In this document: one piece after another, positions 1 to 54,159 of the stretch | How the letters are laid out: the number at the start of each line of letters is the position of its first letter | How positions within the stretch are numbered: the first letter of the stretch is position 1 | Assembly (NCBI GenBank): GCA_028716245.1 | Contig: JAQUQW010000006.1 | Location: 1 to 54,159, forward strand | Direction: 5' to 3' | DNA length: 54,159 nucleotides | Source: Candidatus Omnitrophota bacterium | GTDB lineage: Bacteria > Omnitrophota > Gorgyraeia > Gygaellales > Profunditerraquicolaceae | The notes under the pieces: model-generated | Seen by the model: the letters and a program-made list of their open reading frames with translations, nothing else | Database searches by the model: none | Told to the model about the DNA's origin: nothing | Made by a program: the position numbers and the translations under genes

Positions 1-1
1 T

Positions 2-3000
2 TAGATCAGCGGTGCCGTTATCACTAAACTTACTATCCAAATCGGCCCCCTGTGAACTCCCGCCGTCATTCATACCTTTATCTGAATTATCTTGCTTGCC
101 TTCTTCTCGATTCAACTTCCTAAGCAGACCCTGGAGATATTCCTTAGCCGAGTCATTGGTCCAAATACTAGTTTCCTCATTCTCGCCGCCGCCTTTTGAG
201 CTTTTATTCCCTTTTCGCGCGCGGATTAATTCTAGATCCGCCTTCCAATCCTCTTCCAGAACAAACCCGTTTACATGATGTTTGTTAAGATAAAATAATG
301 CCTTGAAAAGTTTTGGGTGGGATTCTAAATACTTTAATTCCCAATTCCGTATCTTTTCTTCGGACAACCTAGGATTAATTAAATGCTTTATTTCGTGGCG
401 GAAAATTACTATAAGGGCGAGGCTTAAGGCGGCGGTTTTGATATTAAGCAAGTAACGGTTAATTTTCAAGTAACCGGTATCGATATCAACCTTGCCAGCC
501 TGCGTAAGCTTATAAGAGATAAACAAAGGTATTTCTCTTTCCGGCGGGGCGTTGGCCAAGCCGATATAAGCTTCTTTTAAACTTTCAATCAATAAATCTC
601 TCTCGCCAGGGTTCAGTTCTCCTTTTTCACATATAATTTTCATATCTCCATTTTTAATAACCGCTTTTGCCAAAACATCGGGAATCCTCAAATAATCCGG
701 GACATTCTCCTTAACAACAGCCATATTCATCTTCGCCGGGTAAGCATACTTAGAATGTTCTTTCTTCAAGTCCGCTTCAGTAAGATTAAATTCCTTCATT
801 AATATCGGAGTCATTACTTCAAAAACTAATAACAACGCGTTAAGTTCAAAATTAGACCTGCTAGGCTCTAATATTTTTATATCCTTAAATTTTCTTATCA
901 TATAACGCGTTTCTTTCTTCGGAGACTCACCCTTAATAGGTATACAAAAATCCGCTAAGCCGGCTAATTCCGAATGCGGATCAGCAGTAATCAAAATAAC
1001 AAATAAATTATCTCCCTTGGCAATTTTTGCCAAATTAATAAGTTCAACCGTATTGCCGCTTCCGCTGACAATCAAAAGTATATCGCGTTGCTTAGGAACC
1101 TTTGTCGGGTTGATAATCGGGCTAATATCAAACTCCCTGCCTTCCGGTTTCATCAACTCTAGCCTTATTTTAAGCATCTCCAGGTCTAAATCCGACCTGC
1201 CTATCGCTCCTAAAAATACCCTTTTCCCATAATAGTTAACCTTCTTTAATATATCCGCTAACTCCGCAATCTTTGAAGCGGGGAATTCCTGGCTAAGCAG
1301 CACGCTTTTTGATCCTTCAATTAACTCTTTCATCGTCAACAATACTTTCTGCGCGTCCTCAATAGTCGCCTCTTGGCGTTTATCCTTTACAATACCGATC
1401 AAACTTTGAGCTACCGCTTCAAAATACAGTAAAACAAGCAGCTCAAACGTGCTTCCTAAAGGAAGAATCTGGGAAAGGTGTTCGTTACCTAAATCATCCT
1501 TTGATTTCCCGGGAAGGATGACAAATGAGGCTTCCTTTAATAATTCCGAAGACGCATTAGAAGTTACGCTAAACACATCAAATCCCAGTCTTTTCGCTTC
1601 CATTGAGTTTGTATTTACCCACCCTGTTCCCATTGAACCGGAAACGGCTAATACCAAATCCCCTTTGTTAACTCCAGGAAGTAATGATTTAAAATCCAAA
1701 ATATATACCTGAATACCTAAGCGTATCAGCCGGCGCGCCAGTATCTTGCCGGCTATCTGAGACCTGCCGGAAGCATTAATAAATAAATTGAATCCACCCT
1801 CTTTCAACCTGATTAAACAATTCAGGAATTCTTGTGTCTGCGCAATAGAGATAGCTGGTATCCCCTTTGCTAAAAACTCAGTTATAAATTCCGCTGAAAC
1901 TACAACATCATCAGCAACTGTTTTTAAGTATTCGTTTTTGGTTTGAATGGGCTTCTTAGCCGCCTCCAAGATAAGTTCCTTTATTATCTTAACTGCCGTA
2001 TAAGGTTTAGCCGCGTTAACTACAGATTCTCCAACAATAATATTATTTACGCCGTTATTGACTAAAGTATTGATAAAATCCTTATCAAACTCTTTCTCTA
2101 ATACCGCGCCCAAGCCCAGGCCTTCTGTTTCTTCACAAACCATGCGCGCCTCGCGCAGGAAAATCTCTTTTCGCTTTGCCTTCTCCGGTTCACTAAGTAA
2201 TAGTTCCTGCCTTTGCTCAGTCATGGATTTATGTAAATAAACCGCGTCCGCGCCAAACACTTTAGCTATAGCGGCTTTCTTTAAAGGATACTTTGTATCC
2301 ATAATGTCAACGATAATCTTAATATTATGCTTCTTGGCTTCTTCTATCGCTTCTTTGATAACCTCGCCTGAACTAAACCCGTAAATAACCACCGCGTCAG
2401 CTTCTTGTTTTGCCGCCGCCGCTATTTTATCAATACAGAAATTCATTACCTCTAAATCAGCGATAATTTCCTTATCAGGGAATTTAGCTTTAAAATTACC
2501 TATAATTTCAATGCCATTATTCATAATTAAACATAACCCCAATTTTACTCCGTCGGCTCCGGCTTTAAATGCCTGTTGGGCAATATACATCGCCTTATTT
2601 TCATCCTCCATATCTAAAGCTACTATAAGCTTCGGCGCTTGCGCCATTGCTTTCTTTATATCCTGTGTTGCCTGCCGGGGATTATCCGCATTATAGATTG
2701 CACCTCCGACAATAATTACTTTGACTCCGGCCCTGACAACATTATAAGCGGTCTTCTGTTTTACTCCTCCGGCAGCGGCAATTGGCACATTTATAGCTTG
2801 AGATATTTTAAAGACATAAGACGGAGGCAATTCCTCGCCTTTTCTTTGGTCGCTTATAGGATTATGGAAACAAATAACTATCAAAGACTCAGATATATTA
2901 ACCGGCTGCAATGCCGCGATTGCCTTTATCCATTTCAAATAAGTTTCCCAATCGCTATCCGGCTCATCCAATCTAAAGTGGTCTTTTAGTCCGATAAGGT

Positions 3001-6000
3001 CAAACATGACTATCTTTTTATATTTTCTGGCGATATTGACCGCCTTTTTCATTTCTGCATAGTCTGCTATTGCCAACATCGCGGCAACATCCGCTCCCGC
3101 TTCAAACGCCAACTCTATCTCATCCGCGTACACCGCTTTTAAGTCAGCGACTATTTTCTTTTCCGGAAATTCTTTCCTTAATCTTTTAACTATGGAAAGC
3201 CCTGCCTCTTTTATCATGTGAGAGGTTATTTTCACGAACGAAGGATTATCTTCAACAATTAATTCCTTATATTTATTAAGTACCTCTTTTAGCTTCTCCT
3301 GGGATTTTTGCGGCAATTTCTCGATCTTTCGCTTATCCATAATAATCTTAAACCCCTCTTGTTTTGCTTTAATAAAACACTCTTCCAAAGTCGCGTAAGG
3401 AGCAAAACCCGTAAGGATTATTGCTATATTAGTAGGATCGATTCCCAATTCTTTAGCCGCTGAGGCGACAATGTCTATCTCAAGGTCGCCAACATCCATA
3501 GTCAAAAACTCTACAGCGAATTTTTTGCCGGAATTGCTTTCTATTGCTTTCTTTAACGCATTCTTTACTCCTATTTTTATTAAAGGGGTTCCGGCCTCAA
3601 CCCAGTCCGCCCCTCCAGCAACTGCTTCCCGGGCGATTCTTATTGCCATTTCTGGATCTATCAAATCTAAAGCTACCTGAAGCAGGGCTTTTTCATTATT
3701 CATCTCTCCGCCATCTTTACTGCCTTGAGACTTAAACACCTCAAATCCCGAAGAAGCCAAAACAATGCGCTGCGGATTACCAAGCAAGGCAAAACCTCCT
3801 TCTTTGCCCAAATCTACTAAACTATGGTTTTTAAGTAGAACCAACTTTTTACTTAACTCTTTTTTCAGTATATTCTCTCTTATTTTAATCTTATTGAGAT
3901 CGGGCAGCGTATAAGAATAATCATAATTGTAATAATCTAAAATGACGGGAACTTCCCAAATTACAACTAAACCATCTGTTTTTAATATACTCTTCATAAT
4001 TGCATCGATGAATCTTTTTGTCCGCTTGGCGTCTTCCTTTAAAATCCAGCCGATGCCTTTAAATATTATGTAATCTAATTTTTCTTCTTCAAGGATACCT
4101 TTTTCTTTAAGCGATCTTATTTTTCTAGCAATAGTATCTATATCCCTGACATCAACGGAAATATTAACAAATTTCTTAAAACCCTGAACATCTTTTAGCG
4201 GAATTTCTTTTTTTAATCCTAATAACTCTTTAGGAACAGGAATAATACCATGCATTTCAACCATTGCATTTTGTAGTGCTTCAACGCTTTTTTCTTCACC
4301 GGTAAATTCATCCTTATCTACATTCACTCCAATAAGCATCCCATCTTTGCTTTTCTCTTTAGACGCTTCAGCTAAAGCCGCTAGAGGAACGAAATCCGGT
4401 CCAATGACCGGGTAAAGCCCAGTCTTCTGCTGTAAATTGAATATCTCAACAGCATATTCCCATAAGATAAGGTATCTCTTCCAATAATCTGTCGAATTTT
4501 TAATTTCATCTAAAAATTTATCTTTGATTATCTTGGCCTCTTTCAAAGTCGCAATCTCCCCACCGTCATTCTTTCCTTCGTTGATAAATCCTGCAGTGGG
4601 ATTATTAATATTAAATTTAGCTTCTGCTAACTGCTTTTCAACATTAGGAATATATTTTTCTATTCCTGCCGAGGAAAGCAACTCTCTCTGCGCCTGAAGC
4701 GCAAGGCTTTCAGCCAAACGGAAATTCCTGTTTTTCTGTTCAGCTATTGCTTCTTTTGTAACTCTTGAATATACCTGGGTGTAAAACCTTATTGCCTGAG
4801 AAGTCCCTGAAGGCCGTATGGTAATAAAATTCTTGCTGTTATAGAATGGCTCGCCTTCTTTTAAACTTGCATCCTCAAAGAAGAACCTGATGCCTTCGTC
4901 CGGAAATCCTGCGTAATGCTGCTCATCGTAACGGCCGGACTTAAACTCTATTGCTCCGATTACTTTTAAACCGCCCAAGACAAATGGCTTAACGCTGCCA
5001 ACATTCTCATTTGCCAGTTTCATCCATTCCTGTGCTTTCTTAAGCAGGTTTATCTTCTCGGTTATTCCTTCCGCCCCTTCAAAAGAACCTACTCGCGGTA
5101 ATGGTTTGTTCGCTGTTGCAAAATGGCCAATTTGCAGATAGATATCGTCTAACAATTCAAATACGGTGGTGTTATTTTCTTTCGCGTAACAGGCGATTTC
5201 AGCAGCTAATATACCGGCAAAAGTCCCGTCTTTATCGTTAACGTGCGCGTCATCCGCCAAAACCTCTCCTTCACGGATAACTCCGCCTAATATACTGAAT
5301 CCATTTGATTCTTCAGCGCCTGCTTCGTTAATAAACCCTAATTTTCTTAACTTCTGGCAGAAATCGGCGATATAGGTGAACCCAACCCATGACCGTTTAC
5401 CATTAAGATATTGTCCTCTTGCTTCTTTTTCATCTTTATCATACATTTCACCTAATGAAGCTACTCCAAATAATGCCGCAACCGCTTCAAGGGCATCGGT
5501 TGTTACATGGCTGAAGGTAATGTAGTGCTTTTTAGGTTCTTCTAATAAGCCTAATTGCTGTTTCTTCATCAGGCGATACCAGATAAGCACTGTCCATACA
5601 TCGTTTGCGGATAATAAACGATATCTCCCAAAAAGATGTTGCTGGTTTTCCGGAACCTTTACTATCCATCCCAACCTATCGGCGTCGGGGTCTGTTCCAA
5701 TTAGCATATCTAATTCATCAAAAGCTTCCTGCCCATACTCGGCAATAAATTCTTTTACTGCAATATTAGCAGATATCGGGTCGCCCGGGTCAGGCTGCTC
5801 GCCCCAGCCGAATGCCGGGAATAAACCATCAAGTACCTGAAGTTTAGTTATAGCCTTGACATCGCTAAATCCCAATTCAGCTAACAATCTCGGCACAGCC
5901 TTGTTGCCTGAACCGTTAAATGCGGAAAAACCAATCTTTAAATTTTTAGCCTGTCGCTTGACGAGTTCTCTATCTAAAATAAATTTCTTGACCTGCTCAA

Positions 6001-9000
6001 CGTGTAAAGTGTGCATATCGATAAAGTATTTAGAATTGTTTACATCTACTGTCTTATAGTCTTTACTTTTAAGCGGTTCTCTGCCGCCAAGCCAAATTAA
6101 CTGTCCTTCTTCCGCCTCCTCCAAAGATTTCAGTTTTATATCCGCGGTAGTCACTTTAGATATGGCAGCCTTGACTTCATTCTTCATCTTTTGAGGCAGC
6201 TGCGAACCGGTAAAATCTGTTATTTTATATCCGTTATATTGAGAAGGATTGTGGCTTGCGGAGATAAGAATACCCAAATCAGCGCGCACTGCTTTTGTTG
6301 TAACGCCGAACGATAATTCTGGAAATGGGCTTGCTTCATCAAAAAGATAGACAGTAAATTTATGCTCTGGGCTTGATTGAGCGATAAAACATTGCGCGAT
6401 CATCTCGGCAAACTCTTCACCTGCAATACGACTATCGTACCCGATTGCAACTTTATGCAATCCTCTTTCTTTTGCGTATTTAATAACGCCTGTGGTGTAA
6501 AGTAATAAGACTATATCATTTATGGTATTTGGCCCTTTAAGTATTCTGGCTGACGGGCCCTCTTCCTTTAAACGCCGCAGTTCTTCCTCTGTCAATGCAG
6601 CCATTCCGCGAATACCGGCTGTGCCAAAGGTAATATCCTGGCGGAACACCTCCACAATATCCTTCCAGCGGCCTTGCTGAATTGCCTCAAAAATGGCTTC
6701 CTGTGTCTTTGGCGATAGCTTCTTGATGTGATCATCGGTCGCCCAGAATTCCAAGTTTTTATAGGCAACCTTCATTGCCTTATTGTAAATCTCATCGGTA
6801 ATCCGCTTGGCATTGTGCTGATCGGTAAGGTATTTCTCTATCTGTTCCTTGGCGAGCCGTAAAAGACCTGCCTCATTCCCACCATCCAATTTTGTTTTGG
6901 AAAGCTTAGTTGACTTTAAACAAACAGGCTTATTATTATCGAAAATATAACCGCTTCCGTTCTCTATGATGTATTCAATTGCAATCGCCTCTCCAGTATT
7001 GATTCTGACTTTGTAGCCTAAAATACACAAGCGCTCGAGTATTATTTCTTTCAACTGCATTAAATCCATAGCCCTGACTGAACCTAATAGATTCTTAATC
7101 ATTAGCATATCTCGATGTAATATAGTACCCTCTCTTAGTTCAGAAAAACTTACATTGCCATGCCCACAATGGAATGTTTCATCTTCAGAATCGAAAGCTA
7201 GACTAAAAGCGAATTCATATGGCATAACTTTACCATTGACTACCTTGTAGGTAATGTACTCTTCCGTATCTGCCCATCTAGATCTTGAACTACCTACAAT
7301 AATATATCCACCTTCCTCCACATGTTCTGCGAGGTTCTCTAGTTCTTCAGAATAGGAATCTTGATAATAAGTCATAACATTGAATGCTCGTACTACTCTT
7401 GCTTTCTTGGATAATCTAAATTTTCTAAAGTCTCCTTGGATGATAGAGAGATTAGAAGTTTGTCTTACATAATGTTCTATAGGATTAAATTTGATGCAAT
7501 TACCATTCATATCTTGATAATCTTTACCTTTGGATTCTCTTAATAGATAATCCCTTAAGCTTAAATATCTCTCGATTTCATACTGGGATATCTTAGAAAC
7601 TTTAGGAACATATTCCATCCAAGTATAGTCTATGTTTATGATCTCACTAGAATTGTCAAAGAGAATTTCGATGTAACCTTTATTTCCCCGAATACGCACC
7701 ACATATGCAGGAACATAAAGTTCAAGGCCTACAACTTCTATATCGGAATACTTTATGCATAATTTTTGGGCTAATTCAATTATAGTGTATGGCGGATAAC
7801 CTGGACCAATATCTAACATCAGCATCTCAGATTTAGCTAACTCTTGCACAATATACTCATCAACATAACTCAATCTCCCTTTGGAAGTAACTATTCGGGG
7901 TTGAATTTGCCTTGCAACAGAAATATCTGTATTGCATAAATAATTAATATCAAATGCCCCTTTTAATTTCATCTCTTTATAGTTCTTCGACAAATGAACT
8001 AACTTTTTCCAATTTTCTTCGTTAATCCATTTTAGTAATTCTCCGTCTACTGCGGGAGTAATTGATACGATGGGCAACTCATTCTTTACTTCGCCAACTA
8101 ACCTTGTATCTCCGTTTTTATTAAGACCGTATTTATAAATTAATTCCATAGCTGAATCGAAACTGCCAGCTTGTAATAGTAGTTGTTCTGTGTTTACACT
8201 AACAAAACCACCTTTTTGCCTAGAGGTCTCTATCTCTATTTGTTTAAATATATGTCTTGCAAACCTGATATTAGCCAACATATAATCAACTACATCTTCT
8301 CCACCCCGACTTCTTATTTGTTCCATTTTCTTATTAAATTCTTCTAAGTACTTATCTGAGACGCCTTTCTTTGTTTCATTATCTGTTTGTATAAAATTAA
8401 TTGTTAGGTCTATACCGAATTCTTTCTTAGTACTTTCTTGGGTTACTTGTAAAACTACAACGTAATACGGGCCTATCTTATTTAATGCGTGTAACCTTTT
8501 AATAAACCCATTTGCAGTATAAGGATGAAGTTTTATATTAAATCCTTTGCTGCATAATTTACTTATGACATTATTTAAAATTCCCCCAAGTTTAGCCCTT
8601 AATTCCTCTTCTGCAATATCCACGTTGGCAGAAATATCAAAATCAGGGTTATTCCCTATATAAGTTAACCTCGCTGTCGAACCAAGATTTTTTACCCAAA
8701 GTAACTTTTTGTCAATGCATTGTTGAATACTAATTCTTATAACATCTATAATAGTTTTTTCGATTTCCTTTATATTAGCGACTTCATTTTTATTCAACTT
8801 AAATTTCTCTATTTCCTGTAACAACATGACTTCAAATACATCTCCAACCACTCTATCAATACAGAGTTCTTTTCCACCGTCTCTTAGGAAATTTATAACT
8901 TTTTTTGCTTCCTTATAAAAAATATTAAAATCTATATCCGGATTAGTTCTATTTAATATTAAAGATTCTTTACTAATGACTTCAGTTAAACTCCTATGCG

Positions 9001-12000
9001 CATACAATACAACCCATAACTTATCTATTTTAAACGGGGGCAACTTATCAATTTGTAGTTCATTGAAGAGATTATCTATTTGGGTAATCTGTTCATCGCT
9101 TAATGCACCGGTAACTCTGCCTAGACTAATATGTAAACCCTCTCCCTTTGCCTCACTGGGAATACGGGCAAAATCTCGCTTGATTTTAAGAGTTCTCTTA
9201 CCGTTTTCTTCTTCATATTCACTTACTGGTTCTAAAGTAAAAGATATTTCTCCATCTTTATAATAGTAACCTAGGCCGGTTATTTTAACATCAAAAGGCT
9301 TATGGGCCGAAGACAACTGAATTAATCCTTTTGAGAGGTTAACTATAGATCGGTCACCTAGCTTAATATCAGCCATATTTTTTATCTCTTCTATCTTTTT
9401 AATATCTATAGTTCCAGATACTGGAATAAGTGTATTTAATTTTTCTTTAAATTCCCCAAATATACCCTCACCAAGATCTTTGGAAGCCGCTTCCCTCAAC
9501 TTAATCGCCTGCTTGGCTATCTTCTGAGCTTCTTCCAGATTTGCTTTGATATTGTCTGCATCAGAAGACTTTGAAGCTAAATCTAAGAAATCGAATATTC
9601 CGGGTAAATGATTTTCTAAGTTTTTCTCAATGACCTCTACTACATCCTTTATTTTTTCAAACGCTTTCTGCATCGATTCCTTATTTCCTGACTCAAAATT
9701 TTTGGTACGAGTGATTGCCTGGATGCTCATATGCAGAGCAGAAACACCCTTTTCTTCGTTAAATTTAACTTCATCATTTGTAATTTGCCTAATTCTTTGC
9801 CGGATTTTTTCTATTAGTTGGCCAAATTCCTCAAAATGCTTATTACCTTCCCCAAAAGGCAACCCTGCAACCACAGTAATAGCAAGCCCCCTCTTCTCAT
9901 TCTTTTTCAGATTGCTCCTAATTCTATAGTTTCTGATAATCTCTTTGAACTTAGAAACATCTATTGTTTTTGTTTTGAGATATTCAATAGTTCCATTATT
10001 TAAACTAAACTTCTGCCCATTACTCTTTGCGTCTTCAAATAATTCTATATAACCATCTTTAATAACCTTACCGCCACTTGTATTTATTTTTGCCCCATTA
10101 TTTTCAGCAAATATCTTTCCTATCTCTTCAATCATCAAATATCGTCTTAATCTTAGGATTGCCGGCTTAACATCTCCCCCATTAAGCAACTTAAACATTT
10201 CTTCAATATATAACCTACCTAGGAGGGTAAAAATGCCTTTTGTCCCCCCTAACTCAACACCTAAACCATGGTCTTTGGTCCAGAACCAATCGGCTTTGAT
10301 GCTTTCTTTCTCTTTAGAATTATACAGACATTTTTTATCTCCTTTTTCATTGGAAATTACAGTTATGGGTAATCTAAGAAAATCAAAACCCACTCCATTA
10401 GAGGACATTTCATCATCGATAGCCAAAACAAGACAATTTGCATCTGTCACTCCTGCCTCAACAACTAAATTTTCTGCGGCACCCTTTTTATTAGCATCCT
10501 CTCTTATGCAATCTATGCTGGTAGAACCACCAAACTTTACCTCTACAGCTACACCTTCCTTACCTTCATTATTATTCTTTATAAATTCTTTCACCTGATT
10601 CCCTATTATTTCTCTGGCAGAATCATCACTCGAAAGTAATTTTTTCTGGGCGGGGTAAATTGGTTTTAAAGTAATTTGTATGGTCCTTTCTCCCTTTAGA
10701 TCTTTTCTCTGTTCAACTTTTAGGCTGATTCCTCCGAATAAATGCTTCATCAGGTCTTCTCTGTATTCAATGTCTTCATTATACGCTTCAGATAATACTT
10801 CATGCATTTGTCCAAGTATAATATCTACCTTCTCCAATATTACGGTAGCCACATCAATACCAAAAATTACCCTATCTTCATTATTCAGTTTTGTTAACTC
10901 TTCTGTAATCTTTGATTTAATATTATCTTTTTCATTTATTAATTTATTCGTATATTCATATTTATTTCCTTTAGAATTATTATCGGATTGCTTTCTTACA
11001 ACCCCTGAACTCTGCAACACATTTATAACCCGCTGCCAAATTTCTTTAATCTTATTTAAATTTTCAACTATTGTTCTTTCCTGTTGATCTCTAAAACATT
11101 TAGTATATTTTTTATCTTCATAATATTCCGAATTGTTAAATTTTATTTTTAGCCCGGCGCCGTTTACATAGAGCAGAAGATGATTCATTAACTCCCCAGG
11201 TATCATCTCTGTCAAGGAGCGGCCAAATTGCTTTTTAAATTCGTTAGCAGAAACTATGGCATAAATAAACCCGAACATCAGCAAGCTATTAACCTGCCTA
11301 AGAATATCTTTATCAATATTCTCGTCTTTCTTAGCTTGGGTTAGATCCATATCCACTGCTAATGCGCCCTTAGAGAGGATTTTTATTTTTTCTCTTATTT
11401 CAGATGCTATATTCAACCTGCCTTTAATATCAATTTCGATATTCTCTATGGGCCTATTATCTTGAGTAAATATAAACTTGGCTTCTTCCTTCTTAAATTC
11501 TAGTTCTATATTTTTACCCATAAAAACTTCTGACAAGAGGAAAGAATGCACTAGAGCCCGCGACTCATCATCTCTTGCATCTAATTCTTTCATCAACAAA
11601 ATAGCATTATTTAAATCTTTAAAATCCAGAAGTTCCTTATTTTTGTAAATTTGCTTAAGATTTCGCCAAGTTGTCAAAATAATTGCCTTTTGGTATAGGT
11701 TATTCGCATCGTTACGAGCCTTTTCTTGCCTTCTTTCTATAAAATCTTTGTCTTTAGATAAAAAATTGTCGATTGGTTCCTTTAACTCATCCCCTTCTCT
11801 CCAGTCTTTTCTTAATCCAATAATTTCATTAATTCCATTGTGGAGTTTAAACAGTGCCTCACTATCAATATTGGTGGTTTCCTTCCGGACTATTTCTTCC
11901 GCTAATATTGTTTTTAATCCATTATGAATTTCTCGTTTTACAATCTCTTTGTTACCTTCATCAAGGAAAAGTTGCAGTATTGTACTCGCAAAACTAACGG

Positions 12001-15000
12001 AATTGTTACTAATCTCATCCATTAAATCCTTAAGCGGCATTAAATTCAACCGTAAAACATCTTTTAATATGGATTTCGGGTTAAAAATTTCATTTTCTTC
12101 CTTTGGATTAAGGATGTATAAAAAAAATTTGCCCCATTCACAGTTATTAATTTCCTTTGAACTTGAATAGAAAATATCTTCTTTATATTCTGCCTTTACG
12201 CCAAAACCTTTTTTGCCTATCTTCTTCTCACCCCTGACCCCCTCTAACCGCATGATGCGATTTAGATTAGGTTTAATTCCTGTCTCATCAAAAATTATTC
12301 GTTCAGCTGCCTTGTCATAATTTTCATCAGAAAATAGATGCCCTGCGGCAGAAATGTCTTTTCTTCCATCCTTACGCACCTGAATCAAAACTTGTCCTTT
12401 CATCGTTACCATTAGTATCTGAGAATTAGCATGCCATTGACCAGTTTTATGTGCCTCATTCCATTTTATTTTTTCATCTAACAACTTGCCATTTTTTGAA
12501 TCGACTTTCCGTAAATAAAGTTCAGGGAGGTTCGCTTTAACCTCAGAGATTTTGTTTGCAATATTATTATATAATTCTTCCAGCCCTTTATAATTACGCA
12601 TATTTTTATAATAACTGCATATACCAAATAGTCTATAAAATAAGCTTAATGCTTCTGCTTCTCTCTTATCATTTAGCAATTTTTCTCCACTACTGAAATC
12701 TTTACGGATATTTTCTATAAGTTCGCATAAATCTTCTTTACCGTCTTCGTCAATGCCGCCATCTTTGATAAATTTACCTTTTTCTAATTTTCCTAAGATA
12801 GTATCAATAACACTCCCATCTTCTTTTCGTATTTCAATACTAGTAGCAAAAAACAAAACAAATTCCTCTAATTTCTTTAATTTTTCTTCTAAACTTTCTC
12901 TCTTATCGTTAATAATAAGAATGTCTGCTTTCTCTTTAATTTCTTCAACTACATTTAACATAGAAGTAACTCTACTATTTAATTCTGATTTACTAATTTT
13001 GCTTCGTTTCTCTATACGGCTCCCTAAAATATTCTTTATATCATCTTTCTCTGTCGCTGGTAAAATACCTACTTTTAATAAATTTATCTTACAAGAGATT
13101 TCGGATGACTCTTCTATATCTTTCACAGTCTCGTATCCTTCCAACAAAATTACTTTTTCAGAATTTACCACCCGCGCCCATTCGCTTTTTCCATATGCAT
13201 ATCTAAACCCATAATGTTCCTTAATAAAAAGTAGCTCTCCCTGCATAACCTCTTCATCAAACTGCTTCTCTGAAACAAAACGATGTCTCTTATGAATACT
13301 ATCATCGTCTCTCGGGTTTCGGGTAGTTGTTCGGATCATAGTAATAAAAATATTGGAATATTTCACCAATAAATAATTAGCAAAAGTACTTTTCCCAGAT
13401 CCGCTTGGCCCCATTATTGCTAATATTTTCACTTTTGCTTCTAACTCTGGCTTCAAAGATCTTCTCTTGATATCATCTTCTTTTAATGCTAGAGGTATTT
13501 CTCTATTTAATGAAGTAATTTCTTCTCCGCCATCAGTATCAAAATCTCTTTTTCTCTTCATTTCATATAGCTCATTGGTATCTTGTTGCCACAAGATATC
13601 CACAGAATTTAAGATGTCCTTTGCCCCCATCATTTCGAATTGCTCCTCAACAAATTCATTTACTACCTCTTCTACTGAACGGTCTTTACCGCCTTGTTCT
13701 ATTGCAGAAGTCTCTATTTTTATCTTCCGTTCAAGCCTAGTTTTATCATTTTTAAGGACTATTCCTGTAAGGAAATCTATTTGGTTCCTTATTTCCTCAT
13801 GCATTACTAAATCGTAAGATCCGGTTATTATTAAAACATCCAAAGGACTCATTATTTTCTTTTCAATTTCTCTCCCCTGTTTATCAAAATCACGAGTGAT
13901 AATTAACCTATCATTTCTAACATCTTCTATATCTCTGGCTATATTAGACCACGCATATCTTGATGAAACGCTCAAGATATTAAATCTAGTCTTGTCTGGT
14001 TTCGTAAAGAAACTAAACCCCTCTTCCGGATAGCGATAACCTTCTGAATTTATGGAATCCGCCTTAAATCCTTTTATTCGCAAGGATTCAATGAGAAATT
14101 TAGCAAGAGTTTTCTTCCCTACATACGGAAGGCCTATTATACCTATAACAAAACATTTAGGTGAAGAATCAAAGTACTGTATCATAGATTTTTCGATTAT
14201 TCTAAGCAATAATTGCGACCCCCCATCTTTATATCTTTCCCTCGCTTCTTCTATTAATCTCTCAAAGATATCAAATCCAGTTTGTGTCCTATAAAGGGTC
14301 TTATTCCTAAAACCAAATTCTCTAGCTCTTTCCTCCCCGAAAGCTTCTTCATAGAGCATATATTCTTCTTTGTGCCGTTTAACATTGCCTTCTATTCTTT
14401 CCTTAGGAGAAACTCTTACTTCATTCTCATTTAAACCTTTTTCACGCGCCTTGTCTTGAACTTTCTTAAGATCTCGCTGTAAGTCAATTTTAAGTCCTTC
14501 TTCTGATAACATCCAAAGCCTGTCTGCTTCGCGATGAAACAAAACTAACTTATCTTTTCCTGTAAAAAGCCATATACCATCATTTGAATCTTCATATTCC
14601 TGAATGGAAGGATTATCGTGGACTTCGATAACCGCTTTAATCGTACTGATATCCTCTTCTCCGAAAGCAAAAGAAGGACTGTTAAGATTAAATTCTTTAA
14701 TGATTTCTTCAGCGTTTATAGCGCCTATTTGCATATGGTCTTTCCTTAATTTTATGGCTTTCTGCCGTAATTCTTCACGCTTAATCAAATCTTCTTCTTT
14801 ATCAATATCAGCTTTCCTTATTTTACCCTCTGCGCCTGTATCATGAAGGAGAGCAGCAACAATACCATTTTTTAATTCATCATCGGTAGCTCCTTCGCCT
14901 AGAGCTATATCTACCATAAACTCAACAACCTGCAAACTATGCTGAACTGGATTCCCTTTCCTTGATTCAATTAAATACGGCAAGGCAAGTTTATAGATTA

Positions 15001-18000
15001 CCTCTAAGATATCGGCAGCCTGCGTTTTATGAGCATCCCTTAATTTCTTCAATGTCCAAGTCAAAATCTGTTCGGATATCAATAGTTCCCCATCTAATCC
15101 TCCGTCTTTACTTTCCGCAATAGTTTTCGGGAATTTAATATTATTATCTTCACAGACTTTACGAATAATTTCGTTTACGATATCAAGCGTTATTACTTGG
15201 CCAGCCATGGCATACACTCTTAACCAAGAGAATACATCATCAATATTATCTAAAGAGAACTCCCGGAGAATACCATCTCGCACTTTGAAAACTTCTATTG
15301 AAGAATCATGCAATTTATATAAACTATGCTCTATAAAACCTGCCAACACACATTTCGCCGCTTCCTCATCGGTTATTTCTACAGACGGGTTATTAATAAC
15401 CTTAATATATACTGCATCCCTGTAACAGGTATAGTCGGCAAGAAGCTCTGTTTCAACGGTAACGCCGGATGCCCTCAAATGTTCAGCTACTTTTCTATGA
15501 GTTGAACCAAGGCTAACTAAAATACATATCTGAGGATTGCTACCTACTACTAATTCCTTAATATTTTTAGCAATAATATTATCCCTTTCTCTTGTCAATG
15601 CCGCAAAAGCACGAATGAACTCTTTTTCTTTAACCAATGCTCTTGCCGGCATCAAAATATTATTCATAACTTCAGAATACAATTTATTGATTTTTATCAA
15701 CTCAATAGAAAGCGCAGACTCAAGCTTCGCGTCAACAAAAGCAAGCTTAGGTTGATATTGATAAATGTAGTCCGCCAGTTGTCTGTAGTAGCCGGGATAG
15801 GCTGTGTGGAATCCTCTATATTCAAGGCTACTTGTAGAAATTTTCCGCTGTGAAATAGCTGTAAAAAGAGATACTACTCCCTTGCCATAAAGAGCGAACT
15901 CAGGGCAATAGATATCATATTTTCCCATAATTTGACCAACTGGATGCGCGTCTGTTGCCGTGATATGCGGACCTAACAAAATCTTCACATTCGTCTTCTT
16001 AATTGAAAAAGGCTTTTCTTTTTTAACAAAGAAATCAAATAACCCGCCGCCGTCCGCCTTGATTTTAACAGTAATACTCTTTTTATGGCTAACCTCAAAT
16101 ATAATACCCCCTCTTGACAATATATTGATTAGTCCCCTATACTCTTTTCTAACATCCAATTCTCTCACTCCCCTGAAAAGTCTATTTAGATTCTCTTCTG
16201 GCTTCTTGAACAGATTAATACGACTAATATTGTTGCCTTCCTCGTTAAAACCCAGAGCTACTTTTGAAAGTATAACAAACAGCTTTAACAACACCTCATT
16301 GCCATTCTCCTGCCTGGCAAAATATTTAAATACAGCCTTACCGTAATCAAAAACAGTTATTTTCTTTCCCATGTATTCAATAAAAATATTTCTATCATTT
16401 TCTGTAATTATATTTTCTTCAATAGCTCTCTTAATTAAAGATTCCGCGGTTTCTTTCTTAATATACCTTCCCAGCCGCACCAAGTGCCAATTTTCATCTT
16501 GTTTATTATATTCTCCTCCTAAATCAGCCCATTTCAGATACTCTTCAAACGTTTCCTGGTCCATCTCATCAGCTCTTTCACCGTAACTCCTATCGGCAAT
16601 GGAAAGTATGGCTAGCATATCCAAAGCAACCTGATTGTTTTCTAATCCTTTCCTCATATACGCCGGGATACGTTCTGTAGTAATTACTGTCGAAATATCC
16701 ACGTGCTTTTCAATAATCAATTTAGCAAGTCCTATTATCTGGTCTTCAAAACCAAGTTCCTTAAGAATCGGCCCCACAAAACACCTTGCGCCAATCTCAG
16801 GGTGAGCTGAAGTCCTAATTATCTTTCCGAGATCATGCAAGAGCGGCAATAAAAAAAATAGTTCTATTAATTTACTATCACTCAAGGCTTTGTCTAAGTT
16901 TTCCTTCACTTTCTTTAACCCCTGACTCTTATTCAAATCTATTTCCTTAATATCACTTCTGGTAGTGCTTTCATTTGTTTTCAAAAAAGTATTTACCCGT
17001 TCCCGATTATAATTCTCTGTATCTAAACGTATAATACGGTCAAAAGCATCAAATACTTCTAAGGTATGCGTCAAAGCAGTCGTGCCATGATCATCTATTT
17101 CCATACTGGACATAAAAGGAAACACTTCTTTAAATCTGGATAAATTATCCTTAAGCGTGCTTCTTTCCTCGGATACCAATAAAGCATTCAGCCACCTTTC
17201 ATATTCGTTTTTGTTTATTTTATTAATTAGTTCTAAGGTTTCATAAACTTTAGCTTTCTGTTTATCATTAAAATCCAATTCAAAAACATCAGATGTATCA
17301 CTATCAACGCCACCGTCAAAGAGAGCCAACCTCGTCCCATCTTCATCTCTTACCACACTGTATTTTTTTACCTCTTTTTTCAAATTCTCAAAATTTTCCT
17401 CCACTCCCACGGCTTTTAGCTCTTCCTCAATTTGGCCTGCGGTTGCATCTTCATAGTTATTCTTTACTGCTGCATTAAACTTAGGATCTTTCAACTGATC
17501 ATTTCTATCTTTCTTAACAGATAGTATTTCACCGCCAACTTCAAAAAAAGCCACACCTGTGCCAAATGAACTCGCAGGACTAAATTTACCTTTGGGCATA
17601 AGATATACTCGCAAAGTTTCATCTGCTTTTTTGGTAAATATACAATTGAAGGACATCCCTTCCTTTATGACGTCACCATTAGCATGTTTTAAAACATTGC
17701 CTTGCGTGTCTTTTCTCTCGTTTCCTTGGTTACGCAAAACTTCTTCGACGATTGTCTCAATAACTTCAGCGATGTTCTGCTCATTTGTTCCCGTGATTAC
17801 AAAACCTTGCACGGGATAACCCTTCAATACCTCCACTGCCACATCTTTATACAATGCGTTGGGAATAAACTTTTCCGTCTCAAACAATTCAATGGGCATT
17901 GGCGCAGGTTGCATTTTGTCGTCTTCATAAAATATGCCCTGCAGGTGTTGATGGTTTACTGATCCCCAAGCGCCCCAGCTGTTAAATCCGATTTTCAAAT

Positions 18001-21000
18001 GGTCATTATACGGAGTATTTTTCACCAACGTTAACGCAACAACCGCCGCATCTTTGTCCAAGAATTGGTTTTTTAATTCTTCAAAATGCGGCAATATCAT
18101 AATGTGCCCCTTGGCAAGAGGTTTTTCCTGAGAAAAGATCTCAACAGGGATGCCAGCTACGACCTGTTCCCGGAAAAAAGAATCCAATATTCTCAAACAA
18201 TCCACCCTCGCAAAATTAAAGCCGTTCTTGACATCATTACTCGGAACCAAAAAGCAATTCTGTGGATCCTCGGGCATACTTTTTCCGATTCTATCGAGGT
18301 TATATTGCAGAATAAACCGCCCGACCATTTTTCTTTCAAATCTAAAATACGCATCATAATCCTTACCGTATTCGTATGGCCAAACTTTTCTCAATTCATC
18401 TTCTATCATTTTTTTAGAAATGTTGTTTTCCAAATAGTTGCTGGGTACCTTAGGAGATACGCCTAGAACAGTCTGTCTCAACTGTAATCTATTCAAAGAT
18501 TCTTCCGCGGATTTACGAATGCTATCCCTCAAATTATCAGCTTTTCTGATTGATTCTAACTCATCATTTGCTTTAAATCTTTCCAGATATCTAATGGCAT
18601 TTCCTATTTCCATGTCATTTAGCTTACGTTTAGGTTTACCATTAATAAAATCTACAGCCCATTGAATGGTAAAATCCTTAAAGTCATTATTGGTGTTCCG
18701 GTCAAAAAAACCGCCATCCAGCTGTTCGGCTGTGGCGCCATCTTTTCTTATTTCTTCAATCTTAAATTGCGGAAGGGTTATCATTTTTAAAGAAGCCTGA
18801 ATATCTACCAAAAGATTATTTTTTATTTCATTTAAATTTCCTGATCTTTTTTCATTTTTAACCCAGTTGGCTATATTCTCTTTTCCTTTCTCTTCAGCCT
18901 GTTCATAAGCTCTCTTCTGGTCTTGCGTTAGTTGATAGAATAGAATCGGAGCATCTATAACCGGAACTCTGCCAAATTCTGAAGATGCCCATTCGTTGTT
19001 AAATAAAGGTGCCGGGGTACCCAATGTCCGCGTGGCAATATAAACTCTTAATTTATTACCATAAGGAGCAACTAAAATATTAAAAGAATATCCTTGATCA
19101 GTTATCTTTTTAAGCACGTTTGAAGTTACTTTTGTCATTTTTTCGAGATTCTTTGTTTCTGTTTCTAAAACTATACCTGTTCCCCAAAGATTGTAATCCT
19201 GTAAAGTATAAATTTGTATTCCGTTGACAACTCCATCTTCGCGTAGAGACGCATTCTCAACAGGGAATAAAAACCTAACAATTTGAGCATGGCTATGGGC
19301 TTGAGAAGCGCCTGCTTTGGGCGCATTATCAGAATCTGAGTAATACCAACCATTCACAATCAATCTAAATTTCCATTCATCATTTAATAGGCTGGGTGAA
19401 TTATTAAGCTGAGCAGATAATGTAAGCATATCAAATATATTTTCATACTTAGACATTTCCCTTTGATGCACAAATTGATCAATTTTATCTTCATCCCCTC
19501 TCGATACCGTCATATGATAGAATTGAAATTGATCCTCTCCTTCCTGTGTCTCACTAAATGGCCAAATCGGACTCGTATTAAAACTCAACCACCAAATCTT
19601 TCTATTCTTCCACCAAACGCTTCTATTCTCCCAGGAAATCCAAACTATCCCTAATTCCATATTTCCCTTTATAGATGAAGGTACCAACCTACGCATCTTA
19701 GGATTCGTATCTTCAATACGGCCAGCTCCTTCTCCCGGCCTAGCCGGCCTGTTAGCCCTATTTGCATTTTGTATCACAATAAGATAAGCGTTTTGGATAT
19801 TCTTTCTCACATCCTCCGAATTAAACACTCCCAACAATTCTCTTTTAGTATTAAATACCGCATAATCAACAGACTTTTCTTCTATTTTCTCCGGAGGATA
19901 GGTAAAATATTTGCTTTCTTTTATAACACCATTTTGATCTTTTATGAAATACTTGGCTTTAAGTTGTAACTCAAACAAGCTAGAGATTAAACTAAATAAG
20001 TCATTCCCCTTCTCAAATATAATTTCTTGAGGTATGACTTCATACCCATCTTTTGTTTTAAGCAAAACCTTATTTTGCGAATGAAGCTCATTACTAACCA
20101 AAACCAGTTCTTCTTTATTAAGCCCCTCAAATATGCCACCATCTTTTGCTCTTTGGCGCAGGCCATCATAATTTATCTTATCTGTGATGTATTTGAAGGA
20201 CACTTTATGAGCTTTGATATATTCTGCAGGAGGAGACCTGTCTTTTAAAGCCATCCAACTGACAAGGGAGAAGTTCAGCTCTTCATTTTCCTGTAAAGGC
20301 CAGATCTCTAACTTCATAAAGTCATCTTTATCAGTAAAGTTGATGGCGGATATTTTTTGCAGCCTTTCAAGCTCACTATACAGTAATGGATCCGTCTTCT
20401 TTATTTCTGTCACGCTTGCTTTCAACCTTTCAAGCACACTGTAGAGGAAAGAGCCTGTTGTCTTGATATCTTCAACGATTGCTTTCAATTTGTCGTCTCG
20501 AGAGGTGTAAAGCACTGCCCAGTTTAGTTTATTTTCTTTAGTGGTAACCGGGCAGACATTGATAAGGGTATCAGGCTCTGGGTTCAACCTTCCTTTTAGG
20601 CTATAGACAACTACACCGTTGGGTATATTGCTTCCAGAATAAATATGGGAGCCTACGATAACTGTATTTTCTGCTACGCTTACTCCCTCTTCTATTCTGC
20701 TTCTATATATCTTGGCAGAAGAACTTACACTTGCTTCTCTTGAGATTACAGCGTTTATCCTGTCCATAAAGCCGGCGATTCTTTCTTCAGCCCGGGACTG
20801 GGTTATGCCTCTATACCAGGTTGGGATATCACCATAGTCAATGTAATAGGAGTTTGCTGCAACGGTTGCGGTAGCGTATAAAGGCAGGAATTCATTTACG
20901 ACAATATCATAGACGGTCAAGTAAAAACCTATCTTGTCTTTTAAACCGGATGCGTCGAATTCCTTTTTAATCAGAGAATTGTCTTGCTCCTTTACGGTTA

Positions 21001-24000
21001 GGATTATCTTTTTGCCTTCTTTAAGGGCATTTAGTTCTGCGAAGGTAAGTTTTACTTCTGTGTTTTTGGGCAATATGTTTTTAATAACCAGGTAACTGGT
21101 CTCATCAACGGTTAGAGGTATAAAGTAATCGCTTGAGGTATCTATCTCATAAACAGACAGCTTGTTATCTATCTTATCCTTCACCATTTGGTTAATCTTT
21201 AAGAAGGCGTTAAGGAATTTAGAGTAAAGCTGGCGGTCTGTATGGGTAATGATAAAGCTGGCGGTATTGGTCTGGAGTTGGCGGGAATCTTCGTCGTTTA
21301 GATTTATTCCTTCCAGTATACCTGCCTCTACCGCGGCAATAAATTTATTCTCTTCGGGTTTTTCAAGGAAGACTTTAATTCCTTTGGTTTTGATGTCAAA
21401 GGCGACTATGCCGAGCTTCTTGATGGAGTTTTTGATTGATTCGGGATTGGTAATCAAGGCTATACCGTCATAAATAACCGGTTCAGTAATTAAAAGACCA
21501 TCTCCGTTTAAAACCACCAGGCCCGGCTGATTCTTTTCTTTTAAGGCTTGGGTAAATTTATAGGAATGCATAATCACGAAATCCATCATTGTCGCTTGTT
21601 TACCATTGGGTAACACTACGGGTATGGGCATTAAGGTCTTTGAGCCATCAGAAGAGCCCGGGGTATACCTTGTGCCAAAGCCGCCCGCCTGAATCAGAAT
21701 TACCCTTAAATCTTCTATAGACTTACCTTTAAGCTGAGGATAGTTTTCTTGTAATTCAGGAAGCTTATCCTGAAGTGCTAAAAGGGTGTTGCCGATTGCC
21801 CCGCCGTTACCTACGCGTACGCCTTCGGGGTCAGGTATAGAGACAAGCGGAATATCGTTCCTGTAGATTACTCCTCTTAGGGAAGCAAAATGCTCATCAT
21901 AATAACCAGACATGGCCTTGTTTCCGGCTGAAATAAGGATTACATCCGCAGAAAGCTCTGTAAATTCTCTCTGGAATGCTTCTAGGGATGATTCGTATAG
22001 ACGCTTGATCTGGGTGCCGCCGTCTTGAGTTAACTCTTCCTGTTTATTTTCCTCTAACCTCGCAAACGTTATGTCTTTTATATCTATTTTTACGCCTTTG
22101 TATAGCGTCAAAGATAAAATAGATTTTTTATTATCTTTTTCTGCAGCTTCTACAACCAAATTAACTTGATATAATTCATTATCGGAAATATCTACCCTTA
22201 ATGGAAGCTCACCTTTTTTAATAATACCTATTATTTGACTAATCTGCTCAGAAGTAAATAATTCGTCGACCCTTTTTCTTTCGGCATTAAACATATTCAC
22301 ACCAAGCATGGCTATATTAAGAGGAGCAGGCAGACGGCCAAGAGGAATACTGGCGACTTTGATTGATTCTTTAATTAGGTTTTCCGTGATAGAAATTAGA
22401 TTTTCTTTTCTATTAGGATCGGGACGGAATAAGGCTTCTTTAGTTACTTCATCTTGATCATAAACAATAAGCATCCCTGACATTTCACAAATTCCAAATT
22501 TTGTGCCTATAAGTTTTTTATCAACTGTACCCGGATTCTCCGCGGCTCTCGGGAAAATAAATACTCTAATCTTACCTTCACGAATATTAAACAATATGTT
22601 GTAAGGAGTAAAGCCTGCCGCACTGCTATTCAAAATACTAAGGATATCCCAAACTTTGTTTACCAACTTTTCTCTATCCGCATAATCCCCTTCAATTAAA
22701 ATGGTTGTTGCTGGATATATAGACAAATCTTTTACATCAATTATCGGAAGCCGCACTTCAAATAATTGATAATGGAAATGCCCTGATGAAGCGGCTGAAT
22801 TTAAGCTATTGAAGGTAAGATTAAAATCTTCTCTTCCTTCTATCACCGCTAATTTATATAAAAATTTCAGCGCGGTGCGGATATACGATTTACGATTAAC
22901 CATCTGGCAAGGATGTTCATCTTCGGTCGCGTTGCGCACCAAAACAACATGGTTTTTTTCATAAGGATTTGGATTAGGATAAATTGTCCAGTCTTTATCC
23001 AAAACTATGCCGTGTTCTTTTTTAGGCATATTTTCAGGGCACAAGAAACATCCGTATTTGCCTTGCTCCAATTTACCCCTTTTTCCCTGCTCTCTATTGG
23101 GATTGATTTGAACTTGAAAAATTCCTCTGTCATGTTCCGTATCGTATCTTACCGCGAGGCCACCGGGCTCAACTAGGGGAGAAGCTACTTTAACTATTAT
23201 TTGTTCAGAAATTAAATTTTCAATTTGTTTGGAAATAAAAACATTTAAAAGCTTAATGGCCCTTTCATCTCCCAGTCCTGCAAGCTTTTTAACAATACCC
23301 CTTATCTCTTTTAACTTTTCTTGATTTTCTTCGGCTATCCAGCCATCAGCAAGATATGTAATTATTTTTTCCAGTTCCTCAAAAATCAACTTTTCCTGCT
23401 CTTCTGTTAATCTTGGGAATTGCGCGTAATTAATAACTTTTATACTAAAATTATCTTCTGGTTTAACGAAATTTTTAAGGAACCCTAAATAAGCCCTCCT
23501 CTGCTGTAAAGGTTTCTGCATTAATATAACGGTAAACTCTCCGCCTTTAGGTAATGAATCTTTCAGAATCTCTCTGGCAAATTTTATATTGTCATTAGTA
23601 TTTTGTGATCTTAATTCAAGCCTAATTCGCTCTTTCGGCACGCCTTGTTTGATTAAAATATTCGCCATAATTAAAGCTTCACCAGTAACAATCTCCTGTA
23701 TCTTATTCCATTGATTTGCGTTATGAAGCGGTTCTAAAATTTTCTTGACCTCTTCAAAGTTATCACTATTTAACGTTTTTTCATTTGAAATCACAACGTG
23801 GCCGTACTTTGCGTAAACACTCTTTATCAAAGGGAATGTCAATCTCGCGACTCCACCACAGCAGATTATTTCACTTATTTTTCTTTCCTTAAAAATCCTT
23901 GCCGCTTCTTCTGTAACTCCTAAATCATCATTACCTAGCAACATCAATAAATCTGTTCTTTCAGGTAAACCCAATTCAGCCTGCTCATCTTTCATGGTAA

Positions 24001-27000
24001 GATAAAAAGCTAATTGTTCTAATAACTTATTTTTCTCTTCCCCATACTCCAAATTATTCCCCACCAACTCTTTAATCTGGTTCCTTCTGGCCACGAAGCT
24101 TTCTGGGGACTGATTCTTGTAGATGTCTTCAATGGAGGCGACTCTTCCTTTCTTTAAGGCTTCTTTGTAGGAGGAAGGAGGCGATTTAATCTTTTGCTGC
24201 AAGTATTCCAGTATTTCTGGTAATTGCTGGTAAAGCTGGGCGTCTAACTTATCGATTGCTTCGCCTCCTGATAACTGCTGGATGCTGATTACCGGGAAGA
24301 TCTTGGATTTGAAAAGGTTACTGGTTAACGGCCTGTTGGCGTAGAAGTTCTCCTTGACATCATCGATTACCTGTTCCCAAATCAAAAATGCCGTGAAGTC
24401 TTTGCCGTCAATCTTAACCGCGCCTTCATTTAAGACATAGTCTTTATAAAGCTTTAAGTAGGTGATATTGTTTAAGAGGACATTGTAGATCTGGCTACCT
24501 TCTTCTAAGATAATCTCACCTGCTTTGATAAAAGTATTGGTAATCAGCGTCTTAGGATGGATATCGCCTTGTTCTGCTTCTACATAGGAATTATAGGCAT
24601 AGGATTTAACTGCTTCTCCTCCTACCTTTACCGCACTGGCGATTGTTTCCTGTAACTGGTAGGTTTCTGCGATCTCTTGGTATGCTTTTTCCTGTAAGGA
24701 AGTATCTCTTTCCAGCAGGATTGCCCCGGTGTCATACCAGACGCCTTTAACCGGTAAGGCGTAAAGCAGGCCGCGGTAATCTTTAAGTAAATCGGCTATT
24801 GCTTCGGATTTGGCTTCCTGGGCAAAAGCCGGCACGATTTTACCAAAGTAATCTATGTCTACCTCTTTACCGATCTCTCCTTTTAAGGCCTTATCTAAGT
24901 AATTACCTTGCTGATACTGGACTTTGCCTTCTTTTACTTCCATCAGGCCTTCTTTATTGACTATCCCGGCTAAATAGGCATAGGCTATGAAGGCTTTTAT
25001 CCCTAAGACTGAAAATGCCGGGTTCATCAGGATGTATTCATCTTCTACCAAGTATTCTCTACTCTTAAGCCAGGCTTTCATGAATCCATCATCACTCAAC
25101 CCTTGGCTGCCGATTTCCTTCTTTATTTCTTCTTCTTCGACCTTGCTGTATTTCTCCTGGAATTTAACTACATTGATTCCTTTTTGTTTAGCCATGCCAT
25201 ATTTGGTGGCTTCCTTGTAGCTTATCTTCAAGAGTAAACAGGCAAGGCCGTCTTTGATTTCGGGATTAGTGGTGTAATATCTGGCTAATTCTTCAGGATT
25301 AAAGGTCATTAAGGCATCACCATAGATAACGGCAAACATGAAGCTGTCTTTGTAGTTAGCTTCCATATTTACCGCTAGGTCTAATAATGATTCCATGATC
25401 GGTGAGGCGGTATCTGCAGTTTTGCTGGTAATCGGGGTAATGGCCAGGCATTTGCCTATCTGGGTGTATTTGGCGTTCCTCTGGGCTTGGCCGCCGGCGG
25501 TGATGACTACGGTGTGGTCTTTGGTTTGGGTTAGGATCTCTTCGAGGCTGTAGATGCCGTCGTTAAGCTTTAGCCTGGCGATATAGGCTCGGATGACGCT
25601 TAAGATGCCTAAGCCATTACCTTTTAAGACTATTCCTTGTCCTGCTTTAAGGTCAGAGACTACCATATCATTGTCAAAAGTAGCGTTTGCCGGCCAGTTG
25701 TATCCTTCAAAGTATTGGTGGAAGGCTGCTTTTTGCTCTGAGCTGAATACGGATAGGTATATGGCTGTAGGTTGAGTAAAACCTTCCTTGCCTAAGACCC
25801 TGATCGTAGACCAGTCTTGGCGGGTGCCGCCGTCAAATCTAATCTGCCCTTTAAACTCACTCATCGCTTCTTTTATCACGCTCTCGACATACACTAAATC
25901 CTCGGCATTCTTGACTTCAAAAATAATACTGGGTGAACCGCCAAATGCCATTCTCACCACATTGCCGTCTCCATACACATAAGTCGCGTCATCAACTGTA
26001 ATACCTGCTTCTATTTCTTTATTATCTAAACCTTTTCCATAGGTATTGGTATAGATGATCGCAATGTTAAAGACGCTTAAAGGATGTGACATAATCGCTT
26101 CAATTCCGGTATGCGCGACACCGGGCAATGCCAGAAGCGGCACGGTAATATTCCAATCCGCAAACAACTTGGTTAAATATAATGCTAACTCTTTAATCTT
26201 AGGATTATTTATATCCACTTCCATGAATGTCAACGGCATATAGATCAGGCTGTCTTTTCTTGCCTCAAACATCATCTTCTGGTATCTAACCAAGTCTTTA
26301 TTCAAATCACCGGTTGGTGTAAATTCACTGTTTTTCTCAATCGCCACAGAAATCTTTACCCGGTCATTCTGGAATAACACTACCTGTTTCTCTAAAGGAA
26401 TACTCTTCGCGGTTGTTGATGACAGTCCTAAGTATTCTCCTATTTCTGAGAGTCTAAATGCCTCATCTATTTCCTGGACTTTACTACCGCCTGCTTCTCC
26501 CACATCAGCCTTTGCCGCTTCTTTGGAGATTGATTTAACAAATCCCATAGTTACCTTTGTATTGGAGATGCTCAATCCTTTAGCCAAATCATTTAACGCG
26601 TTATTAAACACGTCAAATTCTTTATTGTAAGCCTGTCTCTGGATGTTCTTTGCCTTGAACGCTTCACTAATTGCAACTTCCGCAAGCGCCTGCTCCGTTT
26701 CAATCTTGGTGATGACATCTTCAAAACTCATGCGGATATCTTGTTTTTTGGCTTTCTTTTCTTTTACTTTATCGAACCCGGCTGCGGTTAACTCTCTTAC
26801 CAGTTTTACCGCAGGATTAGAATTAGCATCCTGATTGGTTATGTAGGTAAAATAAACCACCATATCTTGCAATAGCGCGCTTGTCCTGGCTAAAACCTTT
26901 AAATTATTCTTTAAATCATCAGTTAACTCTATCGAGATTACAGTACAAGGTATCCCTCTATCCTTTAACCCCCCTATATATTCTAAGGTTTCATTATAAT

Positions 27001-30000
27001 TATCTGTGTTCTTGTTCAATAAGAATAACAGCGTTTGTGATTGTGGAGCTTTCTCAAATACAGTTTCATATATTTTTCTGTCATCTTTAAGCGAATAGCT
27101 AACCAAAATATTATTGTTTGATCCTCCGGCAATATTCTTATTCCCGCCTTCATTTAAGAGCTGTAACAACTCTTTGGTGGTAAACTTAAGGCTGTTATCG
27201 AATATCACCGAGAACTTATTCCTGCCTGATTCACGATACCTCAGCAAGGCTTCAGCTAACTGCACACCAACGCTATCCAATCCATTCTTGTAGGCTAAAT
27301 CGTTATTAGCAGCATTGAGTTCCTCAACGTAATATTTTAAATACTCTTTGGCGACTTCTGTTGATTTTAATCCTACTGCCAATGCCATAAATAATGGCAC
27401 ATAAGTCATTAGGGTCTTTCTGTTCATCTGCCTGCCGCCGATGTCTCCTCTAATATCCTTGATAATCAACACCTTAGCGGTAGAATCCTTTGCTAATTCT
27501 TCCGCTAATTTCATTAGCTGGCCTTTGGCGGCCGCAACTATTCTCTTTTTAAACATATCTTTGGTCGCGTTGAAGAAATCAAGCGTCTCTTTGGTACTAC
27601 CAGACCTGGACATCTCAAACACTATGGCGTTGACGTCATTGGCGTCCGCGGGTAAAACCTTTAAATGCGCTGGATTATTCACTACTATCCATTTCACATC
27701 TATCCCCATCAATTTGAAATACTCATTCAATGCCCTAGCTAACTGATGTGAATACATCTCATTTGCGCCAATACCGGAGGTAATTACATATTTAATGTTG
27801 TTTAAGTCAATGCCCTTAAAGAATCCTTCGACCATGCCTAAGGTATCCAACAAATCCGTTGCGTCTCTCTGTCCATCTATAAGCGTAAAACCTAAGAATC
27901 TACCTACGAATTTATCCATATCATCTCTGAAGACAAAAGGAACTTCTTTTGCCAAATCCCTAAATAAACTTAAGAAATCAGATAAAGGCTCCCCGTTAAT
28001 ATCCTGCTGTTTACCCTCTACTTGATAACTCTGCGCTTTCACATCTACCGCAACTTTACGGGTTTGGAATTCTCTCGGATCAAATAATTTTTCTTCTCTT
28101 GCCTTGTTCAAACGGTAATTCGCGGCAACCGGTTTAAAGAATTCTACTCTTCTTAACACCGCCAACACATCTGCCTCAGATTTACCGCTAACCCTACTTA
28201 ACTCTTTAACAAACGCCACTGAATCAAGTGATGTCCTGAATATCTGAATTACCCTCTTATAATCCTTAATTCCCAGCATTGCCATGATGTAGGCGATCTT
28301 CATCATCAGATCAACCGAAGAGACCTGCTTGCTGCCACCGTCAGAATTTAGGTTAAATATCTTTTGAGTATCTCCTAAGATATTGGTTTTCCGGGCGGCT
28401 ACTGTCATATTCTGTATTGATCTTCCTTTTGAACCATAGAAAATACCGCTCGGTTTTATACTAATCACATTAAATCCAACCGTACTTAATAAGATCCTCA
28501 TAGATGTTTCTGAGAAATGGCTTATATGGTCTCCTAAATGAAGAACCGGTCCAGTTTCGAGAGTCTCTGGATATCTAATAATAACTATCCCCTCTGGTTT
28601 TAATATACGTTTTACCTCTTGCATAAATTCTTTTGGTGAAGGAATATGCTCTAAAGTGTCATATAATAAAACAACATCAAAAGAGTCAGAAGCATAGTTC
28701 ATCTCTTTTAATTCTGCGGCATATACTCTTCCTTTCAGACCGCGCCCAATAGCTATCTCGACCATTGCTTCTGATATGTCAACACCTTCTACATTCCAAC
28801 CCCTTGATTCTAATTCTTCCAATAGATAGCCACTGGCAAATCCTACTTCTAAAACTTTACCTTTCTGCTTAACTATTTCTTCTAATTCATCGGCTCTAAT
28901 ACGCGCTATATTCTTCCTCTCTTCCTCTACTTCTTTTGAACCTACCTCCATAATCCCAACCTGTTCAGATAAATCTTCACCCCTATTGTCTTTCACAAAA
29001 TATTGCATATTATATAAATCTTTATAAAATTTATCTACGGGTTGCGGATTAAGCCACATAAATCCATCATTATGGCATTTAACGATATTCATCTCTTGAT
29101 TATTAATGATAATCTTTCCTATTGCCTTATGACTATTGGATCCACAAATTGCGCAACGAACAGTTTTAGTTTTAAATGTACCTATCCAATTTATATTCCC
29201 TTGCCAAAACAGAGGTAATCTATTTTCTTCTTTACCGCCATCGAATTTACCCGCAAATAGGAATATCTTATCTTTTGCTGCTCCAGGATACGGCCCTTGT
29301 TTTATTTCCAACAATCTTGCATCAATACCTATATATCCTAAACTGTGACCTTCAACAAAATAGATAATATCTCCTTCATTTAAAATTTTTGAATTAATAA
29401 ATCTCCCTTCTTTAGTATAAATACTTGTTTTAATGCTACCGGAAAGAACAATCATAATTTCGTGTCTCGGCGATTCAAATGGCGTATGGACATGAGGCAG
29501 AGAAAGTTTCGAATCTTTATGTATAATATTAATACACAATTGCATAGCAAGCTCATAAACAGAAAATGCCATAAATCTTTGAATATTTAAATTATTTCTA
29601 ATTATCATACCTGCATCTCTACCATTATCTGTGATTATTTCAACAAGGCCTCTAAATTCTGCCTGGAATAACTTATAAATATCAGCAGCAGATATCTCCC
29701 GTGAACTTATTTCAATTATCTTTGCGTCCCCAAAAAATTTGAGCCCATATCTTCCTATAATGCTAATTGTATCTTTTTCATTTAAAGTCGCTCTCTTAAT
29801 TTCTCTTCCAATTTTGTCGTATAGGCCTACTTCCACCTGCTTACCTTTAATACTTATAATATTATATGTCTTCTGAGTGTTAGTATTGATACTAACTATT
29901 TCGCCGTTAAGAATATTTTTAATTTCGATTTGCATTGGTAATTCTTCCGGAGTTATTTTCCCCATCGCATTTCTGCTTACTAAGGCTATAATTCTATCTT

Positions 30001-33000
30001 TATAACTCACCTTGCTAAGCCTTCTGCCGAATTGTCTTTTCTCCGATTCCGGCTTAGTTTGTTTACCGCCATCGTAGATTTGGCCAACAGTGATGTATTT
30101 CGGTTGGATATCAAGATTGCCTCTTAAGAAGTATAAAACTTTTCTAAATATGTCTGCATGGCTAAATAAGAAAGTTACACTTTTGTCTAAAGCAGAGCTT
30201 TCATCTAGTTCTTTATAGGCATGCAAGATAAATTCATGGTGGGCCACAAAATAGAGATATTCGAGGGGAATAAAATTTGTTAAAAGAATTGCCTGAATAT
30301 GAACGGTATTACTTAGGGGATTATACCACATGGACGGCTTACCTATTTTCACAGGCTCAACAATAACATTTATCTTAAGAGGCGGGCCATTAATATAATG
30401 GGAGACAAAACCAAAGATTTGCTGAAGCCTCTCATAATAAACCCCTTGAATAAAAACATCAGTGCGTTTTAAGTTTAAATTATTGTCGCTATGAATAATT
30501 ATCCTGCCTAAATTAACTTGCTTAAAAGTATTGAGCTCAGGGGGAATAGAAAGTACGCAATCAGGAGCCATAAAATTAGCGGCTTCGCCTAATTCTTTTA
30601 ATTCAGCATCAAAAAGTTTCATCTTTTTTTGTATAGTTTCTTTGGTTAGTTGCATGCCTATATCTGGGCTGGACTGCATCTTAGCGATATTTGCGAAAGT
30701 CTTATCATATTCGAAAAGCAGGCATACTGGCGGACAAATAGTGGATAATCCTTTATTATTGATCATTTCAATTACATCTTTACGCTTTTGGCTATTCCAT
30801 ATTTCAGCTAAAGTTTGTTCTTTTAAATTTCCGTAGGCAACACGTTTGTCTATGGCTAATTCTACGCAATGGTAAACCGTACCATCTGAACCGATGAAAC
30901 TTACCCAAGGACAAGCCAAACATTTACTAAATGACTTCTGCGCCTGGTATACTCCATCCATTCGTTCTTTCGGAATTAATACAGAAATCGGATTTTTTCC
31001 GCTTTCTAAATAAGGTTTTACTTCTTTTTCTAAATTAATTAAAGCTTCTTGAACTAGGGACGCCGGGAACTGCTTACCTTTGTAGATGAAATCATAATAT
31101 GCCTGATAATACCTGTTTAGTTCCGGATTAGTGCGGACAAATTCCAATGAATCTATTGTCTCCTGTGTAATTTGACAGCCTCTTTCATATCTTACGGTGG
31201 GCCGGTAGGCAATAGAATCTATAGTCCCAAAGTCATCGTTTATCTCTTTCATAATCACGGCGATATTCAATAAATCTTTTATGTTCAGTGGAGTAATAAT
31301 CACTCCTATCCCAAAGCTCATCTTACTACCGGTTATTTTCTTGGCTTTAGCTAAATTTCTAATATTCTCTATTGCTTTAAAGAAAGCGTCTTCCGTTGTC
31401 CCGTGGAAATGTTTGTACGTCTCTTTGGTTCCGGCATTAAAACTTATCCGCAAGAAAGACAAGCCGATGCGTAGAATTCGCTCCGACTTTTCCGGTGAAA
31501 GAAGATACCCATCGGTAAAAAGCGCTACGCTCATTCCTTTACGCTTGGCGTATTCCATCCCTTCTATTGTGTGTGGGTTGAGTAACGGCTCTCCGCCGCC
31601 GGTAAAAACAACTGCCTTTACCCCAGATTCTGCCAATCTGTCTATATATAATTTCATATCTTCTAATTTCATGAAGAAATCGCTTGTTTTAGCTTCGCCT
31701 TTTGCTATCGCCGCTCTTATCTCTTCCTTAGAAACGCCATAGCTGCATGTCGGACAATGATATTGGCATATATGTGTAGGAGCTATTTGCGCGGTCACTG
31801 GTAAAATATCATAAAATTTACCCTCGATTACCTGACTTACTCTTTCAGAATGGGCCAGCCATTTGATAATGGTCATAGCGCCATAACCGCGGATATTTAT
31901 AATAGAATTTTCTGCTTCCAAAGATAGTGCGGTATCTTTTTCTATCTTTCCGCCATCTTTCTTATTTGTTATGTCTTCCTTATCGAGCCTAATAAGTTTT
32001 TTGACTACGTCGCTGCCTATCGGCATTGTGACAGGATACTGTCGATTGCCTCCTTGATTTCTTGATTCCTCACAGCGCAAAATCTCAACCAAATCATTAA
32101 AACGCGCAACGGCCTGCTCTAAATCCATCTTTCTGCCGACGCATTCCACCGTTGCTGATTGAAAAGCAAGCGCGTCCTGTAAAGCCCAAAACAATTCTTT
32201 AAACTCACGGGCATTTTTTGATTGAGCCAATTCTGGATGAGAATCCCAATAATAATTAAAACATCCCCTCATAAATTGCATTAATGCCACTCCGGTTAGA
32301 GAGCATCCTGATATCTCTAACCCATGTTCATCACAAAACTTAAACGACCAATAAAATCGTTCGAAAACTCGGATTACCCCTGATTCTTTGAGATTAGTCG
32401 ATAAATACCTCCGGGAGGAACATCTATTGTTAATTTCTGCTAAAATTCCGGACAGACTTAAATCAGTAACTTCAATCCAGTAATTCACCATCTCCGAACC
32501 GGAATAACCGTCGGAGTCGGTTTCGCTGAATCTTTCCTGCCTCAATTGAAATATCGCAGGGTCAGGAAAACTTAACGCTAATCCCCCGTATTGAGCGCTG
32601 TCCGGGTCAAGACAGCTGACGCCGTTTAAATAAGCCGCCAGGAGCCGGGGGTCGCCGGCCTCCCGTTCGGTTAAGAGTTCTTTCTCCTTAAAATCGCGCA
32701 CCAGCCGGGCCATAAAATGCAACAGGTAAGCTCTGGCGAAATTCGCTGTGCCGGGACCGTCAACATATTCGCCTAAATCGGCGAAATCACCGTTGAAACA
32801 ATAGTTGTTTAAAATCATATTATATGCCGGTTCAGCACTCATCAGGCTGCCGACCCCCCGGCCGTAAATGTTCCTAACTACGGCGCCGTAATTATCGGTA
32901 TCGGTAGTTTCATCAATTCTCTTATTGCCGTTGGGAAAAAGGTAAAGCTCGCTCTTATTCATTCCGGCAAGGTTTAGCCCCACGCGGTAAAGAAAATCTT

Positions 33001-36000
33001 TCAGCATATTAAATACCCGGCCTTCAGCTTTCCACCTGCCCAAGTGGCTGTCTTGCCCGAATTGCTCGTATTCGTATAAGAGCTCGCGCAAACGCAAAGC
33101 GCGGCTGTCGGACTTAGCTAAACGCAAGGTTACCCCATAACTGCGGCCATCTCCAGACAAACTGTCCTTAAACCACCAGTGAAATAACGGATGGTTCGGC
33201 AAAGTTACGCCGTTTAGACATACCCGTGGCTCATTACTGCCGTCGCGCTGAGACTGGTCGGCTTCTTCCATACCGGGCGGAGAATTAAAATGCGGTTGGT
33301 AGTTAGTCCCGCTTAAGGAACCGGACAGGCTTAAAAAGTAATTTATGTCTTCACTAATAACCTTGTCCTCTTCATCAAGCAAGCGGAATTTAATCCGAGA
33401 ATTAGGACGGGAGGACTGATTTTCCATAATTTGTACCGGTCGGCCTTTTCTGTCAAAAACGTTATGGATAGACTTAATGACTGGTGTACCTAACCCTTTT
33501 ACTTCCAGCCTGGCTGGCTGGAAAACAAGTTTTTCTCCGGTGAGAACCGGAATAAATAAATCTGCCGGGCAGCGCAAAGGCTCCTCGCCTCTTTGTCTTG
33601 AAACTATCTGCACCCAGCCAAAAGCACCGGGAAACATAGATAAGCGGCCGACTACCTCGCGCAGTGAAGAAAATTCAAGTTCATAAGGTTCTCCGTCAGC
33701 TTTTCTTAACTTGACTAAGCCGTAACGCTGTTTAACTTCCTCATCACTTAGACGCCGGATATTCAGGTATATTTTATCATCGGCTTCTTCGGCTCGGATA
33801 ACCAAGTAAAAATCGCCGATTACAGGGACAACCACTCCTTCTTTTTGAGTAGCCAATAACGGACCGGTTTTAGCATAAGATTTACGCCATAAATCTTCTG
33901 CCTTGGCTTGTTCAATCCGGTAAAAGAAAACTCTATGCCTACGCAAAAGTTTATTTCCACTAATCGCGGCAGTAGGTTCTCCGGCAGAACCGGCTGTGTT
34001 TAATTCTTTGATAAGCGCGCTCATATCCGCTGATATTGAAGGTATACCTGAATATTCGCCTCCGCGGCTGATTGCTGACTTAATTTTCTCTAACCAGTAA
34101 CTATCTCCCATTATTTCTATTATAGCCCTGGCTGCAGAGGAGCGAACATAATCATCGCTCTCTTTTAAATCTAAAATATATCTTTCTATTTTAAGCTCAA
34201 TAGTTAAAGCTCCGAGTTTTTCTAAAGCCCTGGCTGCGCATGAGCGGAGGACATAATAATCGCTATCTTTTAATATTTCGATTAAGACGGAGATAGCCGC
34301 TTTAGCGGCTGGGCCGATTTCACCTAAGGCCTGGGCTGCGGATGAGCTGACATCTGGATCATATAAAGCATTAATCAAAGGCTCAACTGCCTGTTTATCG
34401 CCAAGTTTACCTAAAGCACTGGCTGCGAAGGAGCGGAAATTGCTCCCGATTAAAGCCGTTTTGCTGTCTTCTAATGCCTCGATTAAGGCAGGAATAGCCG
34501 CTTTAGCGGCTGGGCCGATTTCACCTAAGACCTCGGCTGCCAATGAGCGGACATGATTATCGCTATCTTTTAAATCTAAAATATATCTTTCTATTTTAAG
34601 CTCAGTAGTTAAAACTCCAAGTTTTTCTAAAGCACTGGCTGCGGATGAGCGAACATATGAATTTAGATCATATAAAGCATTAATTAAAGGCTCAACTGCT
34701 CGTTTATCACCCAGTTCACCTAAGGCACCACTGGCTACGGAGCGGACAGTCTCATCTGAACTTACTAAGACTCTAATATAACCATTCACCAGTTGTTCTT
34801 GGGTAACACCTAATTTCTTTAAGTCTTCTGGGTATAATGTACCCAACCAAATATACCAACTCATTGGAGACACATAACGCCAAATCGTAAAGAATAACCC
34901 AACCCCTAACACTAATACCATAATAACGCTGATGATTGGATTAGCAGAAACAAAAGAAATTAACAGATTCAATGCAGATTCAAAACTTGGAGAATATACG
35001 GCAGTGGAAAGGAAGGCGGGGAAAACGGAAAGGCTGAATAGTTTTAATTGAAAATCTGTATTTACTTTTCCACCATCTTTTAATACCACGCTCTGCCTCA
35101 CAATATTAGTAAGCAATGTCCTCCTTAAGAATAAAATTTCCTTGACATATATTTGAACCTGGTCTTGATTACGCTTATTAGCATCGAGCAAAGCCTGCTT
35201 CTCCAATTCCACTTTTTCTTCCAATAAAAGTAAAATTTCCTTGTTATCTATTTGAACCTGGTCTTGATTACGCTTATTAGCATCGAGCAAAGCCTGCTTC
35301 TCCAATTCCACTTTTTCTTCCAATAATAGCGCATCTAATAATCTTTTCCATAAAATCGAGGCTATTTCTTTTTCCTTATCTTTAAAAAGCAACGTTTTTG
35401 CTTTTTGCTCAAACATATAATCGTTCAATGTTTTTTGCGATGAGACCGGTTGCCTTCCCCGGAATTCATTAACGGCTCTCTGTATATAATTTTCCTTGGT
35501 TTCCTGAGCAGCTTCAGCCCATAAAATATCGTTGCCTTTTGCCGAGAATTCATCAATTAATTGCGCAATCTCATGGTTCTCAAGCGTCTCTTCTGTTGTC
35601 CAACTGTAGGATACCGCAGTCATAGTTGATTTTTCGACTAATTTATTTTTAAGTTTATTGAATAATAATTCCTTTGCTTTCGCTTCATTTCTATCATTGA
35701 TATCCAAGAGGGCATCCTTAAGGGCGCCAATAACTTCAACCCTCCAGATGTTATCCACCATAGCGGTTATCGAATTTGCTTGATCCAAAACAGACCGAAC
35801 CTTAGTGTCCATACCTTTCTGTGTTAATAATTCTTGCGCTTTACCCTCAAGATTGCCATCCACTATTTTTTGCTGAGCCTCTTTATTCTTTTGCACCATT
35901 TTATCAAATAATGTTTTCTTAGCCTCTAATTCCTTTTCCTTGTTGCCGTTAGTGTCTAAGAGCGCTTGCTTAAAATTTTCTCCCAAAATATCCGTATTCC

Positions 36001-39000
36001 AAATTCTATCATTAATTACTAAGTCAGGACCTTTCTGTTCTATTGCTCTACGAAGATTGGTAATGTTATTTTCATCTGCCAATAGTTCTTTTATCTTATC
36101 CTCAATCTGCTCATCTACAATTTTCTGCTGCGCCTGCTTATTTATCTGGCTCATTTTATCGAACAACAATTTCTTCACATTAGTTACATTGCCATCATTT
36201 ACTTCTAAAAGCGCATTACGTAAACCTGCTTCTATCGAATCCCAAAGAGTAATGGTTATAACCAAACCAAAATTACCGTTTTGAGCCCTTGCCTGCCGTA
36301 AATTACTAAGCGTACTGGCATCATCTAATATTTTTTTTGCTTCTCGGCTAATCTTTTCATTAATAGTACGGTTTTCATATTCATTGTTAAGCATGCCCCA
36401 GAAATTTTCTTTGGCCTTATCTATATCATTGTTATTCCAGTTTAAAAGGAATTGTTTTAATTGTCCGGGTAAATCATCCCAAATAACATTCATATTATTT
36501 AAAATTATAGAACTTCTGGCTTCTTTATAACTTAGCTCTTTAGCAAGTTTTAACATTTCTTCTCCCATAAAGAAAGATAAAGGTAGTTGTTCCCTCTTCT
36601 TGATTTCTCTCTTTACTTTTTCTAAATAATCTTGCTGATTTTTATTTTCCAAATCTTGCCAAAGAGCTTCTGCGCCTTGAGTTTCTAAAGCATCGAGCTT
36701 AAGCCTGATTTGATATATTTTATTGAAATACTGACCAGCCTTACCTTTAATTACTTCTCCAAGATAAACGTAAGTCCCCTTCTTAAAACGATTAATGAGC
36801 CAAACAATTGGCCTTAATGTAACTAAAGCTATGATAATGCCTACAACAAGAACTGTAGCTAAAATGAAGATGCCGAAGACACCCATCTCTATTTTCTGTA
36901 TTAGGTTATAATTACTTTTCTTTGACGTCACATTGAACCGCCAAATCTTACAATCTGCCTTAAAGAATCCCCACCATAGCCTGGTCCCCACACTTAAAGG
37001 TGTTGACCCGGGATTTGCCAGGAATGGAACAGCAAAAGCAGAAACTACCATTAATACATAACTCCATGACCAGATTAACGTCAGATTCCAATAAAAAGAT
37101 ATGGCAATAATTGAAATAACCGTGAGAGTTAACCCATAACGAATATGGCTTCTCCTGTAATCATTATATAATGACGCGTTTTCTTCTTGTAATCGCCCTT
37201 TCGAATCAAATGGCTTAACCGCGAAGATAGGAATATGATGCAACATAAAGCCTCTTCCTGTTCCCACATACATCGCAATTCCATCCATTGCTTTTCGCAC
37301 TCCAAAAGCATAAGTAAATACCTGGGCCATAAAATAAGGCACCATACCTTCGATAAGCATCTTTGAGAAACTGCCTGTAGCTCTCACAAACCCTTTCTTC
37401 AGCATCATTTGAAAATAGCCTCCCAATGCGATAGCTTGCATAAGGAGTATCGCCAGCAGCCCGAAGATTATTTCTGAAGGAAATGAAGCAAATCCGCTTA
37501 TACCCAATAACAATAAAAGAATAATATACGAAGTAACACCCAATCTAACTATGGGTTTTCTCAAAAAGAACCCTATGGCACCGATGAAATGCGACATTAC
37601 CTGATCAAGCGAGAAATTAGAAGAAGTATTCAGTAAATACAAGTATCGGGATCTACCCTGTTCGCCGCCGCCCATGCCTAATTTTTCAAAAAATCCCGCG
37701 GTTTTCGAGAAAGCAACTTCTCTTGCTTTGCCTGCAAGAATAAATTCAAAAAAATCCACCGTATATCCTTTTAATACCAATAAGTATCCTCCGAAGATAT
37801 CTTCATTAACATAAGAAGGCAAAGATGAACCTCGCTGGCGAACATAAGTCTCATCCCAAATATCAGGATGTCCATAATGGAACCTGACTTTTAGTAGAGT
37901 AAGAACTCTGTTCGTCAAAGAGTTAAATGTTCCATCTGCAAGAGCGTTAAATTTAGCTATTGTGTTAAATGTTTCAGTAACTATATGTTCCGGGAAACCT
38001 ATAAGCTTAACTTGATCATCATATTTGAACTTTTCCATTAAATTAGGCATAAAAAACCATTGTTCGAGGTAGAAATCCTGATTAACATCAATGCTCATCA
38101 TCTTTTCTCCCCGAACATATCTTATGCCATTAGTTTGCCCTTCGGGTTTACCTTCGGCCAATAATTCCTTACCCGGCAAAGTGATACTCTGCGAGTGAAC
38201 AATCGTTCCAGAACTACATTTCGCTAGGCCGCTAGTAGCATTAAAGAAATAAGCTATTTGTAAAATCTCAGGATATTCTTTCAACAGCCAATCCAAATCC
38301 TTAAATTTTTGTATTTCATCTGGCTTTGTTGAAACAGAGAAATTCCGGTATTGGTCAAAAGCTATTACATACTGAAATTTCTCAAGTAATTTCTTATTTA
38401 TCTGCTCCTCAGTATTGCGAACAAAGAATCCCGGGTCCTCAATCCCCAATTTCCACTTTAGGATATCCCGATAATACATCATTCCCCTAATCGTTCTTGA
38501 TAAAGGCTGGAATGAATACGATGCCCAAAGCCTTACCTCCATTATCAAATCATCATTACCTATAACAAGTGGGGTACCATAAACCAGATTCTTCATCTTG
38601 TCAATTTCCTCTGGAGGATATTTCTTAGTGCTTTCTAAATATTCAATAAGGTTTTTCCATTCATCCGGGAAAAGTTTAATTAAATACGTCAGCGCCGTTA
38701 AACCGGTATTAAGAACTTTATTCAAATCCTTAAACTCATAAATGACTTCTTCGTTACCAACCGGAGTCATGATGCTGAGTGAAAAAAGCTGTTCCCATGT
38801 TGGAGCGATATCCATATCCATATGCAGCTGATCCGCAAACCAGATGATTCTTTCTTCTGCTGATTTGTTAAGCGGTTTTTTGCCCAAATTAGGTTCTGCG
38901 TTTATTTTACCTTTAAGATAGTCAGACGAGTTCTCTTCTATTTTGAACTCATATGCTTCAAGTTCTTGTTTGGACAACCTCTTTTGTAGATACAAAGCTG

Positions 39001-42000
39001 TTACAATCAAATTCCAGGCTTTTGCCCAAGCCATTCTTTTCTGCTCATCACTAAGACTTAAACTGGAAGGAATCATTTTATCCTTAAACAGCTTCTCAAT
39101 TTGTTTTTCATTAAATTTTTTATTTACTTGTTTCCAGGACTTTATAGTGCCAATACCGATGTATTTACCTTTCACATAACCTACAATTGCTTCTGATAAA
39201 TAAAAGAAGGTAAAAGTATCCAGGAAAAAGAAAATAATAAACGGCAACCAAAGGGCAACTATTACCAATGGGATCATGTTAAACCCTAAAATCAATAGCG
39301 CCCCTCCCCATAACTCATTTGTTACTATGCCTAAATTAAAGAATACAAAATAATTCCAAAGTACTTTTGGAATAAACACGCCTAAAATCCAAAATGCCCA
39401 TCTTGATACTTTTGACCAGATAGTAACTTTGGGAGATTTATATCCTTCGTCCGGCCTCACGGATGCTGAATGATTCTTTACTTCTAGCCATCTATCCAAT
39501 AATCTTTTACAGATTTGTAAACCTACTGCCAAGAGAATCAATCCGGCTGAATAATAAACCACCAAACCCGTGATTCCTATTCCCACTGACAGAAGCGCAA
39601 ATCCTGAAGCAATATAAAGCATAGCTAAAAGAATAGATAAGGGTTTGATGAAGTTCCTAAATGTACGCAGCCATCCCCTTATGCTAGAATTGATAACTAA
39701 ATATAACTTTCTGCCAAATATCTTAGTATCGATTATTATGCCCCCGCTTTTCTCCAGATATGTTTTCCAAATTACCGCACCCTCATCACCTTTATCCCAT
39801 TCTTGACGAATAAACTTCCAATACTCTTTAAATTCCTCAGATTTTAGGGTTTCCTGTTGTATTTTCTCTTTATTCGTAACCCCGTATTTTTCAATCAATC
39901 CATCACTTCCATTGATCTTATTAAACAATTTCTCTACTAAAGGTTTTAATCCAGCGATGAATTTGTCGTAATCGCCATTTTTAACCTTACTCCGATAGCT
40001 ATTTACGAAATTCTTGTTCCTGAATAAATCATCCATATCATCGTAGGTGATAAAATACTCTGGCGGCACCGAACCCGAAACATCGCGAAATTTTCCGGGA
40101 ACAGCTCCTTTAAACTGGCCAATTTGTAATTCGAGTATTTTATGCCACCGAGTAATTTCCTCTCTTATAAATAAAGCAACGACTGCTTTGGGTATTCTTT
40201 TTGCTTCCCGGAATAAATAGCTATGGAAAGCAGGAGTATAATAAGCAAAATTAGCAGCAGATCTATTGATTAATTGCCATAAATACAGATCTTCCAAATT
40301 CAATTCTCCGACTAAACCTTCCCCTTTTACCGTCTTTAACCACACTCTATACTCTTCAAAGTGCTCATCAATAACAGTTTGCATTTTCCGCTTGTTAACT
40401 GCCAGCCGTATCTCATCATTTAAATATCCTTTAGCCTCATCGACAACCCCTTGTTCAAATCCATAGTCTAGGGGATTATTTAACAAGTCATCAATTTCTT
40501 GTATCTCACTTTGGCGGTTTGTGTTTCTCCAAAGCAGGAAATTGGGTATCTTCCTCTTTTGCCTGCCTATAAAGCTAGCGATAATCCCTGTGATATAAGT
40601 TACGATTATTACCGCTAAGGGAACAATAATCCACTGTAATAAAGACCAAGAACGTAAATCCTGTACCCATTGTTCAAGTGTGCCAATTCTGTGTTTACCG
40701 TTGTCTTCGAGATTACCGTATACATCATATTTATATTCTTGCTCGTAAATTTTACTAGGAGCTGTCCCTTCCCTCTCATAAACCATCTGAATTGTTTTAT
40801 CTGAAAAATAATTTATCTGGCTCCAATTCTTCAGCCAAATTTTCTCTGTAGGGTCGAAACTAATTACCGGCCTTTCGTCGGAAGCTGAAACATTGAAATC
40901 AACGATTTCTGTGCCTTTAGTTATGGGTTGTGGTATAAAAGTATCTGACTTGGGGCGGTCATTTAAGTCTTGAATTAATTTCCCGGTGGGAATATAAATT
41001 TTATTCTTCAAAAGAATGGTTGAATCAGTATTATGAATATCATATATAAATACATGTTCATACGTTCCGTTCGTTAAATCTTTTACATTAACTTTTTCTA
41101 CTTTGTTCGTTGTTAGATTATACCAATCAATATAAGAAATCTTTTCTTTGTATAACACGCTCTGGATATCGTATCCCCCAAAGATCCCATCTTTTTCTTT
41201 AAATTCGACGCTTCCCGGCAACACGCCAAACGGCGCGGAGGTTTTATTTTGCTCAAATAGCCACAATCTATTTACAACGGTTTTGTTAGTGCTTTTAGAG
41301 GCAGGACTTACAGCTATAAGTTCTTTTCCTAAAAAGTCATTGGTAAAAGAATAGCTCTGGCTTGTAATCTTAGGATTATCCGAATATTTTGCATCGTCTT
41401 GTTTGGCTGAAATCTCACCCTCGAGGTTTAATTCAGTGTACTGAGTTTCGATTAGAGAAGCTGACTCATTAAAATTCTTGCCGAATTGCTTTGTATATGA
41501 ATTTAAATCCGAAATGAGCCCGCTGCCTGTATAGCCTAAATATTCCTTTTCAGCACCAGAATCAACTATCGCCTTGTATTCTTTTGTAATACGGTTTCCT
41601 TTTTCATCATATGGATGCCAATAGAATCCAACTACCCCCTTACCTTGCTTATCAACTACTAATGTCTTATCAAAGAATGGCCCATAGGCATCAACTCGCC
41701 ATCCGAGATTAATATTAATCGTAGGGCTGCCTATAGTATCTACGACTGTCGCGTCTTTTAAAGGATGCCCGGGAGAAGTATAGCGGTCTTCTATAGCCCC
41801 TGAAGCATATTCTCTCTGGTTTTTTGATAATGCAATACCGTGTTTTAACAATAAATCTAATTCCTGTTGCTCCGGTTGAGTTAAATTTATATTAGAGAAA
41901 CTAAGATTATAATGCGAGAGGTTCTCTACGGAATTTTGTTCGCCTTCGTAAGAACCTTTATAATATGGTACTTGCTCTCCATCGCGGATATGGTAGGCGC

Positions 42001-45000
42001 TTACATTCTGAGGAGTATCTTTTAGATTGCTCCATTCTCCATCAGCCCAAATCCGCTGTGTAGGAATCCAGGTTTGAGTTACATTGACCGTATTACCCAA
42101 TTTATCCACATAAGAATAAGGCTTATCTAACGGTTTAAAATACCCCTGCTCCTCGTAAGCCCAGCCGCCCCAGACCTGATAAGGATAATGCCAGCGATAC
42201 CAAACAATATCCGTACCGGGAATTGAATAACGTACGCGAAAATATCTGGTCTCTTCATCGGGGCCTAAACCGTATTTGGCATCTTTGGCATCAGCATTTT
42301 CCACTTCTAAAATAATATTGCCGCTGGCTTTATCGATAAAATAGCCATACAAAGGAATCCTCTCCAACCCGATAAATTGCGGAGCCACGAATATCGCGCC
42401 GTCGCGGTCAATAATAATGGTTCGCCCGATTTCATCTCCGGGAACATTATATTCAAAGAAAATTTCATTTCCGATTTTAGAGATCGTTTGAACGAGGCGC
42501 AAATCTTCCGCGGTTAAATTCTCCGGTGTCTTTTGTTTTATTTGGGCAATTATAGTTTTAATATCATCTTTCTGAGATTCGCTAAAATTATAGATATTAT
42601 TAAGGTCGACGAGTGCTTCTTGTGAATACATCGTTTTAAGTATCTCATATCTTGCCTTCGCGTCATTCCACTTAATGAGCATTGCTTCTTCGGGTTGATA
42701 GAAATTCTTATCCTGATATTTAGCGACATAATAAATATCTTTGAGGTCTAAAGAGGCGATCATTCTTGACCTGCCAAAAGCATCCACCTGGGGTTCGCTG
42801 TAAATATAGTTTAACGGCTGGCCTGCGCTGGTGCTAGCGGCAAACTTAGTAAGCCTAAACTCGCTAAGCGGGAAAGTTTTATTTTTACCGGTTTGAGGAT
42901 CATAAACGCTTAATTCTTTAAATTCGGAGGCCTCTCCCACCATACGCGTAACCGTTCCGATTGTGGGTTGAGATTCTGATTGAGCCAGTGGATTCTTAAA
43001 ATACTTAAATACCGCGGGGAAATTCGAAGGTACAGTCTGATTCGCTTGTGGTTGCGGATGTTCTTCGGGAACAGGAGGAGCACGGGCGGTAAGAGTTTCA
43101 TTTATTGCCGAAACAGGAACTTTGGTTTCATTCTGCCAAAGCCCGCGCATCTGAGACACAACTTCTTTTTCGGTTCCATTTATCGTAACCCAGCCAAAAA
43201 ACGCTTCGTTACCGAAGAAATCATAAGGAACATCAAAAGCAGCCCCTGAAGTAGCCTGGCTAGTAGCATTTCCTGCTTTCCAATACTCATCCTGCCAGGT
43301 CATAAAGGTAACGCCAAGAATATTCTTAGCCTTTAAAGAATTCCAGATATTCACATCTGCCGCGGCTTGTTCAGTTTGATTTTCTTTACCTTCCCGCATA
43401 TTATAAGAATCCGCGCCGGTTTCAGAAATATAAATTGATTTATTACCCGCGGCTTGCTTAACTTCATCGATTGTGTTGGCAAGGCTATCCCACTGATACG
43501 CGTTTAAACCGAAAACATCCACTGAAGGAACTTGAGCAATTACACTCTTTAGCGCGTCTTTAGCAGAAGGAGTGCCGTCATAACCGTAAGCAGTAGAAAC
43601 CGGATGGTTGGGATCTATCGCCTTTGTGGCATTGGCGGCTTTTTCCAAAGCCTCATACCAAACACTAATATTACCGTTAGACCATTCCGGATGATAATTG
43701 TTTTCATTGCCAAACTCCCACATCAAAACTGCCGGATGATTTTTATAGGTCTTAATATAGTTTAGATAAGTGCCAGTCTTTATATCCGGACCTGGATTAT
43801 AGCGGTCATCAAAATAAGGGAATCCTACGATTACCCGGATATTATTTTTAGCGGCTAAATCCAACACATCCGGCATCGGCGGATAATAGGTTCTTATTGT
43901 ATTTATCCCGGTTTCATTCATCTTCTGAAAATAGGTTTCATTTACTGAATTGAGATTAAAAACAAAATCGCGCTGCCCCTTACCTTGAGGAACCGTAGAA
44001 AAGGTAACCCCGCGGATTTTATAGCTGCTATTGCCGACACTGAGCTGATTATCTTTTACAGTTACAGGCGTAATCTCCGGGTAAGTTTTTACCTCCGCGG
44101 GGAAATATGACTTATCCAGCGTAAATTCAATCGCCTTTGGCGCGGAGTAAATTCCTTTTGGATAAACCATTTCGATATTAAGGTCGGTTAAAGTTAAACG
44201 CGGCTCACTATAAACGCCATCATAAACAACATAGACCGTTTTATTTAATTCACCGAGGTAAAGAGTTCTCTTATAAACGGTAAACTGTGACTGATTCTTA
44301 AAGCTATTGATAAATTTATTAAATTCATTCTCAAAGTCATCGCTTCTATTGGTAAACCTTACTCCCTTTTGTTCTAAAAATCCGCGTGAATCTTTAACGC
44401 CAACAGTGCCTATACGAACATCCTGCTTCTTAATATCTCCTGCCAAGGAATGAGTAGTTTTAATCACTTGCCCCTTATCATTTACTTCATTAAAGAATTT
44501 ACCTGTGCTTTGCTCCAACTCAATCAAATTGCCTCTGGCATCTAATTTCTGAAACTTAGTTTTTCCTTCGGCTAAATTTATTTCCAGCATATTCACTACT
44601 ATCCCGCCTTTATTGGCTTTAAGCGGGATGAAAATGCGGGAAAGCTTTCCGGTTAAAGAATCATAAGCGCTAGCGGGAATATTATCTTTATAAACTATTT
44701 TCTCTTCGGGAGTAAGCTGATAAAGATGTTCGGCCTGACTGTAAGCGTCTATAATTATCTGGTCATTTAAAACATCTACTTTCTTAATAATATTGATGTA
44801 GTCCTGATTCTCGACCTCATAAACATAAAGGACATTATTCTTGGTCTCATATACCGGTTCGCCATGCTGATCAACACCTATCTGCACGGATATCGTTATA
44901 CCTCTCTCTTTAGAAGTATCTACGGTATAATAGGGATGCTTCAATCCATTCATCCGGTCATAATAAGTCAATTCCTCAAGTGAAACATCCCAATTCGCCA

Positions 45001-48000
45001 GAAGCGTGGCCCCTTGATAGACCTTATAGAAAACCTTATTTATATCTTCCCATGTTTCTTTAACTACCACGCCTTCATTTATGCCGGTAACTCGGCTTAC
45101 CATCCCCTGCGTATCCTCTTCTCCTGAATAGTGGCTTTGAAGTTGCTGCGCTGCAGTGGGTGCCTTCCCAACGCTGGACTTTATCAATGTATTCGGCTGC
45201 TGCTCATAACTTGTGCCATTTTTAATGATTATATCTGCCCCCGTAGAAAAGACGGGATTACCGAAAGAATTCTTTTGTGAAGGAGTAAGAGAATTATAAG
45301 TTTCGGGGGTAAAATATCTGATTTTATCCTGCTGCGTCTGGTTATTTTTCCACCATATAGCCATTCCGCTCTCGCTGCTTTCAACCAGATTTACAAACTT
45401 CCAGGTATCTGTTTCATTAAGAGTAATATTCCATTTCGAGCCCGCAGCCTTTTCTTTTGCCGCTTCAAAAGGAGTCAATTCGTTAGACGAGATGTTAGGA
45501 ACTATTTCCGTAGTATTTTCTGCTATATCTTGCTGGTGCATTTCATTAGATATTACATCATTTCCTGCGTTCGAGTTTTGATCGATAGCGTTATAAGAAT
45601 CCAGGTTAACCGCATCATCTTGATGTACATCGGCTGGATGGGCAAGAACTGGGGTGACAAACCAAGCGGCAGAGACAGATAAAATAGTAAACATGGCAAA
45701 TTTCGCATTTAGGTTATTTTGATTATTTTTTTCTTTTCTCTTTCTCTTGTACTCATCATGCTCATGTCTTATATCCCATACCTCTTCTCTATATAAAATA
45801 TTTCTTATTTCTTTTTCAGATTTAATTAAAAGGCTCACGTAGAATTTGTCTGATACAGTGATTTCGGGCGGGATCTTATATTCTTCTTCCATAAACTTGA
45901 CTTTTGAAACCATCGTTTTAGGCAAAGATTCATATATCTGCTTGCGATATGCATTGATTAATTTCCTGATGTTTTCCGGGCGTTTTAAAACAAGTATCGA
46001 TACATCAGATAAACCGGTATCTTCTAATATCTGCCGAGCGGCCTTTTCTGTCTTAATCCGCAGTAAATCTTTGGTGAATTCCATCTTCACCTGTTCCGAA
46101 TCTGCGAATAATTTCCATTCGCCATTTTGCAGCCGAATGATAATTACCATAATCATAATTACGGCTGTAATCACAAAGAAACTCCAAACATCATTCATCG
46201 CCACCCCTTCTGCCGCCAGGGCTGGGGTGGCCGTAAGCAGCAGACCGAAGATAACTATGCCCGCGGTTTTCATCATGGGATAGAAAATAACAAAAATATT
46301 GCCATTGACAAATTTAATGGTATATGCTAATTTATTTTTGATGGAAGAAGATGTGTTTTGGACAGATTCACGCAGACAGTTAATTGCAAAAGCGTTAATA
46401 AATTTATTCCAGGCATTAGTAATTGCCTTATTTATTTCAGAAGCTTTTGCTAAAGCAACCGCTCTGTGGAAATTATTTTTTCTTTCTGCAATGCTTTCTT
46501 CTTTAATAGCGGCTATTTTTGTATGTCCAACAAAAGATCCTAAGGAGGATTGAAATGACTGCTTTAATAACTTTAACCATAATCTGCCTGGTAATCTTAA
46601 TTTGGTTTGGAATTGATCAATATCGCCACAAGCACGTTCACTAGACACCGGCCCCGCCCTAAGCAACCCGCCGTCCTTAATCATAATATCTCTATATATT
46701 GATCCGCCATCGCGCTTTAAGAAAGCATCTTCTCCCGCCTTAATTTCTTTCGATTCCATCTTCCCTGAATTATTCTCTTCGGGATTGCCAAATAATGACT
46801 TATAAAGATTAATTCGAGGCCCAAATACTCCTGAAAGCTTCCAGCTAATAAATATAATTATTATTACCGATGGAATTGTAAGTAATCCCCAATAAGGATC
46901 CGAGATATCATATGGTATAACTTTTAATATCGAACTCCAGAAGATCGTTGTTCCCACAGAAAAATCAGCGACGATAGGTCTTTCAAGAAACAAAAGCCCA
47001 AGGATATCCTTTAGCATATACACAAGGGTAAATATGAAACTGCCGATTCCGATCCCCGCAAGAAACATTCTTTTCATATTAAATTTTTTAATTACTAAAC
47101 GTATTAAATAAAAACTTATTGTTAAATCTAATATATTGGGCACAAAATTACTCAATAATTCACTAATCTCCCGCGGAAGATAGACCTGGTGTCTTTGGAT
47201 ACTATAATTCGGGACAGCTAAAGGCGCTGCAAGTCCGGAAGCAAACTGTTCAGGGGCCCCGGTTTCAACAAAAGGCAAAATCTTACCTATCAATCCATAC
47301 GGATCCATAGAAGGATTCAATATTAAACCATTAAATTTATGCGCATCATATGTTAACGGTTCAAATATGGCATAATGGAGAAGTTCATGTGGCAAATGCA
47401 TTATTGCAATCACTATGGGCAGAGCTGTTAAAGCCGATCCTGACAAAAGAATAATGACGCTAATTAAATCAGATACGCCTTCCTGTCTGCTGAACTTTCT
47501 GATAGAATCTCGAATTCCAGCAAAATTGAGGACGGTTCTATTTTTTCTTGCTCCCAATCTCCAATAAGAAATAATACCAATTAAAACAATGATCCCTGTA
47601 ATTCCTGCCATGATAGGAGACATAACAACTATCCCCGCCCCCCCCGCCGCCAGGGCCGGGGCAGCTAGAGCACCTTTTACCGTAGGCGCAGTGAATAATA
47701 AAAGTGAAGCAAGCGCGAGGATCCAAAGCCAGACTTTCGCGGGAACTTTCTTTATAAAATCTACTACCCTATTGCCGCCATCATTGGACTTGGTTTCTCC
47801 TCTTTCCTGCGCTAAAGGTTCTAAACGTTCTTTGAAGAATTGTGTCAATAAAACATACTTACCTTCCTCAACGGATTTTTCATCGGCAGCCTCCAATGCT
47901 TTAAGCAACTGCACTAAATCCTTCATTTTTCTATATCGTCCCACAATGCTCAAACCGTCTAACTTATATTGATTAATTGTAGTTTTAAGATTAAGCGGAT

Positions 48001-51000
48001 AATATCCTTTAGATATAAGAATTATATCTACCAGCTTACTCGCTGTGCGGCCGTTTCCATTATTATAAGGATGTATAATAATAAACTTATAAAAAGTTTC
48101 TACCAGAAGATTTTCTAATTTAGTATTGCCTTTTATCCACATCGTATTAAGCCAATCTATATATTCTTCCATACTGCGAGGAATATCTTTTGGATCAACG
48201 AGTTTTAAATTTTCTCTGGTACCTATAACCACCTTCTCTGTTCTTAAACCTAAGTAAGAAGGAGAATTTGGATTGCCTGTTTCATCTAGCTCTCTCCCGC
48301 GAGCAACGATAACTTCTTTGTGCAATTTGTTTATAATCTCTTGGCTGATTATTCTTGGGGCATCTTTACTTAGCAGGCCGCCGTCCAAAGCGCGGTTAAT
48401 CTTTTCAGCGGATCTTTCTTCCTTTAACCTTTGAAGTTCTTTTAATATCCTGCCTCTGCCGATTTTCTTAATAATCGCGCCCCTGATATCTTCCATTGAA
48501 ATCTGAAGCGGGAGCATTCGCGCATTTATCGCTTTCAGGTTAAATTCTATATCCACCGCCGCGGAAAGCAGGTTTTCTTCCGGCCCGCAAAGCATTAAAC
48601 GCGCGTCAACAATCTCTGCTCCCGCGTTTAATGCCGCCTTTAATGCGCTAAAACCTCCTGTTTCCGTATTTGTCGATGGCACGCGAGATTCAGCAGAAAA
48701 ACTATTTTTATCTAACCGATCTAACGTAAATTGCATGGGCTTAGCTATCTTGCCTTTTACATATAGAATACCTCTCCCTTTACGGCTCTTCAGGTTGTTA
48801 ATTAAACCAATAAATAATAAATTTGATATTCTGTGCCCTTGATAATCGGGAGCAACAAATAGGAATGATACTTCAAGCGCCAAAGGATTACCCCTGTCTT
48901 CATCCACATCGACAAAACCAACGGCCTGTCCTTGTTTATTGCATACAACAACAGAATTACCGCTTAGAGATATTCCTCGCTTGCGCATAAAATCAATTAC
49001 CTGAGGGTGATAGTTTAATTTACTGCCGATATCTTTAAATGCTTTTATCTCAACCTGTCTTGCCATCACGCGCAGCAGGGCTTTCTTATGGGCTTCACGA
49101 TAAGCGGGAACATCAGGATAGATATTTGCCAAAAGCGGACCGAGATGTCTATTTAATACAATGAATTTCTCTAAAGACAGGCTTTCATTTTTACCGCAAA
49201 AGATCTCTATTAACCCGGCATAGTAATCTTCGATTACGCCTTCTGCTTTGGTCATAGCATTAAGCCCTTTTATTTTTTCATTTTCAGTTTGGGCGTCAAA
49301 CACCTTCCAATGCCCTTCTAAAATCCTGCCTATAATTTCAGCGTTATTAACCTGTTTAACTATATCGGCTATATTTTTCCCGCTTAATTGCGGCCATTCG
49401 CCGGTATTAATTATCCGGGTAACGGCGGATTTGAGTTCAGTTGAGACATCTTTGGATTCGTAAAAATATTTCTTCATCACTGCTTTATATATATCTTTAT
49501 TGCCGGCGTTAATGCTAAAACTTTCCTTTATTATCCCATACGCTTTTTCTTTAATCCCCATCGCAGTTGCTATCAATATCAATTGTAGATAGAAACCAAA
49601 ATCTATTTTCTTGGCTTCTTTTATTGATAAAGGTTTTGCGATTATGCTTTTCAGGATATAAAGGTAAGTTTCTCTGATATTGGAGGTTGGGAGAGCGTAT
49701 TCGGAAACCTTCCCCGCCGGCGTAGCTACGACAAACTTCTTGCCCTCTATTATGAGGTTATTGAAAACCTCATCCCGAAGCTTAAGCTGTTCAGAAACCT
49801 CCTGTAATAACATCGAGTTACTTTCTTTACCCACAAAATATTTAAATAACATATTCGATTCTCTCGATATCTCTGTAGTAACTTCTGGGGGATAAATCTC
49901 TTTGCGCCTATTAGCTTCCGCGATTACTTTTTCATATAAAATATATTGTTTACGGATGGCGTTCCTGAATTCCCTTACCTTTTTTGCCCTTGCGAAATCT
50001 TTTAATGAATATTTCAATGTCATTACTGTGTCTTGAAATGTCCCAACGGCGGCTGCTGCGCCCTGCACATTTTCGGATTTTTTGAGATGCCCCAACTTTT
50101 CCTCCAGCCCCCGGATCTCTTCCGCGTTAATGATTACTCTTAATGAATCTATTCCTCGTGATATTATGTTAAAAGTTTCTTGGGGATAAGCCCTCCCCTC
50201 TTCTCCGGCTTCCTCAAGCGCTTCTTTGAATAAATCATATTTTTCAGAAAATCCTTTTTCAATATTTTCATATCTTCCGTCATTGAACCAGATTGACTCC
50301 CCGGTTAATTTCTTGGATGCTTGTATAAGCCTCTTTATCGGATAAAGCCTGTTTTCTTGATTCGCTTTATTTATTTCTGTTAATGCTGCATTGAAGTCAA
50401 ATTTATCTTCTAGCACTCCGCCGTCGGCGATAATCAGCTCACCTTTTGCTTCTAAATCAAAACGTACCCTAAACCTCTCTACTCCGCCAACTAGAGCTTT
50501 ATCTGCTTCTTTTAGCATTACCCTTACTTTTAAACTATCTGCTGCCTTCTCTTCAAATTTTTTATAGAACCGAACTGCTTTTTTATTGTCTTCTCTAACC
50601 CACAACAATGCCCATTTTTTCTTCTCAACATTTTTAATATGCCTTAAACCTGCTTCTAATAATTTAGTCCCGATCCCCCCATTTTTGAGTGAAACTGCTA
50701 TGTAAGGAATAAGAGAAACATTACTCAAGGCCTCTAAATCTACATCCTCTACAATTACATACCCTACATAGGCATTGTCTTTGATGGCAAACCATACTCT
50801 ACTCTGTTGCGCAAAACCTTTATCTGGCTGGCCGGTAATTAATTTCTTAATCAGTAAGTTATGATCTACGCCGTCTTCTTCGGGTAATCCTGCCAAAGCG
50901 TTGATCTGTCTAATGATTGCGACCACTTCCGCGCTATCCAGGCCTAGCTCTTTAGTCGTCTTAATAGCAATGTTACCGCCGTCAAGAGAAACTTCTCTTG

Positions 51001-54000
51001 TTATCAGTTGTTCCGGAGACCCCTTGAGGTTCTTGCTCTGGAGGAGGGAATTTCTCAAGAGGCCTCCAGGAACAACAATAGCCGGCTCGATTAAGGAGAT
51101 ACCTGCCACGGTAAGTATCCCTAATGTAAGCAGCGGCTGGGTAACAAATAAAATAGCCCCGACCAACGCTAACACAAACCAACCTGCCACGGTAGGTTGA
51201 ATAGACCTGGTTGAGCCAGGGCTAAATCTTGCTGAATTAGTTAGTTTCGACTGTATTGACCCTATAGACTGGAACGTTCTGGCGGGCGCGGCTGATACAA
51301 TACCTGATATGGTCGGCGACCGAACCGACAAGCTCTTTCCATGCATCTGCCTGGGCATTATGGGCATAGACGGAGCCTGAATCTTTAACCAGGAAGATCC
51401 TAATCTTGTTACTGCCGTGCTCACGGGCTGCGGCAAAGGTTGAGTAGTCGCTTGTGGAATCGATGATGTGGTGAATCTTAATGGCTTCGAGCTTAATGGG
51501 AGACATAGCACACCTCCTTTTAAGGTAGTGGTTAAGGTTGAAATAATAATAGCCGCGAATGCTATTCCTGTTAAATAAAGAATAGCCTGCGGCTTAGTTA
51601 AGGTGTTATGTATGGAATTTATTAGGGTTTGAGGAGCTAAAGCGGAAAGGCCAAATAGCACTGCGGCAGCTATTAAGGCATTGATAAGCTGCGCAGGCGG
51701 GCCGCGCACAAGGCGTGCGCCAAGCTTGGCCGGATAATTAACTAATCTTGTATAAAAACGGTTTAATTTACCGGCTTCTCTGCCAACATGCTCTTTAGAT
51801 TCAACATCTCCAATTGAACTATCTGTCTCATCTCCTGCAACCGGCGAATTCTGTACTGATTGTCTAACTCTGCCATTGTTTCCCTCATTTCCTGAATTTT
51901 TATTGGACTTAACATTTTTTCCTCCCGTGGCTAATTGGTTAATTGCATTTACCACAAAACGCACAATCTTAACCAATGGAGGAGCCAATGAGAAAATCGA
52001 CTTATCAATGTTTGTCTGGGATATCGGCAGTGATTTAGCTTCTTTTACTTCGGACTTGGAAATACCGCCTAAGGCTTTTCTTACGGAAGCGATTAAACTG
52101 CGGCCTGAACCAAATAGGCACCCTGCCAATTCAGCTAAAGCATCCTTTAAGTTGGCATCTTGAACCGGCAAGAAGAAAGCGTTTTCATGGCCATTTCTAT
52201 ATGGGAACCTGCCAGAATCCGGTAAGGCGTTATTGGCCCTGCGCTGCACACCCGGTAATGACAATCCGCTAATCACCCTAAATACGCTTGCCGCCATCTC
52301 AACTATACTGCTTAGGCCCGCTCGAATTGCCCCAAGCTCAATCTTTATCGCGTTTATCGCTAACCCACCGTCTGATGCGTATCTGCCTACAGAATTATTT
52401 AAGATATCGAATACGTTATTCAATATGTCAAAGGTATTCTTGGCCTTGTCTTTATTCTCTGCTACAACCGTCTGATCGCTGATGGATTCAGCTGTTTCAA
52501 CAGCATCTGCCGCTGCTCTTGCTTCCAATTCGCCTCTTACATAGGCATATTCTCTTAACGCCTCAAATGTATTGGTTAACTGAATAAGTAATACAAACAC
52601 AGCTTCAAACTGTGACACAGAAAGCCCAAATCTATTCATAAGACGATGGGCAAAGCGAAGCTCGCTTCCGCGTAAACGTCCTAATCCGCGTAATGCGATA
52701 GCGTTCATAAGCTTTTTAACAAGAGGCGCAACGATATCATCTTCGCGGCGGACAGCTTTATCACTTGAACCAAGCTGAATAAGATAATTCAGCAAATTTA
52801 TAGCCGCTTTCTGATTTTTCGTGAGGTTCTCTAAGGCGCTGGCGGAATTATTAAGGACATCTATTGCATTACGGAGATCGGTGTCATTGCGAGCGGAGCG
52901 AAGCAATCTTAATTCTAACTGATTGGCTAAACTGCGGAAGGTATTGGCAAGTTCGGCGAATATAGCTTCCGGAGGGCTAAGGCCATTGCTTATTTTGAGA
53001 ACAGAAGAAAGACCTTCCACATCCCCTATTTTTACTGTCCCGGTTGCGTCGCAAGGAGCCGCGGACGAAGCGGCAACCCCAGCAGCTGCTCCACCATGGC
53101 CCATGTCATCACCGGCTGCCTGAATACCGGTGTTTGCCGGAGCATTTGCTCCTGTTGCATCTGCATCGCTAGCCCCTGAATTGGTACTTCCCGGATTATT
53201 TCCTGCGACTGAACCTGCGCCGCCATTGCCGCCGTTATTATTATTTGCATTGCCATTGTCACCATTGTTGTTACCATTATTTGTATTACTATTGCTATTT
53301 GTATTATCGGTATTGCTATTTGCGCTATTGCTTGCACTGCTGCTTGTGCCGCTGTTGCTATTATTGTTAGCATCTATACCAGTTCCACCAACATTCTTAA
53401 TTGCTTTCTGCTCTGTTTCACTTAATAAGTTACCTTCTAATTTTTCACTCTTAATTACCCCTTCTTCTACAATCAATATAAATCCACCATTAATTATAAA
53501 TGATTCATCAAGCTTAATCTCGCCATAACCAGCAACATGGTTATCTCCATTATCTTCTGCATATCTAATTGTTGTCCCCTTAATACCATATATTTGTAAA
53601 ATGTGATACTCATCTTTCCCAGAAGGCCGCACTATACTTACTTTATCAAGATTTCTCTTAATTATACCAATGGCCTGATCCATTTTTCCCACTTTTATCG
53701 CGCTAGGCTTTTCTTGCCTTATAGATTCTGCCTCTTTGTACTCTCCTGCATTTTCGTGTTCTGTAGCAACCTCATCATAAACCTGTCTAATAGTCTGTAA
53801 ACCAGTATACAAATCCTTAACTACATATGAGCCAAACTTAGCGGCACCTACCAATTCACGAAGAAGTTTATCCGCTCTCTCCCTAACCCTAAAATTCTTA
53901 GCTATGCCAATCAAGCAATCCACCACATCCACTACCCCTGTACGCCGACGTAGCTCATCTGTACGCGCATGTGCATCAATTGCTATTTCTTTAACCTTAG

Positions 54001-54157
54001 TTACCTCTGTAGCTGTTCTTATTGCTTCTTGTTTTGCTGCTCCTGCTTCTTGTTTTGCTGCTCCTGCTTCTTGTTTTGCTGCTCCTGCTTCTTGTTTTGC
54101 TGCTCCTGCTTCTTGTTTTGCTGCTCCTGCTTCTTGTTTTGCTGCTCCTGCTTCTTG
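2..54157 (-). CDS. Giant multidomain protein, partial at both ends (at least 18,052 aa); Omnitrophota-like giant gene
   Basis: The same minus-strand frame (codon first base = 1 mod 3) translates as sensible protein at both window ends and in every stretch I checked by hand, with no TAA/TAG/TGA. No ORF in the supplied track uses this frame, as expected if it never meets a stop. More than 25 recognisable domains lie in this one frame. Confidence 0.93.
330..640 (-). other. Small zincin-like HExxH module of the giant CDS
   Basis: ANAPPERE...LIVIFRHEIKHLINP; HEIKH at 383-397. Confidence 0.5.
750..1340 (-). other. hxlB: 6-phospho-3-hexuloisomerase-like SIS domain, copy 2 (domain of the giant CDS)
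   Basis: VFLGAIGRSD, ILLIVSGSGNT, ILITADPHSELAGLADFCIPIKG, SRSNFE, C-terminal KKEHSK: PHI/SIS pattern, partly degenerate. Confidence 0.75.
1390..1880 (-). other. hxlB: 6-phospho-3-hexuloisomerase-like SIS domain, copy 1 (domain of the giant CDS)
   Basis: LFINASGRSQIAG, KGDLVLAVSGSMGT, ILPLGSTFELL match PHI motifs. Confidence 0.8.
1970..2630 (-). other. hxlA: 3-hexulose-6-phosphate synthase/OMPDC-family barrel, copy 3 (domain)
   Basis: PKLIVALD, FKAKFPDKEIIADLE, GADAVYLH, IIIVGE; the family DxK lysine is replaced by E. Confidence 0.75.
2650..3240 (-). other. hxlA: 3-hexulose-6-phosphate synthase barrel, copy 2 (domain)
   Basis: LRKEFPEKKIVADLK, AFEAGADV, VPIAAAGGV, AGVKVIIVGGAIYNADNP. Confidence 0.85.
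3330..3700 (-). other. Partial (N-terminal half) hexulose-phosphate synthase barrel, copy 1 (domain)
   Basis: LLQVALDLID...AGGADWVEAGTPLIK is the typical HPS N-terminus; the sequence after it is divergent and truncated. Confidence 0.7.
4600..6870 (-). other. pgm: Phosphoglucomutase/phosphomannomutase (alpha-D-phosphohexomutase), full-length domain
   Basis: FGTAGIRG, IGYDSR, ISASHNP (Ser at 6254-6256), GTDPDADR, GAEESNGF, DKDG, IRPSGT. Confidence 0.95.
6960..7960 (-). other. Class I SAM methyltransferase-like domain
   Basis: MLDIGPGYPP, VVGLE, IIQGD, VRAFNVMTYY, VEEGGYIIVG. Confidence 0.6.
8050..8800 (-). other. Pol-beta-superfamily nucleotidyltransferase (class I CCA-adding/OAS-like) domain
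   Basis: LGSTARLTYIGNNPDFDI (GSxARxT...DxD), then IDL and KGGFVSVNTEQLLLQAGSF, which resembles the class I CCA-enzyme GGFSG..ELL...GSF segment. Confidence 0.6.
8950..9920 (-). other. 2H phosphoesterase-like domain with an internal insertion
   Basis: Two Hx(S/T) motifs: SALHMSI (~9730) and GLHISLGR (~9130), about 200 aa apart. Confidence 0.5.
10200..11400 (-). other. HAD-superfamily (type IIB, PMM/Cof-like) domain
   Basis: AVDMDLT (DxDxT), VSANE, FGGSTSIDC..DANKKGA, AIDDEMSSNGVGFD. Confidence 0.65.
12050..12540 (-). other. Nudix-fold (IDI-like) domain with a degenerate Nudix box
   Basis: HKTGQWHANSQIL, VLIQVR, SAAGHLFSDENYDKAAERIIFDETGI. Confidence 0.7.
12880..13440 (-). other. gmk: Guanylate kinase-like domain
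   Basis: GPSGSGKST Walker A at 13388-13411, RTTTRNPR, HRFVSEKQF, HYGFRYA. Confidence 0.85.
13560..14190 (-). other. Uridine kinase/PRK-like P-loop domain, degenerate
   Basis: VIGIIGLPYVGKKTLA, DVLIITGSY, IDFLTGI...TRLERKI. Confidence 0.6.
14250..15010 (-). other. HD-domain phosphohydrolase, copy 2
   Basis: QHSLQV...AALLHDTG...DHMQIGA...IEVHD...READR. Confidence 0.85.
16560..17090 (-). other. HD-domain phosphohydrolase, copy 1 (GlnD-HD-like)
   Basis: THTLEV...LLHDLGK...HPEIGA...EKH...IAD. Confidence 0.8.
17350..18400 (-). other. GDP-hexose phosphorylase (VTC2/GDPGP1-like HIT) domain A
   Basis: GFNF, PLAKGHIMILP, KIGFNSWGAWGSVNHQHLQG (17942-17990), FFEVGG. Confidence 0.85.
18780..19720 (-). 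other. HIT-type nucleotidyl phosphorylase (VTC2/DUF4922-like) domain B
   Basis: FNTSPIW...HMTV...HQ, NGW...AGASQAHSHAQ, SFNIL, ASSEFG. Confidence 0.7.
20150..22010 (-). other. L-fucose-1-phosphate guanylyltransferase-like domain (pyrophosphorylase half of FKGP), copy 1
   Basis: IPDPEGVRVGNGGA, ILIQAGGFGTRY, SKTLMPIP, LNGD, LGIV, FLEKP, YIDYGD, then a beta-helix-like segment; no GHMP kinase half follows. Confidence 0.8.
22380..23150 (-). other. DUF4922/Ap4A-phosphorylase-like HIT domain C
   Basis: VQINPNR...GCFLCPEN...PNPNPY..NHVV...FNSLNSAASSGHFHYQ...YNILF...FPR...CEMSGML. Confidence 0.8.
23290..24020 (-). other. YdcF/DUF218 (ElyC/SanA-like) domain
   Basis: LLMLLGNDD, IICCGG, TGEALIMANILIKQGVPKERIRLELRSQNTNDN, ILMQKPLQQRRA. 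Confidence 0.85.
24070..25620 (-). other. Sugar-1-phosphate nucleotidyltransferase (FKGP-like), copy 2
   Basis: VVITAGGQAQR...IGK, IYGD, ATKYGM, KFQEK, WYDTG, and a C-terminal DDVK...IFPV...SIED segment like fucose pyrophosphorylase. Confidence 0.65.
25840..28000 (-). other. pgi: Glucose-6-phosphate isomerase-like (double SIS) domain with a C-terminal extension
   Basis: VITSGIGANEM, MSRSGSTKETL, GDIGGR, QLLNEGGNK, and a NPAVK segment correspond to PGI motifs. Confidence 0.7.
28380..29200 (-). other. Class I SAM methyltransferase with an N-terminal Zn-ribbon
   Basis: CAICGS...KCHNDGFMWLNPQP; VLEVGFASGYLL; EGVDIS; SFDVV...DTLEHIPSP...ILKPEG. Confidence 0.9.
29260..29640 (-). other. Cupin domain (WbuC-like)
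   Basis: PHVH...HEIMIVLSG, GDII...GHSL, LLEIKQGPY. Confidence 0.75.
30090..30480 (-). other. Second small zincin-like module
   Basis: INGPPLKI...NTVHI...YFVAHHEFILHAY; same layout as the 330-640 module. Confidence 0.4.
30640..31900 (-). other. Radical SAM domain with a SPASM/twitch extension
   Basis: CQYHCPTC (Cys codons at 31766, 31754, 31745), FTGGGEPLL, FTDG, RISFNAG; C-terminal CLAC...DGTVYHC...YGNLKEQTLAEIWNS...CPPVC. Confidence 0.95.
34090..34790 (-). repeat. HEAT/PBS-lyase-like repeat array (about 7 units)
   Basis: Repeated VRSxAAxALGxLG...AVEPLIxAL and GPAAKAAIPALIEAL units, with exact nucleotide duplications inside the array. Confidence 0.92.
35132..35326. repeat. Near-perfect 99-bp in-frame tandem duplication (33 aa)
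   Basis: Copies start at 35132 and 35231; they encode LLEEKVELEKQALLDANKRNQDQVQIxxKEIL. Confidence 0.95.
36820..39750 (-). other. FKS/callose-synthase-like beta-1,3-glucan synthase (GT48) catalytic domain with flanking transmembrane segments
   Basis: RLWASYSFQPLSRTIRGMMYY (~38470-38535), EGKPEGQTNGIRYVRGE, IDVNQDFYLE, GFPEHI, VRFHYGHPD (~37862-37888), VNEDIFGG, GKAREV, GMGGGEQ, all in the canonical FKS order. Confidence 0.92.
43130..44080 (-). other. Clan GH-A (beta/alpha)8 glycoside hydrolase (GH2-TIM/GH158/GH72-like)
   Basis: IRGV, GINTIRTY, HPAVLMWEFGNE (acid/base Glu at 43703-43705), DPNHPV, VDVFGLNAY, ISETG (nucleophile Glu at 43421-43423), TWQDEYWK. Confidence 0.88.
46305..46333 (+). 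promoter_or_regulatory. Sigma70-type promoter for the nested antisense operon
   Basis: Perfect TTGACA at 46305-46310, 17-nt spacer, TG-c-TAATTT extended -10 at 46325-46333; the ATG at 46341 sits at the expected start site. Confidence 0.65.
46341..46553 (+). CDS. Nested antisense small membrane protein (70 aa, 2 TM), probably leaderless
   Basis: MEEDVFWTDSRRQLIAKALINLFQALVIALFISEAF...IAAIFVCPTKDPKED; upstream promoter; its 3' end carries the SD of the next ORF. Upstream in-frame starts at 46299 and 46317 are possible. Confidence 0.7.
   Translation: MEEDVFWTDSRRQLIAKALINLFQALVIALFISEAFAKATALWKLFFLSAMLSSLIAAIFVCPTKDPKED
46555..46644 (+). CDS. Nested antisense single-TM micro-protein (29 aa), translationally coupled
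   Basis: TAAGGAGG at 46541-46548, 6 nt before ATG 46555, which is 1 nt after the upstream TGA; MTALITLTIICLVILIWFGIDQYRHKHVH. Too short for the supplied ORF track. Confidence 0.7.
   Translation: MTALITLTIICLVILIWFGIDQYRHKHVH
46800..47500 (-). other. Membrane-embedded HExxH (M50/DUF3267-like) domain
   Basis: A TM helix leading into MHLPHELLHYAIF (HELLH at 47375-47389), followed by several hydrophobic helices. Confidence 0.5.
47850..48360 (-). other. Fic/Doc domain
   Basis: INKLHKEV...LGLRTEKV...VDPKDIPRSMEEYIDWL...FIIIHPYNNGNGRTASKL (His at 48071-48073). Confidence 0.9.
48720..49020 (-). other. GNAT acetyltransferase-like domain B
   Basis: AVGFVDV...LEVSFLFVAPDYQGHRISNLL. Confidence 0.7.
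50500..50900 (-). other. GNAT acetyltransferase domain A
   Basis: YVGYV...PYIAVSLKNGGIGTKLL...LLWVREDNKKAVRFYKK. Confidence 0.85.
51237..51506 (-). CDS. Nested same-strand, different-frame gene (89 aa hypothetical protein)
   Basis: AAGGAGGT SD at 51519-51512, 5 nt before the ATG; globular-looking sequence; upstream promoter. The giant frame across this stretch is S/P/T-rich and looks out of frame. Confidence 0.75.
   Translation of the reverse strand: MSPIKLEAIKIHHIIDSTSDYSTFAAAREHGSNKIRIFLVKDSGSVYAHNAQADAWKELVGSVADHIRYCISRARQNVPVYRVNTVETN
51546..51574 (-). promoter_or_regulatory. Sigma70-type promoter for the nested 89-aa gene, embedded in an inverted repeat
   Basis: TTAACA (51574-51569), 17 nt, TATTAT (51551-51546). 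Inverted-repeat arms AGCCGC/GCGGCT and GCTATTC/GAATAGC span 51551-51594. Confidence 0.55.
53030..53370 (-). repeat. Low-complexity Asn/Ser/Gly/Ala-rich linker of the giant CDS
   Basis: DANNNSNSGTSSSASNSANSNTDNTNSNSNTNNGNNNGDNGNANNNNGGNGGAGS... Confidence 0.9.
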
Positions 54158-54159
54158 TT
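54023..54159. repeat. Perfect 21-bp tandem repeat encoding (KQEAGAA)n, truncated by the window edge
   Basis: Unit tgcttcttgttttgctgctcc; 6 full copies plus 11 nt. Confidence 0.98.

Follow-up and report, generated by a model that had tools for sequence, protein, structure and literature searches.

The 54,159-nucleotide stretch of DNA analysed here, referred to below as the window, is best read as an internal piece of one real giant gene of Omnitrophota that is Archaeovorin-like and belongs to the multi-enzyme metabolic class of giant proteins (probability about 0.9). The preliminary description had claimed an uninterrupted ORF of at least 18,052 codons across the window, and six-frame translation of the whole 54-kb window bore this out, as the minus-strand frame running from position 54157 to position 2 contained no stop in 18,052 codons. 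With more than 25 unrelated domains it had counted slightly too many: ∼23 domain instances from ∼19 families emerged when Pfam, NCBIfam, PDB and fold libraries were searched, and roughly half of the length was without annotation.

The reading frame, its relatives and known giant proteins

Amino acid k of the translation corresponds to window position 54157−3(k−1), counting downwards, and all features given below lie on the minus strand. The ORF (2..54157, open at both ends) contrasted with the other five frames, which held 1339, 1040, 584, 1548 and 1929 stops with all three stop codons abundant, and the probability of finding no stop over 18,052 codons was ∼1e-601 as calculated from base composition (random-codon stop p = 0.074). 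The coding signal was continuous, since the other two sense-strand frames showed 14–60 stops in every 400-codon block and first-position G stayed at 0.27–0.46 across all such blocks. Synonymous codon usage was similar among six 3,000-codon segments (r = 0.70–0.92) and therefore gave no sign of chimeric assembly; GC was 0.32–0.49 over 1.2-kb blocks and GC3 0.27–0.50 along the ORF. An artefact, be it chimeric assembly, chance-open non-coding DNA or reassigned stop codons, could draw on the repeat at the contig end, on this spread of GC and on the absence of an exact 60-mer from the left window end in the two collections scanned, genome and metagenome contigs (protein database searches gave no self-match either), but is effectively refuted by the chance value and the abundance of the three stop codons in the remaining frames, by the presence of ∼23 domains in one frame with catalytic motifs intact, by the uniform codon usage and by relatives that have locus-filling ORFs of the same kind. 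Neither Rfam families nor tRNAs were detected on either strand of the whole window, and on the plus strand only two ORFs reached 150 aa; both are antisense, measure 153 aa and were treated as spurious. An internal-repeat architecture was rejected, as self-BLAST gave just two short internal similarities.

Both termini of the gene had been placed outside the window. This holds for the C-terminal end, which is open at the window edge, and very probably also for the start, although short of strict proof. No in-frame start codon occurs before codon 76 (GTG) and no ATG before codon 159; the start was placed outside because the 75 codons ahead of codon 76 are stop-free and form a perfect in-frame 7-aa repeat (P ∼0.003 by chance). 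A perfect 21-bp tandem repeat of 6.5 copies (54023..54159), encoding (KQEAGAA)n, lies at the right window end and probably marks the point where the assembly broke, and a wrong number of copies in it would leave the frame unchanged, its 21-bp unit being divisible by 3.

No taxonomic marker gene was present inside the window, and the placement in Omnitrophota from the window therefore rests on homology. Prokaryotic matches to the glucan-synthase (GT48) region came almost exclusively from Omnitrophota MAGs and were incomplete ORFs that take up the whole of a short contig. Among 25 GTDB-representative loci with GT48 relatives, 16 were titled Omnitrophota and six Planctomycetales/Planctomycetia, and in 24 of the 25 the ORF occupied the fetched locus from end to end, the longest having 7,521 codons (22.5 kb). 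For one of these six, Bin_37_1_1 / SBBM01, the NCBI title clashes with GTDB, which gives p__Omnitrophota c__Koll11 (Seymour 2023 supplement), and this weakens a Planctomycetota origin as suggested by such titles. Relatives of a second independent module (aa 13981–14680) were found in Omnitrophota MAGs only, and the earlier attribution to an Omnitrophota giant gene thus agrees with the relatives of both modules.

The closest sequence relative found was locus L004 (JAGOOP010000003.1, 130,558 bp) of the Omnitrophota MAG Go_SlDig_bin_84, in which a giant ORF likewise fills the whole fetched locus. It is 51.5% identical over 2,151 aa (aa 4180–6169), with collinearity from aa 3260 onwards that takes in both the GH158-like loop and the GT48 module, but shows no match upstream of aa 3260, its contig stops inside the module, and it differs in GC (0.47 versus 0.39 in the window) and in codon usage (r = 0.30). 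Loci L003, L016 and L022 retain the GT48 block, in part with the radical SAM block in collinear order; module order is not kept among the relatives and content varies too. The NUDIX-HAD module occurs elsewhere as a stand-alone 1,013-aa ORF, and the GDPGP1-like module has a stand-alone counterpart of 1,554 aa (48% identity over 679 aa), a gene with PF07959, PF26217 and PF26216. Modules can thus stand alone, so that the proposed string of ‘formerly separate enzymes’ is backed for two modules as regards their existence as separate genes, but the direction of evolution is not thereby shown.

Giant ORFs of this type have been described before (West-Roberts 2023; Seymour 2023; Nielsen and Lui 2026). 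The giant protein of Ca. Velamenicoccus archaeovorus LiM comprises 39,678 aa (PMC10066038), the figure of >39,000 aa in the preliminary description being correct; its likeness to the window product is drawn from published descriptions. Among 116 Velamenicoccia species genomes, 77 carry giant ORFs >20 kb (PMC10066038), and a published clustering of proteins of ≥10,000 aa includes 5,761 of them (Nielsen and Lui 2026, bioRxiv 10.64898/2026.06.07.730766). The Archaeovorin type is described as a gene >90 kb with a protein >30,000 aa (West-Roberts 2023, bioRxiv 10.1101/2023.11.21.568195); for the gene seen here, the window ORF gives a minimum of 18,052 codons. Shared with Archaeovorins are the stop-free ORF of tens of kb, many helices, HEAT repeats, large unannotated stretches and poor sequence conservation, as well as a glycosyltransferase, a glycoside-hydrolase-like domain, a SAM methyltransferase, a borderline NUDIX-like domain and a phosphoglucomutase in one frame. 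The published domain set consists of glycosyltransferase, methyltransferase, glycoside hydrolase, peptidase and NUDIX, and a divergent SecA DEAD-like domain is present in ‘most’ Archaeovorins (West-Roberts 2023); within the window, which covers part of the gene, Pfam revealed no peptidase domain (C39, S8), and PF07517 (SecA DEAD-like) gave no match at E ≤ 0.05. Furthermore, GT5 and GT1 are highlighted for Archaeovorins (West-Roberts 2023), whereas the glycosyltransferase of the window is a GT48.

Nielsen and Lui (2026) define a multi-enzyme metabolic cluster class of proteins of ≥10,000 aa with many Pfam families, none dominant by copy number. The window product has at least 18,052 aa and ∼19 families with at most two copies each apart from the HEAT repeats, and shares with this class a PGM/radical SAM sugar-metabolism set alongside a methyltransferase/GNAT/HD set as well as transmembrane anchoring, its ∼24 helices in 18 kAA comparing with a mean of 22 for proteins ≥10 kAA (Nielsen and Lui 2026). 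On the other hand, starch synthase (GT5), GT1, histidine kinase and receiver domains, frequent in that catalogue, are absent in the window. PF02364, GH158 and RuMP enzymes are not mentioned in the main text of Nielsen and Lui (2026), PF02364 or glucan synthase does not occur in the Seymour 2023 supplement, and the GT48 module was not found described in the literature searched.

Membrane topology and the GT48 module

Hydropathy scans located ∼24 hydrophobic helices, all in the first third of the chain (aa 824–6426), and no convincing transmembrane helix in the remaining 11,626 aa. A first cluster of ∼4 helices (51065..51688, aa 824–1031) is followed by a second of ∼9–10 (45644..47734, aa 2142–2838), and the last convincing helix lies at 34880..34936 (aa 6408–6426). 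Two loops between helices, of 1,671 aa (40631..45643, aa 2839–4509) and 626 aa (34937..36814, aa 5782–6407), are proposed to be non-cytoplasmic. Both are devoid of Cys, against 7.9 residues expected in the larger one, and the helix-free tail has 0.63 Cys per 100 aa; the 626-aa loop also contains a 99-bp (33-aa) tandem duplication (35132–35326). Flanking K/R charges fit the topology model for seven of the eight helices checked, the orientation of the helix at aa 5763 being ambiguous with positive charges on both sides. The helices and the two Cys-free loops accord with the ‘membrane and exported segments’ noted earlier. We infer from these features a polytopic inner-membrane protein that would expose both GNATs, the Fic domain, the catalytic part of the GT48 module and the long tail of 11,600 aa that lacks helices to the cytoplasm, and the loops at aa 2839–4509, with the GH158-like glucanase, and aa 5782–6407 to the outside.

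The small domains between the first two helix clusters comprise two GNAT acetyltransferases, one at 50549..50818 (aa 1114–1203; Pfam PF13508/PF00583, 42–47 bits) and one at 48779..48967 (aa 1731–1793; PF13673, 37–43 bits), and a Fic domain at 47981..48361 (aa 1933–2059; PF02661, 37–38 bits; FICD structures E 1.6e-8) with a divergent motif, HPYNNGNGRTAS. The large Cys-free loop carries the N-terminal half of a GH158-like clan GH-A TIM barrel (43493..43945, aa 3405–3555), which matched PDB 9oro (E 1.2e-12) and 6pal (E 2e-8) and Pfam Glyco_hydro_2_C at 30 bits. The alignment spans residues 55–199 of 424, so that the nucleophile region lies outside it, and the acid/base motif GNE is kept; the region is conserved in the relative loci L004, L008, L013 and L026. 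The substrates of GH158 enzymes are β-1,3-glucans (PMC13195107, PMC7157763).

Between the two Cys-free loops lies a module resembling Fks1 and callose synthases (36815..39634, aa 4842–5781), which scored 271.4 bits with PF02364 (gathering cutoff 37.2) and consists of four helices, a GT-A domain predicted to be cytosolic (aa 4980–5535), as is the GT48 catalytic domain in Fks1 (PMC10499315), and five further helices. It matched Fks1 with E 3e-40, the aligned part being Fks1 residues 659–1491 only, and a 1,100-aa query of the region was ∼30% identical to plant callose synthases over 57% of its length. Mutagenesis of Fks1 has shown E851, D1080, K1082, D1102/N1104, E1155, K1172/E1173, H1195, N1220/E1221 and K1246/R1248 to be required (PMC10499315). 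Identical residues were found for E851, K1082, D1102, N1104, E1155 and H1195 (E5136, K5337, D5357, N5359, E5390 and H5430) as well as for N1220, E1221, D1222, K1246 and R1248 (N5451, E5452, D5453, K5477 and R5479), and the active-site substitutions were D1080 to E, E1173 to D and K1172 to A. In the AlphaFold model, the glycosyltransferase core reached pLDDT >90 and the transmembrane part, mostly <60, was of low confidence; Foldseek matched the model to Fks1/Fks2 (E 3e-28, TM 0.52–0.55, ∼910–970 columns), with BcsA, HAS and CesA ranked next. Alignment and model together point to a putative membrane-embedded sugar polymerase with its active site largely kept, carried on one chain with some twenty enzymes that act on sugars and nucleotides. 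The order of helices, GT-A domain and helices and the predicted fold are shared with eukaryotic GT48 enzymes (yeast Fks1/Fks2, plant callose synthases), but the module lacks both the N- and the C-terminal regulatory domain of Fks1 and, unlike the eukaryotic enzymes, sits inside a giant bacterial polypeptide. BcsA and BcsZ offer a functional analogy only, namely a processive membrane glycosyltransferase with its own channel and an outer-side glucanase of matching linkage type; BcsA, however, is a GT2 and a protein separate from BcsZ, whereas the GT48 module shares one chain with the glucanase-like domain. A PilZ domain for c-di-GMP was not seen in the window.

Enzymes of the helix-free tail

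The tail begins with HEAT/alpha-Rep-like repeats (34178..34840, aa 6440–6660; PF13646, 89–99 bits; alphaRep structures E 1e-63). These are followed by a radical SAM domain with SPASM (30734..31804, aa 7452–7808; PF04055, 64–65 bits; PF13186, 35–37 bits), which has the motif CQYHCPTC at aa 7464 and lies in a block 49% identical in locus L003, and by a class I SAM-dependent methyltransferase (28457..28912, aa 8416–8567; PF13489, 79–81 bits). A weak nucleotidyltransferase/fucose-pyrophosphorylase-like match (25133..25546, aa 9538–9675) reached 23.8 bits with PF07959 (cutoff 34) and 20 bits with PF00483. Further downstream, DUF218 (aa 10160–10229; PF02698, 39–42 bits) and DUF4922 (aa 10345–10465; PF16269, 31–33 bits) share the interval 22763..23680, and the fucose-pyrophosphorylase/GDPGP1-like module mentioned above occupies 20111..22063 (aa 10699–11349; PF07959, 75 bits). 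The next 1,720 aa (14951..20110, aa 11350–13069) form an orphan stretch with no significant Pfam match and no homologue, a homology search with aa 10961–13069 giving only two matches, both limited to the first 18% of the query.

Beyond it, a borderline HD phosphohydrolase (14618..14944, aa 13072–13180; PF01966, 20–25 bits) has the H...HD...D pattern, and the interval 12857..14164 encodes a weak uridine-kinase-like domain (aa 13332–13508; PF00485, 20–21 bits) and a guanylate kinase (aa 13571–13767; PF00625, 48–52 bits; TIGR03263, 61 bits) with the P-loop GPSGSGKS. A degenerate NUDIX domain (aa 13914–13976; PF00293, 20.4 bits, below the 21.1 cutoff, its box being degenerate) adjoins the 700-aa module at aa 13981–14680 (together 10118..12418), of which the C-terminal ∼400 aa are predicted to adopt the fold of HAD-IIB sugar-phosphate mutases/phosphatases (DMDLT at aa 14269; model pLDDT 82; Foldseek 4bnd E 5e-7, plus SupH and PMM1/2) and which had 40 homologues in 1.84e9 representatives. 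This HAD-type module had been ‘dark’ to annotation, and its model reveals another sugar-phosphate enzyme fold. Phosphoglucomutase/phosphomannomutase domains I–IV (4736..6532, aa 15876–16474; PF02878, 82–84 bits; PF02879, 35–37 bits) contain the catalytic SASHNP at aa 15966. The interval 908..3253 encodes a 3-hexulose-6-phosphate synthase (HPS) barrel (aa 16969–17174), a second barrel fused to 6-phospho-3-hexuloisomerase (PHI; aa 17175–17591) and an extra SIS domain (aa 17689–17750). HxlA (HPS; TIGR03128) scored 211.6 bits versus a cutoff of 200, a score that sums matched stretches of tandem barrels, HxlB (PHI; TIGR03127) 147.9 versus 160 and HxlAB (NF041755 RuMP_HxlAB) 311.7 versus 500; the region matched PDB 9lj9 at E 2e-36, and a homologue search with aa 16950–17760 returned just three weak matches (30–36% identity). 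For the C-terminal 402 aa, a peptide-pattern search of metagenome contigs found no relative. Catalytic motifs were intact in the radical SAM, guanylate kinase, PGM, HAD and HD domains. Enzymes of the types found in the tail require ATP, GTP, SAM, Fe-S clusters or acetyl-CoA.

A possible polysaccharide pathway and alternative readings

A tentative mechanism, to which we give rather less than even odds, is that of a polysaccharide factory in one chain; gene identity and this explanation taken as a whole come closer to an even chance without reaching it. HPS-PHI, SIS, PGM and the HAD-type mutase/phosphatase would interconvert sugar phosphates, and the two fucose-pyrophosphorylase/GDPGP1-like modules, the HIT-like DUF4922, NUDIX, HD, guanylate kinase and uridine-kinase-like domains would make or edit NDP-sugars and recycle nucleotides. 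The GT48 module would polymerize the activated sugar and thread the resulting glucan across the membrane in a channel of its own, the radical SAM/SPASM domain, methyltransferase and GNATs may modify the product, and the outward GH158-like β-1,3-glucanase could trim or release the polymer, by analogy with BcsZ for BcsA. The product might be a surface coat or an attachment matrix. GNAT, Fic and HEAT domains have no obvious role in a polysaccharide pathway. A strict assembly line is also made less likely by the differing order of modules from one relative to the next.

Published accounts of such proteins favour a role in adhering to prey and breaking down cell walls (West-Roberts 2023; Kizina 2022, cited in PMC10066038), and on this view most of the chain would be an extracellular weapon that binds or digests the envelope of host or prey, the glycosyltransferase, glycoside-hydrolase and sugar-phosphate modules acting on prey-derived glycans. 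Most annotated Archaeovorin domains have indeed been predicted to be extracellular, with adhesion and cell-wall digestion proposed (West-Roberts 2023), V. archaeovorus cells that adhered to larger cells showed a threefold rise in giant-ORF peptides (PMC10066038), and the window offers a GH158-like glucanase and HEAT repeats. We nevertheless consider this reading unlikely here, as the 11,600-aa tail has neither a helix nor an export signal and its enzymes need ATP, GTP, SAM, Fe-S and phosphosugars, Cys is absent from the two putative outer loops and present in the tail, and Pfam found no adhesin-type domain (dockerin, TSP3, discoidin, laminin-G) in the window. The catalytic domain of GT48 is moreover cytosolic in Fks1 (PMC10499315), and some extracellular placements were regarded as ‘highly unlikely’ by West-Roberts (2023) themselves.

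Rather improbable, too, is a membrane-tethered set of independent enzymes and regulators without a single pathway, in which GT48 would be one of many activities and fusion would serve co-localization, stoichiometric expression or genome economy. It is in line with the varying order and content of modules among relatives, with modules that move or occur as separate genes, with the regulatory-type GNAT, Fic, HEAT and HD domains, with the co-occurrence of signal-transduction/regulatory and sugar-metabolism modules elsewhere (Nielsen and Lui 2026) and with a GC3 range compatible with mosaic origin. However, the recognizable catalytic modules are strongly skewed to sugar-phosphate/NDP-sugar chemistry and adjoin a glucan synthase and a glucanase of the matching linkage family, and the order from GT48 to radical SAM recurs in L003, L016 and L022. 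[quoted passage not shown] This possibility we judge poor, since Pfam detected neither peptidase nor intein domains in the window and 18,052 codons would hardly stay free of stops if ribosomes did not translate across the borders between domains. Internal translation starts were rejected, as in-frame ATGs with a Shine-Dalgarno-like motif were not enriched (seven versus 12.3 ± 3.6 in codon shuffles), and so were internal promoters and terminators, the respective signals being at chance level within the window.

As a giant ORF, the window is one more partial example in a catalogue of thousands and alone changes little. Its value is that of a readable case, in which membrane and enzyme parts separate cleanly, catalytic motifs are intact and the modules appear to converge on a route from hexose phosphate via NDP-sugar to β-glucan, with a matching glucanase across the membrane. 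The polysaccharide-factory reading challenges the prevailing ‘extracellular prey-digesting’ interpretation for this subclass of Omnitrophota giants. The GT48 module was found in at least 25 species-level genomes, and it is conceivable, although doubtful, that a clade of prokaryotic GT48 synthases occurs only as modules in Omnitrophota giants that build the cell's own β-glucan coat or host-attachment matrix and are not weapons. Such a bacterial clade is notable in that the literature covered treats GT48 as a fungal and plant family only and, if true, would bear on the origin of the eukaryotic β-1,3-glucan synthases.

The reading frame and its ends

Six-frame translation revealed no stop among the 18,052 codons of the minus frame running from base 54157 down to base 2, confirming by computation the uninterrupted ORF of at least 18,052 codons that had been proposed in the preliminary description; each of the five remaining frames contained 584 to 1,929 stops. 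Residues are numbered such that codon k begins at base 54157-3(k-1), the N-terminal side thus lying at the right end of the window. With a random-codon stop probability of 0.074, derived from the base composition of the strand, the chance of a stop-free run of this length is ~1e-601. The two alternative sense frames carried 14-60 stops in each block of 400 codons, first-position G amounted to 0.27-0.46 in every such block of the ORF, and the coding signal runs continuously along it. As relative synonymous codon usage correlated between six 3,000-codon segments (r = 0.70-0.92), the ORF shows no sign of chimeric assembly. Stop-codon reassignment was ruled out as a cause of the open frame, since all three stops are plentiful in the other frames, and an artefactual origin of the ORF is effectively excluded. 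Composition was strongly uneven within the ORF (GC 0.32-0.49 and GC3 0.27-0.50 in 400-codon blocks), with contrasting blocks such as aa 6801-7200 versus aa 13601-15600; variation on this scale is far more than sampling noise would give, and it would fit modules of mosaic origin.

The ORF was open at the C-terminal end of the window. On the N-terminal side, which holds (KQEAGAA)n and a low-complexity stretch rich in N, S and G, the earliest in-frame start candidate is a GTG at codon 76 and the first ATG is codon 159. As a perfect in-frame heptapeptide repeat fills codons 1-75, the true start codon very probably lies beyond the window. The right end itself is held by a perfect 21-bp tandem repeat of 6.5 copies (54023-54159, minus strand), on account of which the assembly likely stopped; because 21 is divisible by 3, errors in copy number at this repeat could neither mask a frameshift nor introduce one. 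Neither strand of the window yielded a tRNA or an Rfam family match. On the plus strand, just two ORFs reached 150 aa, both of them antisense frames of 153 aa.

Enzyme modules along the chain

Pfam and NCBIfam scans covered the ORF in four large chunks and again in twenty tiles of 1,000 aa each, and were complemented by PDB sequence searches and two structure models. More than 25 unrelated domains had been announced for it; a many-domain chain was indeed recovered, with the lower count of ~23 domain instances from ~19 families over the Pfam, NCBIfam, PDB and fold searches. About half of the ORF length carried no annotation, and self-comparison revealed almost no internal repeats. Two GNAT acetyltransferases (aa 1114-1203 and 1731-1793) are followed by a Fic domain (aa 1933-2059, window 47981-48361), half of a GH158-like TIM barrel with a GNE acid/base motif (aa 3405-3555), a GT48 glucan-synthase module (aa 4842-5781, window 36815-39634) and HEAT repeats (aa 6440-6660). 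Further downstream are a radical SAM domain with SPASM (aa 7452-7808), a class I methyltransferase (aa 8416-8567), a weakly matching nucleotidyltransferase (aa 9538-9675), DUF218 with DUF4922 (aa 10160-10465), a fucose-pyrophosphorylase/GDPGP1-like module (aa 10699-11349), an HD domain (aa 13072-13180), a uridine-kinase-like domain with a guanylate kinase (aa 13332-13767), a degenerate NUDIX domain (aa 13914-13976), a HAD-IIB module (within aa 13981-14680) and a four-domain phosphoglucomutase (aa 15876-16474). Near the window end, two hexulose-phosphate-synthase (HPS) barrels, a phosphohexuloisomerase (PHI) and an extra SIS domain (aa 16969-17750, window 908-3253) form a set of ribulose-monophosphate-pathway enzymes in the sequence HPS, HPS-PHI and SIS; the closest database relatives of the HPS-PHI block reached only 30-36% identity.

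Since the catalytic signatures are intact in the radical SAM domain (CQYHCPTC), the guanylate kinase (GPSGSGKS), the phosphoglucomutase (SASHNP) and the HAD module (DMDLT), and in the HD domain as well, the modules look like working enzymes rather than relics. The Fic motif (aa ~2030-2041), HPYNNGNGRTAS, diverges from the canonical HxFx(D/E)GNGRxxR in having Y for F, N for D/E and S for the last R, and given these replacements its target or chemistry may differ from standard AMPylation.

Within the unannotated half, aa 13981-15180 had 40 homologues among 1.84 billion representatives, most of them long proteins or long fragments reaching 7,452 aa. AlphaFold modelling of aa 13981-14700 from an alignment gave a pLDDT of 82, and the C-terminal ~400 residues of the model matched HAD-IIB sugar-phosphate mutases and phosphatases, namely 4bnd (an atypical alpha-phosphoglucomutase), SupH and PMM1/2; on the strength of this modelled fold, at least one dark module is predicted to be a further sugar-phosphate enzyme. 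The 1,720 residues of aa 11350-13069 (window 14951-20110) matched no family, and a word-indexed search of 5.8 billion proteins returned no homologue for them. Coding bias was normal across this orphan stretch, and aa 11960-12283 within it showed a weak match (25%) to one of the relative loci, L029.

A glucan-synthase module and its predicted membrane topology

The GT48 module scored 271 bits with PF02364 and aligned with residues 659-1491 of yeast Fks1 (E 3e-40). Among the Fks1 residues required by mutagenesis (PMC10499315), counterparts were found at E5136, K5337, D5357, N5359, E5390, H5430, N5451, E5452, D5453, K5477 and R5479, and the module departs from Fks1 by the replacements D1080 to E, E1173 to D and K1172 to A (Fks1 numbering). 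Most active-site columns were at least 90% conserved over eight Omnitrophota fragments and fourteen eukaryotic sequences. In the structure model, the glycosyltransferase core had a pLDDT above 90 and the helix bundle was weak; the best fold matches of the model were Fks1/Fks2 (E 3e-28, TM 0.52-0.55), followed by BcsA, hyaluronan synthases and CesA. The putative outer loop at aa 2839-4509 matched GH158, a family that acts on beta-1,3-glucans (PMC13195107, PMC7157763). In the literature covered, GT48 is treated as a fungal and plant family. No mention of a bacterial GT48 clade, and no work on GT48 in bacteria or Omnitrophota, was found in a literature coverage that was limited, which amounts to absence of evidence only; glucan synthase, callose and hexulose are not mentioned in the main text of West-Roberts 2023 or Nielsen and Lui 2026, and PF02364 is absent from the Seymour supplement.

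Hydropathy analysis placed ~24 convincing helices, all of them in aa 824-6426, and none in the last 11,626 residues. As the GT48 domain of Fks1 is cytosolic (PMC10499315), this domain was used as the anchor of a topology model in which helices were counted outwards. By this count, two loops would lie outside the cytoplasm: aa 2839-4509, which holds the GH158-like domain, and aa 5782-6407. The GNAT and Fic domains, the GT48 core and the entire tail would be on the inner side. Flanking K/R residues fitted the model in seven of the eight helices checked. Helix 5763 was ambiguous, with positive charge on both sides. Cysteine content lends the model independent support: the loop at aa 2839-4509 (1,671 aa, window 40631-45643) contains no cysteine versus 7.9 expected (P ~4e-4), the loop at aa 5782-6407 (626 aa, window 34937-36814) likewise has none, and the tail has 0.63 per 100 residues. 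Enzymes of the tail type depend on ATP, GTP, SAM, Fe-S clusters and phosphosugars, all of which are cytoplasmic. In these giants, the absence of cysteine may serve as a simple sequence criterion for telling outside segments from inside ones. The second cysteine-free loop also holds a 99-bp tandem duplication (window 35132-35326; two copies, 96% identical) doubling a 33-aa unit, which is a recent in-frame expansion. The topology model is in line with Nielsen and Lui 2026, who favour an 'inner-membrane-anchored cytoplasmic-domain' reading, and is at odds with the mostly extracellular placement of West-Roberts 2023, which the same authors flagged as partly unlikely.

Relatives and possible function

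A search with the glucan-synthase region returned nine prokaryotic fragments (34-59% identity) ranked above ~fifty plant callose synthases, each filling a short contig and nearly all named Omnitrophota. A pattern search of GTDB representative genomes with their alignment yielded 25 loci, and in 24 of them the GT48-bearing ORF ran from one end of the fetched locus to the other (up to 22,565 bases). Fks1/callose-synthase-type GT48 modules with an intact active site recur in no fewer than 25 species-level genomes (L003-L027), of which nearly all are Omnitrophota; the modules almost always lie within locus-filling giant ORFs. The best relative, contig JAGOOP010000003.1 of the Omnitrophota MAG Go_SlDig_bin_84, shared 51.5% identity over 2,151 aa and was collinear with aa 3260 to 6169, where that contig ends. 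The order GT48 then radical SAM/SPASM recurs, being found in L003, L016 and L022; outside this pairing, relatives differ in module order. By title, 16 of the 25 loci are Omnitrophota and six Planctomycetales or Planctomycetia (L003, L010, L014, L016, L018 and L024). One of the latter, Bin_37_1_1 (SBBM01, L016), is p__Omnitrophota c__Koll11 (class Velamenicoccia) in the supplement of Seymour et al. 2023, and the remaining five may be similar legacy labels; the codon usage of Bin_37_1_1 was nearest to that of the window (r = 0.96). The fragment most similar to the GT48 region (58.6% over 403 aa; protein P0002) fills the 4,026-bp contig JBQSHT010000209.1 with one ORF, like the Omnitrophota fragments, and has a B12-binding radical SAM domain immediately after GT48; it was deposited as 'Candidatus Njordarchaeales archaeon', probably through mis-binning.

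The HAD module, used as an independent query, matched two GTDB loci only, both Omnitrophota, once inside a long ORF (at least 6,577 aa) and once as a free-standing 1,013-aa NUDIX and HAD-IIB ORF (JAHITY010000009.1, 230-3268) corresponding to aa 13885-14671. The GDPGP1-like module shared 48% identity over 679 aa with a stand-alone 1,554-aa gene directly downstream of another giant ORF. On that contig (JBFOMO010005885.1, 1-16737), the end of a giant ORF of >3,300 aa, which runs off the contig, is followed by the stand-alone gene; next come a gene of 248 aa and a Gp49/HTH pair resembling a toxin-antitoxin module. As both modules are also found as stand-alone genes, modules exist fused as well as free. 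The earlier proposal of a string of formerly separate enzymes fits this to the extent that the modules occur in both states, which do not indicate the direction of change.

We consider the locus to be an Omnitrophota-type giant gene (probability about 0.9). A single-chain polysaccharide factory is a tentative reading, to which we give somewhat less than an even chance: tail modules would provide and modify sugar phosphates as well as NDP-sugars, besides recycling nucleotides; glucan would be polymerised and exported by the GT48 module and trimmed by the outer GH158-like domain, by analogy with BcsA and BcsZ; and the result would be a coat or a matrix for attachment. Counting against it are the variable module order of relatives, the unannotated half of the chain, and the GNAT, Fic and HEAT domains, which have no clear role in polysaccharide synthesis. 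The chain might instead be a prey-directed surface weapon, or a tethered collection of enzymes serving no single pathway. It might also be a polyprotein processed into separate products; against this, Shine-Dalgarno sequences with ATG were not enriched (7 versus 12.3 +/- 3.6), and promoter-like and terminator-like sites were no more frequent than by chance.

Of 116 Velamenicoccia species genomes, 77 contain giant ORFs of >20 kb, and the 39,678-aa protein of V. archaeovorus carries 42 helices (PMC10066038). Reported sizes reach 85,804 aa (West-Roberts 2023) and 147,155 aa (Nielsen and Lui 2026), and a set of 5,761 proteins with 10,000 aa or more has been clustered. The present ORF is therefore a new but truncated addition to a known kind. 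It falls in with the 'multi-enzyme metabolic' class and shares most Archaeovorin features. Neither a SecA-like nor a peptidase domain lies within the window, and 18,052 codons are a lower bound on the total length, as the gene runs off both ends. The ORF itself is ordinary for Omnitrophota. The arrangement of GT48, GH158 and precursor-supply modules has, as far as found in the literature, not been described before, and it points to a concrete, testable function.

Follow-up and report, generated by a model that had tools for sequence, protein, structure and literature searches.

Why should one tripeptide, Asp-Gly-Gly (DGG), recur along a single reading frame, and at which level might it act? 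The window analysed here is the whole 54,159-nucleotide stretch. Six-frame stop counts showed that its only open frame lies on the minus strand (1–54159, first full codon at 54157), runs for 18,052 codons without a stop and continues off both ends. About 20 different enzyme families tile this frame (Pfam), and the relatives of the gene are Ca. Omnitrophota MAGs. This shows that the window covers an inner part of a giant gene of the Omnitrophota type, whose single frame joins many complete enzymes head to tail.

DGG is a selected tag

A preliminary description had listed 27 DGG copies, each by the low plus-strand end of the 9-nt word NCCNCCRTC (GAY-GGN-GGN, or DGG, on the minus strand), with 4–5 expected by chance. 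A full count of the window frame returned exactly these 27, none extra and none missed, at the same coordinates; the expectation was 4.3 with independent residues and 6.1 under a first-order Markov model. DGG ranked first among all tripeptides for over-representation (p = 1.8e-13; runner-up, p = 1.4e-5), and in-frame GAYGGYGG occurred 25 times compared to 2.5 ± 1.6 in codon shuffles. D preceded 27 of the 92 GG dipeptides, a 5.4-fold excess, with no other residue enriched at that place; G followed 27 of the 79 DG dipeptides, and NGG, EGG, DGS and DGA stood at expectation. The motif was found 27 times in the coding frame versus 0 and 2 times in the others, with a strong strand bias within the window, and roughly half of the sites carry synonymous C>T changes. 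Since the exact motif is ~10-fold enriched and one-mismatch variants show no excess around it (27 vs. 36.7 expected), it is under selection. These counts show that DGG is a selected junction tag, GAY-GGY-GGN, ancestrally GAC-GGC-GG.

The tag lies at seams between whole proteins

The description of nearly all copies as lying between domains was borne out and could be sharpened. No DGG fell inside Pfam-matched stretches (0/27, P = 0.009) or inside profile-extended Pfam envelopes (0/27, P = 0.0006), and the unit between tags is the equivalent of a whole protein: multi-domain enzymes (for example phosphoglucomutase [PGM] domains I–IV and radical SAM-SPASM) contain no internal DGG. Together with the site-by-site placement, this strongly supports DGG as a mark of seams between complete fused proteins, more than of mere domain boundaries.

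All sites are on the minus strand. The tag at aa 596 (GAC GGT GGG, 52364–52372) separates two unannotated segments. A 186-aa GNAT module (GNAT match 1117–1201) is bracketed by aa 1059 (GAC GGC GGT, 50975–50983) and aa 1245 (GAC GGC GGA, 50417–50425). A 201-aa Fic module follows aa 1925 (GAC GGC GGC, 48377–48385), its Fic match (1938–2046) beginning 13 aa later, and ends at aa 2126 (GAT GGC GGC, 47774–47782), with a cluster of TM-like helices ~20 aa on. A tandem pair spaced by 12 aa, at aa 2483 (GAT GGC GGA, 46703–46711) and aa 2495 (GAC GGC GGG, 46667–46675), comes next, its second member opening a 3,866-aa DGG-free membrane block. This gap (aa 2498–6360, 35078–46666), previously described as lacking the motif, is real; it holds a GH2-like region, an FKS-type 1,3-beta-glucan synthase and many TM helices (Pfam, hydropathy), and is one large membrane module. 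Its far seam, with a TM and HEAT-repeat module, is at aa 6361 (GAT GGT GGA, 35069–35077). The radical SAM-SPASM module lies between aa 7401 (GAT GGC GGA, 31949–31957), 59 aa ahead of the radical SAM match, and aa 8029 (GAT GGC GGT, 30065–30073). The tag at aa 8306 (GAT GGC GGT, 29234–29242) divides a 277-aa WbuC-like cupin module from a methyltransferase, whose match ends 40 aa before aa 8606 (GAC GGT GGC, 28334–28342). A fucose-pyrophosphorylase-like/DUF218/DUF4922 segment is preceded by aa 9442 (GAC GGC GGC, 25826–25834), and a sugar-nucleotidyltransferase plus LbH module is enclosed by aa 10712 (GAC GGC GGC, 22016–22024) and aa 11339 (GAT GGT GGC, 20135–20143).

Homology limits coincide with the tags further along. 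The tag at aa 11814 (GAT GGC GGT, 18710–18718) precedes a GDPGP1-like (HIT-type) module, and aa 12281 (GAC GGT GGC, 17309–17317), aligned with DGG in the relatives P0006 and P0019, divides it from an HD-like module. When aa 11817–13016 served as query for an exhaustive phmmer search, the matches formed three blocks with the two internal DGGs as limits, and only 1 of 146 local alignments crossed aa 12281 by >10 aa. The alignment of the stand-alone protein P0001 spans exactly from this tag to aa 12702 (GAC GGC GGC, 16046–16054), where it stops and the next homology block begins. An HD match begins 54 aa after aa 13018 (GAC GGA GGA, 15098–15106), and the P-loop of a uridine-kinase/PRK-like module ~25 aa after aa 13311 (GAT GGG GGG, 14219–14227). 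The guanylate kinase is framed by aa 13542 (GAT GGC GGA, 13526–13534), ~32 aa ahead of where residue 1 of solved guanylate kinases falls, and aa 13799 (GAT GGC GGC, 12755–12763), ~28 aa past the projected C-terminus. A 1,294-aa NUDIX-containing segment ends at aa 15093 (GAC GGT GGA, 8873–8881). Stand-alone PGMs (770–806 aa) start 0–10 aa from aa 15758 (GAT GGT GGG, 6878–6886), the projected Met1, and end at aa 16531 (GAC GGT GGG, 4559–4567), the projected C-terminus. The tag at aa 16815 (GAT GGC GGA, 3707–3715) lies ~10 aa ahead of the LQVALD N-terminal strand of a hexulose-phosphate synthase (HPS) module, and the window's last seam, aa 18031 (GAC GGC GGG, 59–67), follows the HPS/OMPdecase-like/PHI segment. 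Untagged seams also exist, for example between HPS, OMP-decarboxylase-like and PHI units within 59–3706. The preceding Pfam match often stops 30–60 codons before the DGG.

In an AF2+MSA model of the PGM region, residues 59–827 folded confidently and both DGGs fell in flanking low-pLDDT breaks: DGG15758 closes a low-confidence stretch, DGG16531 sits within a 9-residue break, and at both seams the Asp N-caps the helix that follows. K/R are enriched ahead of the sites and D/E behind them, and Pro and aromatics are depleted in the flanks; no conserved flank sequence was found around the DGG sites. These results show that the tag occupies the short, flexible stretch that separates the final helix of a unit from the opening helix of its successor.

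Other lineages carry other tags at the same seams

DGG marks the same seams in related Omnitrophota proteins. The GDPGP1-like module is flanked on both sides by DGG in P0005, P0006, P0019 and P0021, with neighbours that all differ, and in P0005 DGG is the top tripeptide (6 vs. 0.54 expected). The same modules recur with changed neighbours, and homology breaks at the tag. A conserved C-terminal domain follows the last DGG of the relatives; in the smaller P0006 and P0021, variable modules lie between conserved N- and C-terminal regions. The stretch of L001 (Omnitrophota) aligned with the DGG-free block at 35–57% identity likewise has no DGG. Relatives of the PGM module, at 72–79% identity, have SSSP[VL] or VSSA in place of DGG: the position orthologous to DGG15758 reads SSSP[VA] in P0154 and P0156 and VSSAL in P0155, and SSSP[VL] coincides with, or lies a few residues from, the position orthologous to DGG16531 in P0154, P0156 and P0157. 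In P0017, ASSAV separates the same pair of neighbouring modules, and no tag could be recognised in some relatives. This shows that the tag is lineage-specific, with SSSP[VI]/(A/V)SSA or DPAA[IV]G at orthologous seams elsewhere, likewise codon-conserved. Across ~25 kb of ordinary genes from relatives that carry DGG, the motif was neither enriched nor oriented.

The tags are conserved at the codon level

The first Gly codon is GGY at 25 of the 27 sites in the window, GGA and GGG appearing once each (aa 13018 and aa 13311), whereas GG dipeptides outside DGG in the giant gene use GGA/GGG freely (28/65). The GGY/GGC preference recurred in four other Omnitrophota contigs, and GGC was used at 12 of 14 sites in other genomes (13/16 with L012). 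The Asp-codon bias at DGG was not significant against context-matched controls. Constraint spans nt 1–8 of the tag, where positions 3 and 6 are Y; position 9 is N, and drift is confined to the synonymous positions 3 and 6. Such conservation was found across five DGG genomes of 36–56% GC. The SSP and DPAA tags of other lineages are nearly invariant 11–12-mers with invariant rare codons (AGC TCG CCG GTN for SSP, with AGC AGC CCG ATA common to L009 and L011; GAC CCC GCG GCG for DPAA, 6/8 identical). Tags of all three lineages form GC-rich islands in AT-rich mRNA, and no hairpin or extended sequence context was found at the tag.

Possible roles of the tag

Our favoured reading, to which we give a probability of about 40%, is that DGG is recognised at the protein level, most plausibly in the proteolysis of a polyprotein, and that its DNA conservation comes from in-frame module exchange. 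DGG would be recognised by a sequence-specific factor. The most plausible candidate would be a Gly-Gly-type endopeptidase, encoded in another part of the gene or elsewhere in the genome, that cuts the polyprotein at or just after DGG. A cut in the flexible breaks would restore near-native N- and C-termini to the freed enzymes. New seams may be copied from existing ones, adding nucleotide conservation, and the 8–12-nt tag may serve as microhomology for in-frame gain, loss or swap of modules; DGG would thus be a processing mark and a breakpoint for module shuffling at once. The frame-locked, sharp motif, with no one-mismatch excess despite synonymous C>T changes, partially supports a protein-level site, as does its place in short flexible breaks. 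Cleavage of such giants was proposed by West-Roberts et al. 2023, who stated the cleavage points to be unknown and reported that Omnitrophota giants carry peptidase domains of the C39 (double-glycine) and S8 types close to the N-terminus (10.1101/2023.11.21.568195). We found no earlier report of the DGG tag in the literature searched, and the DGG seams are the first concrete candidates for cut or recombination points in such proteins.

Several observations weigh against processing. No peptidase domain was found across the window's 18,052 aa or in P0006 and P0021, which are complete proteins with DGG. The SSSP and DPAA tags lack GG, and therefore a single C39-type enzyme cannot account for all tags; it is also difficult to see how a protease and its substrate could change from one tag to another at every site. 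Untagged seams in the window and untagged relatives also count against it. Neither GGY at the first Gly nor the invariant rare codons in SSP and DPAA would be expected from protein-level selection alone. The PGM, sugar nucleotidyltransferases and kinases could form a tethered metabolon feeding the glucan synthase, which would speak against cutting. The preliminary proposal of a cleavage site or joining signal at module boundaries stands for the boundaries, with each functional reading only partially supported.

Such a metabolon is what a passive hinge would provide. Here DGG would only stop one helix and start the next (a basic end to the C-terminal helix, Asp as N-cap, Gly-Gly as the swivel, an acidic start to the following helix), which would keep the fused enzymes independent yet tethered at the membrane and uncut. 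The modelled Asp N-caps, the charge pattern and scarcity of Pro and aromatics in the flanks, the coherent enzyme set and the lack of a protease in the window fit this reading, which we nonetheless consider unlikely. A hinge should tolerate NGG, DGS, GSG and the like, but near-variants are unenriched next to an exact motif at ~10-fold. It would explain GGY by avoidance of GGAGG and GGGGG, in line with GGA and GGG being the codons nearly absent at the first Gly, but the remaining GG dipeptides use both freely. The lineage-wide uniform tags and rare-codon 12-mers of SSP and DPAA are left unexplained.

We judge equally doubtful a pure DNA-level joining signal, with GACGGCGG as the core or microhomology used or left by in-frame insertion, deletion and exchange of modules and the amino acids incidental. 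The codon conservation in five DGG genomes, stronger still in SSP and DPAA, the unconserved flanks and the reshuffled modules with breakpoints at the tag argue for it, as do tandem DGG pairs, which occur with stubs of 9–23 aa between members. However, drift is seen only at synonymous positions 3 and 6 when six others should decay equally, decay of incidental amino acids should leave one-off variants and no excess was found, and the occurrences are locked to one frame. No recombinase, inverted repeat or longer att-like sequence is present, ordinary genes of relatives are not enriched, and 8 nt is far below the known limits of homologous recombination.

A frame-locked RNA-level signal in translation or transcription, such as a co-translational folding pause or stop-less chain separation, appears improbable. 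G-C/G.U pairing to a partner RNA would account for Y at positions 3 and 6; the constraint over nt 1–8, with N at 9, the GC-rich islands and the 30–60-codon offset from the preceding Pfam match would suit it. No partner RNA was identified, hairpin and extended context are absent, pairing does not need a fixed frame, and the pattern rests on 27+16 sites. To our knowledge, there is no bacterial precedent for such a signal.

Chance or compositional origin of the 27 copies is refuted (p~2e-13, ~1e-9 after correction for 8,000 tripeptides), and a genome-wide oriented word (Chi- or uptake-sequence-like) landing in linkers is very improbable: the motif resembles GNTGGTGG-type Chi words and is strand-biased in the window, but it is frame-locked and seam-locked and neither enriched nor oriented in ordinary genes.

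Likeness to known systems

C39 double-glycine peptidases and the viral polyprotein proteases that cut after GG (adenain, ASFV pS273R, coronavirus PLpro at LXGG) offer one comparison. Canonical double-glycine sites lie in N-terminal leaders with hydrophobic residues at –4/–7/–12. As in Gly-Gly-directed processing, the Gly-Gly pair would close the released unit and the site is short, without conserved flanks. The –4/–7/–12 pattern is, however, absent from the DGG flanks, the window has no C39 or clan CE domain, and the sister lineages' tags contain no GG; C39 domains are reported in Omnitrophota giant proteins (10.1101/2023.11.21.568195).

MARTX (multifunctional-autoprocessing repeats-in-toxin) toxins resemble the giant gene as one very large bacterial polypeptide with an array of unrelated enzyme/effector modules; their repertoire is shuffled between strains, processing at short unstructured seams frees the modules, and RTX-type repeats accompany an InsP6-activated cysteine protease domain that acts in cis and cuts after Leu (PMC6315884, PMC4453568, PMC2900308). 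The conserved ends around the variable modules of P0006 and P0021 are a further point of resemblance. In the window, by contrast, no such repeats or protease domain were found, the modules are enzymes of central metabolism, the tag is DGG, and cleavage is only proposed.

Polymorphic toxins use demarcation motifs, VENN in CdiA and PxxxxDPxGL in Rhs, the latter also part of autoproteolysis. These too are short peptides conserved in DNA at a point of module exchange, with the dual protein and DNA role that we propose for DGG. In those toxins each protein has a single marked junction, where a constant region meets a variable toxin tip with its immunity gene, whereas the giant gene has at least 27 junctions between enzymes and no toxin-immunity pair. 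Ordinary inter-domain linkers are, like the DGG seams, short, flexible and placed between independently folding units, but they have no fixed tripeptide repeated 27 times, no codon-level conservation and no wholesale replacement by another fixed tag in sister lineages.

The Archaeovorin or 'multi-enzyme metabolic cluster' class of Omnitrophota giant genes is of the same kind as the gene in the window (10.1101/2023.11.21.568195; 10.64898/2026.06.07.730766); term searches found junction motifs, linkers and cleavage sites unmentioned in both papers. The window and this class share an ORF of >10,000 aa, TM helices, Omnitrophota relatives and many tiled Pfam families, among them PGM, radical SAM, methyltransferase, GNAT, HD, NUDIX and HEAT.

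A giant multi-enzyme frame on the minus strand

Only one of the six frames of the window was open: minus-strand frame 3, with 18,052 stop-free codons and both ends open, longer than the 10,000 aa that mark Omnitrophota multi-enzyme giants. About 20 distinct Pfam families tiled the encoded protein with none dominant, which fits a multi-enzyme giant ORF. The Pfam matches on this strand comprised two GNATs, a Fic domain and a GH2-like region; a eukaryote-type FKS 1,3-beta-glucan synthase with many TM helices, and HEAT repeats; radical SAM-SPASM, a WbuC-like cupin and a methyltransferase; sugar nucleotidyltransferases, DUF218 and a GDPGP1-like HIT enzyme; HD domains, a uridine-kinase-like kinase, a guanylate kinase and NUDIX; and a four-domain phosphoglucomutase (PGM), a hexulose-phosphate synthase (HPS), an OMP-decarboxylase-like domain and a SIS/PHI domain. 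The protein matches the 'multi-enzyme metabolic cluster' or Archaeovorin class of Omnitrophota giant genes, which are themselves already known. The N-terminal C39/S8 peptidase and SecA-like domains of such genes (West-Roberts 2023) were absent from the window, and the true N-terminus of the gene lies outside it.

Among GTDB genomes, the nearest DNA relative was locus L001 of a Ca. Omnitrophota MAG, with 35-57% identity over aa 3260-6169. Named close protein relatives were mostly Omnitrophota MAG fragments, including most of the named top PGM-module matches and the DGG-bearing relatives. A word-indexed protein search with aa 12601-14000 gave a single match, and a scan of viral contigs gave none. 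The FKS domain (PF02364, 272 bits; window 36900-38900, aa 5097-5717) is embedded in the giant protein and is kept in L001 and L004, giant-gene loci found through FKS, and in the fragment P0002. On the coding strand G far outnumbers C and A far outnumbers T (plus-strand GC skew of about -0.2 throughout), so that over 54 kb the mRNA is rich in purines and poor in C. The unannotated N-terminal segment contains a low-complexity patch rich in Asn and Gly, NGNANNNNGGNGGAGS (window 53200-53260, aa ~300-320).

DGG is strongly over-represented in the coding frame

The preliminary description had reported 27 copies of Asp-Gly-Gly (DGG) from 59 to 52372, against a chance expectation of 4-5. Our complete count returned exactly those 27 copies, and the computed expectation was 4.3 with independent residues or 6.1 under a Markov-1 model. 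The reported positions are the low plus-strand ends of NCCNCCRTC nonamers, which read GAY-GGN-GGN in the minus-strand frame; a plus-strand reading was ruled out by stop-rich plus frames and an ORF on the minus strand. No tripeptide was more over-represented than DGG (p = 1.8e-13; next best p = 1.4e-5), which excludes chance as its origin. Asp preceded 27 of the 92 GG dipeptides and was the only residue enriched there, and Gly followed 27 of the 79 DG dipeptides, while NGG, EGG, DGS, DGA and GGG showed no excess over expectation in the window protein. At the nucleotide level, in-frame GAYGGYGG occurred 25 times compared to 2.5 ± 1.6 in codon shuffles, with no excess of one-mismatch variants (27 vs 36.7 ± 6 expected).

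The flanks of DGG showed no conservation at the amino-acid or nucleotide level beyond a mild K/R excess upstream and a mild D/E excess downstream, and no extended nucleotide motif, hairpin or att-like site was found outside the 8-nt core. A Shine-Dalgarno relic was ruled out, as GGAGG was present at 1 of 27 sites without a Met at a fixed downstream distance; so was a recurring cryptic domain bearing DGG, as the units on either side are unrelated enzymes. Nor did DGG behave as a genomic word of the Chi or DNA-uptake type: the word fell 27/0/2 in the three coding-strand frames of the window, with 2 on the opposite strand, and was at background level in ~25 kb of ordinary genes beside the related proteins P0006, P0021 and P0011 (loci L007, L008 and L012), occurring on both strands in those of L008.

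DGG marks seams between whole-protein units

DGG marks the seams between whole-protein units fused head to tail and not every domain boundary; five independent lines concur. The placement of DGG between domains in the preliminary description is thereby upheld and sharpened. None of the 27 copies fell in Pfam-matched stretches (15.7% of the protein, P = 0.009), and this held after the envelopes were lengthened to the whole profile (24.6%, P = 0.0006); none lay inside PGM domains I-IV or radical SAM-SPASM. Splitting the protein at DGG gave 28 pieces, and each Pfam-positive piece contained whole domains (GNAT, 186 aa; Fic, 201 aa; methyltransferase, 300 aa; kinases, 231 and 257 aa; PGM, 773 aa).

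Homologues ended at or near DGG. An exhaustive HMMER search with aa 11817-13016 against 1.84 billion representatives returned 160 matches in three blocks (query residues 52-470, 477-905 and 879-1199) divided at the two internal DGGs. When aa 11817-12704 were re-analysed locally, only 1 of 146 domain alignments extended more than 10 residues past the DGG at aa 12281. P0001, a multidomain protein that stands alone, aligned exactly from DGG12281 to DGG12702 (40% identity, E = 1e-95). Ten stand-alone phosphoglucomutases (770-806 aa) had their projected Met1 0-10 residues from DGG15758, the longest extending to DGG16531, and solved guanylate kinases were contained in their DGG-delimited piece with margins of ~30 aa.

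An AlphaFold2 model of aa 15701-16600 (18 homologues, pLDDT 82.8) had a confident fold over residues 59-827. The DGG at residues 58-60 closed a low-confidence upstream stretch and that at 831-833 lay inside a 9-residue break, with the caveat that alignment depth stops at these points too. At both DGGs the Asp N-caps the following helix. A single-sequence model of aa 12651-13850 was uninformative (pLDDT 32).

At least two fusion seams carried no DGG. The piece at 59-3706 (aa 16818-18033) holds HPS, a second OMP-decarboxylase-family domain and SIS/PHI untagged between them, and another such seam probably lies within 22016-25825; older or natural fusions such as that in piece 59-3706 seem to lack the tag. 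The DGG-free interval 35078-46666, already pointed out, was confirmed: this 3,866-aa stretch is the membrane glucan-synthase block, and the L001 stretch aligned to it also contained zero DGG. Tandem DGG pairs 9-23 residues apart occurred at window 46667-46711 (aa 2483 and 2495) and in P0011 of L012 (aa 381 and 407), and may be what remains as stubs where the unit between two seams was lost.

Relatives carry lineage-specific tags

P0005 covers the C-terminal 1,519 aa of a further Omnitrophota ORF; here too DGG was the top tripeptide (6 vs 0.54 expected), always outside the two identified domain matches. A DGG stood at either end of the GDPGP1-like unit in P0005, P0006, P0019 and P0021, at 36-44% identity and with differing neighbours; the C-terminal DGG of this unit matched that of the window column for column in P0006 and P0019. 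Together, the GDPGP1-like and PGM modules had varied neighbours across at least 10 proteins. In P0006 and P0021, both complete, DGG also followed a conserved N-terminal domain, and in P0005 and P0021 it preceded a conserved C-terminal one.

Other relatives had other tags at the same seams. The PGM unit of P0154, P0156 and P0157 (72-79% identity) carried SSSP[VLA] at the DGG positions of the window or no more than a few residues away, that of P0155 carried (A/V)SSA, and in P0017, where two adjacent units of the window are present, the joint was ASSAV. The tag was DPAA[IV]G in P0010 (DPA, 9 vs 0.77) and SSP[VI] in P0007 and the ORF following it. Neither SSP nor DPA was in excess in the window protein, and some relatives had no recognisable seam tag. 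DGG was not enriched in the more distant giant relative L004 (1 vs 1.6 in 8,091 aa), a count that says little because these residues are mostly unannotated (only glucan synthase, DUF218 and TPR).

Tags are conserved at the codon level

The first Gly codon of the window DGGs was GGC in 17, GGT in 8, GGA in 1 and GGG in 1, whereas GGY accounts for 54% of Gly codons overall (p = 2e-5) and for 37/65 in the remaining GG dipeptides (Fisher p = 6e-4). No constraint was seen on the second Gly codon. Of 14 DGGs from four further contigs (GC 40-56%), 12 had GGC as first Gly codon, vs a background of 40% (p = 6e-4) and vs 12/22 in other GG dipeptides (p = 0.08). The Asp codon was GAC in 11 of these 14; we did not lean on this bias and dropped it as independent evidence because it was non-significant against other D-G contexts in both data sets.

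Codon conservation was much more striking in the SSP and DPAA tags than in DGG. DPAA was coded GAC CCC GCG GCG in 6 of 8 copies; SSPV was AGC TCG CCG GTN and SSPI was AGC AGC CCG ATA, each shared by a pair of unrelated contigs. These tags are nearly invariant 11-12-mers, found at L009 (P0007 and the next ORF), L010 (P0010) and L011 (P0166). TCG, CCG and GCG are rare codons in these contigs, and the tags form GC-rich islands in AT-rich genes.

What the tag may do

About half of the DGG sites had drifted C>T at synonymous third positions (Asp and first Gly codons). This drift, without an excess of non-synonymous one-off variants, indicates purifying selection on the amino acids, which argues against a mere scar or a generic flexible hinge and for specific recognition. 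The reading we favour, with a probability of roughly 40%, is a tag with two roles: recognition or processing at the protein level, and a breakpoint for module exchange. For the predicted function a processing site leads, because a cut at DGG would restore near-native termini, the architecture is that of a polyprotein, and C39 and S8 peptidase domains have been reported in Omnitrophota giants, where cleavage points were stated to be unknown (10.1101/2023.11.21.568195). On the DNA side, new seams might be copied from old ones, the tag supplying microhomology for in-frame exchange of modules.

A simple protease account is weakened by the differing tags at orthologous seams, by the absence of canonical double-glycine flanks and by the lack of any protease match in the 18,052 aa; neither the unannotated window segments nor the conserved N-terminal domain of the relatives gave a Pfam, NCBIfam or PDB match to one. 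Protein-level selection leaves the codon conservation unexplained, and a role in the DNA fits it. A pure joining signal is a live but less likely rival of the reading with two roles. A tethering hinge, which the sharp motif and the selection on its residues speak against, is a live rival of equal probability.

More speculatively, and with a lower likelihood again, frame-locked, codon-conserved tags (GACGGCGG for DGG, AGCTCGCCGGT for SSPV, AGCAGCCCGATA for SSPI, GACCCCGCGGCG for DPAA) might serve as genetic 'punctuation' that replaces stop and start between formerly separate genes and is read by lineage-specific machinery. Such machinery might be a dedicated system for joining cassettes in frame, or it might work in translation or on the RNA to separate or pace the chains; on this view the giant ORF would functionally be a stop-less operon. 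A signal in the RNA, less likely than a role in the DNA, is the least probable of these readings. Tag complementarity to 16S rRNA decoding-site sequences gave near-matches only, which we regard as numerology.

Giant genes of 30-440 kb are an Omnitrophota hallmark with unexplained products, and the main question in the literature is whether each acts as a single working polypeptide or is cut into pieces. Term searches within two giant-gene preprints and the Nature Microbiology survey, and a full-text search on Omnitrophota polyproteins, found no description of seam tags, linker motifs or cleavage sites in these genes. With a seam tag, giant proteins can be parsed by rule into units that suit annotation and structure prediction; the tag also supplies specific peptides and neo-termini that can be sought in existing proteomes, and defined sites for mutation. 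Our data suggest that lineage-specific, codon-conserved tags are a general, hitherto undescribed principle of giant-gene building and rebuilding.

Likeness to known systems and layout of the relatives

The closest known systems are MARTX arrays, Gly-Gly-directed polyprotein or leader processing, and polymorphic-toxin demarcation motifs; the DGG tag shares features with each but fails their defining ones. The P2-P1 Gly-Gly of the C39 double-glycine site was present at 27/27 DGGs, whereas its amphipathic-leader pattern of hydrophobic residues at -4/-7/-12/-15 was absent (hydrophobic fraction 0.26-0.37 vs background 0.39), and a C39 peptidase (PF03412) had no match in the window, P0005, P0006 or P0021. 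Like the DGG, SSP and DPAA tags, the VENN/DPxGL demarcation motif is a short peptide at an exchange point with its DNA also conserved; the variable C-terminal toxin and adjacent immunity gene of polymorphic toxins are lacking here, where modules are metabolic enzymes, and no immunity-like small ORFs lay beside P0006, P0021 or P0011. As in MARTX, the variable module array is shuffled between relatives (GDPGP1-like and PGM modules), but the C80 cysteine protease domain and RTX repeats had no Pfam match in the window.

Many multi-module Omnitrophota proteins resemble MARTX in layout too, with conserved ends and variable enzyme units between. The common form has a signal peptide, a ~350-aa conserved N-terminal domain and a ~110-aa C-terminal domain beginning GGIDFRALP... 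(or GGIDLN...PVI..I.P), and is seen in P0006, P0017, P0021, P0023, P0030 and P0056, with a variant in P0010, P0014, P0015, P0018, P0029, P0045, P0084, P0086 and P0124; the loci concerned are L007, L008 and L010. Neither terminal domain belongs to a Pfam or NCBIfam family, and the N-terminal one had no PDB sequence match. The stop-free contig L011:3-6338, which encodes P0166, has the same 37-aa coding stretch at its start and end, and represents either a piece of a giant gene that was assembled as a circle or in tandem, or a real tandem repeat. At L009:7639-7663 the ORF of P0007 overlaps the one after it (at least 5,086 aa) by 25 nt in a different frame, and the two are probably one giant gene broken by a frameshift (a sequencing error or programmed).

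Follow-up and report, generated by a model that had tools for sequence, protein, structure and literature searches.

The window, that is, the whole stretch of 54,159 nucleotides analyzed here, consists of a single stop-free ORF on the minus strand, which is open at both ends and encodes 18,052 aa: minus frame 2 contains 0 stops in 18,052 codons, compared with 584–1929 stops in each of the remaining five frames. Because the minus strand is the coding strand, the protein reads from N to C terminus from high to low window coordinates. It is a membrane-anchored protein of more than 18,000 residues from an uncultivated bacterium sampled in a landfill metagenome. Independent unitigs from three landfill samples span the domain borders examined, show no joints and agree with the sequence almost entirely; this coverage of the block borders has one gap, at ~21975–22145. 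The enzyme block occupies residues 8600–12290 (window 17288–28360, minus strand; about 3,700 residues) and comprises, from N to C and in the very order originally predicted, a PGI-fold domain, NTase 1, DUF218, HIT-C, NTase 2 with a beta-helix, HIT-B and HIT-A (Table 1). It thus holds one sugar-phosphate isomerase-like, two activated-sugar-making and three activated-sugar-splitting enzyme types. The originally given extent of 17350–28000 was too short at its upper border: the PGI domain begins about 360 nt beyond it.

Table 1. Features of the giant ORF, from N to C terminus
Feature	Window positions	Strand	Residues (aa)	Basis
GT48 1,3-beta-glucan synthase catalytic region	37502..38869	-	5097-5552	PF02364 E=4.5e-81
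PGI-fold domain, divergent family	26708..28360	-	8600-9150	AF2 model and Foldseek, 2wu8 alignment
Conserved region accompanying PGI module	25811..26707	-	9151-9449	P0154/P0155 alignment; no Pfam match
NTase 1, FKGP-like (probable)	24035..25810	-	9450-10041	PF07959 sub-cut-off; P0007 ortholog
DUF218 domain	23318..24025	-	about 10045-10280 (Pfam core 10160-10229)	PF02698 E=1.3e-10
HIT-C, DUF4922-type HIT	22358..23170	-	10330-10600	PF16269 E=6e-8
NTase 2, FKGP-type, with left-handed beta-helix	20558..21940	-	10740-11200	PF07959 E=1.3e-16
HIT-B, HIT clade without Pfam model	18710..20050	-	11370-11816	Homologs, hhalign
HIT-A, GDPGP1/VTC2-type HIT	17288..18445	-	11905-12290	Homologs, A1 consensus, Apa2 match
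Nucleotide-handling cluster downstream of block	12230..14944	-	13072-13976	HD, P-loop, guanylate kinase, NUDIX
PGM/PMM domain	4733..6532	-	about 15876-16475	PGM_PMM_I E=9e-24, PGM_PMM_II E=6e-9, PGM_PMM_IV weak

The regular expression H.H.[HQ] matched the 18,052 aa at exactly three sites (aa 10460, 11621 and 12069), one per HIT domain; the nucleophile His of the HxHxQ motif is kept in each of the three domains, and the catalytic His was retained in all orthologs checked. The near-canonical VTC2 motif that had been claimed for domain A was recovered in HIT-A as GFNSWGAWGSVNHQHLQ (aa 12057–12073, window 17939–17989; predicted nucleophile His12071). Alignment A1 of this family gave the consensus GFNSLGAxASVNHLHFQG, in which Q, N, N and H are invariant and the nucleophile is H192, and orthologs with 35–44% identity bear the Pfam domains GDPGP1_N and GDPGP1_C (PF26217/PF26216). 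HIT-A thus shares the motif GFNS.GA..SVNH.H.Q and the nucleophile His with VTC2/GGP and GDPGP1/mcp-1, members of the GalT/Apa branch of the HIT superfamily. The closest solved structure by sequence is that of the yeast Ap4A phosphorylase Apa2 (4i5t), which the HIT-A family profile matched over its full length (E=2e-10; profile positions 11–293 against chain residues 8–307), with both lobes covered and the His motif in register. The substrates of Apa2, however, are dinucleoside polyphosphates, and the N/S-rich stretch preceding the His in HIT-A follows the GDPGP1 rather than the Apa pattern.

HIT-B carries the motif HSHAQ (aa 11621–11625, window 19283–19297; putative nucleophile His11623) and has about 30 homologs with 27–44% identity. 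In its alignment A2 the nucleophile His, H253, is invariant, and the first His of the motif is often Q or N across the clade. HIT-C carries HFHYQ (aa 10460–10464, window 22766–22780) and exceeded the cut-off of the DUF4922 model (33 bits vs 23.6); HIT-B and HIT-A had no match in the local Pfam library, and exhaustive searching with HMMER brought up 182 relatives of the two. Both HIT-C (hhalign 99.0%, E=4.9e-18) and HIT-B (98.8%, E=7e-17, His motif in register) proved homologous to the VTC2/GDPGP1 family when compared with a GDPGP1-like profile, and HIT-C matched HIT-B by BLASTP (E=8e-6). On these comparisons, which gave profile probabilities of 95–99%, HIT-A, HIT-B and HIT-C are homologous paralogs of the GalT/Apa/GDPGP1 branch. 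VTC2 and GDPGP1 are stand-alone enzymes of about 350–450 aa, whereas the giant protein has three diverged tandem paralogs in more than 18,000 aa, and identity to the eukaryotic members is just about 18–27%.

NTase 2 scored 61 bits against PF07959, the FKGP/FKP fucose-1-phosphate guanylyltransferase domain (cut-off 34), and has AGGFGTR at aa 10824. The beta-helix behind it, seen as a weak, sub-threshold LbH_EIF2B match (aa 11135–11184), recalls GDP-mannose pyrophosphorylase and eIF2B-type enzymes, unlike FKGP. The sole Pfam match of NTase 1 was PF07959 at 24–26 bits, under the cut-off, and the NCBIfam fucokinase/fucose-1-P guanylyltransferase model gave E=0.009. Its ortholog in protein P0007 (aa 1552–2245, 43% identity) matched the same N-terminal PF07959 region with 27 bits; of the 418 profile positions, it is just about the first third that matches best. 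NTase 1 contains AGGQAQRNAKYTQIGK (aa 9554), YGDAL (9612) and WYDTGA (9807). The G-G-x-x-x-R...K nucleotide-binding motif of FKGP/FKP is present in both NTases and is identical in NTase 1 and its P0007 ortholog. BLASTP related NTase 1 to NTase 2 (E=6e-4), while their hhalign comparison was not significant. NTase 1 is therefore a probable, though not a proven, FKGP-like nucleotidyltransferase. Unlike in FKGP/FKP, no GHMP fucokinase half was found by Pfam anywhere in the giant chain. DUF218 scored 41.8 bits (cut-off 27.6), and DUF218-like stretches also adjoin HIT-A or HIT-B in P0017, P0038 and P0039.

A Pfam search of the PGI-fold domain returned no PGI match, and other sequence matches were weak (PDB 2wu8, E=0.28–0.71; NCBIfam PGI/PMI, E=0.003). 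Foldseek was run against the PDB with an AF2 model that drew on 8 homologs (mean pLDDT 67, core blocks mostly about 70–94), and glucose-6-phosphate isomerases took all of the top 50 places (best E 3.7e-12; about 520–610 aligned columns; TM about 0.5). A phmmer alignment with 2wu8 placed GIGGS and SKxxST.ET in register, so that the domain shares with these isomerases, which consist of two SIS sub-domains, the full-length fold and the phosphate-binding motifs. Its own motifs, SGIGANE (aa 8794), SRSGSTKET (8850), GGRQMNRK (8907) and NEGGNK (9002), are common to the homologs P0153–P0159. Because SGIGANE replaces GIGGS and motif inspection revealed no obvious ring-opening His at the usual catalytic position, the domain may not be an isomerase; GGRQM likewise stands for GGRYS. 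Together with the stand-alone 530-aa proteins P0158 and P0159, it forms a family of its own. The region that follows (aa 9151–9449) matched nothing in Pfam, but P0154 and P0155 are alignable through it, up to aa 9433–9437 of the giant protein. In L012 (64% identity) a true stop lies right after the PGI module and this accompanying region, and an unrelated gene comes next.

Pfam also detected the predicted downstream PGM and the GT48 synthase in the same chain. GT48 precedes the block by ~3,000 aa and HIT-A by ~6,500 aa, with HEAT, radical-SAM and methyltransferase domains intervening. In the downstream nucleotide-handling cluster, the P-loop region gave a weakly scoring PRK/uridine-kinase-like match.

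The exact seven-domain order was absent from every other sequence retrieved, and the L012 gene stops after PGI; on this point the original reading gained no support. Some module borders of the block are gene borders in relatives. The relatives carry Planctomycetales MAG labels. The theme nevertheless recurs. P0007, a start- and stop-bounded protein of 2,368 aa whose gene has housekeeping neighbors on a 1.6-Mb contig, combines GDPGP1, PGM and the NTase-1 type. In P0008, a radical-SAM domain, a GT5 starch synthase, GT1 and GDPGP1 form one protein, and the gene for P0006, a HIT-B homolog that stands alone, shares 4 bp with a GT5 glucan synthase gene on the same strand. In the giant ORFs L001, L002 and L003, nucleotide-sugar or nucleotide enzymes lie within about 3,000 aa of HIT-B: UDP-glucose pyrophosphorylase and cytidylate kinase, UDP-glucose/GDP-mannose dehydrogenase, or PGM, the latter two directly after HIT-B. 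Overall, HIT homologs adjoin or are fused with PGM, UDP-glucose pyrophosphorylase, UDP-glucose dehydrogenase, NMP kinases and GT5 glucan synthases; other contexts of HIT-A and HIT-B homologs include PPDK-like domains, transketolase, PGK and 2H phosphoesterases. Modules are shuffled between relatives and the theme alone is conserved; the block reads as a loose toolkit, not an ordered assembly line. The suggested tie to GT48 gained independent support as a link to a glucan synthase (P0006–GT5, P0008, P0007), but those of the relatives examined are GT5, with no second GT48 among them.

FKGP-type enzymes convert sugar-1-phosphates to GDP-sugars, and VTC2/GDPGP1 enzymes phosphorolyse GDP-sugars. 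The opposing directions ascribed to the pairs are correct as textbook chemistry, but reactions of either type can run both ways (PMC10069634). The VTC2 reaction has also been measured in the synthetic direction (PMC10069634). Phosphorolysis is the documented direction of VTC2/GDPGP1, for which transferase activity is recorded as well (PMC10069634, PMC7041677). GDPGP1 has been linked with animal glycogen metabolism (PMC7041677), and the partners in the giant protein and its relatives are glucan synthases. A particular substrate, GDP-linked or other, is not readable from the sequence.

We consider it about an even chance that the block supplies and exchanges NDP-hexoses and hexose-1-phosphates for glucan synthases, including the GT48 of the same chain. 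The PGI-fold isomerase and the PGM mutase would convert hexose-6-phosphates to hexose-1-phosphates, and the two NTases would use NTP to make NDP-hexoses. The three HIT enzymes, each with a separate nucleotide or sugar preference, would interconvert NDP-hexose plus Pi and hexose-1-P plus NDP, or transfer NMP between hexose-1-phosphates. Together these enzymes would set the kind and level of activated hexoses reaching the glucan synthases, here GT48 in the same polypeptide, a candidate consumer of NDP-glucose. The domain identities, the invariant catalytic His, the NTase motifs, the recurrence of the theme in independent proteins, the documented VTC2/GDPGP1 chemistry with its reversibility and transferase activity, and GT48, PGM, guanylate kinase and NUDIX in the same chain count for such a supply role. 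Against it count the order, which no other retrieved sequence shares, the L012 gene end, the distance to GT48, the sub-cut-off NTase 1, the doubtful PGI catalysis, the lack of another GT48 among the relatives examined, and signal-peptide-like N-terminal segments in relatives of two modules, whose cleavage would place the enzymes away from cytoplasmic nucleotides. If an NTase and a phosphorylase shared one sugar, their reactions would moreover add up to a futile cycle (NTP + Pi -> NDP + PPi). That the block also channels NDP-sugars by tethering, or proofreads them, can only be conjectured.

It is rather doubtful that the block is an accidental mosaic, in which giant genes of the lineage accrete and shuffle modules, NTase–HIT adjacency has no pathway meaning and modules act alone or are inactive. 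Such accretion agrees with the unconserved order, the varied contexts of HIT-A and HIT-B homologs, the gene borders at module borders and published catalogues in which a giant protein carries dozens of unrelated Pfam families. It cannot, however, account for P0007, with its three matching modules, or the P0006–GT5 pair, because these are small and bounded; in three separate giant ORFs, every neighbor of HIT-B is an enzyme of nucleotide sugars or nucleotides, and catalytic residues are conserved.

A salvage role is unlikely: here the HIT enzymes would phosphorolyse the cell's own, host or prey NDP-sugars to hexose-1-P and NDP for glycolysis via PGM and PGI, with HD, NUDIX and NMP kinases recycling the nucleotide and the NTases running as pyrophosphorolysis. 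This would follow the documented GDPGP1/VTC2 direction (PMC10069634, PMC7041677) and suit the PGM, PGI, NUDIX, HD and guanylate kinase in the chain, the signal-peptide-like N-termini of relatives and the host-dependent or predatory lifestyle with sugar pre-processing proposed in published work for such proteins. By contrast, the partners that recur, GT5 and GT48 synthases and a UDP-glucose pyrophosphorylase, favor supply over breakdown; nucleotide chemistry outside the cell would lack control of Pi, NTP and PPi, and the block contains no transporter or lytic domain. Energy coupling is very unlikely, whether an NTase–HIT pair with catalytic hexose-1-P interconverts NTP + Pi and NDP + PPi, exactly the sum of the two reactions, or the HIT enzymes make NDP-glucose from NDP and glucose-1-P, sparing one anhydride bond per glucosyl unit: reversibility with a measured synthetic direction of VTC2 (PMC10069634), PPDK_N/PEP-utilizer domains in 4 of 25 HIT-bearing long proteins and the published fermentative, energy-poor profile of Omnitrophota are compatible with it, but the PPDK-like domains are possibly glucan-water dikinases, an Ig_N_CWD1 match occurring in the same protein set.

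The enzyme types in the block are known, but they stand in a new arrangement and include two new sub-families. The published accounts of Omnitrophota giant proteins (bioRxiv 10.1101/2023.11.21.568195, 10.64898/2026.06.07.730766) give Pfam content alone, without GT48, FKGP-like NTases or a three-clade HIT set; neither paper contains the terms GT48 or fucose (0 occurrences), and PF02364, PF07959 and PF16269 likewise occur 0 times in the 2026 preprint (10.64898/2026.06.07.730766). The architecture nonetheless matches the 'multi-enzyme metabolic' giant proteins described there, which likewise hold many distinct enzyme Pfams; the stop-free ORF found here exceeds 54 kb. Methyltransferase, GNAT, HD, radical SAM, PGM, NUDIX, HIT and HEAT are shared, a membrane anchor is also common, and landfill metagenomes are among the named sources.

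Minus-strand frame 2 of the window contained no stops over 18,052 codons (window 2-54157), whereas the other five frames carried 584-1929. The frame is uninterrupted up to both window edges, which makes the gene longer than the window; because the true gene overruns both of them, a mechanical ORF list included only two ORFs of at least 150 aa. Residue i begins at window position 54157-3(i-1); since the gene lies on the minus strand, the block of modules under study (PGI-like, NTase 1, DUF218, HIT-C, NTase 2, HIT-B and HIT-A) runs N to C from window ~28,000 down to ~17,350. Landfill metagenomes contained the exact sequence words of the window, and unitigs from three samples covered the examined domain borders virtually without differences and free of joints, leaving a single uncovered gap at ~21975-22145. 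A chimera was considered at window 20350 and 21600, where loose ends occurred in three runs, and was rejected: the loose ends came from unrelated contigs that matched by chance over 18-21 nt, and both positions were spanned by other unitigs without differences.

Layout of the giant ORF, N to C
Feature	Window	aa	Strand	Remark
QEAGAAK heptad, six tandem copies	54023-54157	1-45	minus	N-terminal window edge
Two GNAT acetyltransferase domains, then Fic	46178-51667	~1116-2046	minus	TM-rich N-terminal part
GH2-like barrel			minus	between Fic and GT48
GT48 1,3-beta-glucan synthase	37502-38869	5097-5552	minus	E=4.5e-81, hydrophobic segments either side
HEAT repeats, radical-SAM domain with SPASM, SAM methyltransferase			minus	between GT48 and block
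Block under study		8600-12290	minus	after SAM methyltransferase
PGI-like domain		8600-9150	minus	in block
Appendix	25811-26707	9151-9449	minus	in block
NTase 1		9450-10041	minus	in block
NTase 2		10740-11200	minus	in block
Region between HIT-A and HD (~780 aa)	14948-17290	12290-13070	minus	no significant Pfam match
HD, P-loop kinase, guanylate kinase, NUDIX, then PGM/PMM			minus	C-terminal of block
Two OMPdecase/HUMPS-type barrels, then SIS domain	932-3250	16970-17742	minus	

By a Kyte-Doolittle threshold, 18 candidate transmembrane segments were found, all within aa 824-6426, and no hydrophobic segment past aa 6426 (window 2-34880) reached it; the last ~11,600 residues would therefore form one soluble tail. 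This tail would be attached to the membrane part that bears GT48. A eukaryotic origin was considered, since GT48, VTC2 and FKGP are families found mainly in eukaryotes; it was rejected, as the relatives come from bacterial MAGs and have bacterial genes as neighbours, in one case with an RBS-like sequence ahead of the following gene.

A regular expression for H.H.[HQ] matched only three sites in the whole 18,052 aa, at aa 10460, 11621 and 12069. In HIT-A, GFNSWGAWGSVNHQHLQ (aa 12057-12073) corresponds to the GFNS.GA..S.N plus HxHxQ motif of the GDPGP1/VTC2 family, in which the second His is the nucleophile (PMC10069634). Searched exhaustively with HMMER, a set of 1.84 billion representatives yielded 182 relatives of HIT-B and HIT-A, with values below 1e-30 for 38; those of HIT-A comprised long multi-domain proteins (35-44% identity) and ~66 stand-alone ones, 250-520 aa in length (mostly ~300-450). 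The word-indexed homolog search returned no matches for HIT-B plus HIT-A and one match for the HIT-A family profile. Across the 61 sequences of the HIT-A family alignment, N180, N189 and H192 were invariant and H190 nearly so, and the consensus reads GFNSLGAxASVNHLHFQG, with an unchanging second His. The family profile aligned to residues 8-307 of 333 of yeast Apa2 (4i5t; E=2e-10), extending over both lobes of the two-lobe GalT/Apa-type architecture. A local Pfam scan left HIT-A unmatched, and also missed PF26217 in the stand-alone protein P0088, for which that match is precomputed. The precomputed table gave PF26217, with or without PF26216, for five orthologs at 35-44% identity (P0005, P0007, P0008, P0013 and P0018) and for the stand-alone P0056 and P0088; as HIT-A itself is unmatched and its orthologs are matched, its membership is indirect. 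We place HIT-A as a predicted GDPGP1/VTC2-family domain because of its motif, the Apa2 profile match and the GDPGP1_N/GDPGP1_C domains of its orthologs; together with the invariant His, the last two bear out the original prediction, which had called HIT-A VTC2-like by motif. Modelled by AF2 from the sequence alone, HIT-B plus HIT-A reached a pLDDT of 33.5, too low to be of use.

The other two HIT domains represent two further clades. HIT-C scored 33.0-35.4 bits against DUF4922 (PF16269; gathering cut-off 23.6) and carries HFHYQ at its site, and so is a member of this family, which is still catalogued as a domain of unknown function. HIT-B belongs to a clade of ~30 relatives (27-44% identity) with the features QN..RA.RPGR, INGWYYS and APKAGASQ.QAHAQ, in which the nucleophile His is invariant. 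It matched no PDB sequence and no Pfam model of the local library, and is therefore treated as a separate clade. Profile-profile comparison (hhalign) of the HIT-B clade with the HIT-A family gave a probability of 98.8% (E=7e-17) over 240 columns with the His motif in register, which points to the GalT/Apa/GDPGP1 branch of HIT; HIT-C scored 99.0% against the HIT-A family and 95% against HIT-B. The three domains share at most 22% identity, indicating old paralogs and not a recent duplication. A recent tandem duplication was likewise rejected because orthologs in other proteins are nearer (35-44%) than the in-chain neighbours (22% or less).

The original prediction had also named two fucose-pyrophosphorylase-like domains. 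This held for NTase 2, which matched PF07959 in two stretches at 61.1 bits (cut-off 34), followed by a weak beta-helix match. It did not hold at the same level for NTase 1, whose sole Pfam match was to PF07959 at 23.8-26 bits, under the cut-off. Its ortholog in P0007 (43% identity) matched the same region of the profile at 27.4 bits, and NCBIfam gave NTase 1 a weak match to fucokinase/fucose-1-P guanylyltransferase. BLASTP related the two NTases at 6e-4, and hhalign gave no significant match between them. We file NTase 1 as FKGP-like, and not as an FKGP/FKP member. A Pfam scan of all 18,052 aa found no GHMP-type fucokinase; neither NTase, therefore, would be a bifunctional FKGP. PDB sequence searches with NTase 1 and NTase 2 returned no matches, and the sequences point to no particular sugar for either enzyme.

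The sequence evidence for the PGI-like domain is weak on its own: it had no match to Pfam PGI and scored 16 bits in NCBIfam against a cut-off of 214. The word-indexed search recovered close relatives (85-57% identity) together with two stand-alone proteins of 530 aa, which have the motifs SGIGANE, SRSG.T.ET, GR..(R)NKT and NEG.N in common. A model built from the relatives' alignment had a mean pLDDT of 67, with core blocks mostly at ~70-94, and its best 50 Foldseek matches in the PDB were all glucose-6-phosphate isomerases (E 3.7e-12 to 3e-10). The predicted fold is therefore that of PGI, with two SIS sub-domains, so that the structural part of the earlier PGI call is upheld at this model quality, although the domain begins beyond the region first assigned to it. 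By motif inspection GIGANE stands in place of GIGGS, the Glu and Lys of NEGGNK are seemingly retained, and the ring-opening His was not located; the domain thus shows neither the full PGI catalytic residue set nor a score at the curated threshold. The 300-aa appendix always lies directly C-terminal of the PGI-like domain; it has no Pfam match, and its identity to P0154 and P0155 exceeds 60%.

To follow the block in its relatives, the giant protein was mapped onto 150 retrieved proteins and three giant ORFs from MAGs. Its exact domain order was absent from all of them, and the company of HIT-A and HIT-B varied. In relatives of 57-64% identity, genes begin or end at the module borders. At locus L012 (64% identity, 3,031 nt) a true stop at ~1808-1810 follows right behind the PGI module and its 300-aa appendix; the next gene, from ~1860, is unrelated, with an RBS-like GAGGGGG ahead and a signal-peptide-like start. 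In P0156 and P0157, a Met with a signal-peptide-like start lies 75 aa ahead of the PGI domain. The bounded protein P0007 (2,368 aa; L004 5222-12445 / L008 3001-10107) combines a GDPGP1-type HIT, PGM and an NTase-1 type domain with little else recognisable, following a signal-peptide-like start and ~390 aa of unassigned sequence; its neighbours on a 1.6-Mb contig are housekeeping genes, and it lies among trigger factor, ClpP and serA. P0008 (2,549 aa) is a fusion of a radical-SAM domain, a GT5 starch synthase, GT1 and GDPGP1. At L010 14-17663 it is followed by a called gene longer than 5,086 aa, which overlaps its end by 25 nt; the two may be frameshift-split pieces of one giant gene. At L014 6001-8897 the stand-alone HIT-B homolog P0006 (415 aa) overlaps a GT5/GT1 glucan synthase gene by 4 bp; another GT5 gene is found 2.6 kb upstream, on the opposite strand.

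Among the giant ORFs with HIT-B, L001 has a UDP-glucose pyrophosphorylase ~2,600 aa upstream and a cytidylate kinase 800 aa downstream, L002 a UDP-glucose/GDP-mannose dehydrogenase directly behind HIT-B as well as a PRPP synthetase, and L003 a PGM immediately C-terminal of HIT-B. HIT-A-like and HIT-C-like domains share one protein in P0018 and P0104, three proteins have DUF218-like stretches beside HIT-A or HIT-B, and PPDK_N/PEP-utilizer domains occur in 4 of the 25 HIT-bearing long proteins, one with a glucan-water-dikinase marker. The predicted co-occurrence thus recurs as a theme (P0007, P0008, the P0006-GT5 pair and L001-L003) but not as an exact order, and the 'assembly line' first proposed is better described as a toolkit, since its order is not reproduced in relatives. 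The proposed check for GT48 in other giant genes gave no second case among the relatives examined, which have GT5 instead. That the block is an accidental mosaic of modules, with the unreproduced order on one side and the recurrent theme on the other, seems rather unlikely.

Sugar-1-P nucleotidyltransferases yield NDP-sugar and PPi. In VTC2/GDPGP1 the second His of HxHxQ forms a nucleotidyl-enzyme that reacts with Pi to give NDP and hexose-1-P, or with hexose-1-P as an alternative acceptor, in which case the enzyme acts as a transferase; the reaction can run both ways (PMC10069634; PMC7041677). What follows goes further than the identity of the domains and the conservation of their catalytic residues, and is our inference. 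In the reading we favor, and hold at even chances, the block and the PGM of the same chain would convert hexose phosphates to hexose-1-P, the block would next produce NDP-hexoses, and three HIT enzymes of differing specificity would exchange or trim them, which would set the pool of donors open to glucan synthases, in this chain GT48. The barrels and SIS domain near the C-terminal window edge resemble a RuMP-type pair of hexulose-6-phosphate synthase and isomerase that could supply fructose-6-phosphate to the PGI-like domain. NDP-sugar salvage or catabolism is unlikely. Still less probable is that the HITs are true activated-glucose donors wired straight to glucan synthases (GT48 in this chain and GT5 in the relatives), with the HIT-B clade as a dedicated enzyme: they would make NDP-glucose from NDP and glucose-1-P with no NTP spent, or form with the NTases a hexose-1-P-catalysed NTP/Pi <-> NDP/PPi exchanger. 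If true, this would be an energy-sparing polysaccharide route undescribed in bacteria. A futile cycle arises if NTase and HIT have a common substrate, and because of this problem proofreading, which Adler et al. 2011 (as cited in PMC7041677) proposed for GDPGP1, and energy-cycle ideas are worth testing. An NTP/PPi or NDP-sparing energy cycle is very doubtful.

The giant ORF resembles the giant multi-enzyme proteins of Omnitrophota/PVC bacteria in its length (>10,000 aa), its many enzyme Pfams and its TM anchoring; the published 'multi-enzyme metabolic' class includes methyltransferase, GNAT, HD, radical SAM, PGM, NUDIX and HIT domains (bioRxiv 10.1101/2023.11.21.568195, 10.64898/2026.06.07.730766). 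It differs in GT48, fucose pyrophosphorylase and DUF4922, which those two preprints do not mention. The window contains no marker genes, and the related giant ORFs come from MAGs labeled Planctomycetales at NCBI. GDPGP1/VTC2-type enzymes are known as stand-alone phosphorylases of plants and animals, and we found no bacterial study of the family. The enzyme superfamilies and the giant-protein class are thus already known, whereas the bacterial GDPGP1-like set of three clades, the HIT-B clade (not represented by a Pfam model), the SGIGANE PGI-like family and the recurring tie of these HITs to NDP-sugar and glucan-synthase enzymes are new. HIT clades repeatedly fused to or adjoining such enzymes suggest a testable donor-supply role for the family in polysaccharide synthesis, for which P0007 and the P0006-GT5 pair are small, tractable models, expressible and assayable unlike an 18,000-aa protein. 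P0050 has a homolog of aa 12337-12649 directly after its HIT-A-like domain, so that HIT-A and this region may travel together.

Follow-up and report, generated by a model that had tools for sequence, protein, structure and literature searches.

A bacterial FKS-type (GT48) synthase joined to a predicted exported glucanase-like domain within a giant protein

Beta-1,3-glucan synthases of family GT48 are known mainly from fungi and plants. In this report, we describe a 3,863-residue unit inside a giant bacterial protein that joins a GT48 synthase of this fungal/plant type to an exported enzyme resembling beta-1,3-glucanases, which shows that a synthase family known mainly from eukaryotes is widespread and ancient in some uncultured bacteria. 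The window analysed here, the whole stretch of 54,159 nucleotides, is one stop-free reading frame on the minus strand (2-54157) of 18,052 codons, whereas the other five frames contain 584-1,929 stops each; it therefore represents a fragment, open at both ends, of a protein of more than 18,052 aa that is most similar to the giant proteins of Candidatus Omnitrophota. The unit corresponds to residues 2498-6360 (nt 35078-46666; all features described below lie on the minus strand). The first-pass annotation had reported the main FKS motifs in order, a signal-like helix, an exported region with a GH-A barrel and both catalytic glutamates, a TM helix and the absence of the tripeptide DGG, and this observation was confirmed, as every one of these elements is present where it had been placed. 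It had missed the fact that the whole window is a single ORF, as well as two TM helices and an accessory domain described below. Its interpretation of the unit as an undescribed bacterial machine that synthesises and remodels beta-1,3-glucan is borne out only in part.

We first examined whether the synthase is a true member of GT48, for which the lack of a GT48 profile match had been named in advance as a refuting result. Pfam PF02364 (Glucan_synthase) matched at aa ~5097-5717 with 272 bits (E=1.1e-80) against a cut-off of 37.2, and Saccharomyces cerevisiae Fks1 (7xe4/7yuy) matched at E=9e-41 with the motifs in order. The cytosolic catalytic domain (aa 4980-5538, nt 37544..39220) retains E5136 (Fks1 E851), K5337 (K1082), D5357/N5359 (DAN, the DxN motif) and E5452/D5453 (the ED motif), whereas two residues that contact UDP-Glc in Fks1, Y849 and N1085, are replaced by G5134 and G5340 (residue roles from PMC12715860). 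The domain is preceded by four TM helices (aa 4842-4979, nt 39221..39634), the last of which aligns with Fks1 residues ~659-700, and is followed by four or five TM helices (aa 5539-5781, nt 36815..37543), including the YVGTGRGF interface motif. Upstream of the first TM bundle lies a cytosolic all-alpha domain (aa 4529-4841, nt 39635..40573), not noted previously, whose core (aa ~4564-4718) is a remote homologue of the eukaryotic FKS1_dom1 accessory domain; local hhalign against 48 eukaryotic N-domains gave a probability of 94% and E=1.1e-7 over 150 columns, the AF2 pLDDT for this part is 80-94, and the domain co-occurs with GT48 throughout the prokaryote clade. The unit ends in a 579-aa region of unknown fold and function (nt 35078..36814), which had no Pfam, PDB or PADLOC match, although homologous stretches follow GT48 in the relatives P0125, P0127, P0130 and P0160/L018 (P and L denote relatives found by protein search and GTDB loci, respectively).

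The N-terminal part of the unit begins with a TM hairpin (aa 2623-2641 and 2656-2674, nt 46136..46291), also missed previously, with Kyte-Doolittle peaks of 1.9 and 2.6 and flanking charges fitting an in-out-in arrangement. This is followed by a textbook signal-peptide-like helix or signal anchor (aa 2820-2838, nt 45644..45700) with a basic n-region (KRKRKEK), an h-region and a VLA|HPAD c-region, with 6 K/R in the N-flank and 0 in the C-flank, giving N-in/C-out. The exported region comprises 1,671 aa (aa 2839-4509, nt 40631..45643); apart from the GH domain it matches no known family, although its last ~400 aa are conserved in the relatives P0121, P0122, P0129, P0137 and P0151. A return TM helix (aa 4510-4528, nt 40574..40630), with K/R counts of 1 in the N-flank and 4 in the C-flank, is oriented out to in. 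Thus, by the positive-inside rule and TM parity, the GH domain is placed outside the membrane and the GT domain inside, and the placement of both on the same side, which had been proposed beforehand as a result that would speak against the unit, was not what the prediction returned. This topology rests on hydropathy and charge only, and the TM count after the GT domain is ambiguous.

The GH domain (aa ~3380-3680, nt 43118..44020) is a clan GH-A (beta/alpha)8 barrel whose closest family by both sequence and fold is GH158, which comprises beta-1,3-glucanases. A PDB sequence search matched GH158(Pro) 9oro at 3.9e-12, or at 3.1e-18 with a profile, and the AF2 model (pLDDT 82, pTM 0.86) gave as best Foldseek hits the GH158 structure 9p26 at 4.5e-15 and BuGH158 6pal. 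GH157 and GH72, which also act on beta-1,3-glucan, matched more weakly. However, the sequence similarity to GH158 covers only about half of the barrel, the Foldseek TM-scores are ~0.6 and GH2 glucuronidases score almost as well, so beta-1,3 specificity is not established. The predicted acid/base Glu3485 (motif GNE, nt 43703..43705) and the predicted nucleophile Glu3579 (motif ISETG, nt 43421..43423) are invariant among 29 homologues (N115/E116 and E210 in our alignment A3) and lie 94 residues apart, against 86 in GH158(Pro). The GNE motif aligns to that of GH158(Pro), which we take to hold its acid/base Glu143 (PMC13195107), the numbering offset between the PDB sequence and the paper not having been checked. 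The domain shares 40-46% identity with ~400-aa secreted proteins.

The tripeptide DGG occurs 27 times in the giant protein against 4.3 expected (Poisson 2e-13), is its most over-represented tripeptide and brackets enzyme-sized cassettes, yet none occurs between aa 2495 and aa 6361; with 27 random sites, the chance of a gap this long is 0.04, and no DGG falls within a recognised domain (P=0.009). The upstream DGG (aa 2495-2497, nt 46667..46675), with a second DGG 12 aa earlier (aa 2483), is the proposed N-terminal boundary, and the downstream DGG (aa 6361-6363, nt 35069..35077) starts the next cassette (TM + HEAT repeats), sitting ~10 aa upstream of the start of the TM+HEAT blastp alignment, as does DGG 7208 of P0122. 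P0122 has no DGG across its homologous 5,776 aa (aa 228-6004), and its DGG-bounded cassettes are conserved but reordered as units. In contrast, DGG is not enriched in most relatives and no protease domain was found in the window. The relatives further support a single unit: P0123 (2,315 aa, on a 10.9-kb contig) and P0142, P0161 and P0165 (4.0-4.5 kaa, on 35-125-kb contigs) are discrete proteins with a signal peptide, the GH domain and GT48 in that order, and P0123, P0161 and P0165 also have a detected accessory-type domain before GT48. The fusion is recurrent but not universal, as the GH domain is present in 9 of 41 informative relatives, on either side of GT48.

The ORF carries radical SAM/SPASM, GNAT, Fic, HD, NUDIX and DUF218 domains, and PGM, SIS and NTase-like domains exist further along it. 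Relatives were found at 23 GTDB loci, mostly of Omnitrophota and nearly all in ORFs open across the whole 20 kb retrieved; the closest relatives are Omnitrophota MAGs and a single-cell genome, at 38-54% identity, and the nearest, P0121, equals locus L002, an Omnitrophota MAG. A phylogeny against the eukaryotic enzymes, which had been suggested as a check, separated the eukaryote-type clade with an NJ bootstrap of 87/100. We found no paper describing prokaryotic GT48 in the literature that we could search, and to that extent the system is undescribed, although the sequences themselves are in public databases, labelled 'hypothetical protein' or 'GT2'.

Our data suggest, with moderate confidence, that the block is one functional module of a giant, probably omnitrophotal, multi-enzyme protein: a membrane-embedded GT48 polysaccharide synthase whose own polypeptide carries an exported GH158-like glycanase. 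We regard as demonstrated the full FKS/callose-synthase cytosolic architecture (accessory domain, TM bundle, GT-A catalytic domain with ED and DxN motifs, second TM bundle), the GH-A barrel with both catalytic glutamates, the placement of the two domains by charge bias and TM parity, and the recurrence of this layout as discrete proteins in other bacteria. The following is inference: that the GT domain polymerises glucose from an NDP-glucose into a beta-1,3-glucan at the cytosolic face and extrudes it through its TM channel, as Fks1 and BcsA do; that the GH domain, tethered on the outer face, cuts, trims or transglycosylates the emerging chain, in parallel with BcsZ and BcsA, KORRIGAN and CesA, Gas1/GH72 and Fks1, and the GH17 domain of NdvB; and that the module is set apart from neighbouring cassettes at DGG sites, possibly by proteolysis, while the internal signal-like helix may also be cut by signal peptidase. 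No biochemical data exist for any prokaryotic GT48 and identity to characterised enzymes is only ~30%. Neither the identity of the product as beta-1,3-glucan, nor action of the GH domain on the synthase's own product, nor remodelling rather than hydrolysis, nor cleavage at DGG has been shown, and the same holds for the suggestion that the distant PGM, SIS and NTase cassettes feed this enzyme.

An alternative that is possible, although less likely, is that the two enzymes are independent, the GT48 module making a surface or storage glucan while the GH domain belongs to a predatory or scavenging toolkit that digests glucans of prey or of the environment, their presence in one polypeptide reflecting anchoring and not cooperation. 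Giant Omnitrophota proteins are rich in exported GH, GT and peptidase domains and are thought to degrade prey cell walls (bioRxiv 10.1101/2023.11.21.568195), the closest GH homologues are free secreted enzymes with T9SS tails, of the type found in glucan-degrading bacteria, the GH domain sits ~830 aa from the return helix, and most relatives lack it, so that coupling is not obligatory. However, the recurrence of the GH...TM...GT48 order in discrete 2.3-4.5-kaa proteins from divergent clades fits selection for linkage, the specificities of the nearest families, a beta-1,3 synthase and beta-1,3 glucanases, match each other, and synthase-hydrolase pairing is the rule in cellulose, curdlan-like and fungal glucan systems. 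It is more doubtful that the synthase makes something other than linear beta-1,3-glucan, for example from a different nucleotide sugar or with a different linkage, and that the GH domain is specific for that polymer. With Y849 and N1085 replaced by Gly the donor or the product could differ, the N1085 position varies across the prokaryote clade (G, N, C, H, A), this clade is deeply diverged from the eukaryotic enzymes, the same ORF carries a GDP-sugar-type pyrophosphorylase domain and a guanylate kinase, and GH2-type folds score close to GH158; yet every characterised GT48 is a UDP-Glc beta-1,3-glucan synthase, the catalytic motifs, K1082 and E851 are kept, and the top GH matches by sequence and structure are three different beta-1,3-glucan-active families.

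Eukaryotic contamination, a recent transfer of a callose/FKS gene or a non-functional relic is very unlikely. A word-index search returned almost only plant callose synthases at ~30% identity, and one GTDB hit, L023 (Verrucomicrobiaceae), is closest to eukaryote-type sequences. However, an exhaustive search found about 50 closer relatives, all large prokaryote-type proteins, the frame is intact for 54 kb without introns, typical bacterial domains flank the GT48 module within the same ORF, and the catalytic motifs are intact; together with the GTDB loci and the separate eukaryote-type bipartition, these results refute this reading in practice.

Among known systems, the 'archaeovorin'-type giant proteins of Omnitrophota (West-Roberts et al. 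2023, bioRxiv 10.1101/2023.11.21.568195) share the giant ORF with many TM helices, the repertoire of GT, GH, methyltransferase, radical SAM, NUDIX, HEAT and GNAT domains, and the Omnitrophota as nearest relatives; that paper lists GT5 and GT1 as the prevalent GT domains, does not mention GT48 or glucan synthase in its main text and states that the cleavage points are unknown, and the SecA-DEAD and C39 domains it describes are not within this window. The endo/processive beta-1,3-glucanases of GH158 (BuGH158, PDB 6PAL; GH158(Pro), PDB 9ORO/9P25) share the barrel and the Asn-Glu acid/base and nucleophile Glu at matching spacing, but identity is only ~20%, the sequence match covers only strands ~2-6, and the domain, whose activity was not assayed, belongs to a distinct cluster of ~400-aa secreted proteins, some also hit by the GH72 and GH2 Pfam models, and is here internal to a membrane-tethered giant protein. 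Compared with the eukaryotic synthases (fungal Fks1/Gsc2; plant callose synthases CalS/GSL), the bacterial enzyme has the same motif set (ED, DxN, GKPENQ-like, HYGHPD and TGRGF), the GT-A domain inserted between two TM bundles, a homologous upstream accessory domain and about 30% identity over ~620 residues; it differs in being part of a protein of more than 18,000 aa, in having 4-5 TM helices after the GT domain against 11 in Fks1, in the preceding exported region with a GH domain in the same chain, in the two Gly replacements, in the absence of an evident Rho1-type regulator and in falling outside the eukaryote-type clade. The comparison with bacterial cellulose synthase BcsA-BcsB and endoglucanase BcsZ rests on a processive synthase with a cellulose-synthase-like fold, a large periplasmic part anchored by one TM helix next to the synthase and a cognate periplasmic glycanase, but those are separate proteins, from GT2 and GH8, regulated by c-di-GMP/PilZ, whereas here everything lies in one polypeptide and comes from other families. 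Finally, the logic inferred here is that of the NdvB-type cyclic beta-glucan synthases (GH17 fused to a GT2 synthase), considered alongside curdlan synthase CrdS (GT2), namely a membrane beta-1,3-glucan synthase joined in one chain to a clan GH-A domain that acts on beta-1,3-glucan, although the synthase is GT48 and not GT2, the hydrolase is GH158-like and not GH17, and the GH domain is predicted to be on the opposite side of the membrane from the GT domain.

We first examined the reading frame in which the block lies, and a six-frame scan showed that one minus-strand frame (nt 2-54157) has no stop codon in 18,052 codons and is open at both ends, whereas the other five frames carry 584-1,929 stops each. 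A standard ORF listing contained no minus-strand ORF of 100 aa or more, only because ORFs that run off the ends of the window are not listed. The frame encodes about 20 unrelated enzyme domains and is therefore a fragment of a giant gene; Pfam scans of its translation identified GNAT, Fic, Glucan_synthase and HEAT repeats, radical SAM and SPASM, a class I methyltransferase, DUF218, DUF4922, a fucose-pyrophosphorylase-type nucleotidyltransferase, HD, guanylate kinase, NUDIX, phosphoglucomutase (PGM), OMP decarboxylase and SIS. The block under study corresponds to aa 2498-6360 of this fragment. The observation of the first-pass annotation was borne out, as every element that it had listed, namely the FKS motifs in order, a signal-like helix, a long exported region with a GH-A barrel and both catalytic glutamates, a transmembrane (TM) helix and the absence of DGG, was found. 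Hydropathy and flanking charge revealed a helix at aa 2820-2838, with a KRKRKEK n-region and a VLA|HP c-region in the shape of a classical signal peptide, followed by a hydrophilic stretch of 1,671 aa and then by a helix at aa 4510-4528 with the opposite charge bias, and DGG occurs at aa 2483, 2495 and 6361 and nowhere between. A TM hairpin inside the block, at aa 2623-2674, had been overlooked, and the cassette just upstream of the block (nt 46676-47782, minus strand, aa 2126-2494) is almost entirely TM helices (six predicted) and matches no known family. Searches of the remaining segments against Pfam, NCBIfam, PADLOC and PDB gave nothing above noise.

A score against the GT48 family model, which had been proposed in advance as a test on which the assignment could fail, was clearly significant: PF02364 matched aa ~5097-5717 at 272.4 bits against a cut-off of 37.2 (E=1.1e-80), covering 678 of 819 model positions, and structures of S. 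cerevisiae Fks1 and Gsc2 matched at E=1e-39 to 1e-41 (Fks1 chains at E=9e-41). When aligned with plant callose synthases and Fks1, the sequence keeps the family motifs in order, that is, N(L/K)xAxxRI..F, RLWASY..Q...RT.RGMMYY, GKPExQ, IDxNQD, HYGHPD, NEDIF, GK(A/G)RE, GEQ and TGRGF. In terms of the residue roles summarized for Fks1 (PMC12715860), the catalytic ED pair (Fks1 E1221/D1222) is E5452/D5453 in NEDIF and the DAN motif (D1102, N1104) is D5357-V-N5359 in IDVNQD, and both are invariant in 11 prokaryote-type sequences. Of the four UDP-Glc binding residues of Fks1, E851 and K1082 are conserved (E5136 and K5337), but Y849 and N1085 are both glycine (G5134, nt 38756-38758, and G5340, nt 38138-38140, minus strand), so that this comparison does not settle whether UDP-Glc is bound as in Fks1; the N1085 position varies across the bacterial clade, which hints at a different donor or binding mode, and synthesis of linear beta-1,3-glucan from UDP-glucose was not assayed. 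Topology had likewise been named beforehand as a point that could count against the reading, and charge bias gives TM9 in-to-out and TM10 out-to-in, after which four further helices return the chain to the cytoplasm for the GT domain and four or five helices follow it. The 313-aa cytosolic stretch between TM10 and TM11 travels with GT48 in the bacterial relatives. An AlphaFold2 model of aa 4101-4841 had a mean pLDDT of 60, and only this cytosolic all-helical domain was confident; Foldseek gave no significant hit, leaving the exported beta-rich part uncharacterized. Within the cytosolic stretch, aa 4564-4718 (nt 40004-40468, minus strand) is a remote homologue of the eukaryotic FKS1_dom1 accessory domain: a single-sequence hhalign comparison with one callose synthase was insignificant and Pfam PF14288 itself did not hit, but a profile-profile comparison with the N-terminal regions of 48 eukaryotic sequences gave 94% probability and E=1.1e-7 over 150 columns, including the YGFE/FGFQ and YDD..E.F motifs. 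The eukaryotic segments were picked using the YDD.NE.F motif, which biases that one motif but not the other ~140 columns. The module thus carries the complete cytosolic architecture of FKS and callose synthases, with the GT domain inserted between two TM bundles and an accessory domain upstream.

The only recognizable domain of the exported region (aa ~3380-3680) matched GH158(Pro) (9ORO) at 3.9e-12 and BuGH158 (6PAL) at 6.6e-8 by phmmer. Its database homologues are ~400-aa proteins at 40-46% identity, many of which have a T9SS sorting tail and carry GH2_C, and sometimes GH72, Pfam hits. In an alignment of 29 of them, the NE acid/base (N3484/E3485) and the nucleophile (E3579) are invariant, and an AlphaFold2 model (pLDDT 82, pTM 0.86) shows the alternating strand and helix elements of a (beta/alpha)8 barrel. 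The domain satisfies the clan GH-A criterion of such a barrel with the acid/base Glu after strand 4 and the nucleophile Glu after strand 7. A profile of this alignment hit GH158 best (3.1e-18), then GH2, GH157 and GH72, and the model found GH158 structures first by Foldseek (E=4.5e-15), then GH2 glucuronidases and the GH157 laminarinase. We conclude that this is a catalytically competent clan GH-A domain that is GH158-like; however, only about half of the barrel aligns by sequence, the other families follow closely and no CAZy or dbCAN model was applied, so the data do not decide whether it is closer to GH158 than to any other GH family. GH158 enzymes are retaining and strictly recognize beta-1,3 linkages (PMC13195107), properties for which the domain was not assayed here.

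A word-index search for the GT48 region, limited to 8,000 candidates, was swamped by plant sequences, but this was an artefact of that limit, and an exhaustive search reversed the picture: of 1,002 hits, roughly the best 50 are closer to the window than any plant protein, and these are 1-8 kaa long with GT48 deep inside. A word-index search with the exported C-terminal, TM and cytosolic region found nothing, for the same reason, and local phmmer comparisons with the sequences from the exhaustive search were used in its place. A scan of one genome per GTDB species, among which the genome of the window itself is not represented, found 23 loci, of which most are Candidatus Omnitrophota, including a single-cell genome, or MAGs labelled Planctomycetales, and three are Endomicrobia; in nearly all of them the GT48 match lies in a frame open across the whole 20 kb fetched. 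An exact search for the window in JGI metagenome contigs found nothing. The closest relative, P0121 (51% identity), is the ORF of an Omnitrophota MAG. In an NJ tree of the GT domain, a comparison with eukaryotic enzymes that had also been suggested beforehand, the eukaryote-type sequences (plants, Cyanophora, Chromosphaera and others) form one bipartition with 87/100 bootstrap support, and the window sits among the large prokaryote-type proteins; a recent transfer from a eukaryote is therefore excluded, although the direction of the ancient relationship is not resolved. Protein P0002 of locus L001 (4821-7403) is an 860-aa protein that joins the N-terminal half of a GT48 module (37% identity to the window) to a class I/II aminotransferase, on a contig that also carries an archaeal Hef-type helicase-nuclease and RNase HII, and is either a chimera or an archaeal relative. 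P0198 (NCBI MHA1676782.1), a GT48-type sequence from a Candidatus Njordarchaeales (Asgard) MAG annotated as 'glycosyltransferase family 2', clusters with Omnitrophota sequences such as P0217 and could reflect binning error or transfer, and a short 696-aa GT48 ORF in a Verrucomicrobiaceae MAG (locus L023, 9746-11833) is closest to eukaryote-type sequences rather than to the bacterial clade and may be contamination or a separate transfer. Where sources name the prokaryote-type proteins, they call them 'hypothetical protein' or 'glycosyltransferase family 2', and full-text searches found no paper linking GT48 or glucan synthase with Omnitrophota, Elusimicrobia or other prokaryotes; the giant-gene preprint (bioRxiv 10.1101/2023.11.21.568195) does not mention it in its main text, its supplementary domain tables not having been examined.

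Three lines of evidence bear on whether the block is one unit. DGG is the most over-represented tripeptide of the protein (27 sites against 4.3 expected, 6-fold, P=2e-13; the next best tripeptide has P=1e-5), none of the 27 sites falls in a recognized domain (P=0.009), and a 3,866-aa gap is unlikely by chance (P=0.04). Sites lie, for example, at nt 50975-50983 (aa 1059), 48377-48385 (aa 1925), 31949-31957 (aa 7401) and 29234-29242 (aa 8306), and the other DGG-to-DGG intervals have the sizes of single enzymes, that is, GNAT 186 aa, Fic 201, radical SAM-SPASM 628, methyltransferase 300, HD 293, guanylate kinase 257 and PGM 773. In the relative P0122 the same cassettes occur in a different order, each again preceded by DGG: the methyltransferase cassette is 62% identical, with DGG 6004 matching window DGG 8306, the TM+HEAT cassette has DGG 7208 matching 6361, and the stretch homologous to this block has no DGG for 5,776 aa. 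DGG is thus a candidate processing or linker site of a polyprotein, although no protease domain lies in the window. Other giant GT48-bearing proteins, P0130 (aa 1941-6506) and locus L004 (translated ORF aa 3874-6455), lack the DGG excess but show an SSP[VIA] excess (13 observed against fewer than 1 expected) at inter-domain positions, which suggests lineage-specific separators; in L004 the first SSP comes just after the GT48 helices. In contrast, an MQH enrichment in L019, the giant GT48-bearing ORF of an Endomicrobiaceae chromosome (OY762939.1), comes from near-identical 60-aa tandem repeats (…NKNYGDMQHYI…; translated ORF aa 14-434) and not from a separator. In addition, discrete proteins with a signal peptide, a GH-A domain, an accessory-type domain (detected in P0123, P0161 and P0165) and GT48 exist on contigs much longer than the gene, namely P0123 (2,315 aa), P0142 (4,461 aa), P0161 and P0165. 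An HMM of the GH family found the domain in 9 of 41 prokaryote-type GT48 proteins that have at least 1,200 aa of flank, usually N-terminal and sometimes C-terminal of GT48, indicating that the coupling is recurrent but not universal.

The annotation had interpreted the block as an undescribed bacterial machine that synthesizes and remodels beta-1,3-glucan, possibly supplied by PGI, PGM and NTase domains downstream, and our data support this only in part. What the sequence, profile and model comparisons establish is the GT48 synthase with its accessory domain, the clan GH-A domain with its catalytic residues and the recurrence of their linkage; the mechanism is inferred. In this view, the cytosolic GT domain would polymerize glucose from a nucleotide sugar and thread the chain through its own TM channel, as in Fks1 and BcsA, and the GH158-like domain, held on the outer face by TM9 and TM10, would cleave or transglycosylate the emerging beta-1,3-glucan. 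Cassettes for nucleotide and sugar-phosphate metabolism do sit in the same ORF (nt 2-22024, minus strand, aa 10712-18052), comprising a fucose-pyrophosphorylase-like NTase, a PRK-like kinase, guanylate kinase, NUDIX, PGM, OMP decarboxylase and SIS; together they could form a nucleotide-sugar supply line, and the PGM, SIS and nucleotidyltransferase cassettes could supply the donor, but nothing links them specifically to this module. Cleavage at DGG, and signal-peptidase cleavage after VLA, are hypotheses. Alternatively, the GH domain may serve the digestion of prey or environmental glucan, independent of the synthase, or, given the two Gly substitutions, the product may not be beta-1,3-glucan. 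Eukaryotic contamination, like a recent transfer, is excluded by the intact frame, the exhaustive search and the separate eukaryote-type bipartition.

A bolder and only tentative possibility is that GT48 is an old prokaryotic family rather than a eukaryotic invention, that it already had the accessory-domain plus GT architecture and lives mainly in giant polyproteins of Omnitrophota and Endomicrobia, and that eukaryotic FKS and callose synthases descend from it. The giant genes would then work as 'operons in one reading frame', whose cassettes, bounded here by DGG and in other lineages by SSP[VI], are shuffled as units and released by site-specific proteolysis, and the GH158-like/GT48 cassette would be a self-contained machine that synthesizes and trims beta-1,3-glucan. 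GT48 enzymes make fungal cell-wall glucan, the echinocandin target, and plant callose, their evolutionary origin is unclear, and all characterized members are eukaryotic. A bacterial clade of dozens of sequences that already has the accessory domain gives an outgroup for structure-function work on Fks1 and makes the question of where eukaryotic beta-1,3-glucan synthesis came from directly testable, and its discrete 2.3-4.5-kaa homologues offer possibly simpler, Rho1-independent enzymes for biochemistry and cryo-EM. The main value of the finding lies in opening the prokaryotic side of the GT48 family and in offering concrete module boundaries for giant bacterial genes, as the DGG-bounded cassettes give the first concrete candidate for the processing or module boundaries that the giant-gene literature reports as unknown.

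Both GT48 synthases and synthase-glycanase pairs are known, and it is the host and the format that are unexpected here. The giant protein is of the kind described for Candidatus Omnitrophota as 'Archaeovorin' proteins (bioRxiv 10.1101/2023.11.21.568195), in having an ORF of more than 10,000 aa, many TM helices and a GT, GH, methyltransferase, radical SAM, NUDIX and HEAT repertoire. Its nearest relatives are Omnitrophota MAGs and a single-cell genome at up to 54% identity, and no SecA or peptidase domain lies within the window, but the ORF continues beyond both ends, so that the further criteria of an Omnitrophota genome with SecA-DEAD and C39/S8 peptidase domains were neither satisfied nor contradicted. 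The module is not an NdvB-type GH17-GT2 fusion, because its GT domain is PF02364 (GT48) and no GT2 or GH17 model hit, and the resemblance is one of logic only. The role proposed for the GH158-like domain is the one that BcsZ, KORRIGAN, Gas1/GH72 and the GH17 domain of NdvB play for their synthases, and its covalent link to GT48 extends the 'synthase plus cognate glycanase' rule of polysaccharide secretion to a new pair of families.

What the first reader, a model, noticed from the sequence alone, without database searches (positions are those of the whole stretch)
46341..46644. Two-gene antisense operon completely nested in the giant ORF
Seen: a promoter, a 70-aa two-TM ORF and a coupled 29-aa one-TM ORF with a strong internal SD, all on +, while the giant frame stays open through them and a DGG sits immediately beside the second stop (46667). 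I saw no terminator, so the transcript may run on as antisense RNA. Inference: a captured mobile micro-operon has been domesticated without breaking the host frame, which is direct evidence that the giant gene grows by engulfing foreign DNA in either orientation. A toxin/antitoxin- or holin-like role is speculative.
Basis: partly seen in the sequence, partly recalled or inferred. Interest (0 to 1): 0.8.

Follow-up and report, generated by a model that had tools for sequence, protein, structure and literature searches.

The report
Antisense small-protein operon inside giant gene
A real, conserved two-gene operon for two tiny membrane proteins lies backwards and entirely inside a giant (>54 kb) bacterial reading frame, and the DNA there appears to be selected on both strands at once: for the small proteins on one strand and merely for "no stop codons" on the other.

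Summary
The whole window is one stop-free minus-strand frame of 18,052 codons. On the plus strand there is a TTGACA-N17-(TGc)TAATTT promoter (46305-46333). ORF1 (46341-46553, 70 aa, 2 TM) starts 7 nt after the -10, so it is probably leaderless. AAGGAGG lies inside ORF1's last codons. ORF2 (46555-46644, 29 aa, 1 TM, His-rich tail) follows ORF1's stop by 1 nt.

It is not a chance antisense ORF. The same promoter, ORF1, SD and ORF2 unit recurs in at least 15 loci. Homology starts at the -35 hexamer and ends at ORF2's stop. Nine copies sit inside long opposite-strand ORFs: seven in ORFs of at least 0.97 kb up to at least 54 kb (Omnitrophota, one Elusimicrobia), two in shorter ones. Six are free-standing, often near toxin-antitoxin genes.

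pN/pS is 0.30 (ORF1) and 0.24 (ORF2) in the plus frames. In the giant frame it is 0.49 and 1.70. Yet the giant frame has no stops in all nine nested copies, where 1.7-3.5 are expected.

The "capture and domestication" reading is only partly supported: direction is unresolved and the giant frame shows no use of the sequence. Function is unknown. No family, fold or RNA match was found.

The parts
1..54159 (-). Giant open reading frame. It runs off both ends of the window (18,052 codons, no stop) and is a chain of enzyme and TM modules separated by DGG motifs.
   Evidence: 0 stops in this frame; translation. Pfam hits to GNAT x2, Fic, GH2_C, Glucan_synthase (1.7e-80), HEAT, Radical_SAM+SPASM, methyltransferase, fucose pyrophosphorylase, HUMPS, PGM, guanylate kinase and SIS; 27 DGG against 4.3 expected.
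46305..46310 (+). -35 hexamer TTGACA of the cassette promoter.
   Evidence: Read. Invariant in 11 of 11 aligned loci, and homology between loci begins here.
46325..46333 (+). Extended -10 (TGc TAATTT), 17 nt after the -35 and 7 nt before the ATG. This spacing implies a leaderless mRNA.
   Evidence: TGn-TAnnnT followed by 7 nt and then ATG is seen in the window, L004-L007 and L009-L012 (9 loci). The transcription start site itself is inferred, not measured.
46341..46553 (+). ORF1, 70 aa, a two-TM helical hairpin with no SD. Conserved motifs: FWTxxRRxLIAKAxINLFQALVIALFISEAFxKA ... CPxK(D/E).
   Evidence: homologues found; pN/pS 0.30. AF2 hairpin.
46407..46412 (+). Phe-Gln codon pair TTC-CAG. The synonymous TTT-CAR would create TGA in the giant frame.
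   Evidence: TTC in all 8 close nested copies and TTT in free-standing L001 and L003. Giant-gene Phe usage is TTT:TTC = 559:248.
46542..46548 (+). Shine-Dalgarno AAGGAGG for ORF2. It lies inside the last codons of ORF1, 6 nt before the ORF2 ATG.
   Evidence: A GGAGG-like core (GGAG/GGA) and the stop+1 nt+ATG junction recur in the 11 aligned close loci.
46555..46644 (+). ORF2, 29 aa, one TM plus a basic His-rich tail (YRHKHVH). Translationally coupled to ORF1 (TGA-a-ATG).
   Evidence: pN/pS 0.24 in this frame against 1.70 in the giant frame.
46292..46675 (-). Giant-frame 'linker' read through the cassette (aa 2495-2622). Its amino-acid sequence is unconstrained but it is stop-free. It is the only part of the giant protein shared with L007, L009, L012, L004 and L010.
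46667..46675 (-). DGG motif (GAC GGC GGG) 23 nt beyond the ORF2 stop. It begins the module that contains the cassette ('DGG|LLRAGPV', shared with L005).
46703..46711 (-). Second DGG motif, 12 codons upstream in the giant frame.
46205..46276 (-). Signal-peptide-like or TM segment of the giant frame (MMKTAGIVIFGLLLTATPALAAEG), just downstream of the cassette in the minus sense.
   Evidence: Judged by eye only. Similar Sec- or Tat-like segments follow the cassette in L006, L007, L009 and L010.

Best explanation
Shown. The region is an autonomous bicistronic operon for two small membrane proteins, embedded head-on (antisense) and entirely inside a giant Omnitrophota-type ORF. The unit runs from the -35 hexamer to the ORF2 stop, about 340 nt, and is conserved as a block. 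Purifying selection acts on both plus-strand peptides. The giant frame across the block is free to change its amino acids but is kept free of stop codons through synonymous codon choice in ORF1 and ORF2. The DNA is therefore constrained on both strands, and the giant frame uses it as an inter-module linker next to a DGG boundary.

Inferred mechanism:
- A sigma-70-type extended -10 promoter fires inside the giant gene.
- The mRNA starts at or 1 nt before the ORF1 AUG, so it is leaderless.
- Ribosomes finishing ORF1 reinitiate on ORF2 through the AAGGAGG and the UGA-A-AUG junction.
- ORF1 inserts as an N-in 2-TM hairpin and ORF2 as an N-out 1-TM peptide. This places ORF1's CP...acidic tail and ORF2's basic His-rich tail together on the cytoplasmic face, probably as a small hetero-oligomer.
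- With no terminator, transcription continues antisense into the giant gene. The giant mRNA is perfectly complementary to the cassette mRNA, so mutual interference is likely.

Functional class (my best guess, about 35%). A self-contained membrane-active peptide with a protective partner, resembling a toxin/immunity or TA pair, that habitually sits facing an oncoming host gene. It is probably not a factor dedicated to the giant protein.
For: 1. Homologues and block conservation.
- ORF1 has protein homologues at E 1e-19 to 1e-37.
- The whole arrangement (TTGACA, TGn-TAnnnT, 7 nt, ATG, ORF1, GGAGG, stop+1 nt+ATG, ORF2 with a basic, usually His-rich tail) recurs in the window and in L001, L003-L007 and L009-L015; in L019 the tail is basic but His-poor.
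- DNA homology begins at the -35 and ends at the ORF2 stop.

2. Selection.
- Pooled pN/pS for ORF1 is 0.30 in the plus frame against 0.49 in the giant frame, and lower in all 28 pairs.
- For ORF2 it is 0.24 against 1.70.

3. Nesting.
- A minus-strand frame is open through the cassette for at least 54 kb (window), at least 20.2 kb (L005, L007), at least 11.6 kb (L009), at least 7.6 kb (L012), at least 4.0 kb (L006) and at least 0.97 kb (L004).

4. Stop avoidance.
- Resampling synonymous codons with the giant gene's usage predicts 2.4-4.1 stops. P(stop-free) is 0.003-0.04 per nested locus.
- A within-cassette codon shuffle predicts 1.7-3.5 stops. The observed number is 0 in 9 of 9 nested copies.
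- The Phe-Gln pair is TTC-CAR in the 8 close nested copies and TTT-CAA (which gives antisense TGA) in free L001 and L003.

5. Island of conservation.
- The cassette is the only segment shared between the window's giant frame and those of L007, L009, L012, L004 and L010.

6. Context of free copies.
- They lie next to AbiEii/AbiEi, HicAB, PemK, PIN and a nucleotidyltransferase (NTP_transf_2).
- The downstream neighbour is on the opposite strand in all 7 distinct contexts.

7. Diversified tandem arrays.
- Further copies occur in L007, L009 and L011, and there is an array of 2TM + 1TM His-tail pairs in L005 at 14165-14936.
Against: - There are no expression data of any kind. The promoter and the leaderless start are inferred from consensus, spacing and conservation, and Omnitrophota promoters are not characterised.
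- Translation of the giant frame through this block is inferred only from stop avoidance.
- The loci are phylogenetically related, so the per-locus P values are not independent. Free-standing copies are also somewhat stop-depleted (1.0 observed against about 3 expected), so part of the effect may be inherited or compositional.
- ORF1 shares wobble positions with the giant frame, so its dN/dS contrast is modest.
- Nothing supports the functional class directly. No Pfam, NCBIfam, PHROG or PADLOC hit was found. Foldseek gave no match with E below 1. The mRNA has no conserved structure.
- A strong promoter plus a strong SD is unusual for an unregulated toxin.
Confidence: 0.8

Rival explanations
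1. Chance 'shadow' ORFs. The antisense strand of a purine-rich gene is T-rich, so it throws up hydrophobic ORFs, promoter-like and SD-like strings without function.
For:: 35 plus-strand ORFs of at least 60 aa, 16 of them with TM-like segments; plus frame 2 has only 584 stops; promoter-like hits are no more frequent than in shuffles (7 against 8.0).
Against: The whole unit is conserved in at least 15 loci with different flanks, including free-standing copies. pN/pS is 0.24-0.30 in the plus frames. ORF1's codon score is the top outlier among the antisense ORFs.
Confidence: 0.02
2. A free-living, mobile micro-operon was captured by the growing giant gene. One or two synonymous changes opened the antisense frame. 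The event shows that giant genes grow by swallowing neighbouring or foreign DNA in either orientation.
For: Free-standing copies need only 1 (L003) or 2 (L001) changes to open the giant-equivalent frame. The deepest branches of the family (L013, L014, L019) are free-standing. The flanks of nested copies are unrelated. The cassette position differs between the roughly collinear window and L005. L005 carries a further array of opposite-strand small genes inside its giant ORF.
Against: The tree rests on about 100 aa and has no support values. Free copies L001, L003 and L015 fall inside the nested clade and are themselves stop-depleted, as expected if they left an ORF. No mobility hallmarks were found. 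No cassette-free orthologue was available to show an empty site.
Confidence: 0.3
3. The reverse direction. The family is an ORF-dwelling module whose normal home is inside long opposite-strand ORFs, and the free-standing copies are escapes or remnants of decayed host ORFs.
For: There are 9 nested against 6 free distinct contexts. Antisense stop depletion is seen in free copies as well. A distant Elusimicrobia member is also nested. L011 and L010 look like intermediates, with host ORFs of 0.6-1.1 kb.
Against: Gene callers hide nested copies and short contigs dominate, so the counts are biased in unknown ways. Free copies occur in ordinary contexts (CobU/Fpg in L014) and in a 63% GC organism (L019) with no sign of a giant gene.
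Confidence: 0.25
4. The cassette serves the giant protein. Either its products are small accessory subunits for membrane insertion or processing of the adjoining modules, or its main role is antisense transcription that regulates or partitions the giant transcript.
For: In the window, L006, L007, L009 and L010 a Sec- or Tat-like signal or TM segment follows within about 30-130 codons in the minus sense (judged by eye). There is no terminator, so antisense RNA into the giant gene is expected. A DGG boundary is adjacent in the window and L005.
Against: Free-standing copies exist with no giant gene in view. Purifying selection on the peptides argues against a purely RNA-level role. There is only one copy in 54 kb of the window, against dozens of TM and signal-like segments.
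Confidence: 0.15
5. The giant frame is not translated here. The locus is really two minus-strand genes with an opposite-strand operon between them, and the lack of stops is incidental or serves something other than translation.
For: A good gene-start-like sequence (MMKTAG... signal peptide) lies just after the cassette. The giant-frame amino acids are unconstrained. The 531-aa segment around the cassette has no protein homologue and a 706-aa stretch spanning it has no Pfam domain.
Against: Zero stops in 18,052 codons, and the same in L005 and L007 over 20 kb each. Stop avoidance holds specifically in this frame across 9 diverged cassettes. No SD precedes the MMKTAG ATG.
Confidence: 0.1

Closest known systems
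Embedded antisense overlapping genes (OLGs) of bacteria: laoB, asa, pop and ano in E. coli O157:H7 (PMC5810103, PMC6294744, PMC7103648, PMC5960689), and olg1/olg2 in Pseudomonas aeruginosa (PMC8850804). Reviewed in PMC7457138.
   Same: A protein-coding ORF lies completely inside another ORF on the opposite strand. It has its own promoter-like and ribosome-binding signals and shows purifying selection.
   Different: Those genes are described as young and taxonomically restricted, arising by overprinting on an older, constrained 'mother' gene. Here the polarity is reversed. The embedded unit is the conserved partner and is also found free-standing. It is a whole two-gene operon with its promoter. 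The 'mother' frame is constrained only to stay open. The host is a giant ORF of more than 54 kb. Expression is shown for the EHEC and Pseudomonas cases and is not shown here.
Giant genes of Omnitrophota ('Archaeovorin' and related types; West-Roberts et al. 2023, bioRxiv 10.1101/2023.11.21.568195; 2026 preprint 10.64898/2026.06.07.730766).
   Same: An ORF of tens of kb with many TM segments and sugar-metabolism, glycosyl and acetyltransferase-type domains, for which proteolytic processing is suspected. L005 is from a Ca. Omnitrophota MAG.
   Different: Neither paper's main text contains the words 'antisense', 'opposite strand' or 'DGG'. 'Nested' was searched only in the 2026 preprint. [quoted passage not shown]
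Type I toxin-antitoxin loci with coupled reading frames (hok/mok/sok type). This comparison rests on my own knowledge, not on a tool result.
   Same: A hydrophobic peptide of about 30 aa is translated by coupling to an upstream overlapping or adjacent ORF of about 70 aa. An RNA fully complementary to the mRNA is made from the opposite strand (here the host gene's mRNA). The family is patchy and multi-copy, and often sits in TA-rich islands.
   Different: ORF1 is itself a conserved 2-TM protein. There is no dedicated antisense sRNA gene. No conserved mRNA fold sequesters the SD. No sequence match to any known family was found. Toxicity is untested.
Leaderless polycistronic small-ORF transcripts (for example in mycobacteria, bioRxiv 10.1101/834739).
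   Same: The first cistron starts at the 5' end of the mRNA without an SD, and a small ORF leads a polycistronic transcript.
   Different: There the small ORF acts as an attenuator for downstream genes. Here both products are conserved membrane proteins and nothing recognisable lies downstream.

Membership tests
Embedded antisense overlapping gene (OLG) | ORF lies wholly within another ORF on the opposite strand. | tested here: met
   ORF1 and ORF2 (46341-46644, plus strand) lie inside a stop-free minus frame of 54,159 nt.
Embedded antisense overlapping gene (OLG) | Embedded ORF is under purifying selection or conserved. | tested here: met
   pN/pS is 0.30 (ORF1) and 0.24 (ORF2). At least 15 loci carry the unit.
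Embedded antisense overlapping gene (OLG) | The enclosing frame is itself protein-coding across the overlap. | tested here: inconclusive
   Stop avoidance is beyond expectation in 9 of 9 nested copies. The amino-acid sequence is unconstrained, with pN/pS 1.70 over ORF2.
Embedded antisense overlapping gene (OLG) | Transcription and translation of the embedded ORF are demonstrated. | not testable with these tools
   No RNA-seq, Ribo-seq or proteomics is available.
Type I toxin-antitoxin (hok/mok-like) | Small hydrophobic toxin peptide of under 60 aa. | tested here: met
   ORF2 is 29 aa with one TM segment, maximum hydropathy 2.64.
Type I toxin-antitoxin (hok/mok-like) | Structured toxin mRNA that sequesters the ribosome-binding site, or a dedicated antisense sRNA. 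| tested here: not met
   MFE z-score is -0.16. The consensus fold is -1.75 kcal/mol with no covarying pair. Rfam gives nothing.
Type I toxin-antitoxin (hok/mok-like) | Sequence membership in a described toxin family. | tested here: not met
   No significant Pfam, NCBIfam or PADLOC hit.
Type I toxin-antitoxin (hok/mok-like) | Toxicity on expression, neutralised by the partner. | not testable with these tools
   Requires an experiment.
Phage holin / lysis cassette | Phage or prophage context with an endolysin, or a match to holin families. | tested here: not met
   There is no relative in 2.9 million viral contigs. Neighbours are TA or housekeeping genes. The only PHROG holin hit is one distant member at E 0.008.
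Leaderless mRNA | Transcription start at or within a few nt of the start codon, with no SD. | tested here: inconclusive
   The spacing from -10 to ATG is 7 nt in 9 loci and 8 nt in L015, and there is no SD before ORF1. The transcription start site was not measured.
Insertion sequence / MITE-type mobile element | Terminal inverted repeats, target-site duplication or a transposase. | tested here: not met
   Homology ends at the -35 and at the ORF2 stop with no shared terminal repeats. The only flanking repeat is a chance-level 10-mer (my estimate).
Omnitrophota giant gene (Archaeovorin-like) | ORF of tens of kb with many TM segments and carbohydrate-active or sugar-metabolism domains. | tested here: met
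   At least 18,052 codons. Glucan_synthase, GH2_C, PGM, fucose pyrophosphorylase and GNAT domains are present. The nearest related locus is a Ca. Omnitrophota MAG.
Omnitrophota giant gene (Archaeovorin-like) | C39 or S8 peptidase and SecA-like domains near the protein ends. | not testable with these tools
   Both ends of the ORF lie outside the window. None of these domains is in the window.

The most novel reading that the evidence does not exclude
The cassette belongs to a family of small 'ORF-dwelling' operons adapted to live head-on inside other genes.

- Their synonymous codons are tuned so that one antisense frame stays open. They can therefore sit in, and move between, the DGG-delimited module junctions of giant genes without breaking them.
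- The host's own mRNA serves as their antisense regulator.
- The giant 'genes' of Omnitrophota would then be mosaics in which stretches of the frame are mere read-through over opposite-strand genes. Examples are this cassette and the multi-gene array in L005 at 14.1-15.3 kb.
- Part of what is counted as a protein of more than 50,000 aa would be non-functional linker, removed at DGG sites.
Probability: 0.25. Interest if true: 0.9.

Novelty: new variant of a known kind. Interest (0 to 1): 0.72.

Why it matters
Well-supported antisense genes embedded in bacterial ORFs are few and contested, and the known ones are young ORFs overprinted on old genes. This locus shows the opposite arrangement. A complete, conserved promoter-plus-two-gene unit is enclosed by a frame that is selected only to remain open.

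The case is testable with existing metatranscriptomes and proteomes. It has natural controls, because the same cassette occurs both free-standing and nested. It gives a simple read-out: TTC against TTT at Phe-Gln, and antisense stop counts.

It also bears on an open question about the giant Omnitrophota genes, namely whether they are one functional protein or a processed chain. At least some of the 'protein' is sequence-unconstrained read-through next to DGG motifs.

It also adds a new family of paired small membrane proteins whose function is unknown.

Tried and rejected
- Protein search with the giant-frame segment around the cassette (531 aa). No homologue at E <= 1e-3, not even itself, so orthologous giant proteins could not be collected that way.
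- Pfam, NCBIfam, PHROGs and PADLOC on ORF1, ORF2 and distant members. Nothing significant.
- Foldseek of the ORF1 model against the PDB. Only generic helical hairpins, E > 1.
- Rfam on 45-48 kb at E <= 1 and on the whole window at gathering score, plus tRNA/tmRNA search. Nothing.
- Viral contigs. No relative, so a phage lysis cassette is rejected.
- Conserved RNA structure in the plus transcript. None, so hok-like mRNA control is rejected.
- DGG as an in-frame Shine-Dalgarno (GGAGG). Rejected, because the codons are GAY-GGY-GGN and only 1 of 27 contains GGAGG.
- Terminal repeats or target duplication. Only a 10-nt AT-rich direct repeat (46150 and 46678). I estimate about 0.6 such repeats are expected by chance in this stretch, so it is not used.
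- The consensus promoter scanner picked TTGCCA-18-TATGCT. The comparative alignment shows the conserved hexamers are TTGACA (46305) and TAATTT (46328).
- Codon-position periodicity cannot separate the frames in ORF1, because ORF1 and the giant frame share third positions. ORF2, where they do not, was used as the discriminating segment.
Full report
**What is in the window**

The entire 54,159-nt window lies inside one minus-strand reading frame with no stop codon, 18,052 codons long. The other five frames carry 584-1,929 stops each.

The translation reads as a chain of ordinary enzyme and membrane modules. Pfam finds GNAT x2, Fic, GH2 TIM barrel, 1,3-beta-glucan synthase (E 1.7e-80), HEAT repeats, radical SAM+SPASM, a methyltransferase, fucose pyrophosphorylase, HUMPS, phosphoglucomutase, guanylate kinase and SIS. 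The modules are punctuated by 27 DGG motifs against 4.3 expected.

The nearest related locus is a Ca. Omnitrophota MAG. The architecture resembles the giant Omnitrophota genes described by West-Roberts et al. (bioRxiv 10.1101/2023.11.21.568195).

**The observation**

The following elements are on the plus strand:

| Element | Coordinates | Note |
|---|---|---|
| -35 TTGACA | 46305-46310 | |
| Spacer | 46311-46327 | 17 nt |
| TGc + -10 TAATTT | 46325-46333 | extended -10 |
| Gap to ATG | 46334-46340 | 7 nt |
| ORF1 | 46341-46553 | 70 aa |
| AAGGAGG | 46542-46548 | inside ORF1's last codons |
| ORF1 stop TGA | 46551-46553 | followed by one base, then ATG |
| ORF2 | 46555-46644 | 29 aa |

- ORF1 has two TM-like segments and ORF2 has one. 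AlphaFold2 gives a helical hairpin for ORF1, pLDDT 75.
- A DGG lies at 46667-46675 on the minus strand.
- No terminator follows ORF2.

Length and hydrophobicity alone mean little. The antisense strand is T-rich and yields 35 ATG-started plus-strand ORFs of at least 60 aa, 16 of them with a TM-like stretch. Two features already stand out within the window. ORF1's codon-usage score (+0.31 per codon) is the top outlier of those 35 and equals the giant-frame mean of 0.30 +/- 0.10. An SD as strong as ORF2's precedes only 3 of 118 plus-strand ORFs.

**It is a conserved unit**

- ORF1 found three called proteins of 71-94 aa (59-68% identity, E 1e-19 to 1e-21).
- A profile search of 1.84 billion representatives found only 18 hits, so the family is rare. 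A wider word-indexed search found 27.
- Fetching contigs and scanning genome and metagenome collections gave about 15 distinct loci.
- In the 11 close loci the same arrangement recurs. It consists of TTGACA, about 17 nt, TGn-TAnnnT, 7 nt in nine loci, ATG, an ORF1 of 65-71 aa, a GGAGG-like core inside ORF1's end, a stop followed by 1 nt and ATG, and an ORF2 of 29-33 aa. ORF2 has one TM segment and a basic, mostly His-rich tail such as YRxKHxH. The more distant free-standing loci keep the two coupled ORFs but vary in promoter and spacing.
- In an 11-sequence DNA alignment, similarity begins at the -35 hexamer, which is invariant, and stops at the ORF2 stop codon.
- The 7-nt gap between the -10 and the ATG, with no SD, is the spacing expected for a leaderless mRNA. 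That is an inference.

**Which strand is selected**

In ORF1 the giant frame shares third codon positions with the plus frame, so periodicity cannot discriminate the two. In ORF2 the giant frame's second position is ORF2's third position, so ORF2 is the discriminating segment. Nei-Gojobori pooled estimates over 8 sequences (ORF1) and 7 sequences (ORF2) are below.

| Segment | pN/pS, plus frame | pN/pS, giant frame | Note |
|---|---|---|---|
| ORF1 | 0.30 | 0.49 | plus frame lower in all 28 pairs |
| ORF2 | 0.24 | 1.70 | |

This also holds for pairs in which both copies are nested. For L005-L009 over ORF2 the values are 0.18 against 6.2. The peptides are therefore under purifying selection and the giant-frame amino-acid sequence is not. 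Accordingly, the giant-frame translation across ORF2 is unrecognisable between loci while ORF2 itself is well conserved.

**The giant frame is nevertheless kept open**

Nine copies lie inside long opposite-strand ORFs.

| Locus | Open minus-strand frame through the cassette |
|---|---|
| window | at least 54 kb |
| L005 | at least 20.2 kb |
| L007 | at least 20.2 kb |
| L009 | at least 11.6 kb |
| L012 | at least 7.6 kb |
| L006 (Elusimicrobia MAG, distant member) | at least 4.0 kb |
| L004 (whole contig) | at least 0.97 kb |
| L010 | 1.1 kb |
| L011 | 0.63 kb |

- Holding the peptide sequences fixed and redrawing synonymous codons from the giant gene's usage predicts 2.4-4.1 stops in that antisense frame. 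P(stop-free) is 0.003-0.04 per nested locus.
- The stricter shuffle of each cassette's own codons predicts 1.7-3.5 stops. The observed number is 0 in all nine (P 0.003-0.10 each).
- A concrete example is the Phe-Gln pair. All eight close nested copies use TTC-CAR, which is antisense TGG. The free-standing L001 and L003 use TTT-CAA, which is antisense TGA. The giant gene itself prefers TTT by 559:248.
- The loci are related, so these tests are not independent. However, synonymous divergence between them is high (pS 0.36-1.0), so openness has been maintained through much change.
- Free-standing copies have 2, 1, 0, 1, 2 and 0 stops against 4.6, 3.7, 1.9, 3.2, 4.1 and 0.6 expected. The whole family is therefore somewhat pre-adapted, or has spent time inside ORFs.

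**Context and movement**

BLASTP of the long minus frames against the window's giant protein shows that for L007, L009, L012, L004 and L010 the cassette region is the only shared segment.

L005 shares several modules in roughly the same order. The cassette, together with the 'DGG|LLRAGPV' junction, lies before the 'VDFIKKVP...' TM module in L005 and after it in the window. This fits relocation or module shuffling at DGG junctions. Some of these matches are weak (25-35% identity).

Further copies occur in other loci:
- L007 has a second intact copy in tandem.
- L009 has a second copy with a stop at ORF1 codon 2.
- L011 has a second ORF2-like peptide.
- L005 has a further array of 2TM + 1TM-His-tail pairs and a 109-aa ORF at 14.1-15.3 kb. 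All of these are antisense inside its giant ORF.

The window has just one copy. No transposase, terminal inverted repeats or credible target duplication accompany the unit.

Free-standing copies lie beside AbiEii/AbiEi, HicAB, PemK, PIN, a nucleotidyltransferase (NTP_transf_2), or housekeeping genes (CobU/Fpg). In all seven distinct contexts the downstream neighbour is on the opposite strand. Facing an oncoming gene therefore seems to be a family habit, of which nesting is the extreme form.

**Capture or escape?**

A neighbour-joining tree of about 100 concatenated residues, with no support values, puts free L001, L003 and L015 among the nested copies. It puts free L013, L014 and L019 plus nested L006 on the deep branches.

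This implies several switches of state but does not give the direction. The unit is real, independent of the giant protein and found elsewhere on its own. 'Direct evidence of engulfing' and 'domestication' go beyond the data.

**Function**

- No library recognises either protein (Pfam, NCBIfam, PHROGs, PADLOC).
- Foldseek finds only generic hairpins.
- No relative is in viral contigs.
- Rfam finds nothing.
- The plus transcript has no conserved structure: z -0.16, no covariation.

This argues against a holin and against a hok-type, structure-controlled type I toxin.

The remaining indications are these:
- small size;
- a 1-TM cationic His-rich peptide coupled to a 2-TM partner;
- a patchy, multi-copy and diversified distribution;
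- frequent TA-island neighbours;
- a constant head-on orientation.

My best guess, at about 35%, is a self-contained membrane-active peptide with a protective partner. The complementary host transcript could modulate it. Alternatives are a role in biogenesis of the neighbouring signal-peptide-bearing modules, or regulation of the giant transcript. Both are weakened by free-standing copies with no giant gene in view, and the RNA-only version also by the selection on the peptides.

**Comparison with what is known**

The closest kind is the embedded antisense overlapping gene of bacteria. Examples are laoB, asa, pop and ano in EHEC and olg1/olg2 in P. aeruginosa (PMC5810103, PMC6294744, PMC7103648, PMC5960689, PMC8850804).

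Those are young ORFs overprinted on an older constrained gene. Here a whole promoter-plus-two-gene unit is the conserved partner, and the enclosing giant frame is only kept open.

Term searches of the main text of two giant-gene papers found no occurrence of 'antisense', 'opposite strand' or 'DGG'. 'Nested' was searched only in the 2026 preprint. I class the finding as a new variant of a known kind.

**Limits**

- There are no expression data.
- The promoter and leaderless start are inferred.
- Translation of the giant frame across the block is inferred from stop avoidance.
- The sample is small and the loci are related.
- Most contigs are short.
- Signal-peptide calls were made by eye.

Noticed in passing
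window, whole giant frame (for example minus-strand codons at 46667-46675, 47774-47782, 3707-3715): DGG occurs 27 times in 18,052 aa against 4.3 expected. By eye it tends to fall between recognisable modules. The codons are biased: GAY-GGY-GGN, with the first Gly GGC or GGT in 25 of 27 (counted from the listing) although Gly codons are used evenly overall, and Asp GAC in 13 of 27 against 23% overall. It is not an in-frame GGAGG. It could be a double-glycine cleavage site for the C39-type peptidases reported in Omnitrophota giant proteins. That last point is my inference.
   Followed up: partly
L005:14165-15301 (+): A further array of small membrane-protein pairs lies antisense inside the L005 giant ORF: 80 aa + 31 aa, then 54 aa + 33 aa + 31 aa, all with His-rich tails. 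A 109-aa soluble ORF follows. The giant-frame translation there looks non-protein-like.
   Followed up: partly
L007:10580-10883 and L009:6671-6968 (+): Second, diverged cassette copies lie in tandem with the first, both nested. The L007 copy is intact with its own TTGACA promoter. The L009 copy has TAA as ORF1 codon 2 and is probably a pseudogene. In L007 an 85-nt stretch spanning the last codons of ORF2, its stop and the 3' flank is 96% identical between copies, although the rest of the coding parts are only 60-80% identical.
   Followed up: partly
window:51059-51253 and 51457-51700 (-): Giant-frame aa 969-1033 are 83% identical to L005 aa 2093-2154, far above the rest of the two ORFs. The adjoining stretch has the lowest giant-frame codon-usage score in the window. 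This may be another embedded element. No tRNA or Rfam match was found.
   Followed up: no
window:54030-54157 (-) and about 35150-35350 (-): A tandem heptad QEAGAAK x6 lies at the window's minus-sense start. A near-exact 27-aa duplication (LLLEEKVELEKQALLDANKRNQDQVQI) lies inside a coiled-coil-like repeat region.
   Followed up: no
L001:4560-4680 and L003:1150-1200 (+): Both free-standing cassettes are followed by repeated TGACCCCTTTATTTA-like motifs, which are tandem in L001. Their meaning is unknown.
   Followed up: no
window:12753-13214 and 31281-31742 (+): These are the two longest antisense ORFs (153 aa each). Their codon-usage scores are -0.09 and +0.02, like the bulk of chance antisense ORFs.
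   Followed up: partly
window:45665-47782 (-): The giant-frame segments around the cassette, including a TM-rich module, have no detectable relatives. The 531-aa segment 45665-47257 has no protein homologue at E <= 1e-3 in 5.8 billion sequences, and the 706-aa segment 45665-47782 has no Pfam domain. The window's own giant protein is not in that database.
   Followed up: no

Follow-up and report, generated by a model that had tools for sequence, protein, structure and literature searches.

Comparative evidence for an 89-residue protein gene nested out of frame within a giant Omnitrophota open reading frame

The window analyzed here, that is the whole stretch of 54,159 nt, is traversed on the minus strand by a single open reading frame that runs off both of its ends. 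This giant ORF is longer than 54,157 nt, and the other five frames of the window contain 584-1,929 stops. Pfam domains assigned along the giant ORF include GNAT, Fic, GH2, 1,3-β-glucan synthase, HEAT, radical SAM/SPASM, methyltransferase, fucose pyrophosphorylase, PGM/PMM, guanylate kinase, OMPdecase/HUMPS and SIS. Glucan synthase, GH2, methyltransferase and radical SAM were detected at E<=1e-5 within the 18-kaa excerpt; no peptidase, NUDIX or SecA domain was found there at this threshold. The closest relatives are Omnitrophota MAGs, in which the small nested protein described below is 96% and 84% identical. Two 153-aa ORFs on the plus strand (12753-13214 and 31281-31742) were dismissed, as they are mutually unrelated, have no Shine-Dalgarno sequence (SD) and fall in whichever antisense frame contains the fewest stops.

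Archaeovorin-type giants have been reported in Omnitrophota (West-Roberts et al. 2023, bioRxiv 10.1101/2023.11.21.568195; Seymour et al. 2023, PMC10066038; 2026 preprint 10.64898/2026.06.07.730766). Their domain set comprises glycosyl transferases, glycosyl hydrolases, methyltransferases, SAM-dependent enzymes, peptidases and NUDIX. The host ORF belongs to the same taxon and size class, has many hydrophobic segments, and carries glycosyl transferase/hydrolase, methyltransferase and radical SAM domains. From its sequence, it appears to be an Archaeovorin-type Omnitrophota giant gene. A keyword search of bioRxiv 10.1101/2023.11.21.568195, PMC10066038 and 10.64898/2026.06.07.730766 revealed no mention of alternative-frame genes inside such giants.

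The region of interest is a conserved island, in which the giant-frame identity of five loci is 0.4-0.6; outside it, the giant ORF diverges fast and identity is 0.1-0.3. The island overlaps a module of the giant protein delimited by two Asp-Gly-Gly (DGG) motifs. That these motifs represent in-frame SD sequences (GGAGG) was considered and rejected, the first Gly codon being GGC or GGT in 25 of the 27 motifs. The features of the region are collected in Table 1.

Table 1. Features of the giant ORF and of its nested genes (positions in the window).
Feature	Position	Strand	Basis or remark
Giant ORF, off both window ends, 18,052 codons	1..54157	(-)	Frame '-2', 0 stops in 54,159 nt
Giant-protein module with both nested genes, between two Asp-Gly-Gly motifs	50983..52380	(-)	D codons start at 52372 and 50983
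Conserved island of ~1.7 kb	51240..52900	(-)	Sliding analysis, five loci
SD-like GGGAGG of the 50-aa ORF	51921..51926	(-)	5 nt before ATG
Second nested gene, 50 aa (MLSPIKIQEMRETMAELDNQYRIRRLQEMRQ...)	51763..51915	(-)	Other alternative frame, giant = 50-aa frame +2
Giant-frame hydrophobic TM-like stretches between the two nested genes (LINALIAAAVLFGLSALAP..., AILYLTGIAFAAIIISTL)	51520..51697	(-)	Kyte-Doolittle scan
Shine-Dalgarno AAGGAGGTG of the 89-aa gene	51511..51519	(-)	Sequence
Nested 89-aa protein gene, ATG...TAA	51237..51506	(-)	ORF listing, sequence, orthologues, substitutions, dN/dS, AF2
Giant-frame hydrophobic TM-like stretches right after the 89-aa gene (VAGWFVLALVGAILFV...LGILTVAGISLIEPAIVV)	51056..51205	(-)	Kyte-Doolittle scan

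The 89-aa ORF is fully contained in the giant ORF on the same strand, one base behind it, so that the giant frame corresponds to the small frame +1. The same layout was found in 10 lineages. The sequence upstream of the ORF is AAAGGAGGTGTGCTATG, in which AAGGAGGTG is followed by 4 nt and the ATG, placing the GGAGG core 6 nt from the start codon. The initial annotation had described this arrangement, as AAGGAGGT, 5 nt and ATG, and it proved to be real; the strand, which had been omitted, is the minus strand. At the sequence level, the ORF thus has its own ribosome binding site and start codon. Read in the giant frame, the SD encodes K-G-G, and the 8-mer AAGGAGGT occurs twice on this strand in the 54 kb. 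Since the giant frame has no stops over the window, all 90 codons of the small ORF, stop included, overlap an open giant frame, as had also been claimed.

The likelihood of such an ORF arising by chance was assessed by codon shuffling. In the window alone, 18.6% of the codon-shuffled versions of the giant ORF contained an ORF of 89 aa or more that starts with ATG in an alternative frame, and in none of 1000 was such an ORF preceded by GGAGG. In the alternative frames of the whole window, ORFs of 40 aa or more with a strong SD occur just twice, as the 89-aa ORF and as an ORF of 50 aa. Decisive evidence against a chance origin of the 89-aa ORF comes from the comparative data presented below. A promoter and terminator scan of 50900-52500 gave counts not above those of shuffled sequences. 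A TTAACA-17-TATTAT match was seen at 51574-51546 on the minus strand, 27 nt before the SD of the 89-aa gene, in a stretch that is not kept in lineage L003. Rfam gave no match at E<=1 over 50500-52700.

The 50-aa ORF lies 257 nt upstream of the 89-aa ORF and occupies the other alternative frame. Seven copies were found in the window and in L001-L005 (two of them in L003), with two more in L017. Its SD is kept in all copies as GGGAGGA, AGGAGGA or GGAGAGGAG. Substitutions at codon positions 1, 2 and 3 numbered 282, 210 and 504, and the giant frame is open in all copies (probability of openness after synonymous shuffling, 0.001-0.017; third frame, 7-10 stops). Within the closer clade, these patterns show that the 50-aa ORF is also under purifying selection in its own frame. 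The ORF accompanies the 89-aa ORF in every close relative and was absent from the more distant nested lineages searched. The 89-aa gene had been taken for a second, independent example of engulfment. Independence was not borne out, as both nested genes lie in the same ~1.7-kb island and co-occur in every close relative.

Homologues of the 89-aa protein comprise eleven close ones of 86-90 aa, and a profile search with the family returned 60 clusters of 81-109 aa; an exact look-up of the window's own protein found no record. All 10 close or moderately distant lineages (GC 0.38-0.51) carry an ORF of 86-99 aa, down to approximately 35-40% identity. In L002-L005 (contigs of 12-20 kb each), the small +1 frame has no stop over the full contig and GGAGGTG precedes the ATG; the same holds contig-wide for the distant L006-L008 and L010-L016 (GC up to 0.51). 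This SD stands at the same distance from the ATG in every nested lineage, with GGAGGG in L001. The overlap is internal, lying at least 10 kb from either end in L003-L005.

Substitutions at positions 1, 2 and 3 of the 89-aa codons numbered 234, 161 and 574, a clear third-position excess. dN/dS was 0.06-0.27 in the small frame versus 0.9-6.8 in the giant frame; between major lineages pS reached 0.46-0.72, so that synonymous sites are near saturation. Along the locus, the phase of maximal substitution moves from giant position 3 to position 1 over the 50-aa ORF, back to 3, to position 2 over the 89-aa ORF, and again to 3; the hydrophobic region between the two nested genes is one of the stretches where substitutions peak at the giant third position. 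These patterns indicate protein-level purifying selection on the 89-aa frame. Judged from sequence comparison, the ORF appears to be a genuine protein-coding gene that is permanently embedded, out of frame, in the giant ORF.

The giant frame across the overlap has a very different character. It reads LCLPLSSKPLRFTTSSIPQATTQPLPQPVST..., with an S+P+T fraction of 0.40 versus 0.14 for the whole giant protein, and is flanked by hydrophobic segments on both sides, in agreement with the S/P/T-rich filler between TM segments that had been proposed; these TM segments are heuristic Kyte-Doolittle hydropathy calls. A hydrophobic stretch within about 35 residues after the nested gene was detected in 7 of the 8 lineages scanned, including the distant L007 and L011, and was absent from the sequence available downstream of the nested gene in L014. 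As far as substitutions and composition can indicate, the giant reading over the overlap is a linker of low complexity, free of constraint and set between hydrophobic segments.

The giant frame is open across the 89-aa ORF at 9 of 10 loci, and the third frame contains 7-13 stops. When the small ORF was shuffled synonymously, the probability of an open giant frame was 0.0000-0.0058 per locus, that is at most 0.6%; these values are not to be multiplied because the loci are related by descent. The wobble position of the nested ORFs is rich in C (0.38-0.49 in 9 of 10; 0.28 in L005) compared with 0.14-0.28 at the giant-frame wobble position, and wobble A was found in 0 of 143 NTN codons followed by A or G. 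Enrichment in C extends to sites without stop risk (215 observed versus 128 expected), which speaks for a translated giant-frame product whose polarity is under selection. The enrichment could also partly reflect the codon bias of a highly expressed small gene. The one exception, L001, shows the outcome when the open-frame constraint is absent: a single ATC>ATA change, synonymous in the small frame, creates a TAA stop in the giant frame. This contig, of coverage 2, differs from the near-identical L005 by a single C>A, and its stop may be an error or a real truncation. Overall, the giant frame is kept open by selection, and its openness and the polar wobble choice suggest that the host frame is functional, i.e. 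translated, across the overlap. The dual coding put forward in the initial annotation is thereby supported on both sides, by purifying selection on the small frame and by selection for openness of the giant frame.

The structure of the 89-aa protein was predicted with AF2. In an earlier model, 1 of 5 models was confident; with 52 sequences, pLDDT reached 89.9 and pTM 0.80, and 5 of 5 models exceeded 83. The protein is thus confidently predicted to be compactly folded. Foldseek searches against the PDB with the first and the good model returned no neighbor at E<0.08 or TM>0.45. Searches of Pfam, NCBIfam, PHROGs and PADLOC gave nothing above threshold for the 89-aa protein, eight distant homologues or the 50-aa protein. 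The possibility of a toxin-antitoxin or defense pair was rejected, as neither product has a significant match in Pfam, NCBIfam or PADLOC; the best match in this search was to JetD (E=0.012), over a coiled-coil stretch and below any threshold.

Free-standing homologues, for which the initial annotation had suggested a search, were found among distant relatives only. Two of them (L018 and L019/L020) are free-standing genes in ordinary operons, with stops in both other frames, and start at the same Met as the nested gene. Absorption of the small gene by the giant ORF is therefore plausible. The arrangement is ancient, shared among lineages and always in the same relative frame. The proposal that an intact gene had been absorbed out of frame stands to that extent, with the distant free-standing homologues and the predicted fold of the small-frame product in its favor; the absorption is, however, not specific to this genome, and its direction is not settled by the neighbor-joining (NJ) tree, which is too poorly resolved to polarize engulfment versus escape.

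The converse history is that the small gene arose de novo by overprinting inside an existing giant ORF, the free-standing copies being later escapes. Close and moderately distant relatives are indeed all nested in the same phase, and one free-standing copy (P0051/P0073) falls within the main clade of the poorly resolved NJ tree. The other free-standing copy, P0054, belongs instead to the basal clade when this tree is midpoint-rooted. Moreover, where genes overlap, disorder and a biased composition typically mark the frame that arose de novo. Here it is the small protein that is constrained and predicted to be folded, and the product of the giant frame is of low complexity and lacks constraint; by this common criterion, the giant frame would be the younger reading. 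We consider overprinting to be unlikely. A folded small-frame protein and a disordered-looking giant product fit a pre-existing gene that was overrun, and the most likely origin is a free-standing small gene overrun as neighboring ORFs fused into the giant ORF.

Another explanation is that the act of translation matters rather than its product, the nested ORFs serving as ribosome-loading sites on a long mRNA, either for termination-reinitiation into the giant frame or for Rho protection. Very strong SDs deep within the giant ORF would suit such a role, as would the avoidance of GGA-GGN in the recurrent DGG motifs elsewhere, and the candidate giant-frame starts that gene callers place near the small-ORF stop in L007, L008 and L011. 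However, no conserved giant-frame start codon or SD follows the small-ORF stop, and a fresh downstream start would not require an open giant frame over the overlap, yet this frame is kept open. The strong amino-acid conservation of the small frame (the dN/dS given above), together with its confident fold, argues that the protein itself is selected. Translation for its own sake is accordingly a quite unlikely function.

Programmed -1 frameshifting would produce a shortened isoform of the giant protein with the 89-aa domain at its end, if ribosomes in the giant frame slipped into the small one with the SD as stimulator, as in dnaX. The small frame is indeed -1 relative to the giant frame, and dnaX and prfB both contain internal SD-like sequences that promote frameshifting. 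Several features of the site make this highly improbable. The ATG is kept in all lineages at canonical spacing behind GGAGGTG, and the same Met starts the free-standing homologues. The giant codons read TTA AAA GGA GGT GTG CTA TGT, and no X XXY YYZ heptamer is present downstream of the SD; the only A-rich run (TTAAAAG) is upstream of the SD and variable among lineages (ACCTTAAAAGGAGG, ACTCAAAAAAGGAGG, TCACAAAAAGGAGG, TTTGTAAAAGGAGG). A small-frame stop also lies shortly upstream, the open stretch starting just 87 nt before the ATG (51240-51593 in the window), and no frameshift element was found with Rfam. Finally, it is scarcely credible that two genes flanking a normal small gene were joined through an error in sequencing or assembly, or through a frame that happens to be open: public gene calls do split the region in this way in L001 and L007-L012, L001 has its one giant-frame stop and L017 shows a frame change just upstream of the small gene, but the small +1 frame is stop-free in independent assemblies of 10 lineages, openness by chance has the low per-locus probability given above, and the L001 stop rests on one base of a coverage-2 contig. 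The frame change in L017 was rejected as a natural split of the giant ORF, the break being an N-run scaffold gap. The layout shared by 10 lineages also excludes the sequencing error that had been named as a possible refutation.

The best explanation of the locus as a whole is probably a nested 89-aa gene expressed by internal initiation, with the giant frame read through as a loop. Ribosomes in the giant frame would run through the small gene and produce a Ser/Pro/Thr/Ala-rich, unconstrained loop between hydrophobic membrane segments. Other ribosomes would load at the internal SD AAGGAGGTG and start at the ATG, releasing a free, compactly folded 89-aa protein; a helical 50-aa protein would be made in the same manner from the third frame. 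Synonymous sites of the small genes would keep the giant frame both stop-free and polar, wobble C yielding xCx codons. From the sequence features described, we infer translation of both frames and internal initiation at the SD. The small proteins may assist the giant protein in trans, as accessory factors that are produced from the same mRNA and must stay apart from the polyprotein.

More speculatively, and with considerable doubt, the Omnitrophota giants could be regarded as swallowed operons. Neighboring genes would have fused in frame into a polyprotein, perhaps cut, in this lineage, at the recurrent Asp-Gly-Gly motifs, and products that must stay free would persist as intact cistrons in the other two frames, crossed by a disposable loop. 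The 89-aa and 50-aa proteins would then be ancient, obligatory trans-acting partners for the biogenesis or control of the giant protein, and the three-frame cassette would be conserved across the phylum.

Well-supported cases of a gene nested out of frame on the same strand are very rare among cellular organisms. According to the account given in bioRxiv 10.1101/520783, comS within srfAB and rpmH within rnpA of Thermus were the only cases described before Ribo-RET. In Thermus thermophilus (Feltens et al. 2003, cited in bioRxiv 10.1101/520783), as summarized there, rpmH is likewise an intact conserved small gene enclosed, in a different frame, by a larger ORF of the same strand, whose reading over it forms an extension or linker, and the arrangement is also consistent with a neighboring ORF overrunning a pre-existing gene. 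In contrast to that account, the host here is a multi-enzyme ORF of more than 54 kb rather than a small neighbor, and the overlap is internal rather than an N-terminal extension, with two genes nested in both alternative frames. The Omnitrophota case, unlike that of Thermus, is known here from sequence alone. The 46-aa comS of Bacillus subtilis, as presented in the same source, is a small protein gene out of frame in a very large multi-module enzyme gene; it acts in trans and has its own internal start, whereby it is co-regulated with the host operon (D'Souza 1994; Hamoen 1995, cited in bioRxiv 10.1101/520783). By the same account, comS is restricted to a narrow Bacillus group, whereas the nested Omnitrophota layout spans lineages down to approximately 35-40% protein identity.

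The two systems also differ in which frame is constrained. The srfAB frame that hosts comS specifies an enzyme domain under constraint; in Omnitrophota, constraint acts on the nested gene, and the host frame supplies a linker that is free of it. Same-strand overlaps are well known in phages, such as lambda Rz1 within Rz and phiX174 E within D, where a gene with its own ribosome binding site is embedded in the +1 or -1 frame. Such overlaps are found where viral genomes are compact and limited in size, usually with constraint on both products. The Omnitrophota genes resemble them in being complete genes in the +1 or -1 frame of another, with their own ribosome binding site, but are found in a cellular genome with a host frame that reads as filler.

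The Omnitrophota locus offers unusually clean evolutionary evidence for an old overlap involving two genes in both alternative frames, and suggests that the largest known bacterial genes grow by overrunning their neighbors. The rule of wobble C shows how simply a gene can accommodate a second frame running through it, and is relevant to the design of overlapping genes. As the one conserved island in an otherwise fast-evolving region, the locus is a natural entry point for experiments on giant proteins. At this point, gene callers in standard use annotate the small gene and either interrupt the giant ORF or cut it short; giant genes are therefore probably under-counted and mis-split in databases.

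A frame-by-frame stop count showed that one minus-strand frame spans the whole window without a stop (18,052 codons, 0 stops), the remaining five frames carrying 584-1,929 stops each. This giant frame encodes many Pfam domains that usually occur as separate proteins: GNAT acetyltransferases, Fic, GH2, 1,3-beta-glucan synthase, HEAT repeats, radical SAM with SPASM, methyltransferase, fucose pyrophosphorylase, DUF218, DUF4922, phosphoglucomutase, guanylate kinase, OMP-decarboxylase/HUMPS and SIS. The locus has its nearest relatives in Omnitrophota MAGs. In taxon, size and domain set, the host ORF resembles the 'Archaeovorin-type' giant genes (West-Roberts et al. 2023); giant Omnitrophota ORFs are described in that study, in Seymour et al. 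2023 and in a 2026 preprint.

The initial annotation had described an 89-aa gene with an SD, nested on the same strand in another frame and lying entirely within the open giant frame. This description is correct, and only the strand (minus) is added to it. The small ORF is set one base behind the giant frame, which is thus its small+1 frame and reads LCLPLSSKPLRFTTSSIPQATTQPLPQPVST... over the overlap. The S/P/T-rich filler between TM segments, also noted initially, was recovered: the S+P+T fraction is 0.40 over the overlap versus 0.14 in the giant protein overall, charged residues are few, and hydrophobic TM-like stretches flank the segment on both sides. Local GC is about 0.50, versus 0.386 for the window. 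In codon shuffles of the giant ORF, an alternative-frame ORF this long appeared in 18.6% of cases; judged within the window alone, such a length is not rare. An ORF of this class with an upstream GGAGG was found in 0 of 1000 shuffles, and just two of the alternative-frame ORFs in the 54 kb that reach 40 aa have a strong SD.

Features of the nested-gene locus, its relatives and the giant frame (window positions unless a locus is named)
Feature	Position	Strand	Remarks
89-aa ORF	51237-51506	-	ATG to TAA; preceded by AAAGGAGGTGTGCT
50-aa ORF	51763-51915	-	other alternative frame; 257 nt upstream of 89-aa ORF
50-aa ORF tandem copies	L003:8476-8628, 9580-9732; L017:4285-4437, 5125-5277
Most substitutions at giant position 3	52,900-52,000		giant frame is the coding frame
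Most substitutions at giant position 1	51,922-51,781		third position of 50-aa ORF
Most substitutions at giant position 3	~51,700		giant frame, TM-like stretch
Most substitutions at giant position 2	51,535-51,238		third position of 89-aa ORF
Most substitutions at giant position 3	downstream of 51,238		giant frame
Free-standing P0054	L018:2592-2885		operon: methyltransferase, GT2/GtrA, GYD, (97 aa), SDR, DUF1761
Free-standing P0073	L019/L020:10001-10306		1.62-Mb Omnitrophota contig; between 860-aa Ser/Thr-rich protein and dprA-topA-xerC
Palindromic insertion	L002 ~9890-9960; L003 ~9900-9960		~17-bp arms
Conserved giant-frame motifs	~51920-52060	-	ISKSEVK...SLAPP(V/L)...AINQL
Asp-Gly-Gly examples (D codons)	52372, 50983, 50425, 48385, 47782	-
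(QEAGAAK)n repeats	54030-54157	-	open the giant frame at window start
N/S/G-rich tract	53030-53373	-	giant frame, low complexity
113-aa ORF	53032-53373		alternative frame of N/S/G-rich tract
153-aa ORFs	12753-13214, 31281-31742	+	antisense to giant frame

The 89-aa protein has 11 close homologues (86-90 aa, 73-88% identity), and searching 1.84 billion representatives with a profile returned 60 clusters, nearly all of 81-109 aa and matching end to end. DNA context was analyzed for the window's clade (loci L001-L005 and L017, whose sources include two Omnitrophota MAGs, one Planctomycetales-labelled MAG and Hainich groundwater contigs) and for five more distant nested lineages (P0012, P0013, P0021, P0016 and P0044; L006-L016, GC at most 0.51). 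The small ORF is intact in all nested loci examined (L001-L017), and its ATG is preceded by GGAGGTG at every one (GGAGGG in L001); an assembly artefact is a less well supported explanation. The small+1 frame is stop-free along the whole contig (up to 20 kb) with three exceptions. In L009 the frame changes about 1 kb 3' of the small gene, and the break in L017 is an N-run scaffold gap. L001, a coverage-2 contig, carries a single giant-frame TAA (724-726) due to one C>A relative to the near-identical L005; the change is synonymous in the small frame (ATC>ATA, Ile) and reflects either an error in the reads or a giant gene truncated in nature.

Public gene calls in L001, L007, L008, L010, L011 and L012 include the nested gene. 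They begin a new 'gene' past the small ORF, or leave the upstream part uncalled, despite the open giant frame; therefore giant ORFs are probably fragmented in databases at this site. In L002 and L003, a palindromic in-frame insertion, GGGGACGGTTCTGTTTT...AAAACAGAACCGTCCCC, lies after the TM-like stretch and before the SD of the 89-aa ORF and leaves the giant ORF unbroken. It is absent from the corresponding window site (~51540), and is possibly a miniature mobile element, or else an RNA hairpin, just 5' of the nested SD.

AlphaFold2, run on a 52-sequence alignment, predicted five strands, a helix and a last strand (pLDDT 89.9, pTM 0.80; five of five models above 83). A PDB structure search with either this or an earlier model gave no significant neighbour, and the family libraries searched gave no match. 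Judging from the model, the product is a real, folded protein without known family.

Pairwise substitutions are distributed 234/161/574 over positions 1/2/3 of the small-frame codons, and the Nei-Gojobori dN/dS lies at 0.06-0.27 for the small frame versus 0.9-6.8 for the same nucleotides in the giant frame. When five loci were aligned on the giant frame and scanned in sliding windows, the peak substitution position shifted 3->1->3->2->3 along the locus, indicating that constraint hops among all three frames within 700 nt. Synonymous-site constraint, named in the initial annotation as a check on dual coding, was assayed by fixing the small protein sequence and redrawing synonymous codons from each locus's own codon usage. 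The giant frame was open in 0.00-0.58% of redraws and is actually open in nine of ten loci; the third frame contains 7-13 stops per locus. Synonymous sites are near saturation between the main lineages (pS 0.46-0.72), thus giant-frame openness is not mere inheritance.

C fills 0.14-0.28 of the wobble positions of the giant frame itself; in the nested ORFs, wobble C reaches 0.38-0.49 in nine of ten and 0.28 in L005. This base is the middle of a giant-frame codon for Ser, Pro, Thr or Ala, which accounts for both the GC bump and the filler. Wobble A is used in 0 of 143 NTN codons before A or G, the sole context able to create a stop. Where there is no stop risk, C is enriched (215 vs 128 expected) and T depleted (143 vs 203 expected). 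This pattern suggests that the giant-frame product is translated and selected to be polar, not hydrophobic; alternatively, it could be the codon bias of a well-expressed small gene.

A second nested gene, of 50 aa, has GGGAGG five bases before its ATG and was found at all close-clade loci, with two copies each in L003 and L017. Substitutions in it number 282/210/504 at codon positions 1/2/3. None of the seven copies tested interrupts the giant frame, for which the chance is 0.1-1.7% per copy; the third frame contains 7-10 stops. The protein has two database homologues; it was not detected in the more distant nested lineages, where only 300-640 nt of upstream sequence is available. Both nested genes and the surrounding giant-frame segments together make up a conserved island some 1.7 kb long with giant-frame identity of 0.4-0.6, outside which the giant ORF diverges fast (0.1-0.3). 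In L003 and L017 the segment bearing the 50-aa ORF is tandemly duplicated, 0.84-1.1 kb apart; the L017 copies are identical and may also cause assembly problems. Just 5' of the 50-aa ORF, giant-frame motifs are conserved and the three codon positions differ about equally (0.25/0.28/0.30 differences per site), which hints at a further constraint on the nucleotides themselves, for example an internal promoter or an RNA element.

A search for free-standing homologues, also proposed initially, found two distant members, P0054 and P0073, that are ordinary cistrons. Their other two frames contain 7 and 8 stops and 4 and 7 stops, respectively. The P0054 operon is of glycan type. The protein directly upstream of P0073 carries five C-terminal repeats, and in L019 the upstream ORF terminates 8 nt inside the small gene. 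The proposal that the giant ORF overran a pre-existing gene fits the existence of free-standing copies, the folded protein in the small frame with low-complexity filler in the giant one, and the invariant small+1 phase. The NJ tree is poorly resolved and would also allow the free copies to be later escapes from the giant ORF. De novo overprinting is less well supported. The evidence points to nesting of the 89-aa gene as a single ancient event.

The simplest model would combine internal initiation and read-through. 30S subunits would bind the strong internal SD in the gaps between passing ribosomes, giving a free small protein, while giant-frame ribosomes would read through the small gene and produce a flexible loop between membrane segments. 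Initiation is modelled on comS in srfAB and rpmH in Thermus rnpA, the two classical bacterial cases of genes nested out of frame. Because at least 51 kb of giant coding sequence lies downstream of the 89-aa gene, a stop here would be very costly, which accounts for how strongly selection acts on synonymous sites of the small gene. We infer that the small products, unlike the many enzyme domains joined in frame, are kept unfused because they have to stay detached from the membrane-anchored polyprotein or are required in a different amount. A translation-only role, with the small ORF serving to load ribosomes, is less well supported, since the small protein sequence is conserved and such a role would not require the giant frame to remain open. 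The same holds for frameshifting into the small frame, as there is no conserved slippery site whereas the ATG is conserved.

Giant Omnitrophota ORFs were already known, and nested out-of-frame genes form a recognised, though very small, class. What appears new is the protein family and the type of host gene it sits in, together with the use of both alternative frames by two cistrons and the deep conservation. A text search of West-Roberts et al. 2023, Seymour et al. 2023 and the 2026 preprint found no mention of alternative-frame genes, polyprotein sites or Asp-Gly-Gly (DGG).

DGG occurs 27 times in the giant frame versus 4.3 expected (GGD 1, GDG 3), mostly spaced by 186-1300 aa, except for one pair 12 aa apart and one gap of 3,866 aa. 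In 25 of 27 motifs the first Gly is encoded by GGC or GGT, so that GGAGG is avoided. Enrichment of DGG extends to L002 (8 vs 1.6) and L003 (21 vs 1.9); the tripeptide is absent from L004, L005 and L007. These motifs may mark where a polyprotein is processed, in the manner of double-glycine sites; West-Roberts et al. 2023 report C39 peptidase domains in Archaeovorin-type giants.

The 113-aa ORF consists of I/A/Q/T repeats, lacks an SD and is most likely a by-product of low complexity. The two plus-strand ORFs of exactly 153 aa, the only listed ones to reach 150 aa in the window, show no mutual relatedness and no SD, and probably represent the antisense frame that commonly stays open opposite a coding region.
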